A DNA stretch of 64,000 nucleotides, from assembly GCA_934271715.1 (NCBI GenBank), contig CAKQRZ010000009.1, forward strand, positions 9,613 to 73,612, in the 5' to 3' direction. Each line of letters starts with the position of its first letter. The first letter of the stretch is position 1. Position numbers and translations under genes: made by a program. Under the pieces are notes generated by a model. The model saw nothing but the letters and a program-made list of their open reading frames with translations. It did not search any database and was not told where the DNA came from. This document shows, in pieces, positions 1 to 64,000 of this stretch. This DNA comes from an uncultured Alphaproteobacteria bacterium (GTDB taxonomy: Bacteria > Pseudomonadota > Alphaproteobacteria > RF32 > CAG-239).

Positions 1-195
1 ACCACAGAAGTTGTTTTGCAAAGTTTCAATAGTGTGTTGGTTATGCTGGATTCTAAAAACGGCGGCGGCGACAGCGTTCCTGCCGGTGGTAACGATGTTT
101 TCTCATCTGCTCCGGCTGCAGGCGGCACATCTTCTGGCTGGGATAACAGCGCGGCTTCTGCTCCGTCAGATTTGGATGACGATATTCCGTTTTAA
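1..195 (+). CDS. ssb: Single-stranded DNA-binding protein, 3' end (partial; gene begins upstream of the window)
   Basis: In-frame translation ends ...GGTSSGWDNSAASAPSDLDDDIPF*. A Gly/Ser-rich linker followed by the acidic DDDIPF tail is the SSB C-terminal hallmark. Confidence 0.75.
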   Translation, partial: TTEVVLQSFNSVLVMLDSKNGGGDSVPAGGNDVFSSAPAAGGTSSGWDNSAASAPSDLDDDIPF

Positions 196-271
196 TGAGG
201 GGATTTATCCCAAGGGACTTCGGATTTTGCCGTCCGGAGTTTCTTTGTTTTAAATAGTGCGAGGTAAAAGT

Positions 272-1360
272 ATGAAAGTTTTGGTTGGTTTAAGCGGCGG
301 TGTGGATTCTTCGGTTACGGCTTGTTTGTTAAAGCAGCAGGGGTATGAAGTGATTGGCGTCACTATGTCTATTTGGGATAAAAACACGCATTTCAGCGGT
401 GATGCCCACGCCGATTCCTGCTTTTCGCCGCACGAGGAACAAGACATTGAGGCGGCGCGCGCATTGTGCCAAAAAATCGGGATTCCGTATTATGTTTTAG
501 ATTGTTCCGCCCGCTATAAACAGATGGTGCTGGAAAATTTCAAGCATGAATATAAGGCAGGACGCACGCCGAACCCGTGTGTTATGTGCAATTCATATAT
601 CAAATTTAACGCTCTGCCGGAAGAAGCTGCGGCGCAGGGTATTGCTTTTGACAAGTTTGCAACCGGACACTATGCGCAGGTTTGCTTTGATGAAAACCGC
701 GACCGCTATGTGATTAAGCGCGGTTTAGACCATACTAAAGACCAGTCGTATTTTTTGTATCGCCTGAACCAAGACCAGCTGTCGCGGGTTTTAATGCCGC
801 TGGGCGGACTGACTAAAAAACGGGTGCGCGAGCTGGCGCGCGAGTTTGGTCTGGAGGTTTCCGACAAACCGGACAGTCAGGATTTTTATACCGGCGATAT
901 CAACGATATTTTGCAAAATGAACCGCAGGTCGGCAATTTTGTCACCCGGGACGGACGCGTTTTAGGTCAGCATCAGGGAATTTGGCACTATACGGTCGGT
1001 CAGCGCCGCGGTATGGGCATAGCTGCCGAACGTCCGCTTTATGTGCTGGGCTTCAATAAGGATAAAAATGAAGTTATTGTCGGTTTTGAGGAGGAATGCG
1101 AGCGCTCCGGCTTGATAGCTGCAGATTTATGCGGAGAAGTCGCCGCTTTGTCTGAGCCTTTGGAATGCGAGGCCAAAATACGCTCATCGCAGCAGCCGAC
1201 ACCGGTCAAAGTGACGCCGTTGCCGGACGGTAAAATAGAGGTGCGTTTTTATGCTAAGCAAAAGGCTATTGCTCCGGGGCAGTCGGTTGTTTTTTATCAT
1301 AAAAACAGCGATACGGATGAAGTTTTGCTCGGCGGCGGTATTATAGATTCTAATATGTAA
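272..1360 (+). CDS. mnmA: tRNA-specific 2-thiouridylase MnmA
   Basis: MKVLVGLSGGVDSSVTACLL PP-loop, then the conserved MnmA C-terminal domain. Start chosen at 272 (GAGG RBS) rather than the ORF-track 257. Confidence 0.85.
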   Translation: MKVLVGLSGGVDSSVTACLLKQQGYEVIGVTMSIWDKNTHFSGDAHADSCFSPHEEQDIEAARALCQKIGIPYYVLDCSARYKQMVLENFKHEYKAGRTPNPCVMCNSYIKFNALPEEAAAQGIAFDKFATGHYAQVCFDENRDRYVIKRGLDHTKDQSYFLYRLNQDQLSRVLMPLGGLTKKRVRELAREFGLEVSDKPDSQDFYTGDINDILQNEPQVGNFVTRDGRVLGQHQGIWHYTVGQRRGMGIAAERPLYVLGFNKDKNEVIVGFEEECERSGLIAADLCGEVAALSEPLECEAKIRSSQQPTPVKVTPLPDGKIEVRFYAKQKAIAPGQSVVFYHKNSDTDEVLLGGGIIDSNM

Positions 1361-1776
1361 ACTGTGGCAGCTCATCTCCAAGGGCTGAATAATACCTTAG
1401 TTTTAAGACTGTTGAAAAGCGGCGGATAAGGCTTAAATATTAAAGTGTTCAAGATGTACTCGGCAGGTGTTTTTAAGCAATTAAATTCTAAGCTGAGGTT
1501 TTGAACCCCGAGTTCAAAATACGGCGTAAAAAAATTTAAGCGATTAAATGCTTTTACAATGTAAAGCGAACACGGCAGGCCTTATGATTTGATGTATTGT
1601 AAAAGTATTTGATTGTAAACAATGCGTTTTCAAACAGCCTTTTAGAAGCACAAATAAAGGTAGCAGAGCCGAAGAAAGCCAAAGATTATGCTTTGGCTTT
1701 CTATTGGTGTTAAACTTGCGATAAATAATTGACATCAGGCAAAGCTGGTTTATATTCAAATAAAAAGGAGCCGTAA

Positions 1777-2286
1777 ATGAAAAATGTTTTGATTTATATT
1801 TTGTTTGGCTTGGCGTTTTGCCCGAATGTTTCTGCCGCCAAAGAAAAGATTTTAACCAGCGACAATATCAGCTGCAACAGCAGCAATACCTATTGCACCA
1901 GCCAAAACGGACGCCCGCTTACCGGTAAAGTTTCGCGCTATAACAGCGAAGAAAAAGCTCTGTCCAACTATCAAAACGGTTATCTCAGCGGCTTAACGAC
2001 AATCTGGAATGCCGACGGGCAGATTATCCGCAAAACCTATTATAAAAACGGCGAAAAAAATGGGGTGGAAAAATTATTTTATGATAATTATACCGCATAT
2101 TCTTCGGCTGAATATAAAGACGGCAAATTGCATGGACGTGTTGACTATTACACCGAAAAAGGCAAGCTGAAAGGGCGTTTAAGCTACAAGAACGGCTATT
2201 TTGAAAAAGGCTATTGTGTGGTAAACGGGCAAAAGCAAGACCTTAAAGCCGTCCGCACAACCGAACTTTTATCTTGCGGGGACTGA
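1777..2286 (+). CDS. Secreted MORN-repeat-variant protein
   Basis: Signal peptide MKNVLIYILFGLAFCPNVSA; repeated YxNG.K.G units (YKNGEKNGVEKLFYDN, YKDGKLHGRVDYYTEKGKL, YKNGYFEKGY). Confidence 0.5.
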   Translation: MKNVLIYILFGLAFCPNVSAAKEKILTSDNISCNSSNTYCTSQNGRPLTGKVSRYNSEEKALSNYQNGYLSGLTTIWNADGQIIRKTYYKNGEKNGVEKLFYDNYTAYSSAEYKDGKLHGRVDYYTEKGKLKGRLSYKNGYFEKGYCVVNGQKQDLKAVRTTELLSCGD

Positions 2287-3143
2287 TGAAAACAGGCTTG
2301 GTTTTAGAGGGTGGAGCGCAAAGAGCTATATATTCTGCCGGAGTGCTGGACGTTTTTATGGAAAACGGCATAACTTTTGACGGTGTTGTCGGTGTTTCCG
2401 CCGGAGCTATTCACGGCTGCTCGTATGTCGCCGGACAGCGCCGCCGCAGCATTGACTACACGCTGGCCTACGCCGGAAATAAAAACTATATGAGCTGGTA
2501 TTCATTTTTCACGACCGGAAATATTGTTAATGAAGAATTTTGTTACCACACTTTGCCGGAAAAACTTTTTCCGTTTGACCATAAGAGCTTTGAGGCCAGC
2601 AGCATGGATTTTTACGCAGTTTGCAGCAACTTGGAAACAGGGCAGGCGGAATATATTAAGTGCAGAAAAATGGATAAAACCGGCTTGGTGTATGTGCGTG
2701 CGTCGGCGTCTATGCCGTTTGTTTCGCAAATTTCCGAAGTTAACGGGAAAAAATATTTGGATGGCGGAATTTGCGACAGCATTCCTTTGCGCGCGTTTCA
2801 AAAAATGGGCTATGAACGATGCGTGGTGGTGCAGACCAGAGCCGCCGGATACCAAAAAAAGCCAAATAAGCTGGGGTGGCTGGCGCCGCTGGTGTATCGC
2901 AAATATCCAAAGTTTGCCGCCGCCATAAGAAATAGGCATATAATGTATAACAATGAGCTGGAGCAGATTGAACTGGCGCAAAAAAACGGCGCGGCGTTTG
3001 TTATCCGCCCGAGTAAAAACGTAAGGATTCATCATATGGAAAATAATAAACAAGTTTTGCAAACGGTCTATGACCTTGGCCGCAGCGATGCTTTAGCTTT
3101 GCTGCCGCAGTTGCAGAAATTTTTGAAAGAGGCGAAAAAATAA
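2286..3143 (+). CDS. Patatin-like phospholipase
   Basis: GGAQRAIYSAGVLD oxyanion motif and GVSAGA (GxSxG) nucleophile elbow. The ATG overlaps the upstream stop (tgATGa). Confidence 0.75.
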   Translation: MKTGLVLEGGAQRAIYSAGVLDVFMENGITFDGVVGVSAGAIHGCSYVAGQRRRSIDYTLAYAGNKNYMSWYSFFTTGNIVNEEFCYHTLPEKLFPFDHKSFEASSMDFYAVCSNLETGQAEYIKCRKMDKTGLVYVRASASMPFVSQISEVNGKKYLDGGICDSIPLRAFQKMGYERCVVVQTRAAGYQKKPNKLGWLAPLVYRKYPKFAAAIRNRHIMYNNELEQIELAQKNGAAFVIRPSKNVRIHHMENNKQVLQTVYDLGRSDALALLPQLQKFLKEAKK

Positions 3144-3973
3144 TGCAGAATTTTACCTATCACACCCACAACCGCGAACAGAATTTTGACGGACACCAAA
3201 GCGCCGAAACCATGATTGCCGCAGCCGAAGAAAAAGGCTTTGCGGAAATCGGAGTTTCAAATCACTTGATATGTCATAAAAACCTGCAGATAGAAAACGG
3301 CTGGCAACCGATGTTTTTTCAGGATTTTCAAAGCGGCGGGGAGTGTTATAAAAAGCATATTGAGCTGATACGGCAAGCAGCGGAAAAGCATAATATAAAA
3401 GTGCGTGTCGGTTTTGAGGTGGATTTTTTCCCGTCGGCGTATTGGCGTGATAATTTTGAAAAAATGCTCAAGCATTTAGATGTTGACTACCTCATCGGCT
3501 CCACGCATTTTATCCGTTCAGCGGATGAGAGCTTTTTGTGCAATATCTATCACATGAAGTATCATCCGGATTTGCCGCAGCAGCCGGAATTTAAGGAATA
3601 TATGCGCAATTATTGGCGCAACATTGTCGCAGCGATTGAAAGCGGCTATTTTACTTTTATCGCCCACATTGACTATATTACGATTTTTAAATTGTGCGTT
3701 GAGCCGGAATGGGACGAGTATAAATGGCGGATTATTGAGGCGCTGGAAAAGCATAAGCAGCCGTTTGAACTGAACACCAGCGGCTATAACCGCATAGATA
3801 TGCAGCATCCGGCGACATGGATGCTGGAAGAATTGAGTAAACGCGGCGTTCCGGTTATTATCAGCGATGACGCGCACGATGTTTCTATGCTGGGACAGCA
3901 CTTTGAACGTGCCGAAAAACTGCTTGCAGATATCGGTTACACCAGCCGTTTTAATCCGTTTAAGGTAAAATAA
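3143..3973 (+). CDS. PHP-family histidinol-phosphatase-like metal-dependent phosphoesterase
   Basis: HTHNREQNFDGH...GVSNHL PHP His motifs. Start overlaps the patatin stop (taATG), so the two are translationally coupled. Confidence 0.6.
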   Translation: MQNFTYHTHNREQNFDGHQSAETMIAAAEEKGFAEIGVSNHLICHKNLQIENGWQPMFFQDFQSGGECYKKHIELIRQAAEKHNIKVRVGFEVDFFPSAYWRDNFEKMLKHLDVDYLIGSTHFIRSADESFLCNIYHMKYHPDLPQQPEFKEYMRNYWRNIVAAIESGYFTFIAHIDYITIFKLCVEPEWDEYKWRIIEALEKHKQPFELNTSGYNRIDMQHPATWMLEELSKRGVPVIISDDAHDVSMLGQHFERAEKLLADIGYTSRFNPFKVK

Positions 3974-3979
3974 AGCTGT

Positions 3980-4915
3980 TTATTTCTTTGGCTCTAAGAA
4001 TTTTATAACGGCGTTTTGGACTGCTTCAAACAGGCGAGGGGTGGAGTGACCGCTGCCGGCGTTGATAATCAGCTTGGAATTAGGCAAGGCTTGGTGCAAG
4101 TCCCAAGCTTGCTTTACCGGACAGCAGAAGTCCAAACGGTTGTGGACAATCAGCGTCGGTATATGCTTTATTTTAGCAGCGTTTTGCAAAATTTGATTAA
4201 CGCCTAAAAAGTATTTATGCTCTTCAAAATAAAAAGCAATGCGCGCGGCCTGCAATTCGGAATAATCCAGAGTTTCCGGCTCGCGGAATTTAGGCGCAAG
4301 GCGTCCGAGCATATATTCATAGCTGCCTAAATAAGTCAAAGCTTTCAGATAATCTTTAGGATTTTTAGAAAACAGCAAGCGGCGGTAAACCGGATAAATG
4401 TCGCTGCGATGAACTTTTTTACGCATTTCCGCCCATAAATCCGGATAAAAGCGCTCGCTTTCCGAACTAACCCAAGCCGTGTCATAGGGGCGGGCTAAAA
4501 ACACGGAACTGATAATAATCTTAGATGTTTTCTGCGGATAAGCTTCGGCGAACAGCAGCGCTAAGGTGGAACCCCACGAGGCGCCGTGAACAATCAGCGG
4601 CTGATTTATTCCCAGATATTCCAGCAGGCGTGAGGCGTCAGACAGGGCGGCTTCCGTGTTGTTATTGCGTAAAAAATCCTGTGCTTCGGATTTTCCGCAG
4701 CCGCGCTGGTCAAATTGGATAAAGCGATATTTGCAGAGGTTAAACAGTTTTGCATATTTAGGGCGGGACGAGCCTCCGGGGCCGCCGTGGAAAGACAGCA
4801 CCGGCACACCGACCGGATTGCCGTATTGGTAATAATGTATTTTATGTCCGTCTTTTTCCGGCAAAAAGCCTTCGCTATAAGGTTTGGGCATACGATTAAA
4901 AATATTCCACCACAT
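3980..4915 (-). CDS. pip: Proline iminopeptidase (alpha/beta hydrolase, S33)
   Basis: HGGPGGSS oxyanion motif and GASWGSTLAL nucleophile elbow, typical of prolyl aminopeptidases. Confidence 0.75.
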   Translation of the reverse strand: MWWNIFNRMPKPYSEGFLPEKDGHKIHYYQYGNPVGVPVLSFHGGPGGSSRPKYAKLFNLCKYRFIQFDQRGCGKSEAQDFLRNNNTEAALSDASRLLEYLGINQPLIVHGASWGSTLALLFAEAYPQKTSKIIISSVFLARPYDTAWVSSESERFYPDLWAEMRKKVHRSDIYPVYRRLLFSKNPKDYLKALTYLGSYEYMLGRLAPKFREPETLDYSELQAARIAFYFEEHKYFLGVNQILQNAAKIKHIPTLIVHNRLDFCCPVKQAWDLHQALPNSKLIINAGSGHSTPRLFEAVQNAVIKFLEPKK

Positions 4916-5102
4916 AGGCGCCTCCTAAAAAATTATATTTAGAATATAGATAATTTATTTAAGGTGCAAGCAGAAAATAAAACTGCATTTAAAGAAAAAT
5001 ATGATATATTTTCTTTTTAATAATAAATTTAAAAGAAAATGCTTGACTTTAAAAGATTTTTATATTATATAGCAAGTATCATCTAATTTAATATCAAATT
5101 TA

Positions 5103-5996
5103 ATGAAATGGAATAAGAATATGACTATACATACAGGAAATTTTATATACGGATTATCTCCGATTAAAAGAGAAGATCCAGAAGACAGGCAGAGCGAGTG
5201 GTATTATCTTGACCCTCGCAATGCCTCAACTTTTTCAGATTTCAAAAAAATAGACGTGCCGAGTCAAAACACGCCAAACCCATACGCAAAAGAAATTCAG
5301 AGCTATATTTTTAAAACAAACCCTGAAGTTTATAAAATCTTATATGGAAACGCCGAACCGGAGTCTGCACAGAATAATCAGCAGCCGCAGGCGGCGCAGA
5401 CAGAAAACAGCGGAAACATTCCAAGTTTTTCTGAACAAAATGCTAATAATATTTTTCCTCAGCCGCAAAGCGCGGTCGGGCAGGCTGTTCATAACAATGT
5501 TACGCAGCAACCGGCTAATGGAATTATAAAAACTCAACCAGAAGATAATTCTACATTACAGGTAATGAAGGAAAATTCACTAATTTTTGGTAATAAAGAA
5601 CCTCAAACAACATTGCAATCTATAGAGGATATTTTAAAACAAGAAAAAACTTTAACTTCATTGCCTAATCCTCAAAAATTTACAGTACCTGAAATAGCAA
5701 AAGATAGTGCAAAAAGTTTTGTTCAGGGATCTGTTGGAACTGTTGAGCATGTTGTTAATGATTTTACTAGAGATGCTTATAATGTGATAAATTCGGCTTT
5801 TTTAGATGGCTCGTACAAACAGCGTCAAGAGGAGTTGCGGCAATTAGCTAAGAGTTCTAATTTAGAAGGATGGTTTGACTTTGCTAATTGGGTTGCTTCT
5901 AATTCAGCAAAAATTGCTGCAACTTTATATTTGAAGAAAATAAAAGACCCTGCTTTATATATTTATGACAAAATAACTCATTTAAAACCTCTTTAA
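5103..5996 (+). CDS. Hypothetical Q/N-rich protein (AT-rich island)
   Basis: ORF with a low-complexity Gln/Asn/Pro central region and no signal peptide. GC is well below the window average. Confidence 0.4.
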   Translation: MKWNKNMTIHTGNFIYGLSPIKREDPEDRQSEWYYLDPRNASTFSDFKKIDVPSQNTPNPYAKEIQSYIFKTNPEVYKILYGNAEPESAQNNQQPQAAQTENSGNIPSFSEQNANNIFPQPQSAVGQAVHNNVTQQPANGIIKTQPEDNSTLQVMKENSLIFGNKEPQTTLQSIEDILKQEKTLTSLPNPQKFTVPEIAKDSAKSFVQGSVGTVEHVVNDFTRDAYNVINSAFLDGSYKQRQEELRQLAKSSNLEGWFDFANWVASNSAKIAATLYLKKIKDPALYIYDKITHLKPL

Positions 5997-6058
5997 CTTG
6001 ACTTGTATTTTTATATAAAGTATCATAGTAGGTGTTTTAGATATAAAATGCCTACTAT

Positions 6059-6571
6059 ATGTTTATTGAGAGTATAAATATGGATAAATACTTTACAAAG
6101 TTGCAAGATAAAATATTTTGTGTGCTGCAATTATTTTCTTTTAGAGGGAAATATGACAGCAATATGTTTTGGCAGGTCGTTTTATATACATTATTGATAG
6201 TGCTTATCCCGACAAAATTTATGAATACCTATGCTTTTTTTGTCGGCGGACTTTTTTGCTTTTATATTATACTTGCTGCCTATCAAAAGCGTTTGCGTTA
6301 TATGGGAAGAAAAGGCACTTGGCATATCATTATTTTGTCTGCTTATGCAATATGGTGTTTTTTGAGTATTTTACTGCCGGAAAATAAATTTATTCAAGAT
6401 GATAAGGGGTTGCCATTTATTATATTTGCCTTTAGTTTTGCCGAATTGGAAGGAACAAAAACGCCGGAGAATGATAAAGATATTTCTAATCCGCTTTTGC
6501 GCTATCCGTTTTTATATTTTGCTTGTTTTGTCAGCGTAACTGCGTTGTTGTGGTATTTGCTTTCAATGTGA
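6059..6571 (+). CDS. Hypothetical membrane protein
   Basis: About four hydrophobic helices; AT-rich. Confidence 0.4.
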   Translation: MFIESINMDKYFTKLQDKIFCVLQLFSFRGKYDSNMFWQVVLYTLLIVLIPTKFMNTYAFFVGGLFCFYIILAAYQKRLRYMGRKGTWHIIILSAYAIWCFLSILLPENKFIQDDKGLPFIIFAFSFAELEGTKTPENDKDISNPLLRYPFLYFACFVSVTALLWYLLSM

Positions 6572-6579
6572 GGTTAAAG

Positions 6580-7017
6580 ATGAAATATATTTTGGTGCTG
6601 CTTAGCTTTTTGTATGTTGTTCCGGCTTATGCAATGGAAAAGTCCGAATGCTTGAAAAAGGTTGAAAGTTTGGATATTGAACTAAACAGATGTTCTATCA
6701 ATATGCCTGAAAATGCGGAATCTACAGCTGAAATGAACGAGGCTCATTATAAATATATTGACTGTCTGACAGCGGCGGCTGATAAATTGTTTGATGCAAT
6801 GTATCAGCATAGCAATAAGCAGGTAAAAGAAAATTTTAATAAACTGGTTGAAGCAGTATATGCAATGTCGCATGATATAAATGAACATAGCGATATTACT
6901 GAAAACATTGGAGGATCAATGCGGACTACCGAAGCTTTGAGCGAGGCGGAATACTGGATTAAGCAGCTTGTGAAAAACTATATTAAAAGTGCAAAAGCTG
7001 ACTGTTTGGAAATGTAG
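6580..7017 (+). CDS. Hypothetical secreted protein
   Basis: RBS gaggttaaag, then MKYILVLLSFLYVVPAYA signal peptide. The ORF-track start at 6523 is in the RBS region. Confidence 0.5.
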   Translation: MKYILVLLSFLYVVPAYAMEKSECLKKVESLDIELNRCSINMPENAESTAEMNEAHYKYIDCLTAAADKLFDAMYQHSNKQVKENFNKLVEAVYAMSHDINEHSDITENIGGSMRTTEALSEAEYWIKQLVKNYIKSAKADCLEM

Positions 7018-7300
7018 AAATTATAAAAGATGAGGTTCATATAAACCTCATCTTTTATAATCATCTAAGATAAAGACGGAAAAGAAGCGCCTAAAGATCT
7101 TTCAGATGATAAAAGAAAATGGGAATATCTTTGGAAATATGCCAGAGCAAAAGATGTTGAAAAAATAGCAGGCAATTTACATGTGCTTGGAAAGGGAAAG
7201 CAAAATGAAAAAAGAAATAACTGGAGAATAGATACGGCGTTAAAAGGGTATTTTAAGAAATAAATATAGATTAGGGGCAATAAATTTTAGTTTATTGAAC

Positions 7301-8086
7301 CTAATTTTCTAATATATTTACTTTTTCAGAAGATATAATTCTGTAAAGTTTTATAGTATATGGTTTTGAAGCTATCGGTCCATGTAAATCAATTTCCAAA
7401 GCCGCTCTATATTTATCATTTTCAAAGACATAATAATCAGCAGATAATCTAAATCTCCAATCTTTTTTATATTTACCGTTTTCAATAACAATATCCGGTT
7501 TTTTATCCATAGTTTTATTGTGCCAAGCAACAAAACGATAAACTCCATCACTATCATATTTATCTGTTATATTATCAACCCGCATCAGCCAATCTTTGTA
7601 TTTAAATACTGAAATGTTGCTTTTGTAAGGTTTCAGTTTGGAATATAATTTTTCATTGCTTTCAGATTTTAAAATTTGAACTTCGTCAGAAATAAGCGGT
7701 TCATAAACTGAAAATGTGTAATTTCCCTCTTTGTCATCTTCTCTTAAAATATAGTGTTGATTATTATAAATTGCTTCGTAATAATAAAGATTATATTTTT
7801 CCTCATCATGTATATCATAATCATAAAATTTTGTTGTTTTGGTTAAAATATCTGGTTTGTCAGACATATTTTTACCATTTTCCCAAAGAGCTAGTCTATC
7901 GTGAAAATATGGGTCTGCTTCAGCCTCAAGTCCTTCCATATTATCTATACGCCCAAAGTGGGTCGGAGTTTGAAAAATTAACTCATTGTGATGATATGGC
8001 AGCAAAGCCGGATAAAGTTCTTCTTTAGCTGCAGCGTTGTGGTTAAAACATATAAATGCAATGAGAATTATCAGTAATTTTTTCAT
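7301..8086 (-). CDS. Hypothetical secreted protein
   Basis: Signal peptide MKKLLIILIAFICFNHNAAA; AT-rich; no recognisable domain. Confidence 0.45.
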   Translation of the reverse strand: MKKLLIILIAFICFNHNAAAKEELYPALLPYHHNELIFQTPTHFGRIDNMEGLEAEADPYFHDRLALWENGKNMSDKPDILTKTTKFYDYDIHDEEKYNLYYYEAIYNNQHYILREDDKEGNYTFSVYEPLISDEVQILKSESNEKLYSKLKPYKSNISVFKYKDWLMRVDNITDKYDSDGVYRFVAWHNKTMDKKPDIVIENGKYKKDWRFRLSADYYVFENDKYRAALEIDLHGPIASKPYTIKLYRIISSEKVNILEN

Positions 8087-8261
8087 TGTAATCTCCAGAT
8101 TTTTTTTTATGAGTTTAGCAAGTCTGACAGTAAATGCAAGATATTCTTATAAAAAATTATAGTTTTAGTTGACGCAATGACAAATATATATTATCAATTT
8201 AAAAAATGAGGGAAAAATGAAATATATTTTAGTAATGCTTAGCTTTTATTTAGAACTGTAA

Positions 8262-8290
8262 ATAGATATCCTCCAGTAGGCTGGAGGATA
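8262..8290. terminator. Hairpin terminator downstream of the pilin gene at 8295
   Basis: gatatcctccagtaggctggaggatatc is a 12-bp perfect stem placed immediately after the minus-strand stop. Confidence 0.5.
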
Positions 8291-8294
8291 TCTG

Positions 8295-8948
8295 CTAAAA
8301 TCTTATGCCGATATTGCATTCTCCGTCTAAACCATCGCAAAATTTGCACATCGCCTGAAAATCTGAAAGTGTGGACGAGGCTATACATTTTCGGTCTTTC
8401 GTACCGCAATATTTAGCGCCGTAACGGGTTGTTCCAGACCAATCATTTGCTGAATTAGCAACAGTAACGCGGAATAGCTCCGAACTTAGCGGCAAGGCGA
8501 GGTTATTCAATAATTCCGTGCATAGCTTAACCGAAAAGTTTACGCTTACCGACGCACCGCTTTCATTTTTAGTGGTTCCGCCTAAATACATATCAAAAGA
8601 TAGGAGTTCGCCGTTCAAAAGATAGGCAGCTACGTTATTTCCCTGAGAATCCTTATACCATATCTTGCTTTGTTTAACCCAGCTCTCTGGCACCATATTC
8701 ATTGCCGCCATAGTATCTGCGAGAAATACCTGATTTTGCGGATTAGAACGTAACAGATTGTCTTTATGCTCCAGCAGCTGAAAAATAACATTGCTGTATT
8801 CTTCCACCAATTTATTAACTTTAAACTTCTCCATAGCCTTGGAGTAACCGGCGATACCACCGACACTTAACACACCGATAATCGCCAGCACTCCCAGCAT
8901 TTCTATCATGCTGCGGCCAAAGGAATTTGCGCCTCTAGCACCCGTCAT
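8295..8948 (-). CDS. Type IV pilin-like protein with Cys-rich C-terminus (paralogue 1)
   Basis: MTGARGANSFG|RSMIEMLGVLAIIGVLSVGGIAGYSKAMEKFK prepilin-type N-terminus; C-terminal CKFCDGLDGECNIGIRF. The ORF stays open in frame upstream to 9395 through the GC-rich modules. Confidence 0.75.
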   Translation of the reverse strand: MTGARGANSFGRSMIEMLGVLAIIGVLSVGGIAGYSKAMEKFKVNKLVEEYSNVIFQLLEHKDNLLRSNPQNQVFLADTMAAMNMVPESWVKQSKIWYKDSQGNNVAAYLLNGELLSFDMYLGGTTKNESGASVSVNFSVKLCTELLNNLALPLSSELFRVTVANSANDWSGTTRYGAKYCGTKDRKCIASSTLSDFQAMCKFCDGLDGECNIGIRF

Positions 8949-9440
8949 ACTAGGCCCTGTGCCTAGTATCTTGTGGCACCAAGGGCGTGGCAATCCAGAA
9001 CCCTCGCCCCGTGAGGGAGAGGGGGACGCCTTGGCGTCGGGTGAGTGGTACTTAAAGAACGAGCAAAAGGCACTAGACAAGCGTTCCCGGCACCAGCCTG
9101 AAACGTCATACTTGTTGCCACACCCCACAGGCTGTGGCAGACGAGTATCCATGACTTTGTTGCTGTAAGCAACGCTTTTTTGTTTACTTGCCACCAGAGA
9201 GAACCCGCGTCCCCGGCACCAGTCATTCTTGGGTTTATCCCAAGAATCTTCTCTCAATAGGCACTTATTTAATAAGGCTAATTTATTGACTAGGTTAGAT
9301 ACTTGTTGCCAGAAGATTCTAGGCACAGGGCCTAGAATGACTGGTGCTAGGGACGCTAGCTTAGTGTTTGTTGTGGTGTTTGTGTTACCCCTCACCCGGA
9401 GCGCTGCTCCGACCTCTCCCTCAAGGGGCGAGGCTGTCAG
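8949..9440. repeat. GC-rich palindromic leader modules (modules C1, D, C2), with an inverted second C1+D copy at 9297-9440
   Basis: ctaggccctgtgcctag hairpin, gacgccttggcgtc palindrome, ccctcgccccgtgagggagaggg hairpin, and the block encoding MDTRLPQPVGCGNKYDVSG. 8935-8990 and 9297-9356 are about 85% identical in inverted orientation. Confidence 0.7.
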
Positions 9441-9490
9441 TTTGCTTCTGTGCGTGTTATTTCTGAATATATCATTTTTTCTGCCAAACC

Positions 9491-9660
9491 CTGCAAAAAC
9501 GTGCTTGACGGCAGAAAAAGCGTCTTTAATCAGATGTTCAGGATTTGCAGAGAGAGAGAGAGAGACCTTTGCTTAGCTTATTTTTCATCTTTCTTTCCTC
9601 ATTTTTAAGTTAATTTACATTTTTATTCTATGCCAGCCATATTCCCTATGTCAACCGGAA
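9491..9660 (-). promoter_or_regulatory. Class A pilin leader: sigma70-like promoter, RBS and uORF with a (CT)n tract
   Basis: Minus-sense TTGACA-N17-CATAGAAT, then gaggaaagaaagATG; uORF MKNKLSKGLSLSLCKS* contains the 17-nt tc run (plus 9549-9565). This is followed by a ctgcaaa/tttgcag inverted repeat. Confidence 0.6.
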
Positions 9661-9676
9661 AATGAATTAGCATATT

Positions 9677-10336
9677 TTAAAAATCTATAGTAACAGAACA
9701 CACTTCTTTTTTTGAACAAAGTTCACAGTTGTCATGTATTTCGCTGATACTAATGTTATTTAAACACTTTCGTCCTGCAGAACAATTTTTATCGCCATAA
9801 AAAATTGATGAATTTCCAGCAGATCTAAAAAAAAGTAATAGTTCTAAGGAAGAATGTAAGGGCTTAACCACATTACTGACAAGTTCGGTACAAAATTTAG
9901 TGGAAAAATTTTCGGTTATCCATGAACTTTCATCAGGAAATTGTGAACCACCTAAGACAAAATCAAAACGAAGATTTCCGTTTCTTGAATAAATAGCGAT
10001 AATATTGCTATATGGGTCTTCAAATAAATTTTCTTGTGTAGAATCTAAATTATTTGTTTTCATATTCCAAGTTGGCGGAACTAAATTTAAAGCGTTTGCT
10101 AGTTTTATAAGTGGAGTAGTTTTTCCGTCCACATATTTAGTGGAATATTTAAATTCATCTAGGTGTTCCAACATTCCATAAATTAAGTAGCTATATTCTT
10201 CAATCGCCTTATCAAGCTTAAATTTCTCCATAGCTTTGGAATATCCGGCTATTCCGGCAACGCTCAGTACGCCGATAATCGCCAGCACGCCGAGCATTTC
10301 AATCATGCTTCTCCCTTTTTCTAAATTCTTATACAT
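9677..10336 (-). CDS. Type IV pilin-like protein with Cys-rich C-terminus (paralogue 2)
   Basis: MYKNLEKG|RSMIEMLGVLAIIGVLSVAGIAGYSKAMEKFK; C-terminal CELCSKKEVCSVTIDF. GGAG RBS sits before MYKN. Confidence 0.8.
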   Translation of the reverse strand: MYKNLEKGRSMIEMLGVLAIIGVLSVAGIAGYSKAMEKFKLDKAIEEYSYLIYGMLEHLDEFKYSTKYVDGKTTPLIKLANALNLVPPTWNMKTNNLDSTQENLFEDPYSNIIAIYSRNGNLRFDFVLGGSQFPDESSWITENFSTKFCTELVSNVVKPLHSSLELLLFFRSAGNSSIFYGDKNCSAGRKCLNNISISEIHDNCELCSKKEVCSVTIDF

Positions 10337-10366
10337 ATTTCTAACTCCGTTTAATTTGTTGTACAT

Positions 10367-10570
10367 AAAACAAAACCCGCTACAAAAAGCGGGCGGATGT
10401 TCAGAAACCGTACGAAAACAAACGGCTCGGCTTATTCAGCTCATAGCCATATTCAGCCGACATCCGCCTAACAGACAGAAATCGGCATAACAAGTTTTAA
10501 GTCGCTATGCATAACGACTGTTTTCGTAAAGGGGTTCTGACGCCCTAGACAGACTATCGTCTATCCAAAA
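10367..10570 (-). promoter_or_regulatory. Class B pilin leader with intrinsic-terminator hairpin (putative attenuator or riboswitch)
   Basis: Conserved about 190 nt shared with 30788-31030, 47270-47464 and partly 42520-42746. Minus-sense ...catccgcccgctttttgtagcgggttttgtttt lies just 5' of the RBS. Confidence 0.55.
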
Positions 10571-10724
10571 ATTATTTTAACGGAATAATATGCGAAAGTA
10601 AAGGATTTTTATAATTAAGTAAAAACAAAGCATTATCAGGATATTGCTTTAAACAAAAAAAGACTTTCATTACAAATTGCTGTACACAATCTGTGATGAA
10701 AGTCTTTATTAAAGATACTTGGCG

Positions 10725-11573
10725 TTATTTGCCCATCAATTCTCTGCGGTCACAGCTGCGATAAATGAGCCATTTGTAAATGGACAGCATTTTCTCGTTT
10801 CCGGCAACGGCCAAATCTTCAGGATGCCATTGCACACACAAAATACCATCATCCATATTGCCCCAAGCTTCCGGAATGCAATCAGATGAAATCGCGTAAA
10901 TATCCAAATCGCTGTTTTTGTCGTCCGGTATAACTCCTTCACGATGGCGGGAATTTACTGTAATTTTCTTACCTAACCACGCGCGGAGCGGAGTAGCCGG
11001 ATAAATAATAACCTGATGAGCATTGACTTCAGAAGTCTTGTGTTCAATAGATGAACGAGTTTCGTTCAGGTTACGGTACAGCTTCATGCCATGAACACCT
11101 GCCACCATCTGAGCGCCTGCGCAAATACCTAAGATAGGAATTGCGTTTTCTTCGGCCACGCGGATGGCTTCAATATACGCCTTAGAACGAAGACTCGGTT
11201 CTTCAGGACTGTTAACGCGGGTTGCGTAGAATTCATCCGGAGAAACAAACGCTCCACCAGGCAGAACAAGTCCGTCAATTTCAGCCATTTGGGTTTCTAC
11301 TTGGGTATAGGTTAAACCCATGATGCGTCCGCCGGCCATGCAGATTGCCTTAGCGTAGTTGTAGTCTATAGAATAGTGTCCTTTCTCGCGTCCCAGCAAA
11401 AAACCGATTGTCGGAGCATCTGCATCATAGTCAAGTCCTAGTTCTTGCACTTCATCCCAGGGAAACAGAATTACAGGAAAATCGCCTTGTGCAATAACCT
11501 GATTTACTTTTTCGTCTGAAATTACATACGCGTTAAACTGAGGCTCATAAACCAAATATAAAACCTTTTGCAT
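10725..11573 (-). CDS. Class I glutamine amidotransferase-like, C26 gamma-glutamyl hydrolase (PuuD-like)
   Basis: GICAGAQM nucleophile-Cys motif and VQWHPE His-Glu motif. Confidence 0.65.
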   Translation of the reverse strand: MQKVLYLVYEPQFNAYVISDEKVNQVIAQGDFPVILFPWDEVQELGLDYDADAPTIGFLLGREKGHYSIDYNYAKAICMAGGRIMGLTYTQVETQMAEIDGLVLPGGAFVSPDEFYATRVNSPEEPSLRSKAYIEAIRVAEENAIPILGICAGAQMVAGVHGMKLYRNLNETRSSIEHKTSEVNAHQVIIYPATPLRAWLGKKITVNSRHREGVIPDDKNSDLDIYAISSDCIPEAWGNMDDGILCVQWHPEDLAVAGNEKMLSIYKWLIYRSCDRRELMGK

Positions 11574-11663
11574 AAAAATAATAATTTAAAAGTTAATAAT
11601 AAAAAGAATACTGCTTATTATAAACAGTTGTTTAGTTTTGTCAAACTTTTTTTGTATAAAAGC

Positions 11664-12344
11664 TTAAAGTTTGTCAATAACCGGATAGTTCTGCCAGCCT
11701 TTGAGATTGTAGTGCCACCACTCGTGCGGAATGCTTTCAAAGCCGTGGCTTTCCATCAGCGCTTTTAAAAATGCACGATTTTCAAGTGCTTGACGGTCTG
11801 CATCCATGTAGTCATGACGAGCTTTTTTCAGATGTTTCTGAAATTCAGCAAACTGACCGGCGGCCACTTGCAGCTGAAATTCTTTGGTATAGGCGTCAAC
11901 TTCAGTCGGAAAGGCAAGGTTGTTGCCGTTTTCGTCTGTCAGACATACGTCAACAGCAGTCCCGTGGCAATGATTTGAAGTTTTGTAATCTGCTTTAAAA
12001 AAGCCAGGAATAGGCACAGCTTCAAACAGCGCCTGATGAGCCTGAGGCAGACGATAAGCATCGCGGATGCGCATGCGGTAATGGCGCTTTGCCAGCTCCG
12101 GAATGACCGAGAGCAAGGCCTGATAGGCGTTTTTGTGCAGATAAGCTTTATTTTGCTGCGGAAAAGACATATACACAGCTTTGCCAGACATGTTATCCGG
12201 AGTTGCGTACATCATATCCACAATAAAATAAGGATTATCAACCAGAACAAGATTGTTGTTCATATCAGTACCTTTCTTAACAGAATCCAAACTACTAAAG
12301 TCATAAGACTTTGACAAACAAGCTAAATTTGTACTTTTTTCCAT
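11664..12344 (-). CDS. M15 D-Ala-D-Ala dipeptidase (VanX/DdpX-like)
   Basis: SNHCHGTAVD matches SxHxxGxAxD; PHEWWHY matches the VanX EWWH motif. Confidence 0.65.
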   Translation of the reverse strand: MEKSTNLACLSKSYDFSSLDSVKKGTDMNNNLVLVDNPYFIVDMMYATPDNMSGKAVYMSFPQQNKAYLHKNAYQALLSVIPELAKRHYRMRIRDAYRLPQAHQALFEAVPIPGFFKADYKTSNHCHGTAVDVCLTDENGNNLAFPTEVDAYTKEFQLQVAAGQFAEFQKHLKKARHDYMDADRQALENRAFLKALMESHGFESIPHEWWHYNLKGWQNYPVIDKL

Positions 12345-12396
12345 AATAACAATTTTAGAAAATAAATAATAAAATTAACAAAGCTATTATAGAAAA

Positions 12397-13263
12397 TTAG
12401 AAAATTTTGTCAAGTTTTATTTTGTAGTTTTGCGCCTGCTGCGCCAGCCAGTTATATATGCGCTGCATAGAAATATCTCCGTTGGCGGCAAAGTCTTCGG
12501 GGTGCCATTGAATGCACAGTATATCTTTTTCAGAATTTCCCCAGGCTTCCGGTACATTGTCTTCCGTGCGGGCATAAATCGTCAATTTGCTGTCTGAAGC
12601 ATAAGGCAACATAGATTCCGTGTGGCGCGAATTGGTTTCAATCTCCTCAGTTTGCAAAAGGTCAAACAGCGGCGAGGGCTTTTTAATTAAAACTTTATGA
12701 GCGTCTAAAATCTTGGTTTTATGCTCAATATCCGTGTTGGTATATTGTTTGGTGTTGCGGTACATTTTCATACCCAGCATGCCGCCAATCATCTGGGCAC
12801 CGGCGCAGATGCCCAGCATTGGCAAATTCTGCTGCAAAGCGGCGGTTATGCAGTCAAGATAGGCTTTAGCACGGGCTTCATATTTGGCAGAGAGCTGCGG
12901 CGCGGCGTCGCAGTAAAATTGTTCAGGCGACGGAAATCTTCCGCCCGGCAAAATTAAGCCGTGAATTCCGCTCATTTGCTTGGTGCAGGCAGAGTAGGTT
13001 AAAAAACGGATATTTACGCCGGATTGCAAAATAGCGCGGGCGTAGTTATAGTCAATAGTGTAGTAATTTTCATCGCGTCCCAGCAAAAAGCCGATGGTCG
13101 GTTTGTCTTCTTTCGGCGCGGAGGCAAGCTGCTCAATATCCTGAGGAGCTAAAGAAATTAAAGGAATTATATTTTGTTTTTCAAATAAGTTTATTTGCTC
13201 ATCGCTGATGCCGTAAGCTTCGTATTGCGGCAGATATTCTAAAGTAACAGATTGTGTGTGCAT
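12397..13263 (-). CDS. C26 gamma-glutamyl hydrolase-like, paralogue of 10725-11573
   Basis: GICAGAQMIGG and IQWHPE; same architecture and N-terminal extension as its paralogue. Confidence 0.65.
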   Translation of the reverse strand: MHTQSVTLEYLPQYEAYGISDEQINLFEKQNIIPLISLAPQDIEQLASAPKEDKPTIGFLLGRDENYYTIDYNYARAILQSGVNIRFLTYSACTKQMSGIHGLILPGGRFPSPEQFYCDAAPQLSAKYEARAKAYLDCITAALQQNLPMLGICAGAQMIGGMLGMKMYRNTKQYTNTDIEHKTKILDAHKVLIKKPSPLFDLLQTEEIETNSRHTESMLPYASDSKLTIYARTEDNVPEAWGNSEKDILCIQWHPEDFAANGDISMQRIYNWLAQQAQNYKIKLDKIF

Positions 13264-13424
13264 TGCTTTTCCTTTTTTTGTTTTATACTAATGATTTTTA
13301 CGGAAATAAATTTTTTGTGTCAAGAGTACATGAAATATAAAATTACATTTTTTCAATAGAAAAAGTGTAAATGATAGTGGAGATAAAGCAAAAGCCTCAC
13401 TTTGCAGCGAGGCTTTTTAGGTGT

Positions 13425-14192
13425 CTATTTAAGTTTATAGACTGTTATCTGACGAACTTTGAAACACTCAACCAACATACCGGGTTTGGCATTAGCCCAT
13501 TTAGGGTCATCATAAGTATGTAATCTGACTTTGTGACCGTTGGTAAAGGTTACATCAATAATGGAGATTGTAGCTCTGTCTTGCGTTTTATTATCTCGGA
13601 TTATTGTTTTGTTGATTTCAGATTGCGTATTAGCAGAATACCACTGAACCTTTTGAGCAATGCTTGGTTCTAAGTTTTTTTCAAATTGTTTTGATGTCCA
13701 ATTATTGCTTAAATGCACAGAATAAGCTTTATAAGCCGAAACCAATTTAACATCTTTAATTTTCAGAAGCTTTCTGTCTTTTTTATAAACAGGTTGAAGA
13801 ATTCTGCCATCAGAATAAAGCAGCATGTCTTTTCTATATAAACCTTCTTTATATTTATGAAAAATTGAACTGACTTTTTTTGCTGGGTAAACTTGCTCGA
13901 AATCAGTGGGCCAATGAATTGTAGTGATGATTACTTTTTTCAATTCACTGTCATATAGATAATTAGGTTGAGAGTAGCAGAATTCAAGCGAAGTTATAGC
14001 ATCTGATTTACAAATAACTCTTGAGGTGTACCAATCACGCATTGCATAACGCATACCTTTAACAAAGAAAGAGGATTTTTCATATAAGCTTTCTTTAACT
14101 TTTATATTATCCAGTCTATAGAACCTGATTTGAGCCGAAGCGTTAAAGTTAAACACAAAAGCCATCAAGATAACTAAAAATAATCTCATCAT
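13425..14192 (-). CDS. Hypothetical secreted protein (copy A of a tandem duplication)
   Basis: Signal peptide MMRLFLVILMAFVFNFNASAQIRFY...; the C-terminus ...VRQITVYKLK is shared with 14382-15158. Confidence 0.5.
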   Translation of the reverse strand: MMRLFLVILMAFVFNFNASAQIRFYRLDNIKVKESLYEKSSFFVKGMRYAMRDWYTSRVICKSDAITSLEFCYSQPNYLYDSELKKVIITTIHWPTDFEQVYPAKKVSSIFHKYKEGLYRKDMLLYSDGRILQPVYKKDRKLLKIKDVKLVSAYKAYSVHLSNNWTSKQFEKNLEPSIAQKVQWYSANTQSEINKTIIRDNKTQDRATISIIDVTFTNGHKVRLHTYDDPKWANAKPGMLVECFKVRQITVYKLK

Positions 14193-14381
14193 AATAAAAC
14201 CGGAATGTTTAAAGAGTCTTTGTTTGACCGGATACTCTGTATATAATAATAAATTGATAGACGTAATATAAAATATTTGAAAACTTTTGTCAATATTGTT
14301 TTGTCGGATTAAATCTACAACATAAAATATTTATGTTGTAAAGCAAAAAGCCTCACTATCATAGTGAGGCTTTTTAGGTGT

Positions 14382-15158
14382 CTATTTAAGTTTATAGACA
14401 GTTATCTGACGAACTTTGAAACGCTCAACAATCATACCAGGTTTGGCATTTTCCCATGCAGGTTTATTGTACCATTTGGGGTCATCATAGGTCTGAAGTT
14501 TTACTTTTTGACCATTTGTAAATGTCACTTCTATGACAGATATTTTTTTCTTTTCCTGAAAAACAACATCTGTCGCATTGTGCTTACCTTGTTTGTATTC
14601 TGCAGCCCAAGTTAAAGATTGTTCAGGTATCCAATGATAGATGTTTGCCATAAACTGAGCGTTAGTCCAATTTGTGCCTAGTGTTACTTTTTGAGAATTA
14701 TATTCAGAGCATAACTTTATTGATTTAATTTTCAAAAGCAGTCTGTACTGCTTGCTAATCATTTCAACGGTTGCGCCGTCAGAGTATAGTAATTGCCCTT
14801 TTGTATATGATCCATATGCCAGTGCAGCATTATAAGGAGTGTATGTTTGCATATATTCCATCGGAGGATTGGTGCATTTTGTCACTATACTTATTTTTTC
14901 TAAATATCCATCTCGTTTATAGTCTGCATCAATATAGGTTAAAGAGCCGGAGGAACAAAAATACTTTCCTTTATAGCTATGAGTTTCTGTTTTAGGAAGA
15001 AGCAACATGCTCTTTCCCATATAAACAATCCTTGTTCCTGTTGTCTCGTACGTCCTATCTTTAATTTGTATATTATCCAGACTATAGAATCTGATTTGAG
15101 CCGAAGCGTTATAATTAAACACAAAAGCCATCAAGATAACTAAAAATAATCTCATCAT
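14382..15158 (-). CDS. Hypothetical secreted protein (copy B of a tandem duplication)
   Basis: N- and C-termini identical to copy A with a divergent middle; the upstream 165 bp and the downstream terminator are duplicated exactly. Confidence 0.5.
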   Translation of the reverse strand: MMRLFLVILMAFVFNYNASAQIRFYSLDNIQIKDRTYETTGTRIVYMGKSMLLLPKTETHSYKGKYFCSSGSLTYIDADYKRDGYLEKISIVTKCTNPPMEYMQTYTPYNAALAYGSYTKGQLLYSDGATVEMISKQYRLLLKIKSIKLCSEYNSQKVTLGTNWTNAQFMANIYHWIPEQSLTWAAEYKQGKHNATDVVFQEKKKISVIEVTFTNGQKVKLQTYDDPKWYNKPAWENAKPGMIVERFKVRQITVYKLK

Positions 15159-15400
15159 AATAAAACCGGAATGTTTAAAGAGTCTTTGTTTGACCGGATA
15201 CTCTGTATATAATAATAAATTGATAGACGTAATATAAAATATTTGAAAACTTTTGTCAATATTGTTTTGTCGGATTAAATTTAAAAAACACTTGAATTTA
15301 AAATTTATTTGCGGTATAAAGCTTTTTGTCTGAGTTGTTCGGGCGAATTGGCATGCCTGACAGCTTGTTGTTTAATTCCAGTTTATTGAAAGGGAATAAA

Positions 15401-15595
15401 ATGCCTAAATTGAAAACTAAAAGAGCCGCTGCTAAGCGTTTCGGCGTTACCGGCACCGGCAAATTGAAAAGAAACCATTCGTTCAAGAGACACCTTCTCT
15501 TCAACAAACCAAAGAAAATGAAAAGACAGGCTCGCGGCTCTGTTATTATTGCAGCTGCCAACAAGTTTGTTAAAAAGTTTTTACCGTTTATTTAG
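15401..15595 (+). CDS. rpmI: 50S ribosomal protein L35
   Basis: [31 protein letters not shown]. Confidence 0.9.
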
Positions 15596-15608
15596 GGGAG
15601 GATAGGAT

Positions 15609-15968
15609 ATGTCTCGTGTTAAAAGAGGTTTAACGGCTCACGCTCGCCATAAAAAAATTTTGGATATGGCTAAAGGCTATAGAGGTCGTAATAAAAATGT
15701 ATTCAGAGTTGCTGTTGAAAAAGTTGAAAAAGGTTTGCAATATGCTTACCGTGACAGAAAAGCAAAGAAAAGAAGTTTCCGCTCTTTGTGGATTCAACGT
15801 ATCAACGCTGCTACACGTATCCATGATATGACTTACTCCCGATTTATCAGCGGGCTGATTAAAGCCGGTGTTGAACTTGACCGTAAAGTTCTTGCTGATA
15901 TCGCTTTGAAGGAGCCCCAAGCATTTGCTAAGTTGGTAGAAACTGCCAAAGCGGCTCTTAAGAAATAA
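15609..15968 (+). CDS. rplT: 50S ribosomal protein L20
   Basis: [35 protein letters not shown]. Confidence 0.9.
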
Positions 15969-16064
15969 AATAGATACAAAGTAAAAAGAATAAAAAAGAG
16001 TCGGCAAACGGGCAGTCCCGAGGCGGACTCTTTTTTATGTTTTAAAAAACTAAGGTTGCAAATA

Positions 16065-17174
16065 ATGGAAAATTTAGAAGAATTAAAAAACGATACCCTG
16101 ACAAAAATCAGGGCGGCCGCAAATTTGAAAGAATTAGATGAAATCCGCGTGGTCGTTTTGGGTAAAAAAGGTAAGCTGACCGAACAAATGAAAGGATTGG
16201 GCGCTTTGCCGCAGGAAGAAAAAATTGCCGCCGGTAAGGCTTTGAACGTTATCAAAAACGAAATTGACGCCGCGATTACAGAACAAAAATCCGTATTGGA
16301 AGAAAAAGCTCTAAACGAAAAATTGACAAGCGAAACCATTGATGTTACTTTGCCGGTTCGTCCCGAAACTCAAGGACGCATTCACCCTGTATCAAAAATT
16401 TATGAAGAAGTTGTCGCTATTTTTGGCGAAATGGGATTCACGGTGGCAAACGGTCCGGATATTGAAGACCAATTCCATAACTTTAACGCTTTGAATATGC
16501 CGGCAAACCATCCGGCACGCCAAATGCAGGATACATTCTACCTCAGCAGCAACCCTGAGGAACCATTTGATATGGACACCGCATACGTTATCCGTACTCA
16601 CACATCGGGAATGCAAATCCGCACTATGGAAAAGCAGCAGCCGCCAATCCGCATTATTGCTCCGGGGCGCACATATCGCTCGGACTATGACGCTACTCAC
16701 ACTCCGATGTTTCATCAGGTTGAGGGTTTGGTGATTGATAAAAACATTACCATGGCGCATCTTAAAGGCTGCTTATATGACTTTATGAAAGCCTTTTTTG
16801 AACTGGACGATTTGCCGGTGCGCTATCGTCCGTCATATTTTCCGTTTACCGAACCTTCGGCAGAAATGGACATCGGCTGTCTGAAAACTAAAAACGAGCT
16901 GAAAATTGGCGCGGGGACAGATTGGCTTGAAGTTTTGGGTTGCGGTATGGTACACCCGAATGTTTTGAAAGCCGGCGGAATTGATCCTAACGAATATCAG
17001 GGTTTTGCTTTTGGCTTGGGAATTGACCGTTTGGCTATGCTGAAATATGGTATTCCTGATTTGCGCACATTCTTTGAATCTGATGTTCGTTGGCTCAAAC
17101 ACTATGGTTTTACGCCGCTTGATTTTTCTTCTATGACCGGTGGTTTAAGCAATAACGGAGGACTTACACGATGA
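16065..17174 (+). CDS. pheS: Phenylalanine--tRNA ligase alpha subunit
   Basis: Class II aaRS motifs (FPFTEPSAE..., GLGIDRLAML); ATG at 16065 preferred over the TTG at 16056. Confidence 0.9.
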   Translation: MENLEELKNDTLTKIRAAANLKELDEIRVVVLGKKGKLTEQMKGLGALPQEEKIAAGKALNVIKNEIDAAITEQKSVLEEKALNEKLTSETIDVTLPVRPETQGRIHPVSKIYEEVVAIFGEMGFTVANGPDIEDQFHNFNALNMPANHPARQMQDTFYLSSNPEEPFDMDTAYVIRTHTSGMQIRTMEKQQPPIRIIAPGRTYRSDYDATHTPMFHQVEGLVIDKNITMAHLKGCLYDFMKAFFELDDLPVRYRPSYFPFTEPSAEMDIGCLKTKNELKIGAGTDWLEVLGCGMVHPNVLKAGGIDPNEYQGFAFGLGIDRLAMLKYGIPDLRTFFESDVRWLKHYGFTPLDFSSMTGGLSNNGGLTR

Positions 17175-19555
17175 AATTTACTTTATCTTGGCTCAAAGAA
17201 CATTTAGACACAACAGCTTCTTTGGAAGAAATCAGCGAAACATTAACCCGTATCGGTTTGGAAGTTGAAGAAGTTTATAATCCGGCCGCTAATTTAGACG
17301 GTTTTATCACCGCTCGTTTGGATAGCGTAGAAAATCATCCGGATTCTGACCATTTGCACGTTTTGTGCGTGAATGACGGAACCCATAAATATCAAGTTGT
17401 TTGCGGCGCGCCGAATGTTTTTACCGGTTTAATCGGAATTTTCGCTCCGTCCGGAACATTGATTCCTTTGTTTAACGAACGTTTGAAACCAACAAAAATC
17501 CGTGGTGTTGAAAGCAGCGGTATGATGTGCGCTTTTGATGAGTTGGGGATTGGTTCTGACCACAATGCCATTATTGAATTGCCGGCGGATACGCAAATCG
17601 GCAGACCGGCGGCAGAAGTTTTGGCTATTGACCCGGTGATAGAAGTTTCTATCACGCCGAACCGTGCCGAATGTTTGGGTGTGCGCGGTATTGCCCGTGA
17701 TTTAGCCGCGGCTGGATTGGGCAAGCTGAAGCCGTTGAATATTTTTAAAACTCCGGCTAAATTTGCTAATCCGATAAAAGTTACGGTGGAATGTCCGGCG
17801 GAATGTCCGACTTACACCGCGCGCTATATCCGCAATGTGAATAATAAAGCCGAAACGCCGAAGTGGATGAAAGACCGTTTGGAGGCAATCGGTTTGCATT
17901 CTATTTCTCCGCTTGTTGATATCACCAATTACATAAACTACGATTTGGCTCGTCCGTTGCATGTTTTTGACGCGGATAAGCTAAGCGGCGATGTTGTTGT
18001 TCGTATGGCGAAAGACGGCGAAAAATTTACCGCGCTGAATGAAAAAGAATATATCTTAAATGATAAGGCCTTAGGCATTTGCGATGCGGAAGGTGTGCAA
18101 TGTTTGGGCGGCATTATGGGCGGTTTGGCTAAAGGCTGCTCAGCAGATACAACCAATGTTTTGCTGGAATGCGCTTTGTTTAAGCCGGAATGTATTGCCT
18201 GCACCGGCCGTCATCTGCAAATAGATTCGGATTCTCGCTATCGTTATGAACGTTGGGTTGACCCTAAATCAAATATCAGCGGTTCGGACTATGCTACGGC
18301 AATGATTTTAAGCATTTGCGGCGGCGAGGCGTCGGAATTGACCGTGGTTGGTTCGGAAGAATGCGAACCGCAAGCGGCTTATTTGCGTCCGGAGCGCTTG
18401 GAGACTTTAATCGGTTTGCCGGTAAGCGCCGAAAAATCTATGGAAATTTTGAACAAACTGGGCTTTGAAACTTCTTTGGAAAACGGCAAAATTAAGGCGG
18501 TTTCACCAAGTTGGCGCGGCGATATTGAAGGCGAGCATGATTTGGTTGAAGAAGTTGTGCGTATGATTGGTTTGGATGAAATTCCGGCTGTGTCTTTACC
18601 GCATGACAAATTCCCAAAAGAAACTTTGTCGCCGGCACAGCACAATGCCGTGATTGTAAAACATGAGCTGGCTTCGCGCGGTATGTATGAAACCGTAACT
18701 TGGAGTTTTGCCGACAGCGATTTGGCGCAATATTTCCGCAAAGGACATGAAGCAATCATATTGGCTAATCCTATTGCCAAAGAGCTGAATGAAATGCGTC
18801 CGTCAATTTTGCCGAATTTGCTGACTGCGGTTAAAAATAATATCGCCCGCGGTTATGCCAATGTTTCTTTGTTTGAAGTTGGTCCGGAATTTTATGGCCG
18901 CAATCCGCAAGAGCAAAATATGGCGGCAAGCGGTGTTCGCTGCGGTCAAACGTCTAAAAAAGATTGGACGCACAGCAACCGCGACTATGATGTTTTTGAC
19001 GCTAAAGCCGATGCTTTGGCCGTGATTGCCGCGGCTAAAGGGCCGTTTGAAAATCCGCAGATTACTTTGGACGCGCCGTCGTATTATCATCCGGGGCGCT
19101 CAGGAACTTTGCGTTTGGGGAAAAATGTGTTGGCCTACTTTGGCGAGATTCATCCGGCAGTATTAAAAGCCTTTGACATTAAAACCCGTGTTGTTGCTTT
19201 TGAGGTAATTTTAGATAATATTCCGTTGCCGCGCAACACACAAGGTAAAGCACGCAAAAAACTGGAATTATCGCAATTCCAGCCGGTGGACAAGGATTTG
19301 GCCTTTGTGGTTGACAAGTCGGTTAGCGCCGCTTCTATTATGGCCGCCGCTAAAAACGCCGACCGCAATCACATTACCGATGTGCGCGTGTTTGACGTCT
19401 ATGAGGGCGAAAATATGCCGGAAGGTAAAAAATCCGTGGCGATTGCTTTGACATTCCAGCCGGTTGAACAAACCTTTACCGATAAAGATATTGAAAATTT
19501 GATGAATAAAGTTATAGCGGAAGTCGGTAAAAAGACCGGCGGCGAATTGAGATAG
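17171..19555 (+). CDS. pheT: Phenylalanine--tRNA ligase beta subunit
   Basis: 794 aa with a tRNA-binding N-terminal domain, B3/4, B5 and FDX-ACB domains; overlaps the pheS stop. Confidence 0.9.
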   Translation: MKFTLSWLKEHLDTTASLEEISETLTRIGLEVEEVYNPAANLDGFITARLDSVENHPDSDHLHVLCVNDGTHKYQVVCGAPNVFTGLIGIFAPSGTLIPLFNERLKPTKIRGVESSGMMCAFDELGIGSDHNAIIELPADTQIGRPAAEVLAIDPVIEVSITPNRAECLGVRGIARDLAAAGLGKLKPLNIFKTPAKFANPIKVTVECPAECPTYTARYIRNVNNKAETPKWMKDRLEAIGLHSISPLVDITNYINYDLARPLHVFDADKLSGDVVVRMAKDGEKFTALNEKEYILNDKALGICDAEGVQCLGGIMGGLAKGCSADTTNVLLECALFKPECIACTGRHLQIDSDSRYRYERWVDPKSNISGSDYATAMILSICGGEASELTVVGSEECEPQAAYLRPERLETLIGLPVSAEKSMEILNKLGFETSLENGKIKAVSPSWRGDIEGEHDLVEEVVRMIGLDEIPAVSLPHDKFPKETLSPAQHNAVIVKHELASRGMYETVTWSFADSDLAQYFRKGHEAIILANPIAKELNEMRPSILPNLLTAVKNNIARGYANVSLFEVGPEFYGRNPQEQNMAASGVRCGQTSKKDWTHSNRDYDVFDAKADALAVIAAAKGPFENPQITLDAPSYYHPGRSGTLRLGKNVLAYFGEIHPAVLKAFDIKTRVVAFEVILDNIPLPRNTQGKARKKLELSQFQPVDKDLAFVVDKSVSAASIMAAAKNADRNHITDVRVFDVYEGENMPEGKKSVAIALTFQPVEQTFTDKDIENLMNKVIAEVGKKTGGELR

Positions 19556-19566
19556 GGAGAAAATAA

Positions 19567-21084
19567 ATGGCTTTGAAAAACAGTCGTAAACAAAATTATC
19601 CGGAATGGTATCAAAGTGTAGTAGCCGAAGCCGATATGGCAGAAAACTCCGTTTCTCCGGGGTGTATGGTTATCAAATCCTGGGGCTATGGAATTTGGGA
19701 ACGTATCCAGCACGAAATGGATTATCGTTTTAAGGAAACAGGCCACGAAAACTACTATTTTCCGCTGTTTATTCCGCTTTCTTTCTTTCAAAAAGAAGCC
19801 GACCACGTTGAAGGTTTTGCCAAAGAAATGGCTGTGGTTACGCACTCTCGTTTGGTTAATGAAGACGGCAAGCTGAAACCTGCTTCCGAATTGGATGAAC
19901 CGCTGATTGTGCGTCCGACCAGCGAAACCATTATTGCCGACTCGTTTTCTAAATGGGTAAAATCTTATCGTGATTTGCCGATTTTGCTGAATCAATGGGC
20001 AAACGTTGTGCGTTGGGAAATGCGTCCGCGCTTGTTTTTACGCACTCGTGAATTTTTGTGGCAAGAGGGACATACCGTACATGCCACGGCTAAAGAAGCC
20101 GAAGCCGAGACAACTAAAATGTTGAATGTGTATAAAGAAGTTTCCGAAGATGTTTTGGCTATGCCTGTGATTGCCGGACGCAAGCCGGAACATGAAAAAT
20201 TTCCGGGGGCGGTAGATACATATTGTATTGAAGCCATGATGCAGGATGGTAAGGCTTTGCAAGCCGGAACTTCTCACTTTTTGGGACAAAATTTTGCTAA
20301 ATCGGCGGATATCAAATTTGTTAATCAAAACAATGAGCAAGAATATGCTTACACCACTTCTTGGGGCGTTTCTACCCGTTTAATCGGCGGTGTGATTATG
20401 TCGCACGCTGATGATGAGGGAATGGTTGTTCCGCCAAGAATTGCACCGTATCAGATTATCTTTATTCCGTTGATTAAAAAGAATGATGATGCCGCAAAAA
20501 TTATGGAGTATATTGAAAATATTCAAGCTCAGTTGAAAAATAAAACCGCGTTTGGCGAAAGACTGCGCACCAAAATTGATTCTCGCGACAAATCCAGCGT
20601 GGATAAAGTTTGGGAGTGGGTTCGCAAAGGCGCGCCTATGGTTTGCGAAATCGGCGCCCGTGATATTGAAAACGGCGGTTTGATGGTTAAAGAGCGTATT
20701 TTCTTTGGTCAGCCGGAAGGCAAAAAAATTCTGAAAACAGAAGAATTTGCGGCTACTGTCAGCGAACGTTTGGAATTTTTGCAACATGAGATGTTTAAGC
20801 GCGCAAAAGAGCGTTTGGAACAAAATATCCGCACCGATATTAAAACTCCGGAAGAATTTGCCGCTTATTTTGCCAACGGCAATGAATGGATTGAAGATGG
20901 TAAACAGGGTAAAGTTGCGTTTGTGCGCGGTAAATGGTGCGCAGACCCGGCAACCGAAGAATTGCTCAAAGCGATGAAAATCACCATTCGCTGCATTCCG
21001 TTTGACCAAAGCGGCACAACCGGAAAATGCTTGCTGACCGGTAAAGATGCGACTTTAGATGTGATTTATGCACGAAGCTACTAG
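19567..21084 (+). CDS. proS: Proline--tRNA ligase (archaeal/eukaryotic-type)
   Basis: 505 aa; class II motifs and the C-terminal domain typical of type-3 ProRS. Confidence 0.85.
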   Translation: MALKNSRKQNYPEWYQSVVAEADMAENSVSPGCMVIKSWGYGIWERIQHEMDYRFKETGHENYYFPLFIPLSFFQKEADHVEGFAKEMAVVTHSRLVNEDGKLKPASELDEPLIVRPTSETIIADSFSKWVKSYRDLPILLNQWANVVRWEMRPRLFLRTREFLWQEGHTVHATAKEAEAETTKMLNVYKEVSEDVLAMPVIAGRKPEHEKFPGAVDTYCIEAMMQDGKALQAGTSHFLGQNFAKSADIKFVNQNNEQEYAYTTSWGVSTRLIGGVIMSHADDEGMVVPPRIAPYQIIFIPLIKKNDDAAKIMEYIENIQAQLKNKTAFGERLRTKIDSRDKSSVDKVWEWVRKGAPMVCEIGARDIENGGLMVKERIFFGQPEGKKILKTEEFAATVSERLEFLQHEMFKRAKERLEQNIRTDIKTPEEFAAYFANGNEWIEDGKQGKVAFVRGKWCADPATEELLKAMKITIRCIPFDQSGTTGKCLLTGKDATLDVIYARSY

Positions 21085-21102
21085 TTTTTAGAGGGTATAA
21101 AA

Positions 21103-21438
21103 ATGTCAAAACAAACTTGTTTTATGATTTTTATTGCGTCTTTGGTGGTGATTATGGCGTCATTTATTTTGGGTTTCGGCGCTGTAACCGCTCCGGTTTC
21201 GGAAACATTCGGCGCAATGAAAGGGTTATATTTAACCATTGCCGCCTTAGTAATTTCTTTGCTGCTCTTGAAGCAAAAATATTATTGGCTGCTGATTTTG
21301 GGCTGCGCGGTTGTCGCCGCTGTTTTAATCCAGCTTTTAATTGTCGGCGGTTCGGTAATGAGCATAGCCGTGCTTTATAAGATTGCAGCGTTTGCGGTGT
21401 ATGCGTTTTTAGTACAGCTTGTCCGCTTCATGATATAA
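21103..21438 (+). CDS. Small membrane protein
   Basis: Three hydrophobic helices, 111 aa. Confidence 0.4.
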   Translation: MSKQTCFMIFIASLVVIMASFILGFGAVTAPVSETFGAMKGLYLTIAALVISLLLLKQKYYWLLILGCAVVAAVLIQLLIVGGSVMSIAVLYKIAAFAVYAFLVQLVRFMI

Positions 21439-21671
21439 AAAAAGCCGGCTAATGGACTACTACTTTTAACTTTTTGTGCTTGTGTACCTTTTTGTACACG
21501 GCGCAAAAAAGTTAATGCGTATTAGCCTCATTATCCGGCTTTTTGGGCTTATCTAACAGCGTATCTAGACTATCCGAATTTACAAAGCAGTTACAGCGAA
21601 AAAATCTTGCGGTGTATTAAGCTCGTTATCTGGCTTTTTCGGCTTGTCTAGCGTCTAGACTGCGAAAGAGA

Positions 21672-21718
21672 GAAAATTCATGTACTTCTGTGTATGCTAA
21701 AATTTTCTCTCTTAGTAT
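21672..21718. terminator. Hairpin terminator (agagagaaaatt...aattttctctct), copy 1
   Basis: 11-bp inverted repeat plus T-run; the same stem recurs at 22966-22998, flanking the pilin cassette. Confidence 0.5.
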
Positions 21719-22374
21719 CAAAATTCTAAAACTATGGCGCAGATTTTTTCTTCATCAATACAATAGTTGCAAATATCATTGATATCAGAAAGCGTAATTG
21801 AGCTTAAACATTTTGCGTTTGGATTATCCTTGCATGTGCTGTCTCCATAATATGCAGCACCGGATTTATATGTAAAAAAGATATGGTGTACGGCAGAATG
21901 CAGAGGCTGAACCAAATCAGTCATTAAACTTTGACAGAGTTTACCCGAAAAATTAGTATTGTGAGCAATATTGCCGTCTTCATCCAAAGCGCCGCCCAGA
22001 TACATGTCTATAACCAGCCGGTTGTTGCGTGAAAATAATTGAATAATATTGCCGTAAGGGTCATACATTCGGCGGAAGTTTATTTTTTTATAGCTATCCG
22101 GAACCAGATTTAAGCCAAAAGCAAAATCAATCAGTCCGGCAGATTCTATAAGGTTGGTATTTTCGCTGTTTAGTTTTTGTATATAGTCTAAGTTTTCCAA
22201 CAGTCCATAAATTAACATACTGTATTCATCCATAGCCTTATTGAGCTTAAATTTTTCCATAGCTTTGCTATATCCGGCAATGCCGCCGACACTTAAAACT
22301 CCTATAATCGCCAAAACGCCGAGCATTTCAATCATACTGCGGCCAAGCGGGTTTGTGCCTCTGCCACCAGTCAT
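21718..22374 (-). CDS. Type IV pilin-like protein with Cys-rich C-terminus (paralogue 3)
   Basis: MTGGRGTNPLG|RSMIEMLGVLAIIGVLSVGGIAGYSKAMEKFK; C-terminal CNYCIDEEKICAIVLEF. The ORF is open upstream to 22617 through modules C1, D and C2. Confidence 0.75.
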   Translation of the reverse strand: MTGGRGTNPLGRSMIEMLGVLAIIGVLSVGGIAGYSKAMEKFKLNKAMDEYSMLIYGLLENLDYIQKLNSENTNLIESAGLIDFAFGLNLVPDSYKKINFRRMYDPYGNIIQLFSRNNRLVIDMYLGGALDEDGNIAHNTNFSGKLCQSLMTDLVQPLHSAVHHIFFTYKSGAAYYGDSTCKDNPNAKCLSSITLSDINDICNYCIDEEKICAIVLEF

Positions 22375-22720
22375 CCTAGGCCGTGACGCACAGTCTGTAC
22401 CTAGGATCTTGTCGCACCAAGGGCGTGGCAATCCCTCTCCCCCTGCGGGAGAGAGTGACGCCTTGGCGTCGGGTGAGGGGTATTTAAAGGACTCGCAACA
22501 AGAATTAAATAGGCGCCTAAAGCCCAAACCCGAAACGTCATACTTGTCGCCACACCCTGCAGGCTGTGGCAGACGAGTATCCATGATTTTGTTGCCAACG
22601 GCAACGCATATTGACATTGCTTTAGCAATGGCGTTATGGATTCTCCGCCATGGTACTTCCGGCAGGGAGTACCGGCGAAGAATGACGCTGAGAGTGGAGG
22701 CGGAAAAGCGCGTGAACGTG
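22375..22720. repeat. GC-rich palindromic leader modules (C1, D, C2 and an extended C2)
   Basis: cctagg...cctagg hairpin, gacgccttggcgtc, ctctcccgcagggggagag, and the block encoding MDTRLPQPAGCGDKYDVSG. 22560-22700 is the reverse complement of 62470-62640. Confidence 0.7.
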
Positions 22721-22781
22721 CCGCCTGCTAGTTTAGTTCTTAATGCGTTATTTCTGAAAGTGTCATCTTTTCTGCCAAACC

Positions 22782-22960
22782 CTGCAAAAACGTGCTGAGC
22801 GGCAGAAAATATGCCTTTAATCAGATGTTTAGGATTTGCAGAGAGAGAGAGAGAGACCTTTGAATAGCTTATTTTTCATCTTTCTTTCCTCTTATTTTAG
22901 TTAATTACTATACTCATTCTATACCAGCCGCACTCCATAAGTCAACCGTAAAATCAAAAT
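22782..22960 (-). promoter_or_regulatory. Class A pilin leader (promoter, RBS, uORF with a 17-nt tc tract)
   Basis: Minus-sense TTGACT-N17-TATAGAAT; uORF MKNKLFKGLSLSLCKS*; run at 22840-22856. Confidence 0.6.
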
Positions 22961-22965
22961 GCAAA

Positions 22966-22998
22966 AAGAGAGAAAATTCATTTAGAATTTTCTCTCTT
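22966..22998. terminator. Hairpin terminator (agagagaaaattc...aattttctctct), copy 2, after the PFOR gene
   Basis: Same 11-12-bp stem as 21672-21718, followed by tttatt. Confidence 0.5.
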
Positions 22999-23019
22999 TT
23001 ATTGCGCTAAGCCCGCATA

Positions 23020-26000
23020 CTATTTATATTGGCTCATGTATTCCAATAAAGTATGCTTATCGTTAACGTTTTTCTGAGCTTTTTCCAGCAATTCTTCATA
23101 ACGTGCCGGGTTCATCTTGTTGACAACCTGGAAACGTGTTTCACTAGACATAAACTCAGACAAAGGTTTAGATGGAGCTTTAGAATCCAATGTCAACGGA
23201 GCTTTGCCTGCTGTTTCGTTCAACGGATTGAAACGGAACAAAGGCCAACTGCCTGTTTCAACAGCATTCTTTTGGTGAGCCAAACCATCAGCCATATTCA
23301 AACCCTGGTTAATGCATGGGCAGTAAGCGATAATCAAAGACGGACCGTCATAGGCCTCAGCTTCGTTCATAGCTTTAATAACCTGCATATCGTTGGCACC
23401 CATAGCAACCTGAGCTACATATACATTGCCATAAGACATAGCAATCATAGCCAAATCTTTTTTCGGCAATTCTTTACCGGCTGTAGCAAATTTGGCAGAA
23501 GCGCCCATCGGAGTAGCTTTGGATTGTTGACCGCCGGTGTTAGAATATACGCCGGTGTCCACAACCAAAATATTGACATTGCGGCCGGAAGCGATAACGT
23601 GGTCAACACCGCCGAAACCAATATCATAAGCCCAGCCGTCACCACCGATAATCCATACGGATTTTTTAATCAGGTAGTCGGCGATTTCGCTCAAATGCTT
23701 AGCTTCTTCGCTGTTCATTGTTGCCAATTCAGCGCGCAAAGCAGCTACATTGTCGCGTTGAGCGTCAATTTCCATATCATTAGACTGAGGATTGCTCAAA
23801 ATCTTTTCAGCAACTTCGCCTAATTCTGCTTTCATAGATTCCAGCAAAGTTTTGGCTGTAATTTGTTCGTGGTCAATAGAAACACGCATACCCAAACCAA
23901 ATTCGGCGTTATCTTCAAACAAAGAGTTTGCCCAAGCCGGACCATGACCTTTTTCATCTTTGCAATATGGTGTTGTCGGCAAGTTACCGGAATAAATTGA
24001 AGAACAACCTGTTGCGTTTGCCACAACCATACGGTCACCAAACAATTGAGTCAGCAATTTGATGTATGGCGTTTCGCCGCAGCCTGCGCAAGCACCAGAA
24101 AATTCAAACAAAGGCTGAATCATTTGTGTTGTCTTAGGCAAGTTTTTAGCAACTTCAGTTCTCTTTACATAAGGCAATGTTTCAAAGAACTTCCAGTTGG
24201 CCTTTTCTTCTTCCAAGTGGTTTTCAATGTGGTCCATATTGATAGCGTGCAATTCCGGATTTTCTTTGTTTTTAGCCGGACAAGCTGTTACGCATACGCC
24301 GCAGCCTGTGCAGTCTTCCGGAGAAATTTGCAGCATAAACTTCTTACCGGCAAATTCTTTACCTTTATAGTCGGCAGTTTTCAAGGTAGCCGGAGCGTTC
24401 TTTAATTCTTCTTCCGAAGCAACTTTCATACGAATTACACCGTGCGGGCAAACGATTGAGCATTTACCGCATTGAATACAAGTATTTGCATCCCAAACCG
24501 GAACTTCGGTAGCGATGCAGCGTTTTTCATATTGAGTTGTAGCTGTCGGCCATGTACCGTCAACAACTTCTTGCAAATCAGAAGTTTTAATGCTGTCGCC
24601 GTTGTCGGCAATCAAGGTTGCGGTCAAGCCTTGTACAAATTTAGGAGCATCGGCCGGAACAGGAGCTTGGCGATGGAATGTAGATGTAACGTGGTCTGGA
24701 TAAGAAACCTCGAACAAGTGTTCCAAAGAAGCGTCAACAGCGGCATAGTTCTTTTGTACAATAGCGTCGCCTTTTTTGCTGTAAGTCTTTTTAATGGCAG
24801 CTTTAATCTGCGCAATAGCTTCATCTTTTGGCAAAATGTTAGAAATTGCAAAGAAACAAGTCTGCATAACGGTGTTAATACGCTGTCCCATACCGGTAGC
24901 ACGAGCAACTTCAACCGCGTTAATAGTGTATAATTTCAGGTGCTTAGCCAAAATTTCTTCTTGAACTTCAATTGGCAGATGTTCCCAAACTTCATCAGCT
25001 TTGTACGGAGCATTCAACAAGAATGTAGCGCCGTCTTTAGCAATGCGCAGAATATCAACTTTATTCATAAATTGGAATTGGTGACAAGCCACAAAATCTG
25101 CCGAAGTAATCAAATAAGCCGAGCGAATCGGATTGTCGGAAAAACGCAAGTGAGATGTGGTCATAGAGCCTGACTTACGAGAATCGTAAACAAAGTAGCC
25201 TTGACCATATTTTCCGGCGTCTTCAGCAATGATTTTGATGGAGTTCTTGTTAGCGCCAACTGTACCATCGGCACCCAAACCAAAGAACACAGCGCGCACA
25301 ACATCGTCCGGTTCAACATCAAATTTAGCGTCATAAGCCAATGATTTGTGTGTCAAATCGTCGTTAATGCCAACGGTAAAGCCGTTAATCGGAGCGGCAG
25401 AAACAGCGTTGTCAAACACAGCTTTAGCCATAGCCGGTGTAAATTCTTTAGAAGATAAACCATAGCGACCGCCATAAATTTTTGGCAAGCTTGCCAGTTT
25501 GCCGTTTGAAAAGGCTTGCGACAAAGCGGTAACAACATCCAAATACAAAGGTTCGCCCAAAGAGCCGGATTCTTTTGTTCTATCCAAAACAGAAACAGTT
25601 TTAACTGTTTTCGGCAGAGCTTTTAAGAAAGATTCGGTTGGGAACGGACGATACAGATGAACTTTCAAAACGCCCAATTTAGCACCGTGAGCATTCAAAT
25701 ATTCAATAGCTTCTTCAACTGTTTCGGCACCGGAGCCCATAACCACGATAACGTTTTCAGCGTCAGCAGCGCCGACATAGTCAACAACATGATATTGACG
25801 GCCGCTGATTTTGGCGAATTTATCCATTTCTTCCTGAACAATGCTTTCAACTTTATCATAATATACGTTAGCAGCTTCACGGCCTTGGAAGAACACATCC
25901 GGATTCTGCGCTGTACCGCGGATAACCGGATTTTCCGGACGCAGAGCATGCTCAGCGTTAAATTTGTAATTAACGTCTTTCAGCATTGCGCGCAAATCGT

Positions 26001-26568
26001 CATCCGAAAGCAATTTAATCTTTTTAATTTCGTGAGAAGTTCTGAAACCGTCAAAGAAATGTAAAAACGGAACGCGGGAGCGCAAAGTAGAGGTTTGCGC
26101 AATGGCCGCCATATCGTGAGCTTCTTGCACGGAGTTGGAGCAAAGCATTGCAAAACCAGTTTGGCGGCAGCCCATAACATCGGAGTAATCGCCGTAAATT
26201 GACAAAGCGTGATAAGCCAAAGAGCGGGCGGCAACATGCATAACAAACGGCATCAATTCGCCGGCAATTTTATACATGTTCGGAATCATCAACAAAAGGC
26301 CTTGAGAAGCCGTAAATGTTGTGGTGAGGGCACCGGCTTGCAAAGAACCGTGGCAAGCACCAGCAGCGCCTGCTTCTGATTGCATTTCCTGCACTTCAGG
26401 AATCACGCCCCACAGATTCTTCTGTTTTGCGGCAGACCACGCATCAGCCCATTCGCCCATCGGAGAAGACGGAGTAATCGGGTAAATAACGCAGACTTCG
26501 TTCATGCGGTGTGCAACAGAAGAACACGCTTCGTTGGCATCCATCATTTTCATTTTTACATCTGACAT
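23020..26568 (-). CDS. nifJ: Pyruvate:ferredoxin (flavodoxin) oxidoreductase
   Basis: 1182 aa single-chain PFOR: two 4Fe-4S CxxCxxCxxxCP motifs and the TPP-binding GDGW...GGQ C-terminal domain. Confidence 0.9.
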   Translation of the reverse strand: MSDVKMKMMDANEACSSVAHRMNEVCVIYPITPSSPMGEWADAWSAAKQKNLWGVIPEVQEMQSEAGAAGACHGSLQAGALTTTFTASQGLLLMIPNMYKIAGELMPFVMHVAARSLAYHALSIYGDYSDVMGCRQTGFAMLCSNSVQEAHDMAAIAQTSTLRSRVPFLHFFDGFRTSHEIKKIKLLSDDDLRAMLKDVNYKFNAEHALRPENPVIRGTAQNPDVFFQGREAANVYYDKVESIVQEEMDKFAKISGRQYHVVDYVGAADAENVIVVMGSGAETVEEAIEYLNAHGAKLGVLKVHLYRPFPTESFLKALPKTVKTVSVLDRTKESGSLGEPLYLDVVTALSQAFSNGKLASLPKIYGGRYGLSSKEFTPAMAKAVFDNAVSAAPINGFTVGINDDLTHKSLAYDAKFDVEPDDVVRAVFFGLGADGTVGANKNSIKIIAEDAGKYGQGYFVYDSRKSGSMTTSHLRFSDNPIRSAYLITSADFVACHQFQFMNKVDILRIAKDGATFLLNAPYKADEVWEHLPIEVQEEILAKHLKLYTINAVEVARATGMGQRINTVMQTCFFAISNILPKDEAIAQIKAAIKKTYSKKGDAIVQKNYAAVDASLEHLFEVSYPDHVTSTFHRQAPVPADAPKFVQGLTATLIADNGDSIKTSDLQEVVDGTWPTATTQYEKRCIATEVPVWDANTCIQCGKCSIVCPHGVIRMKVASEEELKNAPATLKTADYKGKEFAGKKFMLQISPEDCTGCGVCVTACPAKNKENPELHAINMDHIENHLEEEKANWKFFETLPYVKRTEVAKNLPKTTQMIQPLFEFSGACAGCGETPYIKLLTQLFGDRMVVANATGCSSIYSGNLPTTPYCKDEKGHGPAWANSLFEDNAEFGLGMRVSIDHEQITAKTLLESMKAELGEVAEKILSNPQSNDMEIDAQRDNVAALRAELATMNSEEAKHLSEIADYLIKKSVWIIGGDGWAYDIGFGGVDHVIASGRNVNILVVDTGVYSNTGGQQSKATPMGASAKFATAGKELPKKDLAMIAMSYGNVYVAQVAMGANDMQVIKAMNEAEAYDGPSLIIAYCPCINQGLNMADGLAHQKNAVETGSWPLFRFNPLNETAGKAPLTLDSKAPSKPLSEFMSSETRFQVVNKMNPARYEELLEKAQKNVNDKHTLLEYMSQYK

Positions 26569-26864
26569 AGATAGTATCCTTAAAAGTTTAAATTAAAATT
26601 ACAAAACATCAAAGGCTTAAAGCCAAAGGTTTTGTATGGGTTACAAAACAATAATGTTTATGGCGAATTTATAGCATATCGCCGGTAAAAATCAAGTTTT
26701 TAAAAGCAGTTTGCCACATACTTATTTTATATATAATCTGTGCATAAAATGACAAAATATAAAAAATTTTCAAAAAGGTCTTGACTTTTGTCAATGTGAG
26801 GGTTATAGATATAGGCATAATTCAATTATTAACATATTTATTAACTTTTTAAATTATTCGCATT

Positions 26865-28160
26865 ATGAAGAAGATTTTAGCTAACGGTGTTACTATCGTA
26901 TGTAAGAACGCATGTGAGTTTAAGGAAGTTTCATTGACTTTCAAGTCTGGTCATGCAAACGAGCCAAAAGTTGGTATTGCCGGTGTCTATGAGAAGCTTG
27001 TTACAAGCAATACTCATTGTACTGGCTCAGTTTTCGGCGGTTCTATGACTTCATTTATCGTTTACAATGCAAACGGTATCAGTACTTTGAGCAAGGCAGT
27101 TAAGGCGTTGTTTTCAGGCTGTGTGAAAGTTCCAGTAACTTTGAAGGCGTTGACTGAGGTTATCAAGGATGTTATTCAGCATACTGAAGACTTGGCTCCG
27201 CTCCCAGAACGTCAGGTGAAGCTTGCTTACAAGCATACTGCGTTTGGCAACAGCAAGCTGTGGTCTACAGATGAGTATATTGCAAAGCTTCAGGAGCTTA
27301 CGGTTAAGGATGTTCAGGAGTACATTGCAGACAATCTTGTCGGTAACAATATCGTCGTCAGTTACTGCGGTCCTATTGATTCGGAACATCCTGAAGAGGA
27401 CGTCAATGAAGTAGCAAAGGTTGTAGAAAAGTACTTCGGCAAGCTTCCTGCCGGCACCAAGAAAGCTGATTGCTCTCTTGACTATACTGGCGGCTTCCAG
27501 TTCATTCAGGGCGAAGGTACTAAGCATGTTGCCCGTCTCGGCTGGTATTTGCCTAAGGAATACAATACTGCAGAGACTAACATTCTGATGAGTATGCTCG
27601 CCGGCCGCTTGGAACGTTCTATGGCAGAAGCCAAGATTGATGCCGATACCAATGTCAAGGTTGCCGGTTACTTCGGTCTCCGCACTCTGTGTATTACGCT
27701 GAAGTGTTCCGGTAAGCGTCACTTTGATGCCGCTTTCAACATTGTACTGGCTAACATCAAGCGTTTGCAGGACAGCGAAGCTACAGAACGCCGTATGGAA
27801 ACAACTCGTTCCCGTGCTGCCAATGAGCGCCTCGTCGTTTCTAACGAAGTTTTGCCTGGTTCAGTTGAGGCTGCATGGTCTTTGCTCGGCCGTGACATTG
27901 ATTACGATGCCGACAGCGTGATCAGCGATCTTTATCAGGTAACTGCTCACGATGTTAAGGTTGCTGCCCGCGAGATTTTCTCTCAGAAGCCAACGGTTGT
28001 GCTTTATACCCGCAAGCCTTATCCTACCATGGATAAGATTCAGAAAGCGATTGCGTATGGTGCCAAGCCAAAGGCTCAGGGCAAGAAGTCTGAAGAGACA
28101 GAGTTCTCTGAGACTGAAAAAACTGCCATGGAAAGCATTGATGCTTGTCATTCAAACTAA
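26865..28160 (+). CDS. Hypothetical protein with atypical codon usage
   Basis: 431 aa intact ORF with a TTGACT...TATAGAT promoter upstream. Strong preference for aag/gag/cag/ctt, unlike the aaa/ttg-rich rest of the window. Confidence 0.45.
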   Translation: MKKILANGVTIVCKNACEFKEVSLTFKSGHANEPKVGIAGVYEKLVTSNTHCTGSVFGGSMTSFIVYNANGISTLSKAVKALFSGCVKVPVTLKALTEVIKDVIQHTEDLAPLPERQVKLAYKHTAFGNSKLWSTDEYIAKLQELTVKDVQEYIADNLVGNNIVVSYCGPIDSEHPEEDVNEVAKVVEKYFGKLPAGTKKADCSLDYTGGFQFIQGEGTKHVARLGWYLPKEYNTAETNILMSMLAGRLERSMAEAKIDADTNVKVAGYFGLRTLCITLKCSGKRHFDAAFNIVLANIKRLQDSEATERRMETTRSRAANERLVVSNEVLPGSVEAAWSLLGRDIDYDADSVISDLYQVTAHDVKVAAREIFSQKPTVVLYTRKPYPTMDKIQKAIAYGAKPKAQGKKSEETEFSETEKTAMESIDACHSN

Positions 28161-28308
28161 GCATCCGGCGCGTTAACCAGACCTAAATCTGAAATCTTAA
28201 TAATCTTCTAAAACTAAGGAGTACGTTTTTATAACGTACTCCTTTCTTTTTGCCTTGCATAATTGCCGGCAATAAACTATATACCATAGCAAAAGGGAGA
28301 ATTATAAA

Positions 28309-29157
28309 ATGCTGGAAATATTGGCAGAAACACTGATTGATAACATAAAAATTTTTCCGTTTCTGTTTGTTACCTATTTGTTTTTGGAATATCTTGAACG
28401 CAAAACTTCAGATAAAACCACAGCTGCTATTCAAAAAGCCACCAAGGCCGGTCCTTTAGCCGGTGCGGTTTTGGGCGTTTTGCCGCAATGCGGATTCTCG
28501 GTTGTTGCCGCCAATTTATTTGCCGCCCGCGTGATTACTTTAGGCACGCTGATGGCAATTTTTCTTTCCACCTCAGACGAGCTATTGCCGATTTTAATTT
28601 CTTATGAAGCTCCATTGTCTTTAATTGCCCTAATTATCGGCTATAAAGCCGCGTGCGGAATTATCTTTGGCTATTTAATTGATTTTACGTTTAAAAAACG
28701 TCATAATTTGCCGGAACCGGATATTGAAACGCTGTGCCAAAACGAGCATTGCCATTGCGAGGAAGACGAGCCGCTTTGGAAACCGGCGCTTTATCATTCT
28801 GTACGCATTACCTTGTTTATTTTAGCGGTCAGCCTAATTTTGAATCTTCTCCTGCAATTTTACGGAAACTCAGCTAATCTGACGCAAATTCTGCAATATC
28901 CGCTGCTGGGAGAAATGTTTAGCGCTTTAATTGGACTGATTCCGAATTGTTCGGCTTCGGTTATTTTGACGCAGATGTATATTATGAATTATATTGATTT
29001 CAGCACCATGATGAGCGGCAGCTTGGTCAGCGGTGGAGTAGGGCTGCTGGTGCTGTTCAGAGTAAACCGCCCCTTAAAGCAAAACCTTAAAATTCTCGCT
29101 TTGCTCTATATTTGCGGCTTGCTCGGCGGCTTGTGCAGCAATTTACTGGAATTTTAA
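28309..29157 (+). CDS. Predicted permease (COG0701/DUF318-like)
   Basis: Polytopic membrane protein with two internally repeated Cys-containing loop motifs (LPQCGFSVVAAN / IPNCSASVILTQ). Confidence 0.4.
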   Translation: MLEILAETLIDNIKIFPFLFVTYLFLEYLERKTSDKTTAAIQKATKAGPLAGAVLGVLPQCGFSVVAANLFAARVITLGTLMAIFLSTSDELLPILISYEAPLSLIALIIGYKAACGIIFGYLIDFTFKKRHNLPEPDIETLCQNEHCHCEEDEPLWKPALYHSVRITLFILAVSLILNLLLQFYGNSANLTQILQYPLLGEMFSALIGLIPNCSASVILTQMYIMNYIDFSTMMSGSLVSGGVGLLVLFRVNRPLKQNLKILALLYICGLLGGLCSNLLEF

Positions 29158-29261
29158 TATTGCGTAAATACCAGTTCTCACAGGGTAAAATCTCAAAAAA
29201 AATCATATACTTTTAATTTTCTATGTGATAAATTTAGTGATAGCATAATAGAGAGGATAAA

Positions 29262-29678
29262 ATGAATAAATCAAATTTAGACTTGGTAAATTTAAAAAAC
29301 TGTATTTCAACCTTGAAAAACTGCTCTAAAGATTTCAAAGCTGCTGACACGGAAATAATGAAAGAATATATCGCCGACGCCTGTATAAAACGTTATGAAT
29401 ATACAGTTGAAACAGCTTGGAAAACAATGAAAAAATTTCTGAAATTGGAATACGGTAAAAAAGACGAAGAACTGACTATGAACAATATTTTCCGTTTTAT
29501 GGAGGGGTATGGATTTATTCATTCTTGGGAAAAGTGGCGTGAATATTACGACCGAAGAAATGACACCAGCCACGAATATAGCCAAGTTAAAGCTCTGGTA
29601 ATTTTAGGCATGGTTGATAATTTAGTTGAAGACTGTGAATTTTTGTATAAAAAACTGCAAGATAAAATGGAAAAATAA
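29262..29678 (+). CDS. HEPN-domain nucleotidyltransferase substrate-binding protein (HI0074/HepT-like toxin)
   Basis: YDRRNDTSHEYSQ contains the R-x4-H HEPN motif; the stop abuts the next start. Confidence 0.65.
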   Translation: MNKSNLDLVNLKNCISTLKNCSKDFKAADTEIMKEYIADACIKRYEYTVETAWKTMKKFLKLEYGKKDEELTMNNIFRFMEGYGFIHSWEKWREYYDRRNDTSHEYSQVKALVILGMVDNLVEDCEFLYKKLQDKMEK

Positions 29679-29984
29679 ATGGTTTTAGGCGTGACAGACA
29701 AAGAACAGCGGATTATAGAAGATATTTTAGACGCTTATGCGGATAGTTATGCCTTTTATTACTATGGTTCGCGCGTAAAAGGCAATTTTGAAAAGACCTC
29801 TGATTTAGATGTTTTAATCAAAGGTCAAAAAGAAATGCCGCTGTTTATTTTAAGCGAGCTGAAAGAAAAATTTGACGCCAGCTATTTGCCGTACATTGTC
29901 AATTTTTCCGATTATCACAATATCACGCCTGATTTTTATGAGCATATCAAGCAAGATTTGGTTAATTACAAAGCAAATGCTTAA
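29679..29984 (+). CDS. Minimal nucleotidyltransferase (HI0073/MntA-like antitoxin)
   Basis: YYYGSRVKGNFEKTSDLDVLI matches the GS...DxD NTase motif; 101 aa. Confidence 0.65.
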   Translation: MVLGVTDKEQRIIEDILDAYADSYAFYYYGSRVKGNFEKTSDLDVLIKGQKEMPLFILSELKEKFDASYLPYIVNFSDYHNITPDFYEHIKQDLVNYKANA

Positions 29985-30787
29985 AACTCCAGAGTTACGG
30001 TACAGCTTTGCACGCCGCCTTCACAGCCGTTGCATTCATCGTTAATTTCGTCCAGAGTAATGTCGTTAAGGCATTTTTTGTCGCCGCCGCAATAGGCATC
30101 GCCGTAAAATTGCGTATTGTTGGCGCCGGATTTATAAATCCATGCATATTGCACGGCACTATGCAGCGGCTGAGCTAAATCGCTCATCAGGGCGCGGCAT
30201 AGCTTAACCGGAAAATAAGGTGTGAATCCGGTGCCATCATCATTATTTGTAAAACCGCCAATATGAAAATCCATAACCAAATTGCCGCCGCGGGAAAAAA
30301 CACTAACCATGTTGCCGTCAGAATCAATAAGCTGATTTATGGCGTTGTTGCTATGCCAATCGGCAGGAACTAAATTTGCCGCAAGCACATAGTCGCGCAG
30401 CCCGCATTCTTGCCAATTTGCTACCCAATCATTACATTTCAGCTTCTTAAATTCGTTTACATTTCCAATCATTCCCGCCACTAAATAGCTGTATTGTTCT
30501 ATAGTTTTGTTGATTTTAAACTTTTCCATCGCCTTTGAATAACCGGCAATCCCGCCAACCGATAATACTCCAATTATTGCCAGAACGCCTAGCATTTCAA
30601 TCATACTGCGGCCAAGCGGGTTTGTGCCTCTGCCACCAGTCATCCTAGGCCGTGACGCACAGTCTGTACCTAGGATCTTGTGGCACCAAGGGCGTGGCAA
30701 TCCAAAACCCTCGCCCCGTGAGGGAGAGGGTGCAGACTTGTCTGCGGGTGAGGGGTACTTAAAGACATTTTCAAATAATTTATACAT
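29981..30787 (-). CDS. Type IV pilin-like protein with Cys-rich C-terminus (paralogue 4); leader extended in frame by palindromic modules
   Basis: GGAGG RBS then MYKLFENVFKYPSPADKSAPSPSRGEGFGLPRPWCHKILGTDCASRPRMTGGRGTNPLG|RSMIEMLGVLAIIGVLSVGGIAGYSKAMEKFK; C-terminal CNGCEGGVQSCTVTLEF. Modules D and C1 (gcagacaagtctgc palindrome, cctagg hairpin) insert 150 nt in frame relative to paralogue 2. Confidence 0.7.
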   Translation of the reverse strand: MYKLFENVFKYPSPADKSAPSPSRGEGFGLPRPWCHKILGTDCASRPRMTGGRGTNPLGRSMIEMLGVLAIIGVLSVGGIAGYSKAMEKFKINKTIEQYSYLVAGMIGNVNEFKKLKCNDWVANWQECGLRDYVLAANLVPADWHSNNAINQLIDSDGNMVSVFSRGGNLVMDFHIGGFTNNDDGTGFTPYFPVKLCRALMSDLAQPLHSAVQYAWIYKSGANNTQFYGDAYCGGDKKCLNDITLDEINDECNGCEGGVQSCTVTLEF

Positions 30788-31030
30788 ATTTCTAACCTCC
30801 GTTTAATTTGTTGTATGCAAAACAAAACCCACCAAAATGGCGGGCGGATGTTGAGAAACCGTATATAACCAAACGGCTCGGCTTATTCAGCTCATAGCCA
30901 TATTCAGCCGACATCCGCTCAAGCGAAAATCGGCATAACAAATTTAAGTCGTTTATGCATAACGACTGGTTATATAAAGGGTTCTCACGCCCTAGACAGA
31001 CTATAGCCTATCCAACAATCATTTTAGCTA
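30788..31030 (-). promoter_or_regulatory. Class B pilin leader with terminator hairpin
   Basis: Minus-sense ...catccgcccgccattttggtgggttttgttttgca just before the RBS; 7-bp hairpin agtcgtt-atgcat-aacgact near the 5' end. Confidence 0.55.
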
Positions 31031-31176
31031 AAGATAATCTGAAAGTAAAGACATTTTTATTTCACAAAATCAAAAAATAAATACACTTTTTAAGATTTTT
31101 CTAAAAAAGTATTTAATTTATTGCAAAGACGAATTGTCTACCTCCAAGTTAATATATTGAAGAGGAATATAACATA

Positions 31177-32208
31177 TTATGAATTGGTATTATTTTCTTT
31201 CTGCAGCAATTTTTTTACCTCTTTATCAAAATCAGATTCTATATGCTGCGTTTTATTAAATATGTCATATTCCTTTTCGGCTTTGTCTTTGGCCTGTTTC
31301 TGCGAAATTTTTCCTTTATTTCCATCCGGCAGAATATCATACCGGCGAAATGCCAAAAACTCATTTACACTTTTGGCGAATTCCTGCATTGTAAAAGTGT
31401 TTTCACGTTCAATTAAATCTTCAATATAATCAAAATAGCCGGAAACAGTCCGTTCTAAACGTTTTATTTCTTTTTCTGACAGATAATTTTTAGCAACGGA
31501 TACGTCAGACTTTAATATTCTTCCGTCTGGAGAATTTTTCCAAGCCGTCAACCCCATATTATCTTTGGTGTGGTCGGCCTTGGTATAAATAATTTCTGCG
31601 GCGGTTTGACCGGTAATTGCGTAATGAAACTTATTTTGCACAGTAGCATAAAAATCTTGAGTTACCGGAGAGTACTTATCATAATCAATAGAGCATTCTG
31701 CAAAAATGTCTGTAATTTGCTGATAGATACGGCGTTCCGAGGCTCTGATTGAGCGAACCCGCTCCAGCAATTCGCGGAAATAATCTTGACCGAAAGCGGT
31801 TTTGCCTTGTTTCAATCTTTCATCATCCAATACAAAACCTTTTTGGATATATTCTTTTAAGATTTTTGTCGCCCAAATTCTGAAATGTGTAGCTTGGATG
31901 GAATTTACCCGATATCCGACAGAAATAATGGCATCAAGGTTGTAAAAATTAGTTTCTGAAGTTTGTGTTTTATTTGCAATAGCGCCGTGCTGAGTGGTTG
32001 TTTCCATTTTGGAAATAACCACTTGTTCATCTAATTCTTTTTCCTCAAATATATTTTTCAAATGCTTGCTGATAGCCGGTGTTTGCACACCAAACAATTC
32101 GGCCATTGCTTTTTGTGTCAGCCAAATTGTTTCATCTTTTATGACTGCATTTACTTTTATATCTTTATCAGGTGCGGAATAAACTAAAAAATTAAACTCT
32201 TTATTCAT
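31177..32208 (-). CDS. Virulence protein RhuM family (DNA-binding)
   Basis: FYNLDAIISVGYRVNSIQATHFRIWATKILKEY is the RhuM-family signature. Confidence 0.7.
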   Translation of the reverse strand: MNKEFNFLVYSAPDKDIKVNAVIKDETIWLTQKAMAELFGVQTPAISKHLKNIFEEKELDEQVVISKMETTTQHGAIANKTQTSETNFYNLDAIISVGYRVNSIQATHFRIWATKILKEYIQKGFVLDDERLKQGKTAFGQDYFRELLERVRSIRASERRIYQQITDIFAECSIDYDKYSPVTQDFYATVQNKFHYAITGQTAAEIIYTKADHTKDNMGLTAWKNSPDGRILKSDVSVAKNYLSEKEIKRLERTVSGYFDYIEDLIERENTFTMQEFAKSVNEFLAFRRYDILPDGNKGKISQKQAKDKAEKEYDIFNKTQHIESDFDKEVKKLLQKENNTNS

Positions 32209-32492
32209 TTGCTAACATCTCTATCTGCATTGTCTTATTTGCAAATAATTATAGAATTCAAATATTAAAATTAAGTTAGAAATATTTTTAAGTTATATTA
32301 TTTAAAAAATACATCTTTGTTGTCGCTGTGCTTTCGTTTGGCTTTCACTTGCGGTCGGACCCACGACATCAACCTTGGCAACCCAAAAAAAATCATCCTA
32401 AAGGTGGTGGCTATGGGCATTTTATCACGTTAATTTTACGGATATTGGCATATTTTCGCACATCGTAGACATTATCAACTTTGGTATAGGTT

Positions 32493-33326
32493 TTGGGGAT
32501 AGATTACGGAGTAAGCGATTTGAGTATAGAGAGGTGGTTTCAGCAAGGATATCGCCGCAAGAACAAGGAATACGGCGGAGCAAAATGTCCAATGGTGTTA
32601 GGGATAGATGAACATTATTTCAGCAAGAAAGGCGGCTATGCAACCACATTAGTAAATTTGAGCAAGCATAAGGTATTTGATGTTGTTTTAGGTCGTTCAG
32701 AACAAGATTTGGTAGGATATTTGAACCGTCTCAAAGGCAAGGATAAAGTACGAGTAGTTGTAATGGATTTAAGCTCTAATTACCGGAGTATTGTCAAAAA
32801 ATACTTTCCTAATGCAATGATAGTAAGTGACCGTTTCCACGTCATAAAATTGATATTAGAGAGTTTTATAAAAACGGCCTACAGTATAGATACAAACTTA
32901 AAGAAACAGTTTGGATTAGGACGATTATTGAGAAAAAATAAAGCCACTTTGAAAAACTGGCAAAAGTTAAAGATAGAAGCTTATCTTGAAACTCAATCTC
33001 AAATTAAGATACTGTATGAAATAACGCAGGATTTAATGAGCTTAATGAATGAAAAGATGTGCAAATATAAGGATTGTAAACAAAGATTGATACCGAAATT
33101 GCTTAAATACATAGAATTATTAAAGGATTGCGGCTTTGTATTATTTAGAAAATTAGGAAGAACGATAGAGAATTGGCAAGAAGAAATTGGAAGAATGTTC
33201 AGATTTACCAGAAGTAATGGGATAACAGAGGGATTTCATAGAAAGATGAAACTAATCCAACGACGAGCGTATGGTTTTAGAAATTTTGAAAATTATCGAT
33301 TGCGAATTATAGTTTTATGTGCTTAA
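32493..33326 (+). mobile_element. ISL3-family transposase, N-terminally truncated fragment
   Basis: ...VLGIDEHYF...SDRFHVIK...SNGITEGFHRKMKLIQRRAYGFRNFENYRLRIIVLC is the ISL3 catalytic C-terminus. The N-terminal Zn-finger/HTH is absent and no terminal inverted repeats were found. Confidence 0.65.
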
Positions 33327-33482
33327 CTTATTTATGATGAAAAACAAACGAATTGATGGAATGATTTTTTTTATAACTTTTTTACTCTGCCCCCAACTTT
33401 GACGATGAACCACGATGAACCGAGTTCAAATCTCCGGCTATCCTATAACAAAAAAGCCCTCAAAAGAGGACTTTTTTTGTTA

Positions 33483-33559
33483 TGGTAGCGAGGGGGAGAT
33501 TCGAACTCTCGACACATGGATTATGATTCCACCGCTCTAACCAACTGAGCTACCCCGCC
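33483..33559 (-). tRNA. tRNA-Met (anticodon CAT)
   Basis: Reverse complement is ggcggggtagctcagttggttagagcggtggaatCATaatcca...gagttcgaatctcccctcgctacca: cloverleaf with CAT anticodon, T-loop GTTCGAATC and encoded CCA. Confidence 0.8.
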
Positions 33560-33603
33560 ATGAACAAAACCTTATTAACTTATATTTTGTTCAATGTCAA
33601 CAG

Positions 33604-34578
33604 TTATTTTTGCCTATTTTTAATTTTTTTTATAAGCGACACTCTTTCGGCTAATTTAAATTCATATGCAACCAATGTTATGCCGGAAATAATCAGCGGC
33701 AGCAAATAATAAATTATGCGGTATAAAATTAAAATAGCAAATAAAGTTGCCTGATTTTGGTCGTCCGGCAGCAGTTTGGCAAATACAATTTCAAACACGC
33801 CCAATCCGCCGGGAACTTGGCTGTATACGCCCAAAATCTGCGCAATAATAAAGGCTCCGATAAAAGTGATAAACGGAATGTCTATATAATGCTCCAAAAT
33901 AGAATAAAGCACCAGCGAGGCCATTAAAATGTCTAAGCTGCCGATAACCATTTGCGCAACCGCCATCTTAAAGCCAGGAGTGTCAAACTCAATTTCTTTT
34001 ATGATAATCGGCTTTTTGTAGTAGGTGCTGCCCCACAGATAAAAGGCCAATCCTCCGGCAGAAACTAAAATCAGCGTCCAGTTAATCCACGGCGATGATA
34101 TGGCCGACAGCACATGATGCGGCGAGCATATAAAGCCCAGCAGCACCAAAAAGAAACAGGCTACTAAGTAGGTAAAGCCGGAAAAAGTTACCATTTTTAC
34201 AATGTCTGAGGCATTTACGCGCCACCGTGTGTATAAACGGTAGCGGATTGCCCCGCCGGAAATAATGGCATGACCGGCGTTGTTGCTGACGGCAAAGCCT
34301 AAAAATCCGGCAAAAATCCATTTCCAAGCCGCTAATTTGCGGTGAATATATTTCAATGCCAAAAAGTCATAAGAAGAAAGAGCTACATAGCCGCAGAAAG
34401 AGGCGATGCAGGCATATATAATATTTTTTGCCGGTACATCTACAATCGCGTTTTTAATTTCTTCCATAGAATATTTAGACAGCTGCTTATAAATCATAAA
34501 AGCGGCAAGGGCAAAGAAAAATAAGCCCGACCAAGATAAAATTTTTTTGAAAATTCTCTTTTTGCTTCTGCTCTGCAT
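33604..34578 (-). CDS. UPF0104 / lysylphosphatidylglycerol-synthase-TM-like (flippase-like) membrane protein
   Basis: Eight TM helices and the conserved VPGGLGVFE segment. Confidence 0.5.
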   Translation of the reverse strand: MQSRSKKRIFKKILSWSGLFFFALAAFMIYKQLSKYSMEEIKNAIVDVPAKNIIYACIASFCGYVALSSYDFLALKYIHRKLAAWKWIFAGFLGFAVSNNAGHAIISGGAIRYRLYTRWRVNASDIVKMVTFSGFTYLVACFFLVLLGFICSPHHVLSAISSPWINWTLILVSAGGLAFYLWGSTYYKKPIIIKEIEFDTPGFKMAVAQMVIGSLDILMASLVLYSILEHYIDIPFITFIGAFIIAQILGVYSQVPGGLGVFEIVFAKLLPDDQNQATLFAILILYRIIYYLLPLIISGITLVAYEFKLAERVSLIKKIKNRQK

Positions 34579-34579
34579 T

Positions 34580-35773
34580 TTATTTGCTTTCTTTAGGAGT
34601 TAAAACGTTCATATCAATATAGCTGCGGACATCAAACCCGAAAGTCTGGCGTACATACGTTGTTAGTTCTGACGGATTCGGCTTAAAGTTTTGGGCGTCG
34701 TTTTGTGCTTGCAGCAGTTGGTCAAGCTGCAGCGAAGCGCCGATTTTATCACGGTATTCAGCAGCCTTAGGCTCATCCAGCACCGCGGCAATGTTATACA
34801 GCGAATGCGCCATTAAAGGGTTAGGCGGAGTAATTTTGCCCTCTGTATAAATGCGGGCAAGTTTCATATAAGCTTCGGAATTTCCCTGATTTACGGCAGC
34901 ACGGCAGGCGGCAATGCCTTTATTGAAGTTCTGTACGGTGCCTTGGCCTTTAATATACATATCCGCTAAAACCAGCTGAGCTTCGTCCAGATTGCTGTCT
35001 TTGCCGGCGGCGCTGCGTATCAGCTTAAAGGCTTCATCATAGTTTTGTTCCCAAACAAAGCCGATGTAATAGGCATATCCGGTCATAAATTTTGCTACGT
35101 TGTTGCCAGATTCGGCGGCTTTTTTGAATAAGTTCATGGCAATTTTGTTGCGGGCAGGGTCTTTAACGCCGCCTTTAAGATAAATAAAAGCCAAGTTGGT
35201 AGCAGCGTTGTCGTTGCCGAGTTCTGCGGCTTTGCTGAACATTTCTATGGCTTTTTTGGCATTGGCTTCGGTGCCGATTCCGTTAAAATACAGGCTTCCT
35301 AAGTTATTTAGGGCAATCGGGTCGTTTTGCCCGGCCGCCATCTGATAATAATCAAAGGCTTTTGCAAAATCCTGTTTAACGCCGTTGGTGCCGTACAAAT
35401 ACATATAAGCCAAATTCATCTGGTCTTCTAATTTGCCTTCATTGGCTTGTCGGATGCTTTTTTCTAAGAATGTTTCTTCTTTACCGTCCGGCGCGGCAAC
35501 TTTATCATCGGCCGAAAACAAAAGGGAAATCGGTTTTTTTATAAAGCTCAGCATGCCTGAATTTTCATCTGCGGCGCCGGCATCCTGCGCAGATTCGCTT
35601 TTTTCATCAAGAGCTTGGGGTTTTTGCGGGGCGTTAGGCTCATTTTTACTTGGTGTGTTTAGAGAATCATCATCAAACAAGTCTACAGCCTGAGCATACG
35701 AATTTGCTGCCAAAAAAGACGACATCAAGCAGCAAAAAATTATTTTTTTCATAGGCATAATTATCCTTTTCAA
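34580..35773 (-). CDS. Sel1-like tetratricopeptide repeat protein (secreted)
   Basis: Signal peptide, then multiple Sel1 units (A...G.LY..G.GV..N...A..W..KAAE.GN). Confidence 0.65.
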   Translation of the reverse strand: MKRIIMPMKKIIFCCLMSSFLAANSYAQAVDLFDDDSLNTPSKNEPNAPQKPQALDEKSESAQDAGAADENSGMLSFIKKPISLLFSADDKVAAPDGKEETFLEKSIRQANEGKLEDQMNLAYMYLYGTNGVKQDFAKAFDYYQMAAGQNDPIALNNLGSLYFNGIGTEANAKKAIEMFSKAAELGNDNAATNLAFIYLKGGVKDPARNKIAMNLFKKAAESGNNVAKFMTGYAYYIGFVWEQNYDEAFKLIRSAAGKDSNLDEAQLVLADMYIKGQGTVQNFNKGIAACRAAVNQGNSEAYMKLARIYTEGKITPPNPLMAHSLYNIAAVLDEPKAAEYRDKIGASLQLDQLLQAQNDAQNFKPNPSELTTYVRQTFGFDVRSYIDMNVLTPKESK

Positions 35774-35884
35774 TTATTTCCGCAAGCATAATAATACGAA
35801 AAATGCAGCCTTTCAAGGTAAAAAATAAAATCTCTTGTATTATTTGCCGTTTTGGTTTAGATAAAGCAAAGAAAGGTAAGAAAA

Positions 35885-37693
35885 ATGGTTGCAGAAGCTC
35901 CTATATATACAATACGCGGCGCCAAGCTGAGTTTTGGCTTAAATCCGCTTTTTACAGATGTTGACTTATATATAAACCGCGGCGATAAAATTTGTCTGGT
36001 GGGACGCAACGGCTGTGGAAAATCTACATTGCTGAAAGTTATTGCCCGCGAGATTGAGCCGGACGACGCCGAATTTTTTATTCAGCCCGGAGTTCGCATC
36101 GGCTATATGCCGCAGGAGCCGGATTTTACGGGTTTTAAAACTCTGCGAGAAGTGGTTGAGGCCGGCTTGCCTAAAGAAGAAAAAAATCAGACTTACCGCG
36201 CCGACCGCCTGATAGAATATTTTGCCATAAATGAAAATCAAAATCCGGAGCAGTCTTCCGGCGGCGAGCGGCGCAAAGCGGCTCTGGCCCGCTCTTTAAT
36301 CGGCGAACCGGATATTTTGCTGCTGGATGAGCCGACTAACCATTTAGATATTACCACCATAGAAAAACTGGAAGATTTAATTAAAAAATTCAGCGGCGCG
36401 GTTATTGTCATCAGCCACGACCGCATGTTTTTAGACCATATCTCGCAAACCACATTTTGGCTGGACAGGGGTGTTCTGCGCCGCAATAATAAAGGCTTTT
36501 CCGCTTTTGAGGATTGGGAAGACCAAGTTATAGAGCAGGAAATTATAGAGCAGAAAGCCTTAAATAAGAAAATTGCCGAAGAAACCGAATGGCTGCATAA
36601 AGGCGTGACAGCGCGCCGCCGCCGCAATATGGGACGCCTGCGCCGTTTGCAGCAGCTGCGTCAAGAGCGCCGCGAGCAAATTAAAATGACCGGTTCCGTA
36701 AATCTGGAAGCCGAAACGGCTGAACTGCGCTCTAAAATGGTTATTGAAGCCAAACATATCAGCAAATCTTTCGGCGGCAGAGAAATTGTCAAAGATTTTT
36801 CTATCCGCGTGATTAAAGGTAATAAACTGGGTATCGTCGGTCCGAACGGTTCCGGCAAAACTACGCTGATAAAACTGCTGACCAAGCGTCTGGAGCCGGA
36901 TTCCGGTTTTGTGCGTATCGGTAAAAATCTGGAAGAGGCTTATTTTGACCAAAACCGCATCACTCTTGACCCTAAAAAAACTTTGTGGAAAACCTTGTGC
37001 AACGAGGGCGACCATATCTGGGTAAGGGGACATTTCCGGCATGTGGTGGCTTATTTGAAAGACTTTTTATTTAAGCCCGATCAAGCGCAATGTCCGGTTT
37101 CCACTCTTTCCGGCGGCGAAAAAAATCGCTTAATGCTGGCTTTGGCTCTGGCTAAGCAGTCTAATTTTTTGGTTTTGGACGAGCCGACCAATGACTTGGA
37201 TATGGATACGCTAGACTTGCTGCAAGAAGTTTTGGATGATTATGAAGGCACAATTTTAATCGTCAGCCACGACCGCGACTTTATGGATAAAGTGGCGACA
37301 TCTTTGATTTATATGCGCGGCGACGGTACGGTTTATGAGCATGTCGGCTCGTATTCCGAGCTGCTGGAAAAGCTTAAAGGCATTCCGCTTAAGACGGATA
37401 CCCGCAAGCAAGCCGGTAAAGAAGAGCCTAAAGTCCGCGAAAAAAACAAAACGCAGAAACTCAGCTATAAAGAACAGTATATGCTGGAAAACCTGCCGAA
37501 AGAAATTGAAAAGCTGGGCGAAGAAAATAAAGCCATAGAGGTGGCTTTGGGCAATGCCAATCTTTATACCGACGACCCGCAGAAGTTTGATGAACTGACC
37601 TCTAAGCTGGCCGCTAATAAAGAAAAGCTGGAAGAAATGGAAAATCAATGGCTGGAAGTTCAGCTGAAAGCCGAAGAACTTGAAAATTCCTGA
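35885..37693 (+). CDS. uup: ABC-F family ATPase (Uup-like)
   Basis: Two ABC cassettes (GRNGCGKST / GPNGSGKTT, LSGGE signatures), an arginine-rich linker and a C-terminal coiled coil. Confidence 0.8.
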   Translation: MVAEAPIYTIRGAKLSFGLNPLFTDVDLYINRGDKICLVGRNGCGKSTLLKVIAREIEPDDAEFFIQPGVRIGYMPQEPDFTGFKTLREVVEAGLPKEEKNQTYRADRLIEYFAINENQNPEQSSGGERRKAALARSLIGEPDILLLDEPTNHLDITTIEKLEDLIKKFSGAVIVISHDRMFLDHISQTTFWLDRGVLRRNNKGFSAFEDWEDQVIEQEIIEQKALNKKIAEETEWLHKGVTARRRRNMGRLRRLQQLRQERREQIKMTGSVNLEAETAELRSKMVIEAKHISKSFGGREIVKDFSIRVIKGNKLGIVGPNGSGKTTLIKLLTKRLEPDSGFVRIGKNLEEAYFDQNRITLDPKKTLWKTLCNEGDHIWVRGHFRHVVAYLKDFLFKPDQAQCPVSTLSGGEKNRLMLALALAKQSNFLVLDEPTNDLDMDTLDLLQEVLDDYEGTILIVSHDRDFMDKVATSLIYMRGDGTVYEHVGSYSELLEKLKGIPLKTDTRKQAGKEEPKVREKNKTQKLSYKEQYMLENLPKEIEKLGEENKAIEVALGNANLYTDDPQKFDELTSKLAANKEKLEEMENQWLEVQLKAEELENS

Positions 37694-37729
37694 CTTGAAA
37701 AAGCGCGGCGGCTGATTACATAACTTTTT

Positions 37730-38635
37730 ATGTTATGGATTATCAACGGGTTAATATATGGATTTTTTACGGCTGTTTATACCTTGTTTAATCAGCACTA
37801 CAAGGTTGACGGCTATGTTTTGGGAATATGGCGCGGGTTTGGCATATCGGTGCTGTTTATGCCGTTTTTGCTGTTTTTTCCGGTGCCGACCAGCGCTTAT
37901 TATTGGGGACTGCTGATTTTTCAGGGCTGGCTTATCGGAATTTATGACTCGCATTTGTTTTTTGCTTCGGCCAAATACGGCGCCGGACCGACTTCGCGTT
38001 TTATGGCAATAACGGTGCTGGTTACCACGTTTTTATGGTGGCTGCTTACGCCGAAAGAATTTTTTGCGCTTATGCAGCAGGGCAATGTTTTTATCACTTT
38101 GTTGTTGGTGCTGTTCGGTTTTACGTTTTGCTATTGGCAGATGATTCGCACCAAAGTGTCGCGGCAGACCGCCCGCTATATTATGCCGGCGGTGTTTGCT
38201 TTGGCGGGGATGAGCATTATCACTAAATATATTGCTTTAGGCGGTTCTTCGGTTTGGCAGTCTATAGCCTATTATTTATCTGTAGCGACTTTTGTCAGCG
38301 GCTGCTATAACCTTAAATGCTATGTCCAGCACCGTCGCGAATTTACATTCCGGCAAAAAATAGGCGAGGTGTTTTCGCGCCACATGTGGAAAATCGGCGG
38401 CTATCTGGTAGGCTTCAGCGCGGCGCTGATTACAGCCAAAACCATGGCTTTGCGGGCCGCTCCCAACCCCGGGTATGTAACCGCCTTGCTGCTGGTAGCT
38501 CCGCTGTTTATTTTTGCTTTAAACCGGCATTATAAAATACCGAACGGAGTTTCGGAACGCGCCGGATTTGCCATGATGTTTTTTCTGTTGCTGCTGGCGG
38601 TGCTGGTTAACGGCAACTATGGAATCAGTGACTAA
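37730..38635 (+). CDS. Polytopic membrane protein (possible DMT-like transporter)
   Basis: About ten hydrophobic helices; no sharper motif. Confidence 0.35.
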   Translation: MLWIINGLIYGFFTAVYTLFNQHYKVDGYVLGIWRGFGISVLFMPFLLFFPVPTSAYYWGLLIFQGWLIGIYDSHLFFASAKYGAGPTSRFMAITVLVTTFLWWLLTPKEFFALMQQGNVFITLLLVLFGFTFCYWQMIRTKVSRQTARYIMPAVFALAGMSIITKYIALGGSSVWQSIAYYLSVATFVSGCYNLKCYVQHRREFTFRQKIGEVFSRHMWKIGGYLVGFSAALITAKTMALRAAPNPGYVTALLLVAPLFIFALNRHYKIPNGVSERAGFAMMFFLLLLAVLVNGNYGISD

Positions 38636-39726
38636 AGGCAAAGCTCGGAAATCAGCGTGTTTAAAACTAAAAAGCCTTGCGGCGCAGCAGTTAAACTCTG
38701 AGGCGTTTCCGTCAGCATGTTTAACTCTTTCAGATTTTTAAGGGCGGCGGAATTGATAAATTTTTCCAGCGGTTCGCCGATAATGTTTTGAAATGTTGCT
38801 TTATCCAATCCGCGGACAAGGCGCAGGCCGGTTATAATCAGCTCTTCGGCCCGTTCTGCGGCGGAAAGCTTTTCATTGCAGAACGGATAGTCTGCAGCAA
38901 AAAAATCGCCGTTTAGAGTTAAGCGTCCCTGCGCCGACTTGCCGATGCCGATATAATCTCCGCCCTGCCAGTAGGTCAGGTTATGCCGGCTTTCATAACC
39001 GGCTTGAGCAAAGTTTGAAACTTCATATAAATTATAGCCGTGTTCGGCGGCATACTCTCGGGTAAAAGAATATAAATCCGCCGCTTTTTCTTCATCTAAC
39101 GGCTTAACTTTTTTATTGTAAAATACTGTATTTTCTTCAATAGTTAGCTGGTACAGCGAAAGGTGCTTCAGTCCGTAAGAGCAGATTTCCTGCAGTTCTT
39201 TCTGCCAATTCTGCAAGCTTTGCTGCGGACGGGCATAGATTAAATCTGCCGAATGATTATCAAAAATCCGCACAATTTCCTGCAGGCTCCTGCGGGCTTC
39301 GGCTAAGGTGTGCGTACGTCCTAAAAAGTGTAAATCAGCTTCATTTAAGGCTTGCACTCCCAAAGACAGCCTGTTTATTCCGGCAGCTCTTAAATCTTGA
39401 AACATGTGAGGATGATTGCTGTTGGGATTAGCTTCAAGCGAAACCTCAATATTATCGGCTATGGTCCAGTTTTTACAGATAAAATTTATTATTTTAGCAA
39501 TATTTTCTGCGCTGATTAAGCTGGGTGTGCCGCCGCCGAAAAATATAGATTTAATCCGGCGTTCCGGCAGCAAATCATGATATTTTTTTAATGCTTCCAA
39601 ATATTCTGAAATCAGCTTTTCTTCATCGCAGCCGCGGGCTAATTCCTTATAAAAATCACAGTAGGGGCATTTGCTTTTGCAAAACGGCCAATGAATGTAT
39701 ATGGCTAAATCTTGAGGCTGGTACAT
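38632..39726 (-). CDS. hemW: Radical SAM heme chaperone HemW (HemN-like)
   Basis: HWPFCKSKCPYCDF radical-SAM CxxxCxxC motif. Confidence 0.8.
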   Translation of the reverse strand: MYQPQDLAIYIHWPFCKSKCPYCDFYKELARGCDEEKLISEYLEALKKYHDLLPERRIKSIFFGGGTPSLISAENIAKIINFICKNWTIADNIEVSLEANPNSNHPHMFQDLRAAGINRLSLGVQALNEADLHFLGRTHTLAEARRSLQEIVRIFDNHSADLIYARPQQSLQNWQKELQEICSYGLKHLSLYQLTIEENTVFYNKKVKPLDEEKAADLYSFTREYAAEHGYNLYEVSNFAQAGYESRHNLTYWQGGDYIGIGKSAQGRLTLNGDFFAADYPFCNEKLSAAERAEELIITGLRLVRGLDKATFQNIIGEPLEKFINSAALKNLKELNMLTETPQSLTAAPQGFLVLNTLISELCL

Positions 39727-40095
39727 CTAAAAAAACAGCGGATATAAAAACGCTCCCCACAAAATCAGCGCATTGACAAAAGCCAGCAGAACCAGCAGGC
39801 TGCCGATGTCCTTGGCTTTTTTTGAAAGCTCGTGATAATCCGGAGAAATGCGGTCTATCACCACTTCAACCGCGGTGTTTACCAGCTCCATAATCACAAT
39901 AAACAGCAGGCTGGAAATCAATATCGCCTTTTGCCACAGCACCAAGTTCAGGCACAGGGCAGCGGCCGAAAATATCACAAATACCGCTAAATCTTGGCGC
40001 AGCGCCGCTTCGCTTTTAAAAGCGGAGGTAAAGCCGTCGCGGGAGTATATAAAGGCTTTCAATATTCTTTTAATTCCGGTGTCTGTCGCTTTCAT
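39727..40095 (-). CDS. dgkA: Diacylglycerol kinase
   Basis: 122-aa three-TM protein with the DgkA N-terminal amphipathic helix and conserved E/N/D residues. Confidence 0.7.
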   Translation of the reverse strand: MKATDTGIKRILKAFIYSRDGFTSAFKSEAALRQDLAVFVIFSAAALCLNLVLWQKAILISSLLFIVIMELVNTAVEVVIDRISPDYHELSKKAKDIGSLLVLLAFVNALILWGAFLYPLFF

Positions 40096-40231
40096 TTTCT
40101 GCTCCTTTTGCGTTTATCATAAATATTTTTGGCGCGCCGTCAATATTTATTGTTGCATATAAGCTAAAATATCTTGAAAAGACCAAAAAAGTTGCTAACA
40201 TTAAAAGGTGTTGAAATTAAAGGAGAAACAA

Positions 40232-40711
40232 ATGTCCAGATTTGATAACAGCCCTAATTACGGTTTTATCTTTTTTATTGCCCTGATTTCTGCGGTAATT
40301 GCCTCGGCGGCTACCAGAATGATGTCGGGCGGCGATGAGCCTAAGTTTGCCGTGATTGACGTGCAGCGTGTTGTAATGGCTTCTAAAGATGTTGCTGCCG
40401 TAAAAAGCGAGCGTGAAAGCCAAATTCAAGAATTGCAGAAAATGGCTAATGACGCCAATGCAAAATTAGCTAAAATCAGCGATGAAGCGGCTAAAAAGAA
40501 AGCTTCTGAAAAATATATTGCTGAAATTAACGCCAAAAAAGAAGGTTTTGATAAGGTTTACGCTTCAGCCTTGCAGGCTTCAGACCAAAAATTGAATGAT
40601 ATTATTAAATCGGTTGCCGATAAAGAAGATTTAACCGTGATTGTAAATAAAGCCTATGTTGTTAACGGCGGCGTAGATATTACTGATTCTGTGATTGATA
40701 TGGTTAAATAA
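40232..40711 (+). CDS. OmpH/Skp-family periplasmic chaperone
   Basis: Signal-anchor, then a long coiled-coil Lys/Glu/Ala-rich region typical of Skp/OmpH. Confidence 0.6.
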   Translation: MSRFDNSPNYGFIFFIALISAVIASAATRMMSGGDEPKFAVIDVQRVVMASKDVAAVKSERESQIQELQKMANDANAKLAKISDEAAKKKASEKYIAEINAKKEGFDKVYASALQASDQKLNDIIKSVADKEDLTVIVNKAYVVNGGVDITDSVIDMVK

Positions 40712-40774
40712 TTTTCAGGTTGCTGAAAAAATAAAAACTCTTGTATTTTTTATAAATACGAGAGTTTTTTGTTG

Positions 40775-41137
40775 TTATGAAAGCTTATAGAAAAAGAAAG
40801 CCGCACCGAACAAAGCAGCAATGGCCATAGCTATCGCCAGCAAGTTTAAAACGCATTTGCCGGCAGGGTGTAAATTTCTTTTCCAGTTGCGGACAGCTTT
40901 GTATTCATCTTCAAAAGATAAAAATCCGCATAAAACCAGAATTAAAAGCAAAAAGAGATAAAACTCATCTTTGCTGAGTACAAAAAGAAAAGCCGCTGCA
41001 GCTAAAATTGCAATAACTAACAGTATTTTCAAAATATTAGCTAATGCTCTGTTCAGCGAAATAAAGAAACTTTTACCCATAATATCTGAAAAATTATAAA
41101 CAGCATAATTAAATTTATAACCAGTCTTATAACTCAT
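40775..41137 (-). CDS. Small membrane protein (AT-rich)
   Basis: Two or three TM helices; co-oriented with and adjacent to the MBL hydrolase gene. Confidence 0.35.
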   Translation of the reverse strand: MSYKTGYKFNYAVYNFSDIMGKSFFISLNRALANILKILLVIAILAAAAFLFVLSKDEFYLFLLLILVLCGFLSFEDEYKAVRNWKRNLHPAGKCVLNLLAIAMAIAALFGAAFFFYKLS

Positions 41138-41180
41138 TCTGTCAATTTGTCAATATAAATCGCAAAATTTATACAGATAT

Positions 41181-42329
41181 TTAGTATTTTATGTTTTCCA
41201 AAACTTCTATTTGAGATGCAGGGTTATCAGAAACCTTAATACTAGAGTAGGGTAATAATAACTTAATATCTTTAACAGAAGGTTTAACATATTGTTTAGA
41301 GTTTGATATTTTATCTTGTGATGTATAAAAAAATCTACATGCCGGATTAAATAATAAAGAAAATGCGCTATCATGATTATTTTTTGAACCATGATGAGGT
41401 ATTTGTACATAATTTACGTTATACAGCAAAGCGTCAAATTTTTTAATAAATTCACATAACCGATTTTTGTCTTTTAAATTGGCATCTCCTGTATGCAGCC
41501 AGTTATTGTGATTCTTTTTTTCTATAAGATGATGTGTATACTGACTGCCGCAATATAAACAAAGCATAATATTATTAGTAATTTTTTGTGTGTGAAATGT
41601 TTCTTTGAATGCTTCTTTTGCTTTTGTTATGAATTCATCATTTTTCCAAGACTCATACTTGATGCCTTCCTTTATAGATATGTTTTTTCCATTCAGTTTT
41701 TTGTCTTTTAATCTTTTTTTAAATTCTTCAACTAGTATTTTAGCTTCTTCGGATAATTTTGTTGTATATGCAAAAAGGATAGTTTCTGTATTTTTAATAT
41801 CTTCCGGTAAGTAAGTTTCTGTATATTTGATATGTTTAGGAAAATAGAAATCTCTATTATATTTTATATTGATATTGTCGTAATTTTCTAGTCCCTTAAT
41901 TTTTTGTGTAAGAACAAAGCTTACATAATCTTTATCAGTTTTTTTATCGTTCTCTTTATTGGAATAATATTCACAAAGCAGAATTATTTTTAGAATGTCT
42001 GTAAGAGGCGGCATGTAAATAGTTATGTTATGAGGATAAGCGTTTTTAGTTAAAGAGTAACATAGACTTTTTAGTTGATTGCAATGATCATCATGCAAAT
42101 GCGAAATAAAAATATCCAGTTTTTGGCAACCACGAAGTTCTTCTAGTATATGTTGGAAAATTCCATTCCAATCAACATTATCTCCATATCCGCCGCAGTC
42201 ATAGATATAAGCATAATCTCCGATTATCCCTAAATGTAATCCACCTTGACCGACAGGATATTGTATATGCTGAATTTTATACATATCACACCAACAACTA
42301 TATTTAATTAAAACTTCTACAATATCCAC
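41181..42329 (-). CDS. MBL-fold metallo-hydrolase (AT-rich, probably acquired)
   Basis: ISHLHDDHCNQL (HxHxDH) zinc motif and a distal PHHGS. GC is far below the window average. Start uncertain: the ORF track uses GTG; the first ATG is at 42284. Confidence 0.6.
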   Translation of the reverse strand: MDIVEVLIKYSCWCDMYKIQHIQYPVGQGGLHLGIIGDYAYIYDCGGYGDNVDWNGIFQHILEELRGCQKLDIFISHLHDDHCNQLKSLCYSLTKNAYPHNITIYMPPLTDILKIILLCEYYSNKENDKKTDKDYVSFVLTQKIKGLENYDNINIKYNRDFYFPKHIKYTETYLPEDIKNTETILFAYTTKLSEEAKILVEEFKKRLKDKKLNGKNISIKEGIKYESWKNDEFITKAKEAFKETFHTQKITNNIMLCLYCGSQYTHHLIEKKNHNNWLHTGDANLKDKNRLCEFIKKFDALLYNVNYVQIPHHGSKNNHDSAFSLLFNPACRFFYTSQDKISNSKQYVKPSVKDIKLLLPYSSIKVSDNPASQIEVLENIKY

Positions 42330-42746
42330 TATTACTACAAAATAACATTTAAATCAATTTATTTTTATAGCTTTATACAGCCTAACTAATTATCAATAAG
42401 CTGCCACACGACGTCAAAAAAACTGTAAAATATGCGGAACCAGCCTCCTCCATAAGTTAATTACTAAGACAATGTGCTGTAATAAGAAAAACATCTTTAC
42501 TTTCCGATTATCTTTAGCTAAAATAGATGTTGGATAGGCGATAGTCTGTCTGGGGTGTCGTAGCCTCTTATTCATGCGTCTATATGACGTTAAATATCTT
42601 CTAGCTTTATAGCTGGAAGGTAGCAAAATATGCCATATTCGCAATGGTTAATATGCTGCACTATAATCATGAATAATAGTTACGAACTTCCAGCTGTCTC
42701 GCCGACAGCTTTTTTGTTACACGAAAAATAATGAAAGGAAGTTACG

Positions 42747-43397
42747 ATGAAACAAAATCAATTAGGCAGAAGTATGATAGAAATGCTCGGCGTACTGGCA
42801 ATAATTGCAGTTTTAAGCGTCGGCGGGATTGCCGGATATTCTAAAGCCATGCTGATGTGGCATTCAAATAAGCAGAAAGACTTACTGGCAACGCTTATCA
42901 ATAATGCTATCACGCTTAAACCCAATTTATCTACTTTGAGGGAAAATCGTTCGCAGACTATTACTGATGTTTTTATTGCGATGGGCGGTGTACCGGAGGG
43001 TTTTACCTATCAAAACAATGTGATATATGATGCCGATAATAATTCAATCAGCATAACTTACGGGATTGAGTATGATAGGCAAAGAGATGATTCTTTGGTA
43101 AAAGTATTTAAATATGCTATCAGAATCAGCGCTATTGAGGGAACAGGCAAGCTTTCCATATCTATGAAAGAGTATTGCAAAAATTTGATTATGGCTGCTC
43201 AGTCAGCGCCGAATGAAGTTCTGTCTGTAGATTTTTCCAGCATAGATTCTGATTCTTGGTCAGGCACCAGCGGAGCTTTGATTTTTAACCGCAGCACCCG
43301 AGGGCAGACCTCTCCGGCGCAGATAAATGAACGCTGCAATATAGCCATTAAAGAAAACGGGCGAGGTTACTTTAGAATTTTGCTGAATCCAAATTAA
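42747..43397 (+). CDS. Type IV pilin-like protein (divergent paralogue 5, no Cys-rich C-terminus)
   Basis: MKQNQLG|RSMIEMLGVLAIIAVLSVGGIAGYSKAM. Preceded by a partial class B leader box (ggataggcgatagtctgtctgggg) and a terminator hairpin cagctgtctcgccgacagcttttttg. Confidence 0.75.
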   Translation: MKQNQLGRSMIEMLGVLAIIAVLSVGGIAGYSKAMLMWHSNKQKDLLATLINNAITLKPNLSTLRENRSQTITDVFIAMGGVPEGFTYQNNVIYDADNNSISITYGIEYDRQRDDSLVKVFKYAIRISAIEGTGKLSISMKEYCKNLIMAAQSAPNEVLSVDFSSIDSDSWSGTSGALIFNRSTRGQTSPAQINERCNIAIKENGRGYFRILLNPN

Positions 43398-43399
43398 GT

Positions 43400-43673
43400 A
43401 AGGATTTTAAAATAAATCATCATGCGAACCGGTGGCTACTAAAATAAGTTTAGTTTCGGTTGTACGATAAATTAAAAGCCAGTCATTTGCTATGTGGCAT
43501 TCGCGGTAGTTTTGCTAATTACCGCTTAAAGCATGGTCTTTGTGTTTGGACGGCAGATTTTCACATTCAGCCAATTTTTCTACAACTTCGTAAAAAAGGT
43601 CTAAGTTATAATGCTTCTTTTTATAATTTTTCAACTGCCTTAAAAAGCAAGTATCATGTACGATATTCAGCAT
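43400..43673 (-). pseudogene. yafQ: YafQ-family type II toxin interrupted by an in-frame amber codon at the conserved Trp
   Basis: MLNIVHDTCFLRQLKNYKKKHYNLDLFYEVVEKLAECENLPSKHKDHALSGN*QNYRECHIANDWLLIYRTTETKLILVATGSHDDLF. The YafQ consensus has SGNWKGYRECH; here TGG has become TAG (plus 43507-43509). Confidence 0.6.
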
Positions 43674-43957
43674 TAGTCTTCCTCATCAACTAATGCTTTC
43701 AGGCTGTTAATATTGGAGTGTTTACAAAAATTCTGTGTGTCTTTACCGGCAATATAATCGTCAGCGCGTTTCATGGCTGTTTGCAGTTCGGTGTTTGGCT
43801 CGTCATAGAGTTTCAGCATAAACGGAATACTGCGTGTGTTTCTGATTTGAGCAAAAAACAAACGAACGGCGTCAGAGGTTGTTAAGCCCAAACGACTAAG
43901 CACATCTTCTACGTCGGCTTTTAAATTTTCATCTATCCGTATATTTAAATTAACCAT
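43673..43957 (-). CDS. dinJ: RelB/DinJ-family antitoxin
   Basis: MVNLNIRIDENLKADVEDVLSRLGLTTSDAVRLFFAQI ribbon-helix-helix; stop overlaps the yafQ ATG (taATG). Confidence 0.75.
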   Translation of the reverse strand: MVNLNIRIDENLKADVEDVLSRLGLTTSDAVRLFFAQIRNTRSIPFMLKLYDEPNTELQTAMKRADDYIAGKDTQNFCKHSNINSLKALVDEED

Positions 43958-44095
43958 TTTTACTCTCCATTTGTAATATATTGTAAAGTGTCTAAAGTAC
44001 AATGTCAATACAAATATAGTATAATGACGGAAATATTAAATATAGCCAAAGGGTAAAAAAGCCTGATGTTTTGAGGCATCAGGCTCTTATAAAAA

Positions 44096-45775
44096 TCAGC
44101 GTTCAAGTTTTTTATAGCGGATGCGGTGCGGGGTGCAGGCGTCTTCGCCGAGGCGGGCTTTTTTATCTTTTTCATAATCTTCAAAATTGCCCTCAAACCA
44201 TTCCACATGCCCGTTGTCTTCATAGGCCAAAATATGGGTGGCTAGTCTGTCTAAAAACCAGCGGTCATGTGAGGTTACCAGCACACATCCCGGATAGTTG
44301 TTGATACCTTCTTCCAGCGAGCGCAGGGTGTCAACATCCAAATCGTTGGTAGGTTCGTCCAGCAGAATCACGTTTGCGCCTTTACGCAGCATTTTTGCCA
44401 GATGCACGCGGTTGCGTTCGCCGCCGGAAAGCTGTCCGACTTTCTTTTGCTGGTCAGAGCCTTTAAAGTTAAATTGTCCGACATAGGCGCGGGAAGATAC
44501 TTCATTTTTGCCCAGCTGAATCATATCCAAGCCGTCGGAAACTTCCTCCCAGACGTTTTTATCCGGATTCAGCTCGTCGCGGGATTGGTCTACATAGCCA
44601 AGGTCAACCGAATCGCCGATGCGAATCTCGCCGGAATCCGGCTTTTCCTGTCCGGTAATCATTTTAAATAAGGTAGTTTTGCCGGCGCCGTTAGGTCCAA
44701 TAATGCCGACAATCGCACCCTTTGGAATTTTGAAAGACAAATCATCAATTAAAACTTTGTCGCCGAAAGCTTTGCTGATGTGGCTGGCTTCTATAACTAA
44801 ATCGCCTAAACGCTCCGTCATCGGAATATTGATATGAGCCGTGCTGATTTTCTCGCGTCCGGCCTGCGACAGCAGCTCATCATAAGCATTGATACGGGCT
44901 TTAGATTTTGCCTGACGGGCTTTAGGATTTTTGTGAATCCATTCCAGCTCCAGCGCCAAAGTACGCTGGCGGGCATTTTCTTCACGAGCCTCCTGAGCCA
45001 GACGCTTTTCTTTTTGCTCCAGCCAAGAAGTGTAGTTGCCCTCATACGGAATGCCTTGGCCACGGTCTAGTTCCAGAATCCAGCCGGTTACATTATCCAA
45101 GAAATAGCGGTCGTGCGTCACCATAACCACGGTTCCGTTATAGTCTTTAAGGTGGTGTTCAAGCCAGGCTACGGATTCGGCGTCTAAATGGTTGGTCGGT
45201 TCATCCAAAAGCAGCAAGTCCGGCTTTTGCAGAAGCAAGCGGCACAAAGCCACGCGGCGCTTTTCTCCGCCGGAAAGCTTGGTTACATCGGCATCGGCCG
45301 GCGGACAGCGCAGGGCGTCCATGGCAATCTGCACGGTGCGCTCAATATCCCAGCCGTTGCAGGCATCTATTTTTTCCTGCAGCTCGGCTTGCTCTTCTAT
45401 GAGTGCATTCATTTCATCATCGGTCATCGGCTCGGCAAATTTAGCCGAAACTTCTTCAAAACGCTGTAAAAGCTGCTGAGTTTCGCCCAAGCCGTCCATA
45501 ACATTCTGCATTACATTTTTGCCGGGATCCAGCTGCGGTTCTTGCTCCAAGTAGCCGATTTTTACGCCGTCGGCAGCCCAAGCTTCGCCGCTGAACTCTT
45601 TATCTATGCCGGCCATGATTTTAAGCAAAGTAGATTTACCGGCGCCGTTAACGCCCAATACACCGATTTTAGCTCCGGGGAAAAATGAGAGCGTGATATT
45701 TTTAAAGAGTTCTCTCCCTCCAGGTAAAACTTTAGTAAGGTTTTGCATAACAAAAATGTATTGGTACGAAGCCAT
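44096..45775 (-). CDS. ettA: Energy-dependent translational throttle protein EttA (ABC-F)
   Basis: 559 aa, two ABC cassettes, N-terminus [46 protein letters not shown] typical of EttA. Confidence 0.85.
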
Positions 45776-45788
45776 TATATTCTCCTGT

Positions 45789-46343
45789 TTAGTTAAATTG
45801 GTTAGCGTAGCGGCTGTAGTTAGAATCTTTTAATTCCAGCTTTGGCGCATTTTGCCTGTTTTTTTCAGCATTTGCAAGTGCTTTTTTATAGGTTGCCAAA
45901 GCTTTATCATAAACCTGCGGGTCATTTTTGTATAAGCTGGAAGCGTCATAAAGCTTGCGCGGGGTTAGCATGGTGCCGTCATAAAGCTTGATTTTGCCGT
46001 CGGCATACAGCGTGGTCTGAAAGATTTTTTGGCGGTTAAAGTTATATACTATCTGATCGCAGTCGGCATAATCTGTTTCATAAACATTGGACATGGAGCT
46101 GATTTTAGCTTCATTATAAGTCTGCATAGCTTGCTGCTGAAGCGCATCGCTGGGCGATTTTGTTACCAGCAAAGCCCGCGCCAAAAGCTCGTATTTTTGA
46201 TATTTGCGGGCGCGGCAAGCCAGACCTTGGCCGGCAATATAGCCCAGCTGCTGCATCTCTTCTAAATATGTAAGATCTTTGGCGGCAGAATTTTGAACAA
46301 CCAAGCCATAAAATAAAATACTCAGCAAAATCAACTTTTTCAT
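45789..46343 (-). CDS. Hypothetical secreted protein
   Basis: Signal peptide [21 protein letters not shown]. Confidence 0.45.
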
Positions 46344-46500
46344 TGTTTTTTATCCTCTTTATAATAAGCATATATATAATGATATAGGCCTAAAAAATAA
46401 AATATATCTTAATTTTGTGGAAATATATAAAAAGAATGCTTGACATTTGCAGATAAATAGCTTATTTTGCGCTCAAAATGTTTTGTAAAGGATAAGAAAA

Positions 46501-46626
46501 ATGAAATGTTTCAGTTCGTTAAAATCTAAAAAAGAACGCGATAAGGACTGCAAAGTTGTTCGCCGTAAAGGACGCGTTTATGTGATTAACAAAAAGAACC
46601 CGAAGCTGAAAGCTCGTCAGGGTTAA
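46501..46626 (+). CDS. rpmJ: 50S ribosomal protein L36 paralogue, type B (YkgO-like)
   Basis: [41 protein letters not shown] aligns with E. coli YkgO ([41 protein letters not shown]). Not in the ORF track; TTGACA promoter upstream. Confidence 0.7.
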
Positions 46627-46639
46627 TATAAAAAGCACA

Positions 46640-46676
46640 ATTCAAAAAAGGTTCTCAAGCGAGAGCCTTTTTTATT
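46640..46676 (+). terminator. Rho-independent terminator after rpmJ
   Basis: aaggttctcaagcgagagcctttttt: stem plus U-run. Confidence 0.55.
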
Positions 46677-47269
46677 GTACTAAAAATGATATGAATAATA
46701 ACATATCAGCAAATATATAATTTATCTGCTTAAAGGAAGCGAATAGGGAAAATCGGGAATTTTCAAGAGCTATGAACAAATTGTGAGCTGTTTTAATGAA
46801 ACAGCCTGCAAAGGTCGGGGAGTTCGCAAATCATAATTCAGATTGATTTCTTACACCTTTAAAAGCATTAGAACCGATTAACACTTTTTGTACATACATG
46901 TAAGACTCCCCGCTGTTGGAGATATATTCCTGCAAGAGGAACTAACAAGCTTTCTGAATTATTAACTTGCGACAGTTAAGCGGCATATTTCATACCGCAG
47001 AATAAAGCTTTTATGAAGCGGAATATATAATATATTATTGCATAATGCAATATATTTTTTTAAAACCTGACAAAAAGTCTAATATAAAATGTAAAAGATG
47101 TAGTTTAATATTATATTATTCTAAATAAAGTAGAATATGCGGAAAATAGTAAATAAGCAGCAAAAAATAATTATTTTATAAAATCATTTGACTCGCGCCA
47201 AAAAATTATATAGCCTTATTTATAGATATGGAAAACCATATTCAGGGCGTCGAAAACCCTTTTACTAAA

Positions 47270-47464
47270 TTGAATAGTCGCTTTTGAGCATAAGCGACTT
47301 AAAATCGTGTATGCCGACTTCTGTTCTAAGGGACGGATGTCGGTGAATAAGGCTATATGCTGAATAAGCCGAGCCGTTTTTTTATTCAATTTAGTGACGG
47401 TTTTCGAACATCCGCCCGCTTTTTACGGCGGGTTTTGTTTTTTATATAACAAAATTAAACGGAG
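47270..47464 (+). promoter_or_regulatory. Class B pilin leader with terminator hairpin (plus-strand copy)
   Basis: agtcgcttttgagcataagcgact hairpin ... catccgcccgctttttacggcgggttttgtttttt, then aaacggagttggaaaatATG. Confidence 0.55.
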
Positions 47465-47473
47465 TTGGAAAAT

Positions 47474-48100
47474 ATGTATAAAAATTTTGAAAAAGGCCGT
47501 TCCATGATAGAAATGCTGGGCGTGCTGGCGATTATTGGAGTGCTGAGTGTCGGCGGAATTGCAGGTTACTCCAAGGCTATGGAGATGTGGAAGCTGAACA
47601 AGGCAAATGAAGAATACAGCTACTTAATCCAAGGGCTGATAGAGCAAAAAGACAATATCATGGCGAATAATGTAACCGGAGGCTTGGCTGCGGTTGTTAC
47701 CGCGCTTCATCTGGTGCCGGAAACATGGAAAGATGCTGTCGGAACCGTTAACAACGCCACCTTAAGCGACCCGCAGGGAAATTTAATAAACGTATTTGTC
47801 CGAGAAAAGAGGATTGTTGTTGATTTTTATTTAGGCGGATTAGTTGGTAATGAGCTAAGAACCTCTCTCAGCTTTTCTAAAAAATTCTGTATGTCTTTAA
47901 TGCAAAACACGGTGCAGCCATTGGCTCCGGCTTTATATTATTCACGTCTCGCTCATATTTGGGATGCTCAGCATATCTATTACGGCAGCAAATTCTGTGG
48001 AGCAGGGCGGACTTGCCTGAAAGATTTGACGCTGCCGGAAATAAAAGAAATATGCGACAGCTGCACCGGCATCAGATGCGCAATCGTTTTGGAATTTTAA
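47474..48100 (+). CDS. Type IV pilin-like protein with Cys-rich C-terminus (paralogue 6)
   Basis: MYKNFEKG|RSMIEMLGVLAIIGVLSVGGIAGYSKAMEMWK; C-terminal CDSCTGIRCAIVLEF. Confidence 0.8.
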   Translation: MYKNFEKGRSMIEMLGVLAIIGVLSVGGIAGYSKAMEMWKLNKANEEYSYLIQGLIEQKDNIMANNVTGGLAAVVTALHLVPETWKDAVGTVNNATLSDPQGNLINVFVREKRIVVDFYLGGLVGNELRTSLSFSKKFCMSLMQNTVQPLAPALYYSRLAHIWDAQHIYYGSKFCGAGRTCLKDLTLPEIKEICDSCTGIRCAIVLEF

Positions 48101-48163
48101 AAGCAGCTCTATGCAAAAAAAGCCCGCCAAACAGCGGGCTTTCTAAATCCGTTATACCGCAGA

Positions 48164-48778
48164 TTATCTTGAGTAGTACTCAATAACCAGATTCGGTTCC
48201 ATCATAGCAGCGTATGGAACATCATCAAACTTAGGTACAAATGTATATTTTGCAGTAAGTTTTTTAGAATCTACTTCCAAATAACCCGGAAAATCGCGGG
48301 TCTGAGATTCTATAGCAGCAGCTACCAAAGCCAAGCCCTTAGATTTTTCACGAACTTCAATAACATCGCCAGCTTTAACTTGATAAGAAGGGATGTTTAC
48401 TTTTTTGCCGTTAACAGTAACATGGCCGTGGTTAACAAACTGACGGGCAGCAAATACGGTTGGAACAAATTTAGCTTTGTATACCAAGTTGTCCAAACGA
48501 GATTCCAACAAACCGATTAAGTTTTCGGCAGCATCGCCTGAACGGCGGATAGCTTCGGCATAGTATTTGCCAAACTGTTTTTCAGAAATATTACCGTAGT
48601 AAACTTTCAGTTTTTGCTTAGCATTTAATTGTTCGCCGTAGTCGGTAACTTTTTTCTTTCTCTGACCATGCTGACCAGGGCCGTAAGAACGTTTGTTGAA
48701 CGGGCTGTTTGCATCGCCCCAGAGGTTTTCGCCATAGCGGCGGCTGTTTTTCTTTTTAGCAGCAACAATACTTTTCAT
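48164..48778 (-). CDS. rpsD: 30S ribosomal protein S4
   Basis: 204 aa with the S4 N-terminal domain and the S4 RNA-binding domain (...[26 protein letters not shown]). Confidence 0.9.
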
Positions 48779-48982
48779 AAGTTTAAATCCTTTATTTTTG
48801 TTTACATTATTGTCCCGATAGTTTCACGCCAAAATACGGAAACGAGGTTGCGCCTTAACACAATCTGCATTCTCGGAAGTGGTGTTAAAATAACCCAAAA
48901 AATCTGTTTTTTCAAGCAAAAAATACAAATAACGCTGGATTTTTTATAAAATTATTTTACAATCGAAAATAAGGAGAAGGCA

Positions 48983-50722
48983 ATGTCATATAATTTGATG
49001 TTTCAGAAAGCTGTTGAATTGCAGCAAAACGGAGCTTTGCATGAAGCAGAGCAGCTCTATCGTCAAATCTTGGAAACCGCTCCGGATAATGCCGATGTTT
49101 TAAATTTATTGGGATTGATTGCGCAAACTCGCGGCCTGCACAGCGAGGCTATAGGCTATTTTTACCGCGCCGCGGCTTCTGCTCCCAAACATTTTCCGAT
49201 TTTTTTCAATCTGGGAATATCGCTGGCAGCGGTCGGACGTCCGATTGAAGCGATTGAAGCCTATAAAAAAGCCTTGCAGCTTAAGCCAGATTTAAAAGAA
49301 GCTTTTTTGTGTTTAGGCAACACCTATTGGCAGATAAACCGCGATGAAGAAGCCGCAGAAGCCTTTGAAAATGCTCTAAAGCTGGATGCGGATTATACAG
49401 ACGCCGCCGTAAATCTGGCAGAAATTAAAAATGACGAGGCGGCTCTGCAGCTGCTGGCGCAGAAAAATCCCCAAGATGCGCGCCCTTTTTATTATTTAGG
49501 ACGCCGCAAATTTGCTCAACAGAAATACAGCGAGGCTAATTTATATTTGCAGCAAGCTGATTTTCTGCAAGAAAACGCTGAAATCAAGACGATTTTAGGC
49601 GAAACTTTGTTGTTTTTGCAAAAAAAAGATGAAGCTTTGCCTTTTTTTTATGCGGCTTTACGGCTTGACCCTCACAACTCTGCCGCAGCCTTGCATATTG
49701 CTGATTTAGAAGCGGAAAAAGCCAATTATGCCGAAGCAGAAAAATATTATAAAAAAGCCGGAGAGCTAAATCCGGACAGCGTTCAGATGCATGCCAATTA
49801 TGCCAATATGCTGTGCAGGCTCAAACGTACATTGGAGGCTTTGGAAGAATATCGCGCGGCTGTGCGTTTGGAGCCTGAACAACCGGAACTAAGCTATAAT
49901 TTAGCAATAATTCTTAAAACTTTGGAAGAATATGAGCAGGCGTTGGCGCTGATGTTTAATGCTTTTTATCTGGCGCCGCATCATGTTGATTGGAGTCTGA
50001 ATATTGCCGAAACCATTACTTTATTTTATGCTAAATCACAGGAAAAGGCTTTAAAAATTGCTGAAAATTGGTACGAGAAAATGCCTGAAAACACGGTGGC
50101 AAAACATCTGTGGGCAGTTTTAAACGGAAAGTCATCTGACAATGAAACGGAATATAATCGTTTATTGTTTGATTGTTTTGCCGAAAACTATGAAAATGTT
50201 CTTAAAAACATAAGCTATAATGTTGTGGAAAAAATGGCAGAAATTATTCCGCCTCTGAAAGGAAAAGTTTTAGATTTGGGGTGCGGCACGGGATTGATTG
50301 GAGAAAAATTCAAAAATACCGATAATGTTTTTTATGGCATAGATTTGTCGGCGGCAATGCTGAAACTGGCTGAGTCTAAAAAAGTGTATCAAAATTTGGA
50401 GCATACTGATGCTTTGGCGTATTTGGAACGGCATAAAAACGAGTTTTCCGCAATAATTTCTGCCGATGTTTTTTGTTATTTTGGGGAATTGCGTCCGCTG
50501 TTGGATGCGGCAAGTCCGGTCAGAATAATATTTTCGGTAGAAACTGACAGTTTGACCGAAACTTATAAAATTCAGCCTAACGGACGATATAAGCATAATC
50601 CGCAGTATGTAGAAAAACTTTTGAAAGAAGCCGGATATAAGGCAGTAAAAAGCTATCCTCTGATATTGCGCAAAGAAAATAATGAAGACGTCAACGGAAT
50701 AATATTTGATGCTTATGTTTAA
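48983..50722 (+). CDS. TPR-repeat protein fused to a class I SAM-dependent methyltransferase
   Basis: Multiple TPR units in the N-terminal 350 aa; C-terminal VLDLGCGTGLIGEKF (motif I). Confidence 0.65.
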   Translation: MSYNLMFQKAVELQQNGALHEAEQLYRQILETAPDNADVLNLLGLIAQTRGLHSEAIGYFYRAAASAPKHFPIFFNLGISLAAVGRPIEAIEAYKKALQLKPDLKEAFLCLGNTYWQINRDEEAAEAFENALKLDADYTDAAVNLAEIKNDEAALQLLAQKNPQDARPFYYLGRRKFAQQKYSEANLYLQQADFLQENAEIKTILGETLLFLQKKDEALPFFYAALRLDPHNSAAALHIADLEAEKANYAEAEKYYKKAGELNPDSVQMHANYANMLCRLKRTLEALEEYRAAVRLEPEQPELSYNLAIILKTLEEYEQALALMFNAFYLAPHHVDWSLNIAETITLFYAKSQEKALKIAENWYEKMPENTVAKHLWAVLNGKSSDNETEYNRLLFDCFAENYENVLKNISYNVVEKMAEIIPPLKGKVLDLGCGTGLIGEKFKNTDNVFYGIDLSAAMLKLAESKKVYQNLEHTDALAYLERHKNEFSAIISADVFCYFGELRPLLDAASPVRIIFSVETDSLTETYKIQPNGRYKHNPQYVEKLLKEAGYKAVKSYPLILRKENNEDVNGIIFDAYV

Positions 50723-51504
50723 CTCAGCACAATTTGTCTTATGCTTTTAGCTAAACCGGTTACGTCATCTGTTTCTACCAAAATTCCGTACAAAGTTCCG
50801 GCTCCGATTGCCGGAACCAGTCTGTCGCTGACATAGCGTCGGCATAGCCTGTTGATTGGAGCTGCCGTGTCAAAACCCAAAACGGAATTGTAATTGCCGC
50901 ACATTCCGACATCTGTGATATATGCCGTTCCGCGCGGCAAAACACGATAATCTGCCGTCGGCACATGGGTATGAGTACCGGCAACAGCGCTTACACGTCC
51001 ATCAAGATAGTAGCCAAATGATAGTTTTTCGGAAGTGGCTTCTGCGTGAATATCAACAAAAATCGCCTGAATATTTTTTCCTAATGTATAATTTTTCAGA
51101 ATATTTTCAATGGTTTGCACCGGACAGTCAACAGCTTCCATAAACAGGCGTCCAAGCATTTGTATAATCAAAATACGCCGACCGTCAGGCAGTTCAAAAA
51201 TTGTAAAGCCTCTTCCCGGATTTTCTGAGGGAATGTTTGCCGGTCTTATAATCACCTTGCAATCATTTAAATATGCAATAATATCGCGTTGATTTAAAAA
51301 GTGATTTCCGGTAATCAGGACATCCGCGCCTTTATCTAAAAAATCACGGCAGATGCCGGGGGTTACGCCAAAACCGTGCGCAGCGTTTTCCACATTGGCC
51401 AAAATAACGTCAACTTTATAGTCTGTACGTATTTTTGCCAGATTCTTCAATACAACCTCGCGCCCAGAGCGAGCTACTATATCACCGCAATAAAATATAC
51501 GCAT
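50719..51504 (-). CDS. YmdB-like metallophosphoesterase (TIGR00282)
   Basis: MRIFYCGDIVARSGR...DVILANVENAAHGFGVT...GNHF calcineurin-like motifs. Confidence 0.75.
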   Translation of the reverse strand: MRIFYCGDIVARSGREVVLKNLAKIRTDYKVDVILANVENAAHGFGVTPGICRDFLDKGADVLITGNHFLNQRDIIAYLNDCKVIIRPANIPSENPGRGFTIFELPDGRRILIIQMLGRLFMEAVDCPVQTIENILKNYTLGKNIQAIFVDIHAEATSEKLSFGYYLDGRVSAVAGTHTHVPTADYRVLPRGTAYITDVGMCGNYNSVLGFDTAAPINRLCRRYVSDRLVPAIGAGTLYGILVETDDVTGLAKSIRQIVLS

Positions 51505-51556
51505 GCTTTCTCCTTTTTTGCAATGGTTATAGCAAAAACAAAGATTTCTGCAAGTT

Positions 51557-52465
51557 TTATTTTTCGGACGGCAGAAGTCTTTTCTTTAGCGGAATAGCCG
51601 CCAGAATAATGCCGGCAACCACCAGCATTGCCCCGTAAATTTGCGAAGAATACAAAGTTTCATCTAGTACATAGTGCGCCATTATGCAGCCGAACACCGG
51701 CAGCAGATAATAAATTATGCCGGTATGCACCAGTCCTATTCTTTTTATAGCCACATTCCACCATAAATAAGCCAGACCGGAATTTAGAAAACCGATAACC
51801 AATAAAATCAATGTTTCTTTTTTATCCGGCATGGGCATCGGGTCTATATCCTGCTGCAGCAGAAAGTCCGGCGTACAGAACAAAACCGCCACAATAATCG
51901 CCGCGCTTAAAGAGGTTAAAGCCGGAAGTTTGGGCGGCAGTCGGCGTTGGCAAAGCGAATATACGGCAAACATAAAAGCTGTTCCCAGCATCCAGAGGTC
52001 ACCGGCAACAAAATCAAAGTTACGCAGATTTTCAAAATCTCCGTGCAAAATCACCGCCAATACGCCGGCGAAAGCTAAAATAATACCGGTAACAACCCGA
52101 AAAGGCGGTATTTTATGCTGAAGCAGGCTGTTCAAGACAATAATCAGCAAAGGTCCTAAAGTGGCAATCAGCGACATATCAACGGCATTGGCGGTATGTC
52201 CGGCATAATAAACGCAGATATTAACCAGCGCTAAGCCGCTCAGTCCCATAATTATTATATATTCCAGATTCTGCCAGAGCAGGCGGCGGTAAACCCACAA
52301 ACTTTTCAAAGTAAACGGCAAAAAGAAAATCATCGCCAGAAACCAGCGGATAAATGAAATCTGCATAGGCGTGAAATTTAATAAAAGCTTGGCATATATA
52401 TAGTTCATACTCCACAAAAATACTGCCGCAACCGCTAAAATATAGCCCACAAACCGCAATAACAT
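51557..52465 (-). CDS. EamA/DMT-family transporter
   Basis: Ten TM helices forming two EamA repeats. Confidence 0.6.
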   Translation of the reverse strand: MLLRFVGYILAVAAVFLWSMNYIYAKLLLNFTPMQISFIRWFLAMIFFLPFTLKSLWVYRRLLWQNLEYIIIMGLSGLALVNICVYYAGHTANAVDMSLIATLGPLLIIVLNSLLQHKIPPFRVVTGIILAFAGVLAVILHGDFENLRNFDFVAGDLWMLGTAFMFAVYSLCQRRLPPKLPALTSLSAAIIVAVLFCTPDFLLQQDIDPMPMPDKKETLILLVIGFLNSGLAYLWWNVAIKRIGLVHTGIIYYLLPVFGCIMAHYVLDETLYSSQIYGAMLVVAGIILAAIPLKKRLLPSEK

Positions 52466-52578
52466 GACTTTTCTCCTTTGGCTGCGAATATAATCACTAA
52501 ATAAAATTTTTCAAAAAAATGAATAAATTAGTAATATTTATATGATAATTTAGATTAAAATAATCAGGGAGACAGTTA

Positions 52579-52980
52579 ATGAAAAAAATTATTTTACCTA
52601 TATTGCTGATTGCCGGTATGCTGGCGGTTGGTGCTGCAGAAGCCAAAAAATCACAGCCGCATCAGTCATCAGACCGGCAGATAAATTGGAGCAAAGAGCT
52701 GGATTTAAGCAAAGAGCAAAAGGCGCAGGTTAAAGAAATCTATAATCAAAGTCATGAAAAAGTTAAATCGCTTATGCAGCAAATAGATACGTTGCATCGG
52801 GAAATCGCCAATATCCGCAAAGAAGATGAAGCTAAAATCCGCAGCTTGCTAACCGAAAAGCAACAGATAAAATTTGATAAGGCGCAAGCTCGTCTAAATA
52901 AGGGAAATCCGGAGTTTGAGAGAGATGAAAACGGCAAAAAGCCGTCGCGGAAAAGAATGCGTCAATACGGCGGTTTTTAA
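52579..52980 (+). CDS. Periplasmic Spy/CpxP/ZraP-like LTXXQ-motif protein
   Basis: Signal peptide and two L(S/T)xEQ motifs (LSKEQKAQV, LTEKQQIKF). Confidence 0.55.
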   Translation: MKKIILPILLIAGMLAVGAAEAKKSQPHQSSDRQINWSKELDLSKEQKAQVKEIYNQSHEKVKSLMQQIDTLHREIANIRKEDEAKIRSLLTEKQQIKFDKAQARLNKGNPEFERDENGKKPSRKRMRQYGGF

Positions 52981-53043
52981 AATTAGCTTGCCAACCGGTT
53001 AAAATATGATTATTATCATAAAAAAATTGCAAAGGATACGGTT

Positions 53044-53664
53044 ATGAATATAAAATTTTTGACAATAATTTTAAGTTTAGCTCTTGTTGCCGCCAATGCT
53101 AAGGCTGACGAACAAGAAGATATGGCTGCTTTTGGTTTGGACGATGAAATTGTAGAAATCAGCGAAGATACACCGGAAGCCGAGACTCCGGCTGTAACAG
53201 CTGAAAAATCTGCAGAAGAGACACAGAATCCGGCTGCTGAAACACCGGCTGCCGCAGAAGATTCTGCTGAAAATGCCGAGGCAGCAGATGCTGAAACTTC
53301 TGCTGAGGAAAAAGCCGCAGAAGAAGAAATTAAGCAAGGCGTGGCTGAAATGCAGCAGAAAATTGAAGAAAATAAAGCTGAAATCAGCTACTTTATTCAA
53401 AATATGAATTTAGAGCCGAAACAGCTGGATGCAGCGCGTGAAATAAGTGAAGAGAGCCGTCTGCGCCAGATGCAGCTGCTGCAAAGCATTGAACAGCTGC
53501 AGGAACAAGTTAAAAGCTTGGAAGCCAAGAGTTTGGAAAAATTCAAAGGCGTGCTGAAACCAGAGCAGCAGGCTATGTTTGAACAGCTGAAAGATGTATA
53601 TTTGCGCAGTCAGGAAACCAAAGCCGACTTGCAGCATGTAATTGAAGCTCAGGGCAGGATGTAA
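53044..53664 (+). CDS. Periplasmic LTXXQ-like protein with an acidic low-complexity region
   Basis: Signal peptide; Glu/Ala/Thr-rich spacer; LEPKQLDAAREI and LKPEQQAMFEQL motifs. Confidence 0.5.
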   Translation: MNIKFLTIILSLALVAANAKADEQEDMAAFGLDDEIVEISEDTPEAETPAVTAEKSAEETQNPAAETPAAAEDSAENAEAADAETSAEEKAAEEEIKQGVAEMQQKIEENKAEISYFIQNMNLEPKQLDAAREISEESRLRQMQLLQSIEQLQEQVKSLEAKSLEKFKGVLKPEQQAMFEQLKDVYLRSQETKADLQHVIEAQGRM

Positions 53665-53785
53665 AAATTCGGTCTATACAGGTTTTAGAGTGCAGAAGTT
53701 TAGACTTTTGCACTTTTTTTTGTAAAAAAGTAAAAATTTTTGTTGCAAAAAAAAATAATTGTATTAAAAGTAACCATGTCAATGA

Positions 53786-53862
53786 CGGAGTGTAGTTCAG
53801 CCTGGTAGAACGCTACGTTCGGGACGTAGAGGTCGCTGATTCGAATTCAGTCACTCCGACCA
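53786..53862 (+). tRNA. tRNA-Pro (anticodon CGG)
   Basis: cggagtg/cactccg acceptor stem, anticodon arm ctacg-ttCGGga-cgtag, T-loop gattcgaattc, encoded CCA. Confidence 0.75.
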
Positions 53863-54154
53863 ACAAAAAGCCTGCTATTTATAGCGGGCTTTTTGTTGTC
53901 AGCACGGAGCGGAAACAAACGCAAAACTCTCCGAACTCTGGGAGAAGAGTGCGACCACTAGCGAAAGGCAGGCGGGAGCATGCCGGTTGCCGCAGGCAAT
54001 GAGCGCAGGGGCGGCGCAGCCAGTCCCGCCGTCATTTTATGAAAATGATTTTATAATTTCAAAAGACCTATTCTTTAGTACTGTGCAGCAAGCTAGCACA
54101 GAGTGTATGCAAACGCATGCCTCTCCGACCTCTGTAGTTAATGAATTTTAAAAG

Positions 54155-54787
54155 TTATCTCCAGCTCATTCCAACGTAGCAAGAATCCTTTTTTACGCAG
54201 GATTTACAAATTGTACTTATTTCAGAAAGCGTCATATCAGACAGACATTTTACTTCCTTTGTGAAATCGGAATTATAGCAGGTTGTTGTATAAACCATAA
54301 AACTGTCGCTGTTGGTTATTGCGTCATTAGCAATAAATAGCGCGGCGTAATCCATATTTGCTGCTAAAGGATATACAACATCATGCGACAAAGCTAAGCA
54401 TAATTGATAAGCATATTCAGAATCTTTGTTTATTCCGTCTGGAACAATGTATATGTCGGAGGTAAAAACAGTACCGGATGGAACTGGATTAACATAGGTA
54501 TTGATTTTATTTCCCAAAGAATCGGTTATAAATTGCTTGTTTACCAATTTCCAAGTTTCCGGCACCAGCTTTGCGTCTATAATAAACTGGGATAAGAATC
54601 TGTTGTCATAGTCTCCTGAGTAGGTTTTAAATAAACTTTCCTGATATTCCATTAGACCGGTCATAAGCATAGTATATTCTTCGGTCATTTTGTTGATTTT
54701 GTATTTCTCTATTGCCTTGGAATATCCGGCGATTCCACCGACACTCAGCACACCGATAATGGCTAGAACGCCCAGCATTTCAATCAT
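54155..54787 (-). CDS. Type IV pilin-like protein (paralogue 7), with no in-frame ATG for a leader peptide
   Basis: The ORF begins directly at MIEMLGVLAIIGVLSVGGIAGYSKAIEKYK; Cys-containing C-terminus CKSCVKKDSCYVGMSWR. A 60-codon open frame with no ATG lies upstream (...TSPLEGEGYTG-RS-MIEML). Confidence 0.7.
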   Translation of the reverse strand: MIEMLGVLAIIGVLSVGGIAGYSKAIEKYKINKMTEEYTMLMTGLMEYQESLFKTYSGDYDNRFLSQFIIDAKLVPETWKLVNKQFITDSLGNKINTYVNPVPSGTVFTSDIYIVPDGINKDSEYAYQLCLALSHDVVYPLAANMDYAALFIANDAITNSDSFMVYTTTCYNSDFTKEVKCLSDMTLSEISTICKSCVKKDSCYVGMSWR

Positions 54788-54882
54788 ACTCCGCCCGGTA
54801 TAACCCTCTCCCTCAAGGGGCGAGGTTGTAGGTTTTGTTCTGTGCGTATTATTTCCGAATGTGTGATTTTTTACGCTGAACT

Positions 54883-55050
54883 CTGCAAAAACGTGCTGAG
54901 CGGCAGAAAATATGCCTTTAATCAGATGTTTAGGATTTGCAGAGAGAGAGAGAGAGACCTTTGCTTAGTTTATTTTTCATCTTTCTTTCCTCTAAAATTA
55001 TGTTGTTTACGTACCAATTCTATAACAGACGTTTAACTAAAGTCAACAGG
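54883..55050 (-). promoter_or_regulatory. Class A pilin leader (promoter, RBS, uORF with a 17-nt tc tract)
   Basis: Minus-sense TTGACT-N17-TATAGAAT, then gaggaaagaaagATG; uORF MKNKLSKGLSLSLCKS* (plus 54930-54980); tract at 54941-54957. Confidence 0.6.
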
Positions 55051-55247
55051 TAAATATATCAAAGATATGACACCGGCAGAAATTAGTGAGGCTTGCCAAA
55101 TGTGTAAAGATAACGGAGAAAATGCTTGTTTCATATTGATGTATTTTTAGACATGTAATACACTTTATTAAAATATACATATTGACTTTTATGAGTTAAT
55201 ATTTTATTGCTTATTCAAATAGTTATTTTTATGTCAAACTAATTTTT

Positions 55248-55511
55248 ATGCTTATGAAAGATATTATAAATGCTTTTAAATTTATCGGAGAGGCTAAACA
55301 AGGCAGCGCTGAAAATCTGATTAAAAATATCGGATTTGAAACGTACCATCATCTGATTGCCTTGAAATTTATTAAGGAATCCCCCGACGCTGACAATACG
55401 GAAAAACTTTGGAAAATAACCAAAGCCGGCAAAGCTCAAAAAGAATTTTACCGCGAGCCGACAGCTGCAGAAAAAGAAAACGGCCGATTTTTAGCCGGTT
55501 TAGGAATTTAA
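55248..55511 (+). CDS. Hypothetical small protein
   Basis: 87-aa ORF with no recognisable motif. Confidence 0.3.
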   Translation: MLMKDIINAFKFIGEAKQGSAENLIKNIGFETYHHLIALKFIKESPDADNTEKLWKITKAGKAQKEFYREPTAAEKENGRFLAGLGI

Positions 55512-55581
55512 ACAAACTAAAAGCCTGATGTTTGTACATCCGGCTTTTAGTTTGGAAGTTAGAAATTTTATAAAATTATTC

Positions 55582-56061
55582 TTAATGCGACAGCAAACGA
55601 GATTTTTCACGATTCCAATCACGTTCTTTTGCCGTCTCTCGCTTATCATAAAGTTTTTTACCGCGTCCCAAACCTATTTCAAGCTTGGCTCTGCCGTGAT
55701 TATCAAAATATAGTTTCATGGCAATCAAAGTGGCGCCTTTACGCGACAGAGCGTTTTGTATTTTAATGATTTCTTTATGCTGTAACAATAGTTTGCGGTT
55801 GCGGCGCTCAACATGGCTTTCATAGCCTTTGTTGGCATATTCGGCAATGAACATATTAGATATATAAATTTCACCTTGTTCAACAATGCCGTAAGCGTCG
55901 TTGATGTTGGCATGTCCCAAGCGCAGAGATTTAACTTCTGTACCGGTTAAAACCAAACCGGCCTGAAAAACTTCGTCAATTATATAATCAAAATGCGCAC
56001 GGCGATTCTGAGCCACCTGACCAGTAGAAATAAAGTCTGATTTTTTGTTTTTTCCAGTCAT
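55582..56061 (-). CDS. smpB: SsrA-binding protein
   Basis: GQVAQNRRAHFDYIIDEVFQAGLVLTGTEVKSLR and the C-terminal basic tail. Confidence 0.9.
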   Translation of the reverse strand: MTGKNKKSDFISTGQVAQNRRAHFDYIIDEVFQAGLVLTGTEVKSLRLGHANINDAYGIVEQGEIYISNMFIAEYANKGYESHVERRNRKLLLQHKEIIKIQNALSRKGATLIAMKLYFDNHGRAKLEIGLGRGKKLYDKRETAKERDWNREKSRLLSH

Positions 56062-56555
56062 TATCTTACAGCTTTTAATGAAGATTCAGCTGACTTAGCT
56101 TCGGTCTGTTTTGCTTCTGTTTTTATTGTTTCTGCCGGTTTGTTCTGAACCGGAGCCGCCGGTTTTGGCTGAGCTTCAGGGCGTCTGTTGCGCGGCAGGC
56201 AATTGCCCTCAATATACGCCCCAGGTTCAAGAGCTATTTTATTATAATAGGCATTACCGATTAAGCGGGCATTGTTTGCCACAAACAGCTCATCGGTATC
56301 TATTATGCCGTTGATTGTGCCGTAAACGCTCAAAGACTTGGCTTTAATATCGCCGACAATATAGCCTCGTGTGCCGATTATTACTTCATTGCACATAATA
56401 TTGCCTTCGAGTTTGCCGTCAATATGAATTGTATCGCCGCCCCAGATGTCTCCTTTTATTTTTGTGTCGCAGCTTATAATGCTTGGCACAGGAGTATTAG
56501 AGCCGCGGCTCATGCGTGCGATTTTTAAATAAATTAAACGTTTTAAACTTCTCAT
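56061..56555 (-). CDS. Bactofilin-family cytoskeletal protein
   Basis: Beta-helical repeats (IGTRGYIVGDIKAKSLSVYGTINGII...) and a Pro-rich C-terminal tail. Confidence 0.7.
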   Translation of the reverse strand: MRSLKRLIYLKIARMSRGSNTPVPSIISCDTKIKGDIWGGDTIHIDGKLEGNIMCNEVIIGTRGYIVGDIKAKSLSVYGTINGIIDTDELFVANNARLIGNAYYNKIALEPGAYIEGNCLPRNRRPEAQPKPAAPVQNKPAETIKTEAKQTEAKSAESSLKAVR

Positions 56556-56565
56556 TTTTATCTCC

Positions 56566-57828
56566 TTAATTCAGGCTGCTTAAAGTAATAAAAGCCGCCG
56601 GATTAACATTTGCCCCGCGAAACAGCACTTCATAGTGTAAATGGTTACCGGTGGCGCGGCCGGTGCGTCCAACCTCTCCCAGAGCCTGATTATAAGCCAC
56701 TGTATCACCGGTTTTAACATAAATTTTGCGCATGTGAGCATATTTTGTAACAAAACCATTTCCGTGGTCAACAACCACCAAATTGCCATATCCGTTTTTT
56801 TGATAACCGGCCAAAGTCACGCGTCCTGCCGCAGGAGTAGAAATTCGGCTGCCGGCCGCGGCGCGCATATCCAGCCCTTTGTGATTAGCCAAATAGGCTT
56901 TAAAAGGGTCTTGGCGAGTGCCATAAGCTGAACTCAGCTGATATCGATATACAGGTTTGCCAAGAGGTACGCTTTTCATTGCTTGTTTATAATTTTCCAA
57001 TGTGTCAATTTGCTTAAAAGTTATTGACATTTTCTCTAAAAGCTCGCGGTTTTCTATTTTCATGCCTTGTGCAGGTTCATAGGCACCGCCTTTACCTTCT
57101 TTTATATTGGCAAGCGGATTATAATAGCGGTTTTTATCTTTTAGAGATTTATTTATTTGTGTAAGCGAAGTTTTTATTTGCTCTATTTCACGTCCGGAAA
57201 GCTTATGAATTTTATCTAAAATAGCAATTTCCGCCGTTTCCAAACCTTTTACGGTTTCTTGAAGATTGGTTATTTTTCCGCCGAGTTCTTCAATTTTTTG
57301 CTTTAATTGATTGTTTTCTGTCTGGACAATATCTTTTTGCAGCAATGCTTCTTTTTTAGTGACTTTTTCTTCTATTTTATCAGCGTCTATCCAGCTTTCT
57401 GAATCGGCTATTTGTTTAATTTTATCTTCTACCACCAGAGCTTTTTCTTTATAGTTTTTAATTTCTTGCAAACCGTTTCCGGCTTCATCAACAGAAGAAA
57501 CAACATTTTTTAAATTATTCTGCAGCGCAGTCACGTCAGAAATCAAATCCATATAGGCGTCTCTGGTTTTGCCTAATTCTTTTTCTTTATGATGAATAAT
57601 GGAGGCTGAAACATGATAAAAATAGTAATTATAACCCGACCAAGCGAAAACAGCCGCAAAGAGCATCAGCATAAACACTTGCAAACGATGAGAAATATTA
57701 AAAACCTTAGCGCGGCCGTTGCTGCGGAAAATAATTTCTTTGTCAGCAAGAAAAGGTTTTTTTTCGGTATATAGAACCTTTTGTTTTTTAAATTTGAATT
57801 TATTTTTTTTCAAAAAATTATTCCTCAA
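56566..57828 (-). CDS. M23-family peptidoglycan DD-endopeptidase with N-terminal coiled coil
   Basis: HKGLDMRAAAGSRI...VDHGNGFVTKYAHM...ATGNHLHYEV contains the HxxxD and HxH zinc motifs. Confidence 0.8.
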   Translation of the reverse strand: MRNNFLKKNKFKFKKQKVLYTEKKPFLADKEIIFRSNGRAKVFNISHRLQVFMLMLFAAVFAWSGYNYYFYHVSASIIHHKEKELGKTRDAYMDLISDVTALQNNLKNVVSSVDEAGNGLQEIKNYKEKALVVEDKIKQIADSESWIDADKIEEKVTKKEALLQKDIVQTENNQLKQKIEELGGKITNLQETVKGLETAEIAILDKIHKLSGREIEQIKTSLTQINKSLKDKNRYYNPLANIKEGKGGAYEPAQGMKIENRELLEKMSITFKQIDTLENYKQAMKSVPLGKPVYRYQLSSAYGTRQDPFKAYLANHKGLDMRAAAGSRISTPAAGRVTLAGYQKNGYGNLVVVDHGNGFVTKYAHMRKIYVKTGDTVAYNQALGEVGRTGRATGNHLHYEVLFRGANVNPAAFITLSSLN

Positions 57829-58061
57829 AAAATCACATAGTTATAAATTCAGCGATTTATATATAGCAGAAAATTCAAAAAAATAAAGTATTTTTTCATA
57901 CTTGAAGTTTTAATTGTGAATAACTCTCTAACTCATTAGCATATCAATACTTTTTCCATACTATTTTGTGAACATTTTTTTCATTTTATCGTTATAAATT
58001 TATAGATTTTTTTACAAAATATTTTTATATATGAAACATCTTTATAAAGAAAGGTCTGAAA

Positions 58062-59216
58062 ATGAGAAAATATTTGATTTACGGAATTGCTTTGCTTGCC
58101 ATTTTTGGCATTGGCTACAAAATGCTTAACCGCAGCGCCGGCGGTACTGTTTATAAAACACAAAAAATAGAAAACGGCGATATAATGGAAAGCATCACCG
58201 CTTCCGGCACCATCAATCCGCTTTCTACCGTTTCTGTCGGCTCTCAGGCTTCGGGACGTATTGCGGAGATTTATGTTGACTATAACTCGGTGGTTAAAAA
58301 AGGTCAGCTTCTGGCGCTTATCGACCAAGAAAACGCCAAAGCCACCGTACAGCAAAGAGAGGCGGCGTTGGAAATTGCCAAAGCGCAAGTGGCTGTAGAA
58401 GAAAACAACATAAAATACTATAAAAAAGCCTTAAACCGTATTTCTAAACTAAACGCCTCCAAATATTCTACCGAAAAAGATTTGGAAGCCGCCGAGCGCG
58501 ACTATGATAATTCTGTTGCTCAGCTGGCTCTGGAACAGGCTCAGGTCAAACAGGCTCAAGCCTCGCTAAACTCTGCGCAAACCGAACTTTCATATACCGA
58601 AATCAAAGCGCCGGTTGACGGCATTGTTATTTCTAAATCGGTTGAAGTCGGGCAAACTGTGGCCGCAAGCTTTGAAACGCCGGAAATTTTTTCGGTGGCC
58701 GAAGATTTGACTAAAATGCAAATTGAAGCATCGGTTGTGGAAGCTGATATCGCTAAAGTAAAAGAAGGGCAAAAAGTGCGCTTTACGGTCGATAGCTATG
58801 CCGATGACTATTTTTATGGCACGGTTACTCAAGTCCGCAACGAGGCTACCACCACTTCAAACGTTGTAACCTACACGGTTGTAATCGGCATTGACAACTC
58901 CGATATGAAACTAAAACCGGGGATGACCGCCAATGTAGAAATTATCACGGCTGAAGAAAAAGGCGTTATGCTGGTGCCAAACCAAGCTTTGCGTTTTTAT
59001 ATTGATGACAGTGACAACGCAAAACGCTATAAAGACCGCGGCGTATGGATTATTAAAAACGGCAAGCCTGAGCGCGTGAGCGTTAAAATCGGCGTCAGCG
59101 ATGATGATAATACTCAAATTTTAGAAAGTGCATTAAAAATTGGTGATGAAGTTATTGTTTCTAAAGAACTTTCTGCCGCTGATACTCAAAAAATGAAGTT
59201 TAGGATGCCTCGCTGA
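58062..59216 (+). CDS. HlyD/MacA-family periplasmic adaptor
   Basis: N-terminal TM anchor, coiled-coil hairpin, barrel-sandwich/beta-barrel C-terminus. Confidence 0.75.
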   Translation: MRKYLIYGIALLAIFGIGYKMLNRSAGGTVYKTQKIENGDIMESITASGTINPLSTVSVGSQASGRIAEIYVDYNSVVKKGQLLALIDQENAKATVQQREAALEIAKAQVAVEENNIKYYKKALNRISKLNASKYSTEKDLEAAERDYDNSVAQLALEQAQVKQAQASLNSAQTELSYTEIKAPVDGIVISKSVEVGQTVAASFETPEIFSVAEDLTKMQIEASVVEADIAKVKEGQKVRFTVDSYADDYFYGTVTQVRNEATTTSNVVTYTVVIGIDNSDMKLKPGMTANVEIITAEEKGVMLVPNQALRFYIDDSDNAKRYKDRGVWIIKNGKPERVSVKIGVSDDDNTQILESALKIGDEVIVSKELSAADTQKMKFRMPR

Positions 59217-59920
59217 TGAAACCTTTAATTCAACTCAAAAACATTCATAAAAGTTATCCTTTGGACGGCTTTGATTTGGAGATTCTCAAAGGTATAAATT
59301 TGGAAATTGCGGCTGGAGAGTTTGTGGCTATTATGGGGCCTTCCGGTTCGGGAAAATCTACATTGATGAATATTCTCGGCTGTTTGGACACACCGACTTC
59401 CGGTGAATATATTCTGGACGGAGAAAATATTGAACATCTGAGCGGCGACCAGCTTGCAGAAATCCGCAACCGCAAAATCGGCTTTGTTTTTCAGGGGTTT
59501 AACCTGCTTTCCCGTACTTCAGCCATAGAAAATGTCGAATTGCCGATGGTTTACGCCGGTGTCGCCGATGAAGAACGAACAGAAAGAGCTGAAAAAGCCT
59601 TGAACAGCGTGGGTTTGCACGAGCGTATGCACCACCAGCCGAACCAACTTTCCGGAGGTCAGCAGCAACGCGTGGCCATTGCCCGCGCCATTGTAAACGA
59701 AGCTCCGATTATTTTTGCCGACGAACCGACCGGAAACTTGGATACAAAAATGAGCGTGGAAATTATGGATTTGTTTACAAAACTAAATAAAGAACTGCGC
59801 CGCACCATCATTTTGGTTACCCACGAAGAAGATATTGCTCTGTATGCCAATCGCATAATCAAAATCGTTGACGGAGAAATTCATTCGGACATAATAAATA
59901 CGAAAAGAGTTCAGAAATGA
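59216..59920 (+). CDS. ABC transporter ATP-binding protein (MacB/LolD-like)
   Basis: GPSGSGKSTL Walker A, LSGGQQQRVAIARA signature, IFADEPTGNLD Walker B. Confidence 0.85.
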   Translation: MKPLIQLKNIHKSYPLDGFDLEILKGINLEIAAGEFVAIMGPSGSGKSTLMNILGCLDTPTSGEYILDGENIEHLSGDQLAEIRNRKIGFVFQGFNLLSRTSAIENVELPMVYAGVADEERTERAEKALNSVGLHERMHHQPNQLSGGQQQRVAIARAIVNEAPIIFADEPTGNLDTKMSVEIMDLFTKLNKELRRTIILVTHEEDIALYANRIIKIVDGEIHSDIINTKRVQK

Positions 59921-61146
59921 TTGAATTGAAAACTATTTTTAAAATTGCCATCCGCGCCATTCACGCTAATAAAATGCGTTCGGTTTTGACTAGCTTGGGT
60001 ATAATTATAGGTGTGGCGGCGGTTATTGTAATGCTTGCTATCGGCAATGGCGCGCAGCTCTCAATCCAAAAAGAAATGCGCAGTATGGGAACAAATCTGA
60101 TTATGATTCGTTCCGGCTCCTCAACTTCCGGAGGAGCGCGTATGGGACACGGCTCGCAGCCGACGCTCAAAAACGGCGATGCCGACGCCATTCAAAACAA
60201 AATAGCCGCTATCCGTTTGGCCGTGCCTGTGGTTAATGACAGCGGACAAATCGTTTATGGCAGCACCAACTGGGCGACCAATATTGTGGGAACAGACAAC
60301 CGCTATTTTGAAATAAAAGAATGGGAGTTGGCTTATGGGCGTGATTTTTCGGACGCTGATATTAAAAACGCAAACAAAGTCGCCATTCTCGGTCAAACTG
60401 TTGTTAAAGAGCTGTTTGGTGATATTGACCCTTTAGGCAAAACTATTCGTATTAAGGGATTGCCTTTTACGGTTATCGGCGCTTTGACTACACGCGGACA
60501 AAGCGGTCCGGGGCAAAACCAAGATGATATGGTTTATTTACCGCTCAGCACCGTGCAAAAAAAAGTTTCCGGAACAGAATTTCCCGATATGGTTAATATG
60601 CTTATGTTACAGGCTTATGATGCAGAAAGCACTTACACATCGCAAGATGAAATTACTACCCTGTTGCGTCAACGCCACCGTTTGGGATTAAATAAAGACG
60701 ATGATTTTACCATTATGAACCTGACGCAATTTATGGAAATGATGCAAAATTCCACTAAAATTATGACTATTTTACTCGGCTCAATCGCTTCAATATCATT
60801 ATTGGTAGGCGGTATCGGTATTATGAACATAATGCTTGTTTCGGTTACCGAACGCACGCGTGAAATAGGTATCCGTATGGCAATTGGCGCCAAACGCTGG
60901 GACATCCGTCTGCAATTTTTGATGGAAGCGTTGATTTTATCGCTGCTCGGAGGCTTAATCGGGGTTATATTTGGTATCGCCGGTGTTTATCTGCTGCCGA
61001 AACTGACTTCTATTTCGGCGGAATTATCCACATTCTATGTGATTTTGCCATTTAGTTTTTCGGGCATTGTTGGCTTGCTGTTTGGTTTTTTCCCAGCCTA
61101 TAAAGCCTCGCTTTTGAATCCGATAAACGCTTTGCGCTATGAATAA
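59917..61146 (+). CDS. ABC transporter permease (FtsX/MacB-type)
   Basis: MacB_PCD periplasmic domain followed by FtsX-like four-TM domain with GIGIMNIMLVSVTERTREIGIRMAIGA. Confidence 0.8.
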   Translation: MIELKTIFKIAIRAIHANKMRSVLTSLGIIIGVAAVIVMLAIGNGAQLSIQKEMRSMGTNLIMIRSGSSTSGGARMGHGSQPTLKNGDADAIQNKIAAIRLAVPVVNDSGQIVYGSTNWATNIVGTDNRYFEIKEWELAYGRDFSDADIKNANKVAILGQTVVKELFGDIDPLGKTIRIKGLPFTVIGALTTRGQSGPGQNQDDMVYLPLSTVQKKVSGTEFPDMVNMLMLQAYDAESTYTSQDEITTLLRQRHRLGLNKDDDFTIMNLTQFMEMMQNSTKIMTILLGSIASISLLVGGIGIMNIMLVSVTERTREIGIRMAIGAKRWDIRLQFLMEALILSLLGGLIGVIFGIAGVYLLPKLTSISAELSTFYVILPFSFSGIVGLLFGFFPAYKASLLNPINALRYE

Positions 61147-61201
61147 AATATAGCAGATATTCCTCATCGTTCTATGCGGAATATCTGCTTTTAATTTATA
61201 A

Positions 61202-61870
61202 TCAATAAGTTATAACAATAGAACAAGTTCCGTTGCTGTCTCCGCAGGTATGGCAAGCTGCGTTTATTTCTGCCAGAGTTACGTTTTTTAGGCATTTTTT
61301 ATCAGCACCGCAATAATTATTTCCATACCATAACTGATTAAGAGTTTGCGCACCTCCACGCCATACATAGGAATAATCCACAAATTCGGAAAGCGGCTGT
61401 ACAAAGTTTAGAAACAACTCACGGCAGAGCTGAACTCGCTGTTCAGCTAAAGAGTAAGAATCTTTAACCTCATATTCTTCCAGCAGATAAATTTCAAAAA
61501 CTAAATCTGAACCGCCCCGCCATATCTGTATTCGGTTATTAAGCCGGTCATGAACATTGCTGGCGTTATCATATGTCCAAGAAGTTGGAATAGCGTTTAG
61601 AGACTGCATTATATCGGCATAGCCGCTGCCGTTTGGAACTTTTCTAATATCATCCAAATGCTCAATGGCTCCAAACATAAAATGGGTATATTCACTAATC
61701 AGTTGATTAACCTTCCACTTTTCCATCGCCTTAGAATATCCTGCAATTCCTCCGACTGTTAAAACGGCAATAATGGCTAGAACGCCCAGCATTTCAATCA
61801 TTGACCGACCGGCTGAAACTGCGTATAGCGGCGCATCTAAAGCAGTTTTACGCTGTCTCAAAAAATTCAT
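61202..61870 (-). CDS. Type IV pilin-like protein with Cys-rich C-terminus (paralogue 8)
   Basis: GGAGG RBS then MNFLRQRKTALDAPLYAVSAG|RSMIEMLGVLAIIAVLTVGGIAGYSKAMEKWK; C-terminal CHTCGDSNGTCSIVITY. The ORF-track start at 61978 has no RBS. Confidence 0.75.
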   Translation of the reverse strand: MNFLRQRKTALDAPLYAVSAGRSMIEMLGVLAIIAVLTVGGIAGYSKAMEKWKVNQLISEYTHFMFGAIEHLDDIRKVPNGSGYADIMQSLNAIPTSWTYDNASNVHDRLNNRIQIWRGGSDLVFEIYLLEEYEVKDSYSLAEQRVQLCRELFLNFVQPLSEFVDYSYVWRGGAQTLNQLWYGNNYCGADKKCLKNVTLAEINAACHTCGDSNGTCSIVITY

Positions 61871-62037
61871 GTACCTCCAATGTACACTAGGATTTTTTTC
61901 GCAGCTAGAAACCACTTTATCTACACCGCTCTCCGCAGTTTTGAAGAATTTTGCGGCGCATTGACGCACGGCATCCAAAGTCTTAAATGCGATGTTGGTT
62001 AGGTTAATTTCTTGTTTGCTGATTTTTTCAAAAAACT

Positions 62038-62215
62038 CTGCAAAAACACGCTGAGCGGCAAAAAATACGCCTTTAATCAGATGTTTAGGATTTGCAGAGA
62101 GAGAGAGAGACCTTTGCTTAGCTTATTTTTCATCTTTCTTTCCTCTTAAATTAAGTTGTTTACTAGATTTATTCTATACCAGCCTTACTCCATAAGTCAA
62201 CCGCAAAATCAAGGC
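62038..62215 (-). promoter_or_regulatory. Class A pilin leader with a shorter, 15-nt tc tract
   Basis: Minus-sense TTGACT-N17-TATAGAAT; uORF reads MKNKLSKGLSLSLQILNI* because the tract (plus 62096-62110) is one dinucleotide shorter than in the other three copies. Confidence 0.6.
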
Positions 62216-62231
62216 ATAGGAAAAGCCTGGA

Positions 62232-62407
62232 ATGTGTAAAAAAAACGACCGTTATTTTTACACACTCAAAACAAGCTGCTGAAATGTTGCAAAATTATGA
62301 AAAAAATAACGCAAAATTATTATGTTATTGCATTTTGCAGCAAACCGTGATACATTACTAAAAACAGCCTAAAAACTGTCCCTTTTAAACGGTCGTTTTT
62401 TTTACAC
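62232..62407. repeat. Perfect 20-bp inverted repeats (gtgtaaaaaaaacgaccgtt / aacggtcgttttttttacac) flanking 135 bp
   Basis: Located between the divergent pilin (61202-61870) and the Cys-repeat gene (62426+). A nested 9-bp inverted repeat ctgcaaaat/attttgcag lies inside. Confidence 0.6.
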
Positions 62408-62425
62408 ATAATAGGAGGAATAAGA

Positions 62426-64000
62426 TGTTGAAGAGTATGAATTTTTTAAGAGGAAAGAGCAGGGAAAGAGTAAGTGGAGGCGGCACTTCCGTTTGCAGCG
62501 TCATTCTTCGCCGGTACTCCCAGCTGGAAGTACCATGGCGGAGAATCCATAACGTCATTGCGCATGCAATGTCAGTATGCGTTGCCGTTGGCAACAAAGT
62601 CATGGGTACTCGTCTGCCACAGCCAGCAGGGTGTGGCGACAAGTATGACGTTTCTGGTTGGTGCTTGAAACGTGGGTTGAGAGCCTTTAGCACCTTTACT
62701 ATTAAAGCAATGTCAATATTAGCATTTATTTGCTTATTTGCAACCGCGGCGGAGGCGAAGATTTGCTTTTTGCCGGACGGCAGCTGCGGCACCGCTAAAA
62801 CAACCGGATTTAAGCAGAATCCCAACGGAAGCGGATGTATGTATAAATCGGAAGCCGAAGCCCGAAACGGTTTAGGCGCCTGTGAAACCACATATAAGCA
62901 AAACATGTGCTATTATCGGCGCTGCAAGACCGAAGACAATAATATATTTGCAGACGAAGCAAGCTGTAAGAAGAAAGCCGAGGATAACAATCTAATCTGC
63001 GTAAGCTGCGGAGGTTGCTATAAAGTTACGCCGAAAACCTGCCCGAGCGGGTACACGGCAGGCTTAACCACCTGTGCGGAAAAAGCCGGATATACGGCAA
63101 GTTATTCAAGCAACGGCTATGCCGGATATAGTGTCTGCGGCAAGTGCAAATATACCATAAAACCGTGTGAAAGCGGCTATACGGTAGGTTTGGCAAGCTG
63201 TCCGGAAAAACAAGGTTATACTTCAGATTATTCCCGAAACGGAGTTTCAGGCGAACAGGTTTGCGGCAAGTGCGACTATACGGCAAAGAGCTGTGCCGGA
63301 GGTTATACAGCGGGTCTGACAAGCTGCAGCGAGCGCCAAGGCTACACGGCAAGTTTAGTCAGCAACGGCTATGCCGGGGAGTTGGCTTGCGGAAAATGCT
63401 GTTATACGGCAAAAGGCTGCGCTAGCGGTTATACAGCAGGTCTGACAAGCTGCAGCGAACGGCGCGGATATAATGCAAGTTATGCCAGCAACGGATATTC
63501 CGGCGAGAAAATTTGCGGAAAATGCGACTACACGGCAAGAACTTGTCCATATGGATATTCTACAAAATATAGCAGCGTCAGAGTCTGCGGATATCCAGGA
63601 GGCTGGAACTATGCTACTAACGGATATTCTGGAGATGCTGTATGCGGAAAATGTACAGAGAAAACGTGTCCTAGCGGGTCTTGGGTGTCTAGTGGTTCTC
63701 CTGACTGCAGCAGTTATGGTAAGGATTATTGGTGGAAAAATACAGGCGCAAGTGGAAATATGGATTGCTATACATGTGAACAGAAACAATGTCCTAGCGG
63801 ATCTGGTAAATATGAAAAGTATGGAACAGCAGGATGTGGGGATAAAAGTAATCTTGGATGGACTGCAAAAATAGTTGGAAGGGCAGGAGAAATGTATTGC
63901 ACAATATGCACACCCAAAGCTTGTCCTAGTGATTATCCTATAACTAATATTTCACAATGTCCTAAAAAGGTTAATGGGTCAGGAACATTTTCTCCGTATT
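62426..64000 (+). CDS. Secreted protein with tandem Cys-rich repeats (partial, runs off the window end); its leader is translated through GC-rich module C2
   Basis: GGAGG RBS and ATG at 62426 are in frame through ...MSVCVAVGNKVMGTRLPQPAGCGDKYDVSGWCLKRGL... into MSILAFICLFATAAEA (ATG at 62710). At least six tandem repeats of about 36 aa follow: C.SGYTAGLTSCSERQGYTAS..SNGYAGE..CGKC.YTAK. Missing from the ORF track because there is no stop inside the window. Confidence 0.65.

Follow-up and report, generated by a model that had tools for sequence, protein, structure and literature searches.

Multigene repertoires of surface adhesin or pilin variants are known from the opa and pilE/pilS genes of Neisseria, and in opa the ON/OFF switch is a repeat (CTCTT) in the leader-coding region. 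Rickettsia palindromic elements and REP/BIME are short dispersed palindromic repeats, some of which lie in frame inside coding sequence and leave the open reading frame (ORF) unbroken. The oipA gene of Helicobacter pylori is ON only at an in-frame repeat number, n = 6 or 9 (PMC4225565). Type IVb pili are, according to a review, confined to Proteobacteria (PMC10191384).

The window analysed here, a 64-kb stretch of DNA from an uncultured human-gut alphaproteobacterium, was found to carry eight genes scattered among housekeeping genes, which the preliminary description had taken for paralogues with a shared N-terminus and variable mature domains. A six-frame motif search of the window returned exactly eight ORFs with GRSMIEMLGVLAII, and the coordinates assigned to them were right, the coordinate being the stop end for the six minus-strand genes. 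In all eight, the common N-terminus, G|RSMIEMLGVLAII(G/A)VL(S/T)V(G/A)GIAGYSKA, is followed by a divergent mature domain of about 200 aa. The codon families used for Arg+1 (CGT, AGA, CGG or CGC) and Ser+2 (TCC, AGT, TCA or AGC) differ among the copies, and G|RS is retained in 109 of 111 relatives from other MAGs, so that the common N-terminus is, judged from these sequences, the product of neither chance nor gene conversion. Clustering at 50% identity of the matches at E ≤ 1e-3 gave a family of at least 5,586 clusters, with mature lengths grouped at 195–217 aa, and its named sources are uncultured Alphaproteobacteria MAGs only, from gut, rumen or termite.

Clustering of the globular domains placed six copies in clade c1, the copy at 42747 in c2 and that at 54155 in c3. 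The last two had been described as lacking the Cys-rich C-terminus of the others. This holds for 42747, which has two Cys only and a truly different C-terminus, and is incorrect for 54155, which carries the pattern (..C..KCL....C..C.....C..) and differs in its last residues only, VGMSWR replacing IVLEF. The program-made ORFs at 8295, 21718, 29981 and 61202 were found to be too long, because the frame 5' of G|RS stays open for 60–230 codons. There are two types of true start, one with a short leader and one at a distant MKNKLSKG that precedes a (CT)n tract, and every gene in the window has one of two conserved 5' cassettes, designated type A (four copies) and type B (four copies).

The type B cassette consists of a promoter, an RBS, MKNKLSKG and the (CT)n tract, the promoter, RBS and ATG being conserved. 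Copy 1 (c1, minus strand) runs from the Gly-1 codon through the mature pilin-like domain to the stop at 8295–8918. Its leader-coding region (8919–9588) begins with the ATG of MKNKLSKG at 9588, and its promoter, TTGACA-18-TAGAAT at 9625–9654, has 11 of 12 consensus matches. The (CT)8 tract at 9549–9564 is out of frame (offset 1) and the frame is then open to G|RS. The other three copies, also on the minus strand and likewise given from Gly-1 codon to stop, are copy 3 (c1, 21718–22344), copy 7 (c3, 54155–54796) and copy 8 (c1, 61202–61810). Their cassettes, each with promoter and RBS, lie at 22345–22957, 54797–55058 and 61811–62212, with the ATG at 22879, 54980 and 62133, respectively. Copies 3 and 7 have (CT)8 tracts with offset 1 (22840–22855 and 54941–54956) and copy 8 a (CT)7 tract with offset 2 (62096–62109), so that none of the four type B copies in the window is in frame at the tract. 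In copy 7 the pilin frame upstream of MIEML is without any other start codon.

In 69 of 70 type B genes the pilin frame can be followed upstream to the tract without a stop codon. All four n = 6 genes with a recognised start are in frame, and 6 is the only in-frame length observed; the n = 7 genes have offset 2 in 38 of 38 cases, the n = 8 genes offset 1 in 13 of 14, and no gene had n = 9. In all 19 tabulated genes the length of the spacer from tract to Gly codon is divisible by 3, over a range of 48 to 630 nt. Only about 6 of 70 alleles are ON; in one of them, L118 (n = 6), a single ORF runs uninterrupted from MKNKLFKG to the stop of the pilin. Two near-identical alleles, L126 (n = 7) and L153 (n = 8), differ in the tract and are identical at 250 of 250 nt upstream and at 996 of 1000 nt downstream; this is one pair only, and four other groups showed no tract difference.

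Several leaders contain REP-like elements, all of them in frame and without stop codons. They occur at 8957–9433 in copy 1, at 22345–22722 in copy 3 and, as the source of an insert of about 50 aa, at 30614–30757 in copy 4. Four of the five sites of such elements in the window are in pilin leader-coding regions, and an intergenic composite of elements E3 and E4 (62496–62719, plus strand) lies in the opposite orientation to its counterpart in the copy 3 leader.

The type A cassette combines a promoter with a leader RNA that is structured and about 230 nt long. Copy 2 (c1, 9677–10336, minus strand; MYKNLEKG|RSMIEML..., 219 aa) has its cassette at 10337–10602, with the promoter TTTACT-17-TAAAAT at 10574–10602, the leader RNA at 10337–10568 and the intrinsic terminator at 10375–10394. 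Copy 4 (c1, 29981–30787, minus strand) reads MYKLFEN, the in-frame insert and then G|RSMIEML..., and is preceded by promoter and leader RNA at 30788–31070. On the plus strand, promoter and leader RNA at 42476–42746 precede copy 5 (c2, 42747–43397; MKQNQLG|RSMIEML..., 216 aa), and leader RNA and terminator at 47243–47476 precede copy 6 (c1, 47477–48100; MYKNFEKG|RSMIEML..., 208 aa). The short leader is thus MYKN(L/F)EKG| in the ORFs at 9677 and 47465 and MKQNQLG| in that at 42747.

A search with nhmmer gave 48 hits of the type A leader RNA upstream of family genes, and the leader of copy 5 represents a second sequence group with compensatory substitutions. RNAalifold returned 40 pairs, 27 of them with compensatory changes; 97.6% of cells were paired, against 31–45% in slid controls, and the covariation score was 0.60, against less than 0.09 in the same controls. 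The single-sequence fold had a z-score of -7.95, and the intrinsic terminator was picked up by a terminator scan. An alternative helix (189–197/281–289) covaries too, and a terminator helix and an antiterminator helix that exclude each other are supported by covariation. No Rfam family reached threshold. Membership of C4 antisense RNA (RF01695) or sRNA-Xcc1 (RF02221) was rejected because the scores, 31.9 and 19.9 bits, are under the gathering scores of 53 and 45; the leader of copy 4 contains a sub-threshold three-way junction of this kind at 30834–30920.

The N-terminus of the eight proteins is built like a class III signal peptide: the hydrophilic leader ends in Gly, position +5 is Glu, and there is a stretch of about 20 hydrophobic residues. 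To our knowledge, Arg at +1 has never been reported for a pilin. The AlphaFold2 model of copy 6 (pLDDT 80) displays a 49-residue N-terminal helix (residues 8–56) followed by an alpha/beta head; Foldseek found nothing similar in the PDB (best E 0.37). With PF07963 (N_methyl) and TIGR02532 the window copies score just below the cut-offs and none reaches them. No window copy matches a Pfam pilin domain above threshold, nor Bundlin, PilS or TcpA directly, and no HMM places the family elsewhere. Among 103 members of the wider family sharing the N-terminus, 41 matched PilS, 40 Bundlin and 4 TcpA. A family profile run against PDB sequences found bundlin BfpA (1ZWT, 5.3e-12), TcpA (2e-4) and PilS (4e-3), and aligned the conserved Cys pair of the family with the two Cys of bundlin; the c1-type profile alone matches no solved pilin. 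Profile-profile comparison with the first 40 residues trimmed (hhalign) joined the window clades to the Pfam-recognised clade (c1–c3 99.9%, c1–c2 98.5%, c3–c0 88%, c1–c0 56%). Signal-peptide anatomy, model and profile links all support the earlier proposal of a diversified pilin-like family rather than one pilus subunit, and type IVb-like pilin is the more specific identity; the pseudopilin-like option (GspH, the PGAP name for some members) is not favoured.

A prepilin peptidase, a platform protein and a secretin were looked for and not found in the window, in about 150 kb of Pfam-annotated context and, by tblastn of E. coli GspC/D/F/L/M/O, in 1.44 Mb of related loci; the surroundings of about 200 family genes yielded no assembly operon. 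Of an assembly machinery, only a conserved orphan ATPase of the T2SSE family, PilT-like, was seen, and this in related MAGs only, where it is widespread and adjoins family genes in three lineages.

The explanation that we favour, with moderate confidence, is that the products of the eight genes are divergent type IVb-like pilins; the genes would be controlled in cis by their cassettes, and the proteins would share a common machinery and form a switchable repertoire. A prepilin-peptidase-type enzyme would cut each precursor after the Gly of G|RSMIEML, so that the mature protein would begin with an invariant hydrophobic alpha1-N helix carrying Arg+1 and Glu+5. With this helix in common, all paralogues could pass through a single inner-membrane machinery and pack into the core of one filament, while the divergent, disulfide-bonded heads of about 170 aa would form an exposed variable surface. 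The genes would act as independent dispersed transcription units, each with one cassette. In type B genes, translation from MKNKLSKG would have to cross the (CT)n tract, and slipped-strand changes in n would act as the switch: six (or nine) repeats would keep the pilin in frame (ON), and seven or eight, the numbers found in the four copies of the window, would put it out of frame (OFF). In type A genes, one fold would form the terminator just 5' of the RBS and the other would sequester part of it in the alternative helix, allowing signal-conditional read-through. Together the cassettes may provide a gut symbiont with a combinatorial repertoire of filament or surface subunits, and the family and its dedicated control elements point to a large set of individually switchable surface-filament subunits.

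Instead of being filament subunits, the proteins could reside at the surface or in the periplasm and need the class III signal peptide only for membrane insertion or display, like the archaeal bindosome sugar-binding proteins, each head binding nutrients or host ligands individually; reduced-genome cells with few canonical transporters might need such proteins. The failure to find an assembly operon and the diversity of the heads (5,586 clusters) would suit this, as would the related Rs-D84 lineage (Ca. Enterousia), whose genomes are reported to be below 1 Mb and without standard transporters, type IV pili being reported for a different lineage only (PMC12306168). The orphan ATPase is weakly similar to bindosome BasE, among many other families, but is nearest PilT, DotB and GspE. 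Moreover, the homology is with genuine type IVb major pilins (bundlin, TcpA, PilS) and not with binding proteins, and the first 28 residues, Glu+5 among them, are absolutely conserved, as filament packing and an assembly machinery require; display alone is therefore considered unlikely.

Type II secretion pseudopilins of the GspH family, serving one secretion system, are the least probable identity of those weighed, although NCBI annotates several relatives as "type II secretion system GspH family protein" and there are weak NCBIfam matches to prepilin-peptidase-dependent proteins and XpsH. These matches span only the N-terminal 40 residues (13–17 bits against cut-offs of 138–163), whereas the globular domains lead to Bundlin, PilS and TcpA. 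A single minor pseudopilin would not be expected in eight copies within 64 kb or in thousands of clusters, and GspC/D/F/L/M homologues were not found near any copy. Decay would make pseudogenes of the frameshifted type B and REP-riddled copies, and recent duplication, not regulation, would account for the upstream conservation. All four type B copies in the window and about 90% of those in the pooled sample are indeed out of frame, and REP-like insertions occur in leaders, but tract length is the sole lesion, the downstream frame is intact (69/70), the spacer keeps its multiple of 3 at every length, the insertions preserve the frame, synonymous changes preserve the N-terminus, and the cassettes are conserved over many MAG species with compensatory RNA changes. 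Decay is thus very improbable.

Among known systems, the REP-like elements resemble Rickettsia palindromic elements and REP/BIME in being short, palindromic and dispersed and in lying, in some cases, in frame inside coding sequence, but are unrelated to them in sequence and, in this window, cluster in the leader-coding regions of pilin genes. The C4 and the sRNA-Xcc1 models can each be aligned end to end with the 3' domain of the type A leader, which shares with them a closing stem round two hairpins, a GCCG...CGGUUU..CAAC segment and a C-rich/U-rich tail; the leader adds a 5' domain (P1–P4), a long-range helix, the intrinsic terminator and alternative pairings, and is always directly 5' of a pilin gene. 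The multigene repertoire is like that of Neisseria, and the type B tract is placed like the opa repeat. Unlike pilE/pilS, the window has no silent promoterless cassettes, every copy having its own promoter and start, and the synonymous differences at the N-terminus argue against variation by gene conversion. The closest parallel to type B is H. pylori, where oipA and its relatives have (CT)n in the N-terminal signal- or leader-coding region and several paralogues switch independently. Here the target is a pilin-like family and not beta-barrel outer-membrane proteins, the tract is upstream of a presumably cleaved prepilin leader, and the switchable paralogues, as deduced from sequence, are apparently far more numerous.

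With the type IVb major pilins BfpA (PF05307, 1ZWT), TcpA (PF05946) and PilS of Salmonella Typhi/R64 (PF08805), the family has in common Gly-1, Glu+5, the class III signal peptide, a non-Phe residue at +1, a mature size of about 200 aa, a Cys pair aligned with that of bundlin, homology at the level of family profiles and restriction to Proteobacteria. It is set apart by Arg at +1, by the invariance of the first 28 residues across thousands of proteins, by window clades too diverged for the Pfam models and by two additional Cys pairs in c1 and c3. Its leaders are either very short (7–8 aa) or very long (60–230 aa), those of type B far exceeding known pilin leaders, and its genes, instead of forming one operon of 10–14 genes, are single, dispersed among housekeeping genes and present as many paralogues per genome.

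A six-frame search of the window for GRSMIEMLGVLAII found exactly eight ORFs, which are the eight paralogues of the preliminary description, at positions 8295, 9677, 21718, 29981, 42747, 47465, 54155 and 61202. The block G|RSMIEMLGVLAII(G/A)VL(S/T)V(G/A)GIAGYSKA, in which the bar marks the predicted cleavage point after Gly, is common to all of them, and the sequences diverge after about residue 35. In a class III signal peptide a hydrophilic leader, its last residue Gly or Ala, precedes a stretch of 20–25 residues that are mostly hydrophobic and frequently include Glu at position +5 (PMC10191384), and this organization is found in MYKNLEKG|RSMIEMLGVLAIIGVLSVAGIAGY and in the seven other copies. 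Among relatives in at least 106 stretches of DNA, recovered by scanning GTDB, with one genome taken for each species, for a DNA pattern and in several cases coming from the same MAG, G|RS together with Glu+5 was present in 109 of 111 N-termini. The codons for Arg+1 (CGT, AGA, CGG or CGC) and Ser+2 (TCC, AGT, TCA or AGC) vary between copies, which rules out recent gene conversion as the source of the N-terminal identity and indicates that it is held by selection at the protein level. In four copies the longer ORFs delimited mechanically are frames open upstream and not genuine N-terminal domains. The Cys-rich C-terminus had been described with the 54155 copy excepted; the pattern stands, and the exception does not, as this copy also carries it and differs only in its last residues.

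The window copies fall just short of the cut-offs of PF07963 (10.1–15.9 bits against 21.2) and TIGR02532 (12.4–15.9 bits against 16.3), probably due to Arg+1 and Ser+2 replacing the usual Phe-Thr. They matched no other protein family, and no direct match to the Pfam families Bundlin (PF05307), PilS (PF08805) or TcpA (PF05946) was obtained. The AlphaFold2 model of copy 47465 (pLDDT 80, pTM 0.74) has a helix at residues 8–56 followed by an alpha/beta domain, for which Foldseek returned no solved relative. A profile built only from clade c1 (A1), one of the clades defined by the globular domain, found no solved pilin among PDB sequences, giving just spurious matches to gp41 coiled coils, and after this failure the broader family-wide profile A2 was required. 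A2 matched bundlin (1ZWT, 5.3e-12, head domain), TcpA (8UHF, 2e-4) and PilS (1Q5F, 4e-3). One Cys column of A2 is invariant and a second is kept in at least 90% of members, and in the A2-profile alignment the two Cys of bundlin align with two Cys-bearing columns. When 103 mature sequences with the shared N-terminus were compared with Pfam, PilS was matched by 41 (best 4.9e-18), Bundlin by 40 (5.9e-15) and TcpA by four. The window proteins belong to clades c1 (six copies), c2 (42747) and c3 (54155), and the Pfam-positive sequences make up c0. With the first 40 residues trimmed, hhalign related c1 to c3 (99.9%) and to c2 (98.5%), and joined c0 to c3 (88%, 3e-6) and to c1 (56%, 1e-4). Homology of the globular domain to bundlin, PilS and TcpA is therefore found at the level of the family, and other traits of type IVb pilins are also present, namely a residue other than Phe at +1 (Arg), a median mature length of about 205 aa and the conserved Cys pair. 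Some relatives are named GspH by PGAP; the sole model matched was XpsH, over residues 7–44, where the score of 12.4 bits lies well under the cut-off of 160, and a GspH pseudopilin was rejected. We conclude that the window proteins are predicted type IVb-like pilins of a divergent kind, and the pilin-like interpretation made initially was, given the type IVb homology of the wider family, essentially right.

The family is large. The word-indexed search gave more than 7,800 matches at saturation, and when 1.84 billion representatives were searched exhaustively with a profile, clustering at 50% identity left 5,586 clusters with E<=1e-3, or 3,866 with E<=1e-10. Among the stretches listed by the GTDB pattern scan, nearly all are titled as MAGs of uncultured Alphaproteobacteria or Proteobacteria, Ca. 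Enterousia among them, with human gut, rumen, termites and other animals as sources; the few with unrelated taxon names are presumably mis-binned or mislabelled. Mature lengths are tightly grouped at 195–217 aa. Many database entries (P0008, P0012, P0087, P0270 and others) carry spurious N-terminal extensions of 50–180 aa, introduced by gene callers since no stop interrupts the frame ahead of G|RS, and in a large share of entries the profile match begins at residue 50–180. Many contigs among metagenome loci L118–L184 start or stop at, or a few bases from, the type B cassette described below, and type B matches lie at contig edges (e.g. positions 2–29, 6–35 and 6728–6755 of 6763). It seems that assemblies break at the conserved cassettes as they do at repeats, and the copy number of the family in MAGs is probably underestimated as a result.

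A shorter pilin, of about 145 aa when mature, starts with G|RSMIEML and ends in ITYGE. It is highly conserved across MAGs, including Ca. Enterousia (loci L012, L023, L024, L025, L036, L040:951-1415, L043, L065, L074, L077, L079, L084, L092 and L108:4545-5009), and is absent from the window. Its neighbours are UvrC, PgsA, GyrB and DnaJ, and in the two loci examined, L040 and L108, it lies divergently beside uvrC. The short pilin may be a core or major subunit.

Each pilin gene of the window is preceded by one of two cassettes. In type B, an upstream block of ~230 nt (families D3/D4/D6/D9) is common to copies 8295, 21718, 54155 and 61202 and includes a near-consensus promoter, TTGACA-18-TAGAAT, the ribosome-binding site GAGGAAAG, the start ATG AAA AAT AAG CTA AGC AAA GGT and a (CT)n tract. 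This anatomy, with n=7–8, is found in the four window copies, and elsewhere at least 55 more genes have it. The window copies, in the order given, have n of 8, 8, 8 and 7 and their starts are all out of the pilin frame, which itself has no stop between the tract and G|RS in any of the four, over 144–630 nt. To enlarge the sample, 67 metagenome loci recovered by the tract pattern were pooled with the window and the GTDB loci, and in 69 of 70 genes the frame ran uninterrupted as far back as the tract. The offset of the start from the pilin frame followed the repeat number, being 0 for n=6 (4/4 with a recognised start), 2 for n=7 (38/38) and 1 for n=8 (13/14). In all 19 genes tabulated the spacer from tract to Gly, whatever its length, is a multiple of 3, unlike the expectation for non-coding DNA. 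In L118 (n=6) a single ORF runs from MKNKLFKG through to the pilin stop. ON alleles are few in the pooled sample.

Alleles were defined by clustering at >=95% identity. One pair was informative: L126 (n=7) and L153 (n=8) agree over 250/250 nt upstream and over 996/1000 nt downstream, and only the tract sets them apart; the four other groups of near-identical alleles each have the same n. Equal distances from tract to Gly had also been read as a sign of allelism, a criterion that was abandoned since the genes so grouped are just ~50% identical and are paralogues. Programmed ribosomal frameshifting at the CT tract could in principle restore the pilin frame, but n=7 and n=8 would require opposite shifts, and this explanation was rejected. 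The preferred reading is that the type B cassette has the anatomy of a slipped-strand contingency locus, as judged from its sequence, in which the CT switch would sit inside an exceptionally long prepilin leader; from the same data we infer switching within populations.

In type A, common to copies 9677, 29981, 42747 and 47465, the promoter TTTACT-17-TAAAAT is followed by a leader of ~230 nt, an intrinsic terminator ~30 nt ahead of the ribosome-binding site and a short leader peptide. The structured leader RNAs occupy window positions 10337-10602, 30788-31070, 42476-42746 and 47243-47476. An nhmmer profile retrieved 48 copies, spread over many MAGs and lying ahead of family genes, Bundlin-type members included, with 40 or more loci outside the window (e.g. 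L045:3002-3305 and L091:1740-2004). Covariation was analysed in an alignment of 28 diverse leaders (A3), for which RNAalifold gave 40 pairs, 27 of them with compensatory double changes. The share of paired cells is 97.6% for the named structure and 31–45% with slid partners, and the covariation score is 0.60 against <0.09, values reached by none of 500 shuffles; the z-score of the single-sequence fold is -7.95. Covariation is strong in the long-range helix formed by columns 105-111/274-280, and the terminator (287-293/304-310) has compensatory changes in five of its seven pairs. Columns 189-194 can pair either with 175-181 (P4) or, in helix 189-197/281-289, with the strand feeding the terminator; both pairings covary, and pair 195/283 (UA 16, AU 12) is confined to the alternative helix. 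Such mutually exclusive covarying helices have the 1:2 / 2:3 / 3:4 layout of an attenuator. The type A leader is accordingly laid out as a putative terminator/antiterminator attenuator of riboswitch-like design, which would respond to a cellular signal.

No Rfam riboswitch or known leader was matched by this RNA, either at gathering thresholds or at E<=5. Membership of two Rfam families was considered and rejected, as scores stayed below the gathering thresholds for sRNA-Xcc1 (RF02221; 31.9, 28.8 and 27.9 bits against 53) and for C4 antisense RNA (RF01695; 19.9 against 45). Of the 96 genes that could be classified in an unbiased sample of GTDB, 29 had type A, 12 type B and 55 neither cassette.

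REP-like palindromes (E1–E4) are embedded in the sequence that codes for the leaders of copies 8295, 21718, 29981 and 54155, all in frame and free of stops. The corresponding REP/RPE-like elements are at window 8957-9433, 22345-22722, 30614-30757 and 54803-54825, and the sole other REP-like copy in the window is intergenic (62496-62719). By these elements the MYKLFEN...G leader of copy 29981 is lengthened to 62 aa, and related 'ARND'-type elements were seen in leaders of other MAGs. The window also has two sets of tandem paralogues: 13425-14192 and 14382-15158 encode proteins of 255 and 258 aa that have the same signal peptide (MMRLFLVILMAF...) and were assigned to no family, and 10725-11573 and 12397-13263 encode proteins of 282 and 288 aa with shared blocks (D14), an unrelated ORF of 226 aa lying between them. 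Mobile and defence-type genes are interspersed with the pilin genes at 29262-29984, 31177-33326 and about 43500-44010, and comprise a HepT/MNT-like toxin-antitoxin pair, a RhuM-family gene beside a fragment of an ISL3 transposase and a second toxin-antitoxin pair, YafQ/RelB.

The G+C content of the window is 34–46%, and identical proteins occur on contigs of human-gut metagenomes, those of the Hadza among them, and in MAGs that NCBI lists as 'Alphaproteobacteria bacterium' (locus tags MSS98_). In the window and in contexts elsewhere the neighbours are housekeeping genes (PheRS, ProRS, PFOR, S4/L36/L20, SmpB, ABC-F ATPases, MacB and UvrC). All eight copies, like the family genes in the contexts examined elsewhere, are single genes and do not form a compact type IVb operon with peptidase, ATPase, platform and secretin genes. 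Pfam annotation of the entire window disclosed no assembly genes. The search for machinery was extended by regex motifs (T2SSE Walker A, A24), by querying 1.44 Mb of related loci with E. coli GspC/D/E/F/L/M/O in tblastn and by inspection of the contexts of two ATPase homologues; no Peptidase_A24, T2SSF platform or secretin gene was found in the window, the Pfam-annotated contexts or the 1.44 Mb. A weak GspE match in L040 was dismissed, as the matching N-terminal region falls within UvrC. The main weakness of the pilin model is the prepilin peptidase of the species, which was not found in the loci searched.

The sole machinery found is an orphan ATPase of the T2SSE family (Pfam 6.7e-33), sometimes adjacent to family genes. 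With ~320 aa, it adjoins family pilin genes in three lineages (L091:2843-3796, L121:803-1765 and L075:1076-2041); PilT, DotB and GspE are nearest to it, and its scores are under all NCBIfam equivalog cut-offs. It has 7,965 homologues at E<=1e-3, the named ones among the best 120 all being 'Alphaproteobacteria bacterium' MAGs, and PGAP names several homologues (among P0121-P0240) 'TadA'. In L091 the ATPase gene is followed by one for a membrane protein of 253 aa with an FxLYD domain, and in another lineage a longer homologue (429 aa) is encoded beside an HD-GYP-type (HD_5) gene. For the related Rs-D84 lineage (Ca. Enterousia), genomes of <1 Mb are reported, and type IV pili are mentioned for a different lineage only (PMC12306168). 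In the literature the motif SMIEMLGVL was found in no paper, and no description of pili in the RF32 or Rs-D84 lineages was found.

Taken together, it is possible, if on balance somewhat doubtful, that in these small-genome gut Alphaproteobacteria a sizeable share of the coding capacity is given to independently switchable Arg+1 type IVb-like pilins, of which these 64 kb hold eight, with a minimal, highly diverged and dispersed machinery of which a PilT-like ATPase is so far the sole part recognised, and that with the CT switch and an attenuator RNA of a class not described before, distantly C4-like, they form a system of antigenic or adhesive variation undescribed for type IV filaments. Within this proposal we infer that the precursors are cleaved and assembled into filaments, that switching takes place in vivo and that the RNA has a trigger. 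The bacteria that carry the family are common in the guts of non-industrialised humans and of livestock and have never been cultured. A very large repertoire of individually switchable pilins, if true, would be their most conspicuous surface feature and a candidate for adhesion and immune (IgA) evasion. The well-supported new structured RNA directly upstream of pilin genes makes a search for its ligand or binding factor tractable, and for thousands of database entries both the annotation ('hypothetical', 'GspH family') and the gene calls, with their N-terminal extensions, are wrong.

Among known systems, the type B switch is closely paralleled by H. pylori oipA, which is ON at 6 or 9 CT repeats in the region of its signal peptide (PMC4225565); the present switch would be a second example of CT-repeat switching in a leader-coding region, outside Helicobacter. 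The type A leader has a distant likeness to C4 antisense RNA and sRNA-Xcc1, with which its 3' three-way junction aligns end to end at sub-threshold scores. The proteins resemble type IVb pilins (PMC10191384) in having a residue other than Phe at +1, a large mature form and a distribution confined to Proteobacteria, and would extend them into new sequence space, with Arg+1, dispersed genes and giant leaders. The family is unlike known type IVb pilins in its dispersed gene arrangement and its invariant Arg+1 N-terminus, and is further distinct in its numbers, the CT switches within long leaders and the attenuator RNA.

Follow-up and report, generated by a model that had tools for sequence, protein, structure and literature searches.

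The 64-kb stretch of DNA analysed here (64,000 nt, hereafter the window) carries a family of type IV pilin-like genes in which a short, cleavable leader appears to have been expanded by an array of GC-rich hairpin modules that are read in frame with the pilin. We consider it probable, on the evidence of the sequence, that these genes encode phase-variable prepilins with mosaic hairpin leaders of ~55–320 residues, which would be tolerated as cytoplasmic peptide that is cleaved off and which would be diversified by recombination and deletion.

A dispersed family of pilin-like preproteins

Eight paralogous type-IV-pilin-like genes lie within the window, all with the invariant cleavage site G|RSMIEML. 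Five of the eight have GC-rich hairpin modules between the start codon and the cleavage site, and one unrelated Cys-rich secreted protein likewise has hairpin modules between its start codon and signal sequence. The genes belong to an uncultured lineage of Alphaproteobacteria that is present in human and animal gut metagenomes, with at least 8 of them in the 64 kb analysed here and at least 25 in a single MAG. The paralogues with short leaders begin MYKNLEKG|RSMIEML (9677–10336, minus strand), MKQNQLG|RSMIEML (42747–43397, plus strand) and MYKNFEKG|RSMIEML (47474–48100, plus strand). The first of these, whose leader had been pointed out in the initial annotation of this DNA and is indeed present with its ATG at 10336, represents the module-free reference state.

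Gly occupies position −1 in 138 of 138 N-termini, with Glu at +5 followed by a hydrophobic stretch, and the +1 residue is Arg in 131 of the 138, rather than Phe or Met. The mature N-termini, G|RSMIEMLGVLAIIGVLSVGGIAGY, align with invariant L16, G17, V18, A20 and I21. Scores against TIGR02532 (15.2, 14.7 and 15.8 bits; cutoff 16.3) fall just below threshold, and a Pfam search of the eight paralogues gave no match at E ≤ 0.01. An AF2 model of the 9677–10336 paralogue (pLDDT 82) has a 45-residue N-terminal helix (residues 13–57) and beta-sheet strands, and the one PDB entry that it matches with high probability is the type IVb pilin PilS (3fhu_A; probability 0.99, E = 0.016, TM 0.40/0.55). No prepilin peptidase gene was found in the window. 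Scanning all the retrieved DNA for the catalytic motif, a crude and weak test, also gave nothing.

Prepilin leaders are 6–26 aa long, cytoplasmic and cleaved after Gly(−1) (PMC4471445). The present family shares with class III signal peptides the Gly at −1, the Glu at +5, the ~20-residue hydrophobic α1-N and, in the short-leader paralogues, leaders of 6–8 residues; it differs in predicted leaders of ~55–320 rather than 6–26 residues, in Arg at +1 and in HMM scores just under threshold. The best explanation of these features is a large, dispersed group of type-IV-pilin-like preproteins with predicted class III signal peptides.

Module-bearing loci in the window

Gene A (8295–8918, minus strand) runs from the Gly(−1) codon (8916–8918) through a mature protein of 206 aa beginning RSMIEMLGVLAIIGVLS to a stop codon, and has an orthologue in locus L073 with ~95% DNA identity. 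Its predicted translated leader (8919–9548, minus strand) comprises 210 codons without a stop between a (CT)n tract and Gly(−1), in the order start-peptide, Dinv, C1inv, n, C1b, C2, W, D, C1, where inv denotes inverted copies; the other two sense frames contain 12 and 19 stops. The frame at 8295 had been described as open for about 180 codons; it is in fact open for 218. Starting from the tract, the modules, all on the minus strand, include inverted D (9385–9440, encoding ASPLEGEVGAALRVRG); inverted C1 (9297–9356, encoding LAPVILGPVPRIFWQQ; fold z = −4.05); C1b (9207–9257, encoding EDSWDKPKNDWCRGRG), a C1 paralogue in which the AGAT/ATGAC flanks are kept and the stem is compensatorily changed (TCTTGGG/CCCAAGA); C2 (9090–9163, encoding NKVMDTRLPQPVGCGNKYDVSG), a long imperfect palindrome; D (8997–9050, encoding HSPDAKASPSPSRGEG), which forms two hairpins, a 14-nt perfect palindrome GACGCCAAGGCGTC and then CCCTCTCCC-loop-GGGCGAGGG; and C1 (8929–8990, encoding RPWCHKILGTGPSMTGARG), a hairpin with a 7–9-bp stem between AGAT and ATGAC flanks (−34.1 kcal/mol, z = −3.6) and stem covariation. 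Upstream lie a (CT)8 tract (9549–9564, minus strand; (AG)8 on the plus strand) and a start cassette (9565–9654, minus strand) consisting of a sigma-70-like promoter, TTGACA-18-TAGAAT (9654–9625; 11/12 promoter matches), the SD GAGGAAAG and an ATG at 9588 encoding MKNKLSKG. This ATG is out of frame with the leader; n = 6 or 9 would restore the frame. The cassette is conserved in four window copies.

The other four module-bearing pilin-like genes are also on the minus strand, and their coordinates likewise run from the Gly(−1) codon to the stop. Gene B (21718–22344) is preceded by a leader and start cassette (22345–22879) with the order Y, C2, W, D, C1, in which an open frame of 177 codons extends as far as (CT)8 at 22840–22855, with the ATG at 22879. 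The leader of gene C (29981–30613) has no (CT)n tract: MYKLFENVF, D, C1 and G (30614–30787) are in frame with an SD-ATG at 30787, which bears out the read-through MYKLFENVF-[D+C1]-G|RSMIEML proposed earlier. Gene D (54155–54796) has a leader and start cassette (54797–54980) open for 56 codons, with inverted D at 54803–54835, (CT)8 at 54941–54956 and the ATG at 54980. Gene E (61202–61810) has 104 open codons in its leader and start cassette (61811–62133), with F/f modules, (CT)7 at 62096–62109 and the ATG at 62133; the F/f modules hold an internal GGAGG-tac-ATG start (MNFLRQRK..., module f). The leader of the Cys-rich secreted protein (62425–62715, plus strand) consists of MLKSMNFLRGKSR, Y, C2 and a W-like module, in frame with a Sec-type signal peptide, MSILAFICLFATAAEA|KICF. 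A start at 62426 reading into this signal peptide had been proposed, and a start at 62425 is indeed in frame through Y-C2. Homologues of this protein carry other module subsets (P0129, P0136, P0145, P0151, L054 and L070).

Copies of the modules were found in all the places listed in the initial annotation. Besides the gene A copies, C1 occurs at 22358–22428 and 30625–30697, D at ~22433–22480, at 30705–30760 and, inverted, in the gene D leader, and C2 at 22527–22595 and 62591–62664. A longer Y-C2 unit is 93% identical between 22527–22690 and 62496–62659. The modules are imperfect palindromes of 45–105 nt with terminal inverted arms, and their GC content of 51–68%, in a window of 40.8%, agrees roughly with the ~60% given before. 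A sensitive blastn search of all leader regions against the whole window returned zero copies beyond the six leader regions, and Rfam 15 at gathering score identified only two tRNAs in the window and no family for the modules. Across the wider set of loci, module copies are restricted to the N-terminal leaders of the two families, pilin-like and Cys-rich; more than 90% lie inside ORFs with the frame preserved, and in 824 kb of DNA the other intergenic sequence is essentially free of them, a few D-like copies 3′ of genes (L074, L027) apart. A 17-mer scan of 596 Gb of genome contigs gave 82 matches in 81 loci, a pattern too short for a collection of that size; by a downstream-sequence filter 54 of the 82 are chance matches in unrelated phyla and 28 are real.

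The long leaders are open in the pilin frame

In the five window leaders the pilin frame contains 0 stops in 217, 176, 57, 55 and 103 codons, and the other sense frames contain 2–19. The same holds for a larger set of 94 long leaders, drawn from the window and from related assemblies: the pilin frame has 0 stops in ~11,900 codons, compared with 5.0 and 8.1 stops per 100 codons for the remaining two sense frames. In 46 metagenomic leaders it has none in 6108 codons, and the other frames have 327 and 517. The claim that the modules are read in frame is therefore upheld by these counts. When C2 copies were collected by a DNA-only search, 22 of 28 continued without interruption into G|RSMIEML and 2 more into the Cys-rich protein, and all eight MYK-type leaders with inserts (8/8) are in frame with the MYK ATG. 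On these sequence statistics, the long leaders appear to be translated from one of three start cassettes, and selection keeps every subset of modules in frame and free of stops. The predicted leaders of ~55–320 residues, compared with 7–8 residues in the short-leader paralogues, are a stretch of up to ~40-fold, and the peptides that they would contain include RPWCHKILGTGPSMTGAR and DTRLPQPAGCGDK.

We also considered whether this DNA might be an untranslated 5′ UTR, with initiation at an internal ATG or at Met+3 and a frame kept open by GC composition. GC-rich sequence does have fewer stops, and one antisense frame of the leaders is also stop-poor, at 1.6 per 100 codons. The complete absence of stops from the pilin frame over so many codons, set against the other two sense frames, nevertheless argues the other way, as do the invariant Gly(−1), the continuity of the leader frame, in every case, with an SD-ATG or a (CT)n tract and the lack of any in-frame ATG, GTG or TTG in several leaders (e.g., 54797–54940). 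An untranslated leader is thus very improbable. Some modules, such as module f, do contain internal SD-ATG starts, so that expression of these loci may be possible also while the (CT)n tract is in the OFF frame.

Every one of the 94 long leaders carries a net positive charge. In the same DNA, however, K+R outnumber D+E whichever of the six frames is read, which makes the charge an effect of composition rather than evidence of peptide selection, and selection at the peptide level for a basic leader was rejected.

Modules follow one common order

Among 96 leaders we distinguished 61 architectures, all of which are presence/absence subsets of one common order, S-X-Dinv-C1inv-n-(C1b or Y)-C2-W-D-E-C1-E-F-f-Q. 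Only modules E and H change place. The modules had been described as shuffled, which these 96 colinear leaders do not support, and the colinear order argues against the independent insertion of each module.

Sense and inverted copies number 42:0 for C2, 19:0 for Y and 30:0 for the W/D junction. These counts bear on the suggestion that the DNA between inverted C1 copies inverts, as an invertible switch that would flip the ~318-bp segment within the gene A leader. The arms themselves are much as reported (~310 bp apart): 8929–8983 and 9302–9356, each 55 nt long and separated by 318 nt, show 87% complementarity. The enclosed segment is never inverted (0/42 for the core), no recombinase or invertase gene lies near the loci, and the arms are merely two copies of one palindromic element family. 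We regard an invertible switch as extremely improbable, and with no enclosed module inverted in any counted copy, an inverton or shufflon was rejected.

Selection on the hairpins

The inner helix of the C1 family is 98.8% paired, in four pairs both partners have changed in a compensatory manner, and none of 500 shuffles scores as high. The pairing is almost purely Watson–Crick, with G-U in ~3 of 405 cells. Covariation had been proposed from a short palindrome that reads gacgccaaggcgtc in some copies and gcagacaagtctgc in another, and that observation is confirmed and extends to five different self-complementary stems. The fold energies of C1, C1inv and Y lie well below those of shuffled controls (z −3.6 to −4.5). 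The earlier proposal of selection at the nucleic-acid level is accordingly sustained, with the clearest figures from the C1 family, whose stems are kept paired.

Codon positions are consistent with this picture. The test was run on modules extracted by their DNA; extraction by peptide regular expression is biased by construction. An excess of change at third codon positions is absent in D, C2, C1b and Y, and in C1 it coincides with the covarying stem positions. Elements of the D family occur in three different reading frames or orientations. The sequence thus supports selection on the hairpins rather than on the leader peptide. Divergence among modules is 0.08–0.19 per site, compared with 0.47 at third codon positions of the conserved mature N-terminus, which suggests that the modules are homogenised. 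With stems selected at the nucleic-acid level and modules in frame, the two likenesses suggested before, a structured, translated leader and in-frame palindromes of the RPE type, are both fair descriptions. An antisense G-quadruplex in module D, by analogy with Neisseria pilE, was rejected: the four G3 runs occur only in 30722–30755, and the copies at ~9012 and 22440 lack them.

A (CT)n tract sets the frame at the start codon

The (CT)n frame switch had gone unnoticed in the initial annotation. Four window loci begin with a promoter, an SD, an ATG and a (CT)n tract (9549–9564, 22840–22855, 54941–54956 and 62096–62109), the tract lying 24 nt downstream of a strong SD-ATG; promoter and SD are conserved. 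About one third to one half of loci carry this promoter-SD-ATG-MKNKLSKG-(CT)n cassette. A tract of n = 6 places the ATG in the pilin frame (ON), and one of n = 7 or 8 leads to a stop after 18 or 16 codons, respectively (OFF). All four window copies are now out of frame. Among 70 complete tracts n is 6, 7 and 8 in 5, 47 and 17, respectively, and 64 of 69 tracts of length 6–8 elsewhere are in the OFF frame. The n = 6 loci have complete MKNKL.KGLSLSANP... pilin ORFs.

Tract length differs between otherwise nearly identical loci: L111 (n = 7) and L150 (n = 8) are 99.7% identical over 1500 nt, L115 (n = 8) and L206 (n = 7) share 99.4% identity, and n = 8 in the window corresponds to n = 7 in other assemblies of the neighbouring region (L005–L009). 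The polymorphism of the tract and its consequences for the frame are plain from these comparisons, and we infer that the tract switches within the population. Each paralogue with this cassette would therefore be switched independently, presumably by slipped-strand mispairing as at the CTCTT repeats of Neisseria opa genes.

Explanations of the module array

The model that we favour begins with a class III leader of 7–8 residues that would have grown to ~55–320 in many paralogues. The extra residues would be the colinear GC-rich hairpin modules, of which each locus retains a different subset. Such a leader may be tolerated since it would remain on the cytoplasmic side and be removed after the invariant Gly(−1), leaving its peptide almost free to vary, and the same tolerance may extend to the Cys-rich protein, in which the modules lengthen the n-region of its Sec signal peptide. 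The hairpins themselves would be palindromic repeats of the REP/RPE kind, maintained at the level of the nucleic acid. The modules of paralogues would be kept alike by ectopic recombination or gene conversion, and the many colinear architectures would arise when related direct copies (C1b/C1, E/E, D/H) undergo deletion or duplication between them. Tolerance of a passenger does not explain the compensatory stem changes or the near absence of modules from ordinary intergenic DNA. If each module were an autonomous MITE- or RPE-like element, of which only in-frame, stop-free insertions survive, one would understand the palindromes with terminal inverted arms, the several positions of E and H, the D-like copies 3′ of genes, the presence of the same modules ahead of two unrelated protein families and a similarity among modules far exceeding that of synonymous sites in the carrier paralogues; RPEs are a precedent for in-frame palindromes (PMC10969869). 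Random insertion, however, would not be expected to conserve order across 61 architectures, C2, Y, F and W/D are never inverted, and intergenic DNA should not be so empty. No target-site duplications were recognised at the junctions examined, no transposase or RAYT gene lies near the loci and the sole transposase in the window is of ISL3 type (32493–33326), with none of the Y1/RAYT type. Independent mobile insertion is, on balance, quite unlikely.

Two further readings assign the array a function. The hairpin RNAs might couple the translational state set by (CT)n to pilin expression as an attenuation-like amplifier: in the OFF state the untranslated leader would fold, blocking internal initiation or triggering termination or decay, and in the ON state ribosomes would melt the hairpins. 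The compensatory changes that maintain stems, the low fold energies and the position of the modules directly downstream of a frame-switching start are in keeping with such a leader, as is a C1 stem that partly covers an in-frame ATG that would give the canonical short leader MTGGRGANSFG|RSM, and the leader peptide of S. gallolyticus pil1, with GCAGA repeats and a stem-loop terminator, offers a precedent (PMC3894217). Against this stand the lack of any universal module, with many paralogues having none; the occurrence of modules behind starts that are not phase-variable (MYK, MLKSMNF) and in a non-pilin gene; and the failure to find a convincing hairpin plus U-tract intrinsic terminator on the sense strand of the leaders. 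C1 and D, moreover, occur in both orientations with almost pure Watson–Crick pairing, which a DNA-level palindrome fits at least as well as RNA. A structured regulatory leader is on the whole unlikely. The modules might instead be recombination substrates, serving as portable homology or as hairpin/cruciform hot spots at which start cassettes are exchanged among pilin bodies, giving combinatorial variation in expression. Three different start cassettes are followed by the same colinear series, which stands ahead of two protein families; 22345–22434 and 30614–30703 are 98.9% identical where the adjoining pilin sequences are ~80% identical; orthologous pilins have different leader subsets (window 8918 and L073; window 22344 and L026); and assemblies break inside modules. 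No recombination event was caught, however, each paralogue has its own start, so that exchange is unneeded for expression, and repeats might leave such a pattern as a passive side effect; we consider this function unlikely. It is possible, and we put it forward only tentatively, that the leaders form a new class of class III signal peptides, 55–320-residue mosaics that are made and then cut by prepilin peptidase. A second, equally tentative reading is that the hairpin array is functional and acts as an RNA sharpener of ON/OFF states or as a DNA recombination scaffold that reassorts start cassettes and pilin bodies.

Comparison with known systems

Neisseria opa genes carry CTCTT repeats within the region coding for the leader peptide (PMC3745409). 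Both systems comprise a dispersed multigene family of surface proteins with one promoter per copy and most copies OFF, and in both a pyrimidine-rich tandem repeat just after the start codon sets the frame by its length. The present repeat is a (CT)6–8 dinucleotide instead of a pentamer, the protein is pilin-like instead of a beta-barrel, up to ~300 leader codons follow the tract, and switching is deduced from sequence. With pil1 of S. gallolyticus the likeness is that a short tandem repeat alters how far ribosomes get through the structured leader that precedes a pilus gene (PMC3894217). There the leader peptide has a small ORF of its own, and the effect is exerted by a defined terminator hairpin (PMC3894217); here leader and pilin share one continuous frame, and no terminator is apparent.

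RPEs are small palindromic repeats within ORFs, in frame and free of stops (Ogata et al. 2000; reviewed in PMC10969869). The host in both cases is alphaproteobacterial, and stop-free in-frame palindromes add peptide without evident function. RPEs are ~100–150 bp long and scattered inside the mature proteins of many unrelated housekeeping genes; the units described here, which we liken to them by description, measure 45–105 nt and form an ordered array only in the disposable N-terminal leaders of two families of secreted proteins. Other palindromic repeats (REP/BIME, Correia and MITE-like) also are GC-rich imperfect palindromes in clustered mosaics that keep structure over sequence, and the few copies 3′ of genes strengthen the likeness to REP-type elements. 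These are extragenic by definition, in contrast to the copies described here, which lie overwhelmingly within ORFs. MITEs share the small size and terminal inverted repeats and differ in the target-site duplications, none of which was recognised here, and in the colinearity of the 96 leaders. In the literature on long prepilin leaders and on pilin families of gut RF32-type Alphaproteobacteria we found no description of such an arrangement.

If our reading is correct, this is a clear natural case of palindromic repeat DNA accumulating in one part of the coding sequence, the cytoplasm-facing, cleaved leader, where almost any peptide would be harmless, and it would extend the selfish-DNA idea of RPEs with a simple topological explanation. 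Predicted prepilin leaders 10–40 times longer than any described would also challenge ideas of substrate recognition by prepilin peptidase. The sequences suggest a repertoire resembling that of opa, in which pilin-like surface proteins can be switched independently, with a bearing on colonisation and immune evasion; should the array be functional together with the (CT)n switch, it would constitute a previously undescribed system of surface variation in a common uncultured gut lineage. On the practical side, the repeats break short-read assemblies and lead to inconsistent N-termini from gene callers for thousands of database proteins.

Pilin-like genes in the window

The window, from an uncultured gut alphaproteobacterium, has a GC content of 40.8%, and eight paralogous genes of ~210 codons are dispersed among its housekeeping genes (mnmA, pheS/pheT, proS, PFOR, rpsD and ABC-F ATPases). 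All eight products contain G|RSMIEMLGVLAIIGVLSVGGIAGYSKAMEK, in which the bar marks the predicted cleavage site. On the minus strand the Gly codons lie at 8918, 10315, 22344, 30613, 54796 and 61810, and the two plus-strand ones at 42765 and 47495. The motif is spaced as in a class III signal peptide (PMC4471445): position −1 is Gly, position +5 is Glu and a hydrophobic stretch is present, with the caveat that the +1 residue is Arg. TIGR02532 scores are 15.2–15.8 bits, below the cutoff of 16.3. An AlphaFold model of a paralogue (pLDDT 82) consists of a 45-residue N-terminal helix on a β-sheet, and in the PDB only the type IVb pilin PilS matches it with high probability (0.99, E = 0.016). Based on the motif spacing, scores, model and PilS match, we describe the paralogues as type-IV-pilin-like, a name that stops short of full family membership. 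The best protein hits come from MAGs and carry the label Alphaproteobacteria bacterium; NCBI names one of them 'type II secretion system GspH family protein'. The window contains no prepilin peptidase gene, and a crude catalytic-motif scan of the related DNA, which is a weak test, did not reveal one either.

Two other regions of the window merit mention. Tandem paralogous genes without a Pfam match (13425–14192 and 14382–15158, within 13406–15286) share repeat segments that are 89–96% identical. Beside pilin locus C, a RhuM-family gene (31177–32208) and an ISL3-family transposase (32493–33326) adjoin tRNA-Met (33483–33559), and this region (31177–33559) is possibly a small mobile island.

Open leaders behind defined starts

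In a sensitive blastn search of six leader regions against the whole window, copies of the hairpin modules were limited to those regions: 8919–9548 (gene A), 22345–22839 (gene B), 30614–30787 (gene C), 54797–54940 (gene D) and 61811–62095 (gene E), all on the minus strand, and 62425–62712 (+), which precedes a Cys-rich protein. The repeats lie where the initial annotation had placed them, and individual modules have a GC content of 51–68%. Its claim that they are read in frame holds at all five pilin loci, where the pilin frame runs without a stop from the start region to the cleavage site (217, 176, 57, 55 and 103 codons) and the remaining two sense frames contain 2–19 stops. The start at 62425 does read via modules Y and C2 into the Sec-type signal peptide of the Cys-rich repeat protein. 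This large secreted protein (62425 to beyond 64000, +), with the repeat unit C..GYT.GL..C.E..GY...Y..NGY.G...CGKC.YT, continues past the window end; the MLKSMNF start cassette and the leader modules are common to it and the pilin-like genes.

Four of the window loci are headed by a conserved start cassette that the initial annotation had not noticed. It comprises a near-consensus promoter, TTGACA-18-TAGAAT (9654–9625 in gene A, −), the SD sequence GAGGAAAG, ATG AAA AAT AAG CTA AGC AAA GGT, a (CT)n tract and the conserved peptide ANPKHLIKG.FSA..VFA.F. The tract is the exact upstream limit of the long open frame. It is (CT)8 at 9549–9564, 22840–22855 and 54941–54956 and (CT)7 at 62096–62109 (all −), each of which leaves the ATG out of the pilin frame, and n = 6 brings the ATG into frame; two database homologues (P0007 and P0044) start MKNKLSKGLSLSANPK... 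and then run into the pilin. Out-of-frame tracts account for 4 of 4 in the window and 64 of 69 of length 6–8 elsewhere. Tract length differs between loci that are otherwise nearly identical downstream (L111 and L150, 99.7% over 1500 nt; L115 and L206, 99.4% over 358 nt), and at the locus adjoining the P0001 pilin n is 8 in the window versus 7 in five other assemblies. As read from these alleles, the frame in the (CT)n class is set by a tract that varies between near-identical copies, and it is by such polymorphism, together with its effect on frame, that phase variation through simple sequence repeats is defined at the sequence level. The tracts would switch reversibly within populations. The closest parallel is Neisseria opa, each gene of which has a CTCTT repeat in its leader-peptide region (PMC3745409).

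The same openness is found in related assemblies. A GTDB genome scan for exact matches to a C2 17-mer, a pattern too short for 596 Gb and so returning mostly chance hits, contained 28 real C2 copies, 26 of them in a single MAG (CAVKTH01); 22 of the 28 read uninterrupted into G|RSMIEML and two more into the Cys-rich protein. Scanning metagenome contigs with a start-cassette 21-mer gave 79 cassettes, with n = 6 in 5 loci, 7 in 47, 8 in 17 and 4 in 1. Downstream sequence is sufficient in 48 loci, and in 46 of them the frame leaving the tract is open to G|RSMIEML across 54–303 codons, with 0 stops in 6108 codons versus 327 and 517 in the other frames. Pooling 94 long leaders gives 0 stops in ~11,900 codons, compared with 5.0 and 8.1 per 100 codons in the other sense frames. 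Judged by these counts, leader and pilin form one uninterrupted ORF, which connects to defined SD-ATG starts.

Among all 140 pilin N-termini, 49 (CT)n loci are out of frame and 4 in frame, 25 have MYK starts (17 with plain 8-residue leaders and 8 whose inserts bring the leader to 36–81 residues, in frame in every case) and about a dozen have MLKSMNF or MFKGIEFF starts; the remainder have short canonical leaders or reach a contig end. Only two loci, L050 (1–610) and L132 (about 7900–8330), have long leaders with a broken frame; those of the Y-C2 modules in L132 sit in a different frame that is likewise open (74 codons). The break may reflect a recent frameshift, a pseudogenized locus or an error of assembly. 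As a caveat, some modules hold internal SD-ATG starts. In module f of gene E, GGAGG-tac-ATG (61860–61880, −) predicts a basic leader of normal length, MNFLRQRKTALDAPLYAVSAG|RSM, and resembles the MLKSMNFLRGK cassette, as if a newer upstream cassette had buried an older start.

MYK-type starts are preceded by a conserved non-coding region of ~250 nt (10320–10620, −; 30790–31060, −; 47250–47470, +; partial copy at 42484–42571) with conserved stems and, directly before the SD, a terminator-like GCCCGC-loop-GCGGGT followed by TTTTGTTTT. The region resembles a cis-regulatory RNA or an attenuator; its sole Rfam signal, sRNA-Xcc1 (RF02221) at 10383–10469 (−), is sub-threshold (28.8 bits versus a gathering score of 53, E = 0.0044).

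Selection on hairpins rather than peptide

The module hairpins are clearly more stable than those of shuffled controls (C1, z = −3.6; inverted C1, z = −4.05; Y, z = −4.5). In 45 distinct C1-family copies, gathered by their conserved AGAT and ATGAC flanks only, 98.8% of cells in the inner 9-bp helix are paired. Four pairs have double compensatory changes, including pair 21–27 (CG 22, UA 11, GC 7, AU 4), and the observed covariation score was matched by none of 500 shuffles. The 14-nt palindrome of the D family occurs in five different self-complementary versions. Palindrome covariation, suggested initially from a single example, is thus confirmed and extended, and by this measure the hairpins are maintained by compensatory change.

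Variation in D, C2, C1b and Y is even across codon positions, unlike the conserved mature N-terminus with its strong third-position excess, and the excess in C1 falls on covarying stem positions. The frame or orientation in which D-family elements are read takes three forms (PSPDAKASPSPSRGEG, TPHSALSRHSLPQGARE and SPLEGEVGAALRVRG). On these patterns, the constraint is on nucleic-acid structure, and all that is required of the peptide is an open frame. Because inner-helix pairs are nearly all Watson–Crick and both C1 and D are found in both orientations, a DNA-level palindrome fits no less well than an RNA structure. The antisense strand of the gene A leader has a terminator-like hairpin (9158–9174, +) followed by CTTTTTTGTT, and stops are also scarce (1.6 per 100 codons) in one of the antisense leader frames; palindromy is the probable source of both features.

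Module order and proposed origin of the mosaics

Typing 96 distinct long leaders with simple peptide markers for 16 module types gave 61 architectures, which all keep practically the same order: S, X, Dinv, C1inv, n, (C1b or Y), C2, W, D, E, C1, E, F, f, Q, G|RSM (inv, inverted). Only modules E and H change position, and the modules are not shuffled as had been proposed. Neither is the suggested DNA inversion borne out: 118 leaders contain not one inverted copy of C2, Y, F, n or the W/D junction, which argues against an invertible switch enclosing them. The conserved order and the never-inverted modules also argue against independent insertion of each module.

Paralogues diverge much less in the modules (0.08–0.19 per site) than in the conserved pilin N-terminus next to them, where third codon positions differ by 0.47. 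Module subsets differ between orthologous pilins of related strains (window 8918 and L073; window 22344 and L026), and one and the same ordered series stands behind three different start cassettes and in front of two unrelated protein families. The mosaics would be generated by recombination, most economically by ectopic recombination or gene conversion between leaders, which would preserve order and frame, with added deletion or duplication between related direct copies. C1b and C1 have flanks alike through ATGACNGGTGC...TTC, and E/E and D/H are other related pairs. Selection would then purge frame-breaking products.

Confinement to leaders and possible function

Few copies lie outside intact leaders in 824 kb of related DNA, and these are contig-end fragments, two degenerate arrays (L059 and L064) and a small number of D-like hairpins that follow the 3′ ends of genes (L074 and L027). 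With the leader alone as protein query, the matches were confined to pilin-like proteins, truncated fragments and the Cys-rich KICFLPDG protein. When a Sec signal peptide is removed, its n-region goes with it. Prepilin leaders are cut at the cytoplasmic face, behind Gly(−1) (PMC4471445), and the long leaders would be cleaved likewise by prepilin peptidase. In both families the N-terminal segment thus stays cytoplasmic and is then removed, which offers a simple reason why modules are tolerated there. Tolerance does not by itself explain their near absence from ordinary intergenic DNA, which suggests that modules spread through homologous exchange from leader to leader, or that they have a function. 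A regulatory role for the hairpins, as in the attenuation-like pil1 system of S. gallolyticus (PMC3894217), is plausible but made less likely by three facts: no module is universal, modules also lie behind non-switching starts and a sense-strand terminator is not visible in the leader.

The components are individually of known kinds: in-frame palindromic repeats of the RPE type (PMC10969869), coding-repeat phase variation of the opa type and class III signal peptides. We found no description of their combination in the literature searched. Its distinctive features are an ordered array of hairpin repeats, confinement of the array to a disposable leader, a dinucleotide frame switch heading it and predicted prepilin leaders that reach 10–40 times the known maximum of 26 residues.

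Assemblies and labels

All results rest on short-read assemblies, often broken inside these repeats, and contig ends very often fall inside the start cassette or module C2 (L006–L013; many of L015–L089 and L095–L212). Homologue lengths are 201–399 aa for a mature protein of ~210 aa, with N-termini placed inconsistently by gene callers; the leader repeats both fragment assemblies and cause the inconsistent calls. The MAG that supplied L015–L089 (GenBank CAVKTH01) is labelled 'Bacteroidaceae bacterium H07656-L1_cleanbin_000006', almost certainly wrongly, because it is ~92% identical to the alphaproteobacterial window across 16 kb of syntenic DNA and has at least 25 of these pilin loci. L037 was placed in a '[Ruminococcus] gnavus' bin and seems to be a misbinned contig from the window's lineage.

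Follow-up and report, generated by a model that had tools for sequence, protein, structure and literature searches.

Switches in which a coding repeat turns a surface-protein gene on or off are textbook in pathogens and little documented in gut commensals. Two described systems are closest to the one reported here. The opa genes of Neisseria carry CTCTT repeats in the sequence coding for the leader peptide, at ~11 loci, and switch at a rate of ~10^-3 (PMC3745409). In oipA of Helicobacter pylori, CT repeats lie in the 5' coding region (PMC10564699). Here we analyze a 64 kb stretch of DNA (the window) from an uncultured human-gut alphaproteobacterium and propose that slipped-strand phase variation of a coding CT repeat switches each gene of a prepilin family, a reading that we consider very probable. 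Members of the family share a 5' element, the class A leader; the window has four such loci and a related MAG no fewer than 24. The type of switch is already known; new here are the organism, the pilin cargo, the copy number, and the very long modular leader. In the literature we found no report of SSR switching for type IVb pilins, nor of this system in gut Alphaproteobacteria.

Class A leaders and the pilin genes downstream

The window contains eight paralogous genes with the invariant N-terminus GRSMIEMLGVLAIIGVLSVGGIAGYSKA. Four of the eight lie downstream of class A leaders, one pilin-like gene for each of the four leaders, and all class A features are on the minus strand. The leaders are ~170 nt each, with a mean column identity of 75% in an alignment of the four copies and a near-invariant core that runs from GAGGAAAGAAAGATG to ...TTTTTGCAG; a 25-nt block, GCAAATCCTRAACATCTGATTAAAG, has four exact matches in the window compared to 0 expected. 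Every leader has the same order of elements: TTGAC[AT]-N18-TAGAAT, 36-37 nt, a GAGG RBS, the ATG, codons for MKNKL(S/F)KG, and a (TC)nT tract. The -35 and -10 elements are conserved in all four leaders and the sequence of the promoter spacer differs, while the RBS and ATG are invariant, as is the whole of GAGGAAAGAAAGATG, the RBS/start region. The tracts are perfect, start 23 nt past the ATG, and are the sole dinucleotide repeats in the 64 kb. The features of the four loci are as follows (↓ marks the predicted cleavage position).

9625..9654, minus strand: locus 1 promoter, TTGACA-N18-TAGAAT (from sequence and the four-copy alignment)
9586..9600, minus strand: locus 1 RBS (GAGG, 9597-9600) and putative prepilin start ATG (9586-9588), with GAGGAAAGAAAGATG invariant
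9549..9565, minus strand: locus 1 (TC)8T tract, 17 nt, OFF; ON needs 13 or 19 nt
9538..9588, minus strand: locus 1 OFF-state ORF, MKNKLSKGLSLSLCKS followed by a stop, initially annotated as a uORF
8919..9548, minus strand: locus 1 putative leader-peptide spacer, 210 codons without a stop in the pilin frame, with reusable modules
8295..8918, minus strand: locus 1 G↓RS cleavage motif (8910-8918) and predicted mature type IVb-like pilin
22916..22945, minus strand: locus 2 promoter, TTGACT-N18-TAGAAT
22877..22891, minus strand: locus 2 RBS and start codon
22840..22856, minus strand: locus 2 (TC)8T tract, 17 nt, OFF; orthologues in other assemblies have 15 or 17 nt with identical flanks
22345..22839, minus strand: locus 2 putative leader-peptide spacer, 165 codons without a stop
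21718..22344, minus strand: locus 2 G↓RS motif and predicted mature pilin
55017..55046, minus strand: locus 3 promoter, TTGACT-N18-TAGAAT
54978..54992, minus strand: locus 3 RBS and start codon
54941..54957, minus strand: locus 3 (TC)8T tract, 17 nt, OFF; other strains carry 15 or 17 nt in the same smpB-linked slot
54797..54940, minus strand: locus 3 putative leader-peptide spacer, 48 codons without a stop and without an in-frame start codon
54155..54796, minus strand: locus 3 G↓RS motif and predicted mature pilin (the 54155 gene)
62171..62200, minus strand: locus 4 promoter, TTGACT-N18-TAGAAT
62131..62145, minus strand: locus 4 RBS and start codon
62096..62110, minus strand: locus 4 (TC)7T tract, 15 nt, in the second of the two OFF phases (MKNKLSKGLSLSLQILNI, then a stop)
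61811..62095, minus strand: locus 4 putative leader-peptide spacer, 95 codons without a stop
61202..61810, minus strand: locus 4 G↓RS motif and predicted mature pilin

The short ORF opened by the leader ATG encodes MKNKL[S/F]KGLSLSLCKS with 17 nt and MKNKLSKGLSLSLQILNI with 15 nt, each followed by a stop. Much of this layout had been recognized in the initial annotation of this DNA: four class A leaders, each with a promoter, a strong RBS, and an ATG opening a uORF; a tc run of 17 nt in three copies and 15 nt in the fourth; and a uORF C-terminus that changes with the tract, from ..LSLCKS to ..LSLQILNI. We saw all four leaders, on the minus strand, and measured the same tract lengths. The promoter spacing needs correction; the N17 given before [CT]ATAGAAT is really N16, which equals N18 before TAGAAT. 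More importantly, the leader ORF is very probably not a separate uORF but the out-of-frame 5' end of a prepilin gene, so that the class A leader would be the true 5' end of that gene.

We also considered that the leaders might act as a riboswitch or attenuator. A search of the whole window with Rfam at gathering thresholds returned two tRNAs only, leaving the leaders without a match, and a terminator scan at locus 3 found none. Folding of the locus 3 leader RNA yielded no significant structure (z = -0.91). A 13-nt inverted repeat, TTTTCTGCC/GGCAGAAAA, was found, but it is absent from loci 3 and 4. Given the fold score and the loss of this repeat from two of the loci, we dropped the idea.

The product of these genes appears to be a type IVb-like pilin. 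The sequence G↓RSMIEMLGVLAIIGVLSVGGIAGY is invariant in 8/8 window paralogues and has the features of a class III signal, with Gly at -1, Glu at +5, and then ~20 hydrophobic residues. Pfam at default thresholds left the pilins without a family; at E-values up to 10, it gave sub-threshold N_methyl matches only, correctly placed, and the NCBIfam pilin matches were likewise correctly placed and sub-threshold. The pilin N-terminal HMMs PF07963 and TIGR02532 scored 12-16 bits, below their cut-offs of 21.2 and 16.3. In the AlphaFold2 model (eight window paralogues; pLDDT 74.7, pTM 0.72), a helix of ~47 residues is followed by a beta-sheet, a predicted fold akin to that of solved type IVb pilins; a Foldseek search returned nothing significant and no pilin match. 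Related proteins carry the label "MAG: Alphaproteobacteria bacterium", and the names of some mention a prepilin-type N-terminal domain. A Pfam scan of the ~20 larger ORFs in the window found no pilus machinery or prepilin peptidase gene. The long leader would be cleaved at the G↓RS motif, and the class A products would be assembled into pili, if their sequences are a guide.

Tract length and reading frame

Upstream of MIEML, the pilin frame is open for 221, 180, 59, and 107 codons at loci 1-4, and at 4/4 loci the upstream limit of this open frame is a stop within the first codons of the leader ORF. Over the 51-213 codons between the tract and G↓RSMIEML, the pilin frame has 0 stops compared to 2-19 in the other frames (4/4 loci); when these stretches were subjected to mononucleotide shuffling, the frame stayed open in 1, 9, 1057, and 23 per 20000 trials for loci 1-4, respectively. 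The leader ATG and the pilin ATG are separated by 1 mod 3 nt at the 17-nt loci and by 2 mod 3 nt at the 15-nt locus. An in silico tract of 13 or 19 nt yields a single ORF of 273-431 aa that ends at the natural pilin stop, whereas 11, 15, 17, or 21 nt leads to a stop after 14-20 aa, in both cases at all four loci. Given that the tracts are 17, 17, 17, and 15 nt and that only 13 or 19 nt is in frame, all four window pilin genes are in one of two OFF phases.

Locus 3 had drawn particular attention in the initial annotation, which reported a pilin frame open for ~63 codons without an ATG and predicted that one more TC unit would give a fused ORF at 54155. The open stretch 5' of MIEML is 59 codons, somewhat shorter than reported, and indeed lacks an in-frame ATG, as well as GTG and TTG. 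The fusion does occur in silico, although its product reads MKNKLSKG(LS)3ANP... rather than containing (LS)4, and it is not limited to 54155 but applies to all four loci.

Exact-pattern scans turned up 41 loci among species-representative genomes and 55 on metagenome contigs; the smpB-linked locus (window locus 3) was also taken from nine further assemblies. Hadza and other gut metagenomes supplied the closest assemblies, and one Hadza gut MAG, CAKQDU01, has 24 class A copies. Among 105 related copies in public assemblies, the tract is 15 nt in 72, 17 nt in 26, 13 nt in six, and 19 nt in one; an allele with a 25-nt tract (L117 / P0139) was found separately. The lengths (13, 15, 17, 19, and 25 nt) differ in 2-nt unit steps only, and of these only 13, 19, and 25 nt are in frame. 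The mod-3 relation between tract and frame is strict in 66/67 public copies, the one exception being degenerate:

15-nt tract: leader-to-pilin ATG 2 mod 3, 47 copies, OFF
17-nt tract: leader-to-pilin ATG 1 mod 3, 15 copies, OFF
13-nt tract: leader-to-pilin ATG 0 mod 3, 3 copies, ON
19-nt tract: leader-to-pilin ATG 0 mod 3, 1 copy, ON

Intact ON alleles exist. Three with a 13-nt tract are full length, L039 (267 aa), L052 (268 aa), and L087 (278 aa), with products that run from MKNKLFKGLSLSANPKHLIKG...GRSMIEML... to the pilin C-terminus. Four more 13-nt alleles are intact (P0147, P0156, P0200, and P0237), and so is the 25-nt allele P0139 / L117, which encodes 387 aa. Degenerate copies are few (P0001, P0048, and L072); the pilin is truncated in P0001 (ON, 19 nt), and P0048 (ON) has a frameshift further downstream.

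Several pairs of copies differ at the tract and almost nowhere else. At the PFOR-linked locus (window locus 2), the 17-nt copy L110 and the 15-nt copies L111 and L112 show 100% identity across 400 nt of upstream and 1400 nt of downstream flank, and L115 (15 nt) otherwise equals L116 (17 nt) over 1400 nt. L060 and L078 are one tract unit apart, with 99.6% identity over 1000 nt and no further gap, and in L048 versus L051 (99.3% identity) the tract is the sole gap. On this comparative evidence, the CT tract is a hypermutable site. All of the identical-flank differences are 15 versus 17 nt, both OFF, and no ON/OFF pair was found at any one locus with identical flanks. Nor did we find an ON version of locus 3 in the protein database or of locus 2, where cluster members are at most 301 aa. 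In assemblies from other samples, the window's own strain keeps 17 nt at locus 2 (L107-L109) and locus 3 (L047), so that consensus tract states are stable on that scale. The initial annotation had named slipped-strand phase variation as an explanation and tract lengths in related genomes as a check on it. That comparison, with its 2-nt steps in at least 105 copies, flanks 100% identical over 1.4-1.8 kb, and intact ON alleles, supports the explanation.

These data suggest the following model. A sigma70-type promoter, probably active constitutively, and a strong RBS would drive translation from the ATG of MKNKL(S/F)KG into the (TC)nT tract directly after it, which would encode (LS)n. With 13, 19, or 25 nt, ribosomes would read through the long leader to G↓RSMIEML, a prepilin-peptidase-type site, and on into the pilin (ON). 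With 15 or 17 nt, they would enter the two other frames and meet a stop 8-10 codons on (OFF), so that the supposed uORFs would be peptides of 16-18 aa. Replication slippage would add or remove CT units, and each paralogous locus would switch independently. One or a few pilin variants would probably be displayed per cell, with most loci OFF in the population consensus. ON alleles make up 7/105 copies compared to an expected 1/3 (p = 7e-11), and 93% of the related copies are OFF, at 15 or 17 nt; such rarity would be expected in a population consensus if one or a few of ~24 loci were ON per cell. The reversibility of switching within a clone and its rate we infer from sequence, and its biological role from analogy: given Opa-type surface variation, immune or phage evasion is a possible one.

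The same predominance of 15 and 17 nt would fit recoding at the RNA level, in which these alleles are functional because the ribosome or RNA polymerase slips by 2 nt on the CU repeat. In principle, CUC and UCU codons on a dinucleotide repeat could re-pair perfectly with their tRNAs after a +2 or -2 slip, so that a fraction of translation would reach the pilin frame with the DNA unchanged. Recoding would also suit the conservation of promoter, RBS, ATG, and perfect repeat above a downstream frame that is still open, as well as the steady consensus of 17 nt in the same strain across samples. However, 15 nt needs -1/+2 and 17 nt needs +1/-2, so that no single programmed direction would serve both, and we find no slippery heptamer, no significant downstream structure (z = -0.91), and no Rfam match. 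The tracts thus lack the one direction, slippery site, and stimulatory element by which programmed frameshifting is recognized, and we know of no bacterial case of efficient slippage by 2 nt on (CU)n. Moreover, tract changes at the DNA level and intact in-frame alleles exist, and they explain the open frame without recoding. We therefore consider recoding very unlikely as the main mechanism. Frameshifting or transcript slippage may still make a minor contribution, and, as a less likely option, OFF alleles may owe some basal expression to 2-nt slippage on the CU repeat.

The spacer and the cleavage site

Between the tract and the pilin lies a spacer that is free of stops in 72/73 public copies. 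It has 38 distinct lengths, from 153 to 918 nt, 37 of which are multiples of 3. Directly 5' of MIEML, G-R-S is present in 69/73 copies and is written by 23 codon triplets, with both CGN and AGR in use for Arg and both TCN and AGY for Ser. Given that G-R-S is kept as amino acids through 23 codon combinations, ribosomes must come from upstream. By these properties, the spacer is coding.

The same features bear on whether class A genes are silent or decaying cassettes, either pseudogenes or pilS-like recombination donors, with the CT tract a drifting low-complexity remnant. Most copies are out of frame and a few are degenerate, as described above. In addition, strains differ in the pilin cassette that a given chromosomal slot contains, and the leaders are mosaic, which indicates that recombination between paralogues is active. 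But every copy has its own promoter, RBS, and ATG, unlike pilS, and more than 100 copies have kept a perfect repeat. From tract to pilin, the 50-300 codons are open and in register, where pseudogenes would gain stops and non-triplet indels; this argues for recurrent selection on translation from the leader ATG and makes decay highly improbable. As in opa, recombination and phase variation can go together.

It is scarcely credible that the leader ORF is a regulatory uORF controlling a pilin whose own start is the internal MIEML ATG (the control acting through coupling, reinitiation, or attenuation, with tract differences incidental): a short ORF with a strong RBS does precede 4/4 window genes, there is an ATG at MIEML, and some paralogues have a GGAG-like stretch a few bases upstream of it, but the OFF stop lies about 140-630 nt from that ATG in the window loci instead of adjoining it, the intervening sequence is under coding constraint (stop-free and of triplet length in 37/38 architectures, neither of which a UTR would need, with G-R-S conserved through synonymous changes), a start at MIEML would cost the protein residues +1 and +2 and shift its conserved Glu from position 5 to position 3, the short-leader paralogues start MYKNLEKG↓RSMIEML, and no terminator-like or significant RNA structure is present. 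The uORF-dependent coupling offered in the initial annotation fails on the distance of the stop and on the 23 codon combinations for G-R-S.

If the leader ATG is the start of the prepilin, class A leaders in the ON state would be about 60-220 aa long in the window and up to about 315 aa elsewhere, outside the short range (about 5-30 aa) of type IV pilin leaders. We know of no type IV prepilin leader near the 60 to >300 aa of class A. The window paralogues outside class A have short leaders of 7-8 aa (MYKNLEKG↓RS, MYKNFEKG↓RS, and MKQNQLG↓RS). Compared with these, class A looks like a short leader, MKNKLSKG, that has been split from G↓RS by the repeat and a long translated spacer. This resemblance of MKNKLSKG to the canonical short leader MYKNLEKG↓RS, at a distance from G↓RS, led us to consider splicing or ribosomal bypass. 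We rejected both because the intervening DNA is stop-free, comes in triplets, and has 38 lengths, and because in-frame alleles exist.

Reusable in-frame DNA modules make up the leaders, and one or more of these modules occur in both orientations, stop-free either way. Within the window, these modules are found only in the 5' leader regions of pilin genes and of one gene for a Cys-rich repeat protein. A codon-position test on the conserved leader gave 0.081, 0.123, and 0.071, with no third-position excess, the 28 nt that served as search pattern being invariant by ascertainment; the lack of third-position bias suggests that the leader sequence is conserved at the DNA level, by gene conversion, and not at the peptide level. 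We tentatively suggest, as a doubtful but possible account, that the modules are mobile or recombining in-frame elements, either tolerated in a cleaved cytoplasmic leader or having a function of their own, for example in switching rate, mRNA fate, or processing. If so, they would superimpose a new layer on ordinary SSR phase variation. Leaders this long and modular would also probe the limits of prepilin peptidase substrates.

Comparison with known phase-variable and pilin systems

If the model is correct, an uncultured alphaproteobacterium of the human gut has Opa-like ON/OFF surface variation at many loci, which is relevant to the ways in which commensals alter their adhesins and phage receptors when IgA and phages exert pressure. 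There is also a practical consequence. Gene callers place the starts either at MIEML or at arbitrary codons inside these genes, so that MAG catalogues mis-annotate the family, its real N-termini, and whether it is ON or OFF.

Among type IVb major pilins, prepilin leaders are typically 13-30 aa. Class A leaders would be many times longer, and compared with the major pilins CofA, TcpA, and PilS of S. Typhi/R64 the class A products share a sequence identity of only 9-12%, fall below the Pfam and NCBIfam cut-offs, and have no assembly genes nearby.

As a switch, class A is most like Neisseria opa (PMC3745409). Both consist of scattered multicopy genes for surface proteins, each with its own promoter and start codon, in which a pyrimidine-rich repeat within the part coding for the leader peptide determines the frame; in both, most copies would be OFF at any time and recombination occurs among loci. 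The two differ in the repeat unit, a CT dinucleotide in class A and a pentamer in opa, and in the product, a predicted type IVb-like pilin as opposed to an outer-membrane beta-barrel. Unlike that of opa, the class A leader would be a class III (prepilin) leader, cytoplasmic and 60 to >300 aa long. Class A also has at least 24 copies per genome compared to about 11 for opa, and its host is an uncultured gut alphaproteobacterium.

The H. pylori genes oipA, sabA, hopZ, and babB share with class A the CT unit, its position just after the start codon, and the Leu-Ser leader repeats, and they are turned ON and OFF by slipped-strand mispairing (PMC10564699), as we propose for class A. In H. pylori, however, these are single-copy genes for outer-membrane proteins with Sec signal peptides, whereas class A is a large family of pilin paralogues in which the promoter-leader cassette is shared and homogenized and a long translated spacer separates it from the cleavage site.

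Like Neisseria pilE/pilS, class A draws pilin diversity from many paralogous cassettes and recombination, and the contents of a slot vary by strain. In contrast, a pilS copy has neither promoter nor RBS, is missing the conserved N-terminal coding part, and becomes expressed only once gene conversion has brought it into pilE. Each class A copy is a complete expression unit that would be gated by its own repeat.

Spacer modules in the leader peptides

The spacer translated between the CT tract and the prepilin cleavage motif (G/RS) is a mosaic of reusable modules, both in the window and at related leader loci from public assemblies (L-numbers). Module-bearing regions in the window include:

8919-9548, minus: spacer of locus 1
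22345-22839, minus: spacer of locus 2
30614-30790, minus: further module-bearing region

Examples of modules are APVILGLVPRILWQRVSNLVNKLALL; FKYPSPDAKASPSPARGEG..RPWCHKILGT..MTGARG; ..VILRRYSLLEVPWRRIHN.IAKAMSICVAVGNKVMDTRLPQPAGCGDKYDVSG; LLRRCTPRNDA; and NIAFKGLDVVRQY...DAPLYAVSAG. In the window and the L-loci, module combinations yield at least 38 spacer architectures of 153-918 nt; the spacer is stop-free in 72 of 73 public copies, and 37 of 38 lengths are multiples of three. The pilin at 29981-30787 (minus), which is not class A (promoter, RBS, ATG and a (TC)nT tract ahead of a type IVb-like pilin gene), carries one module within an otherwise short leader, MYKLFENV...G/RS.

Within the window, the modules are confined to the 5' leader regions of pilin genes and of one gene for a Cys-rich repeat protein, whose 5' part (MLKSMNFLRGKS...VILRRYSQLEVPWRRIHNVIAHAMSVCVAVGNKVMGTRLPQPAGCGDKYDVSGW) shares a module with the locus 2 pilin leader:

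62425-64000, plus: Cys-rich repeat-protein gene
62608-62651, plus: its spacer module
63260-63538, plus: its 126-nt tandem repeat

The module is followed by MSILAFICLFATAAEA, which looks like a Sec signal peptide. For the relatives P0148 and P0161, the gene calls start at the upstream ATG.

Strain differences at the smpB-linked slot

We compared locus 3 of the window (54155-55050) with L010 and L043-L051, which occupy the same smpB-linked chromosomal slot. Strains share 97-100% identity across the promoter and the flank upstream of it; divergence starts directly 3' of the ATG, and beyond the leader both the spacer (153, 171, 177, 264, 315 or 603 nt) and the pilin gene differ by strain. This pattern indicates that paralogues swap cassettes or convert one another, in which case the conserved leader would provide the 5' homology.

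Coverage of the tract-length census

The longest tract found, (TC)12T (25 nt, positions 170-194), is that of L117, from a Hadza sample (ENA ERZ4559900). It is in frame and yields a full-length prepilin of 387 aa (P0139, itself a cluster of 14 sequences); the locus adjoins a pyruvate kinase gene. Since L117 escaped our DNA search pattern through two substitutions directly 3' of the tract, the census under-samples divergent leaders. Many public contigs, including L001, L008, L014, L017, L027, L058, L088, L089 and L091, start or stop inside the leader or a few bases from the CT tract, which could mean either that assemblies break at a leader present in many copies or that tract length varies among the reads. 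The GTDB record CAVKTH01, titled 'Bacteroidaceae bacterium', holds 14 class A leaders (L003, L007, L008 and others) of the kind typical of Alphaproteobacteria MAGs; this bin is probably mislabelled or mixed.

Tandem paralogues and a two-way module at locus 1

9677-10366, minus: short-leader pilin gene, MYKNLEKG/RS, without the repeat
8295-9588, minus: locus 1
9207-9257 and 9306-9356: oppositely oriented copies of one spacer module in locus 1 (51-nt arms, 78% complementary)

Because the short-leader gene stops 23 nt upstream of the locus 1 -35 box, the two form a tandem of a non-switching and a switching paralogue. Read in the pilin frame, the locus 1 module is free of stops whichever way round it lies (LAPVILGPVPRIF.. 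and ..KILGTGPSMTGARG). Judged by analogy, this two-way module recalls in-frame palindromic elements such as the RPEs of Rickettsia.
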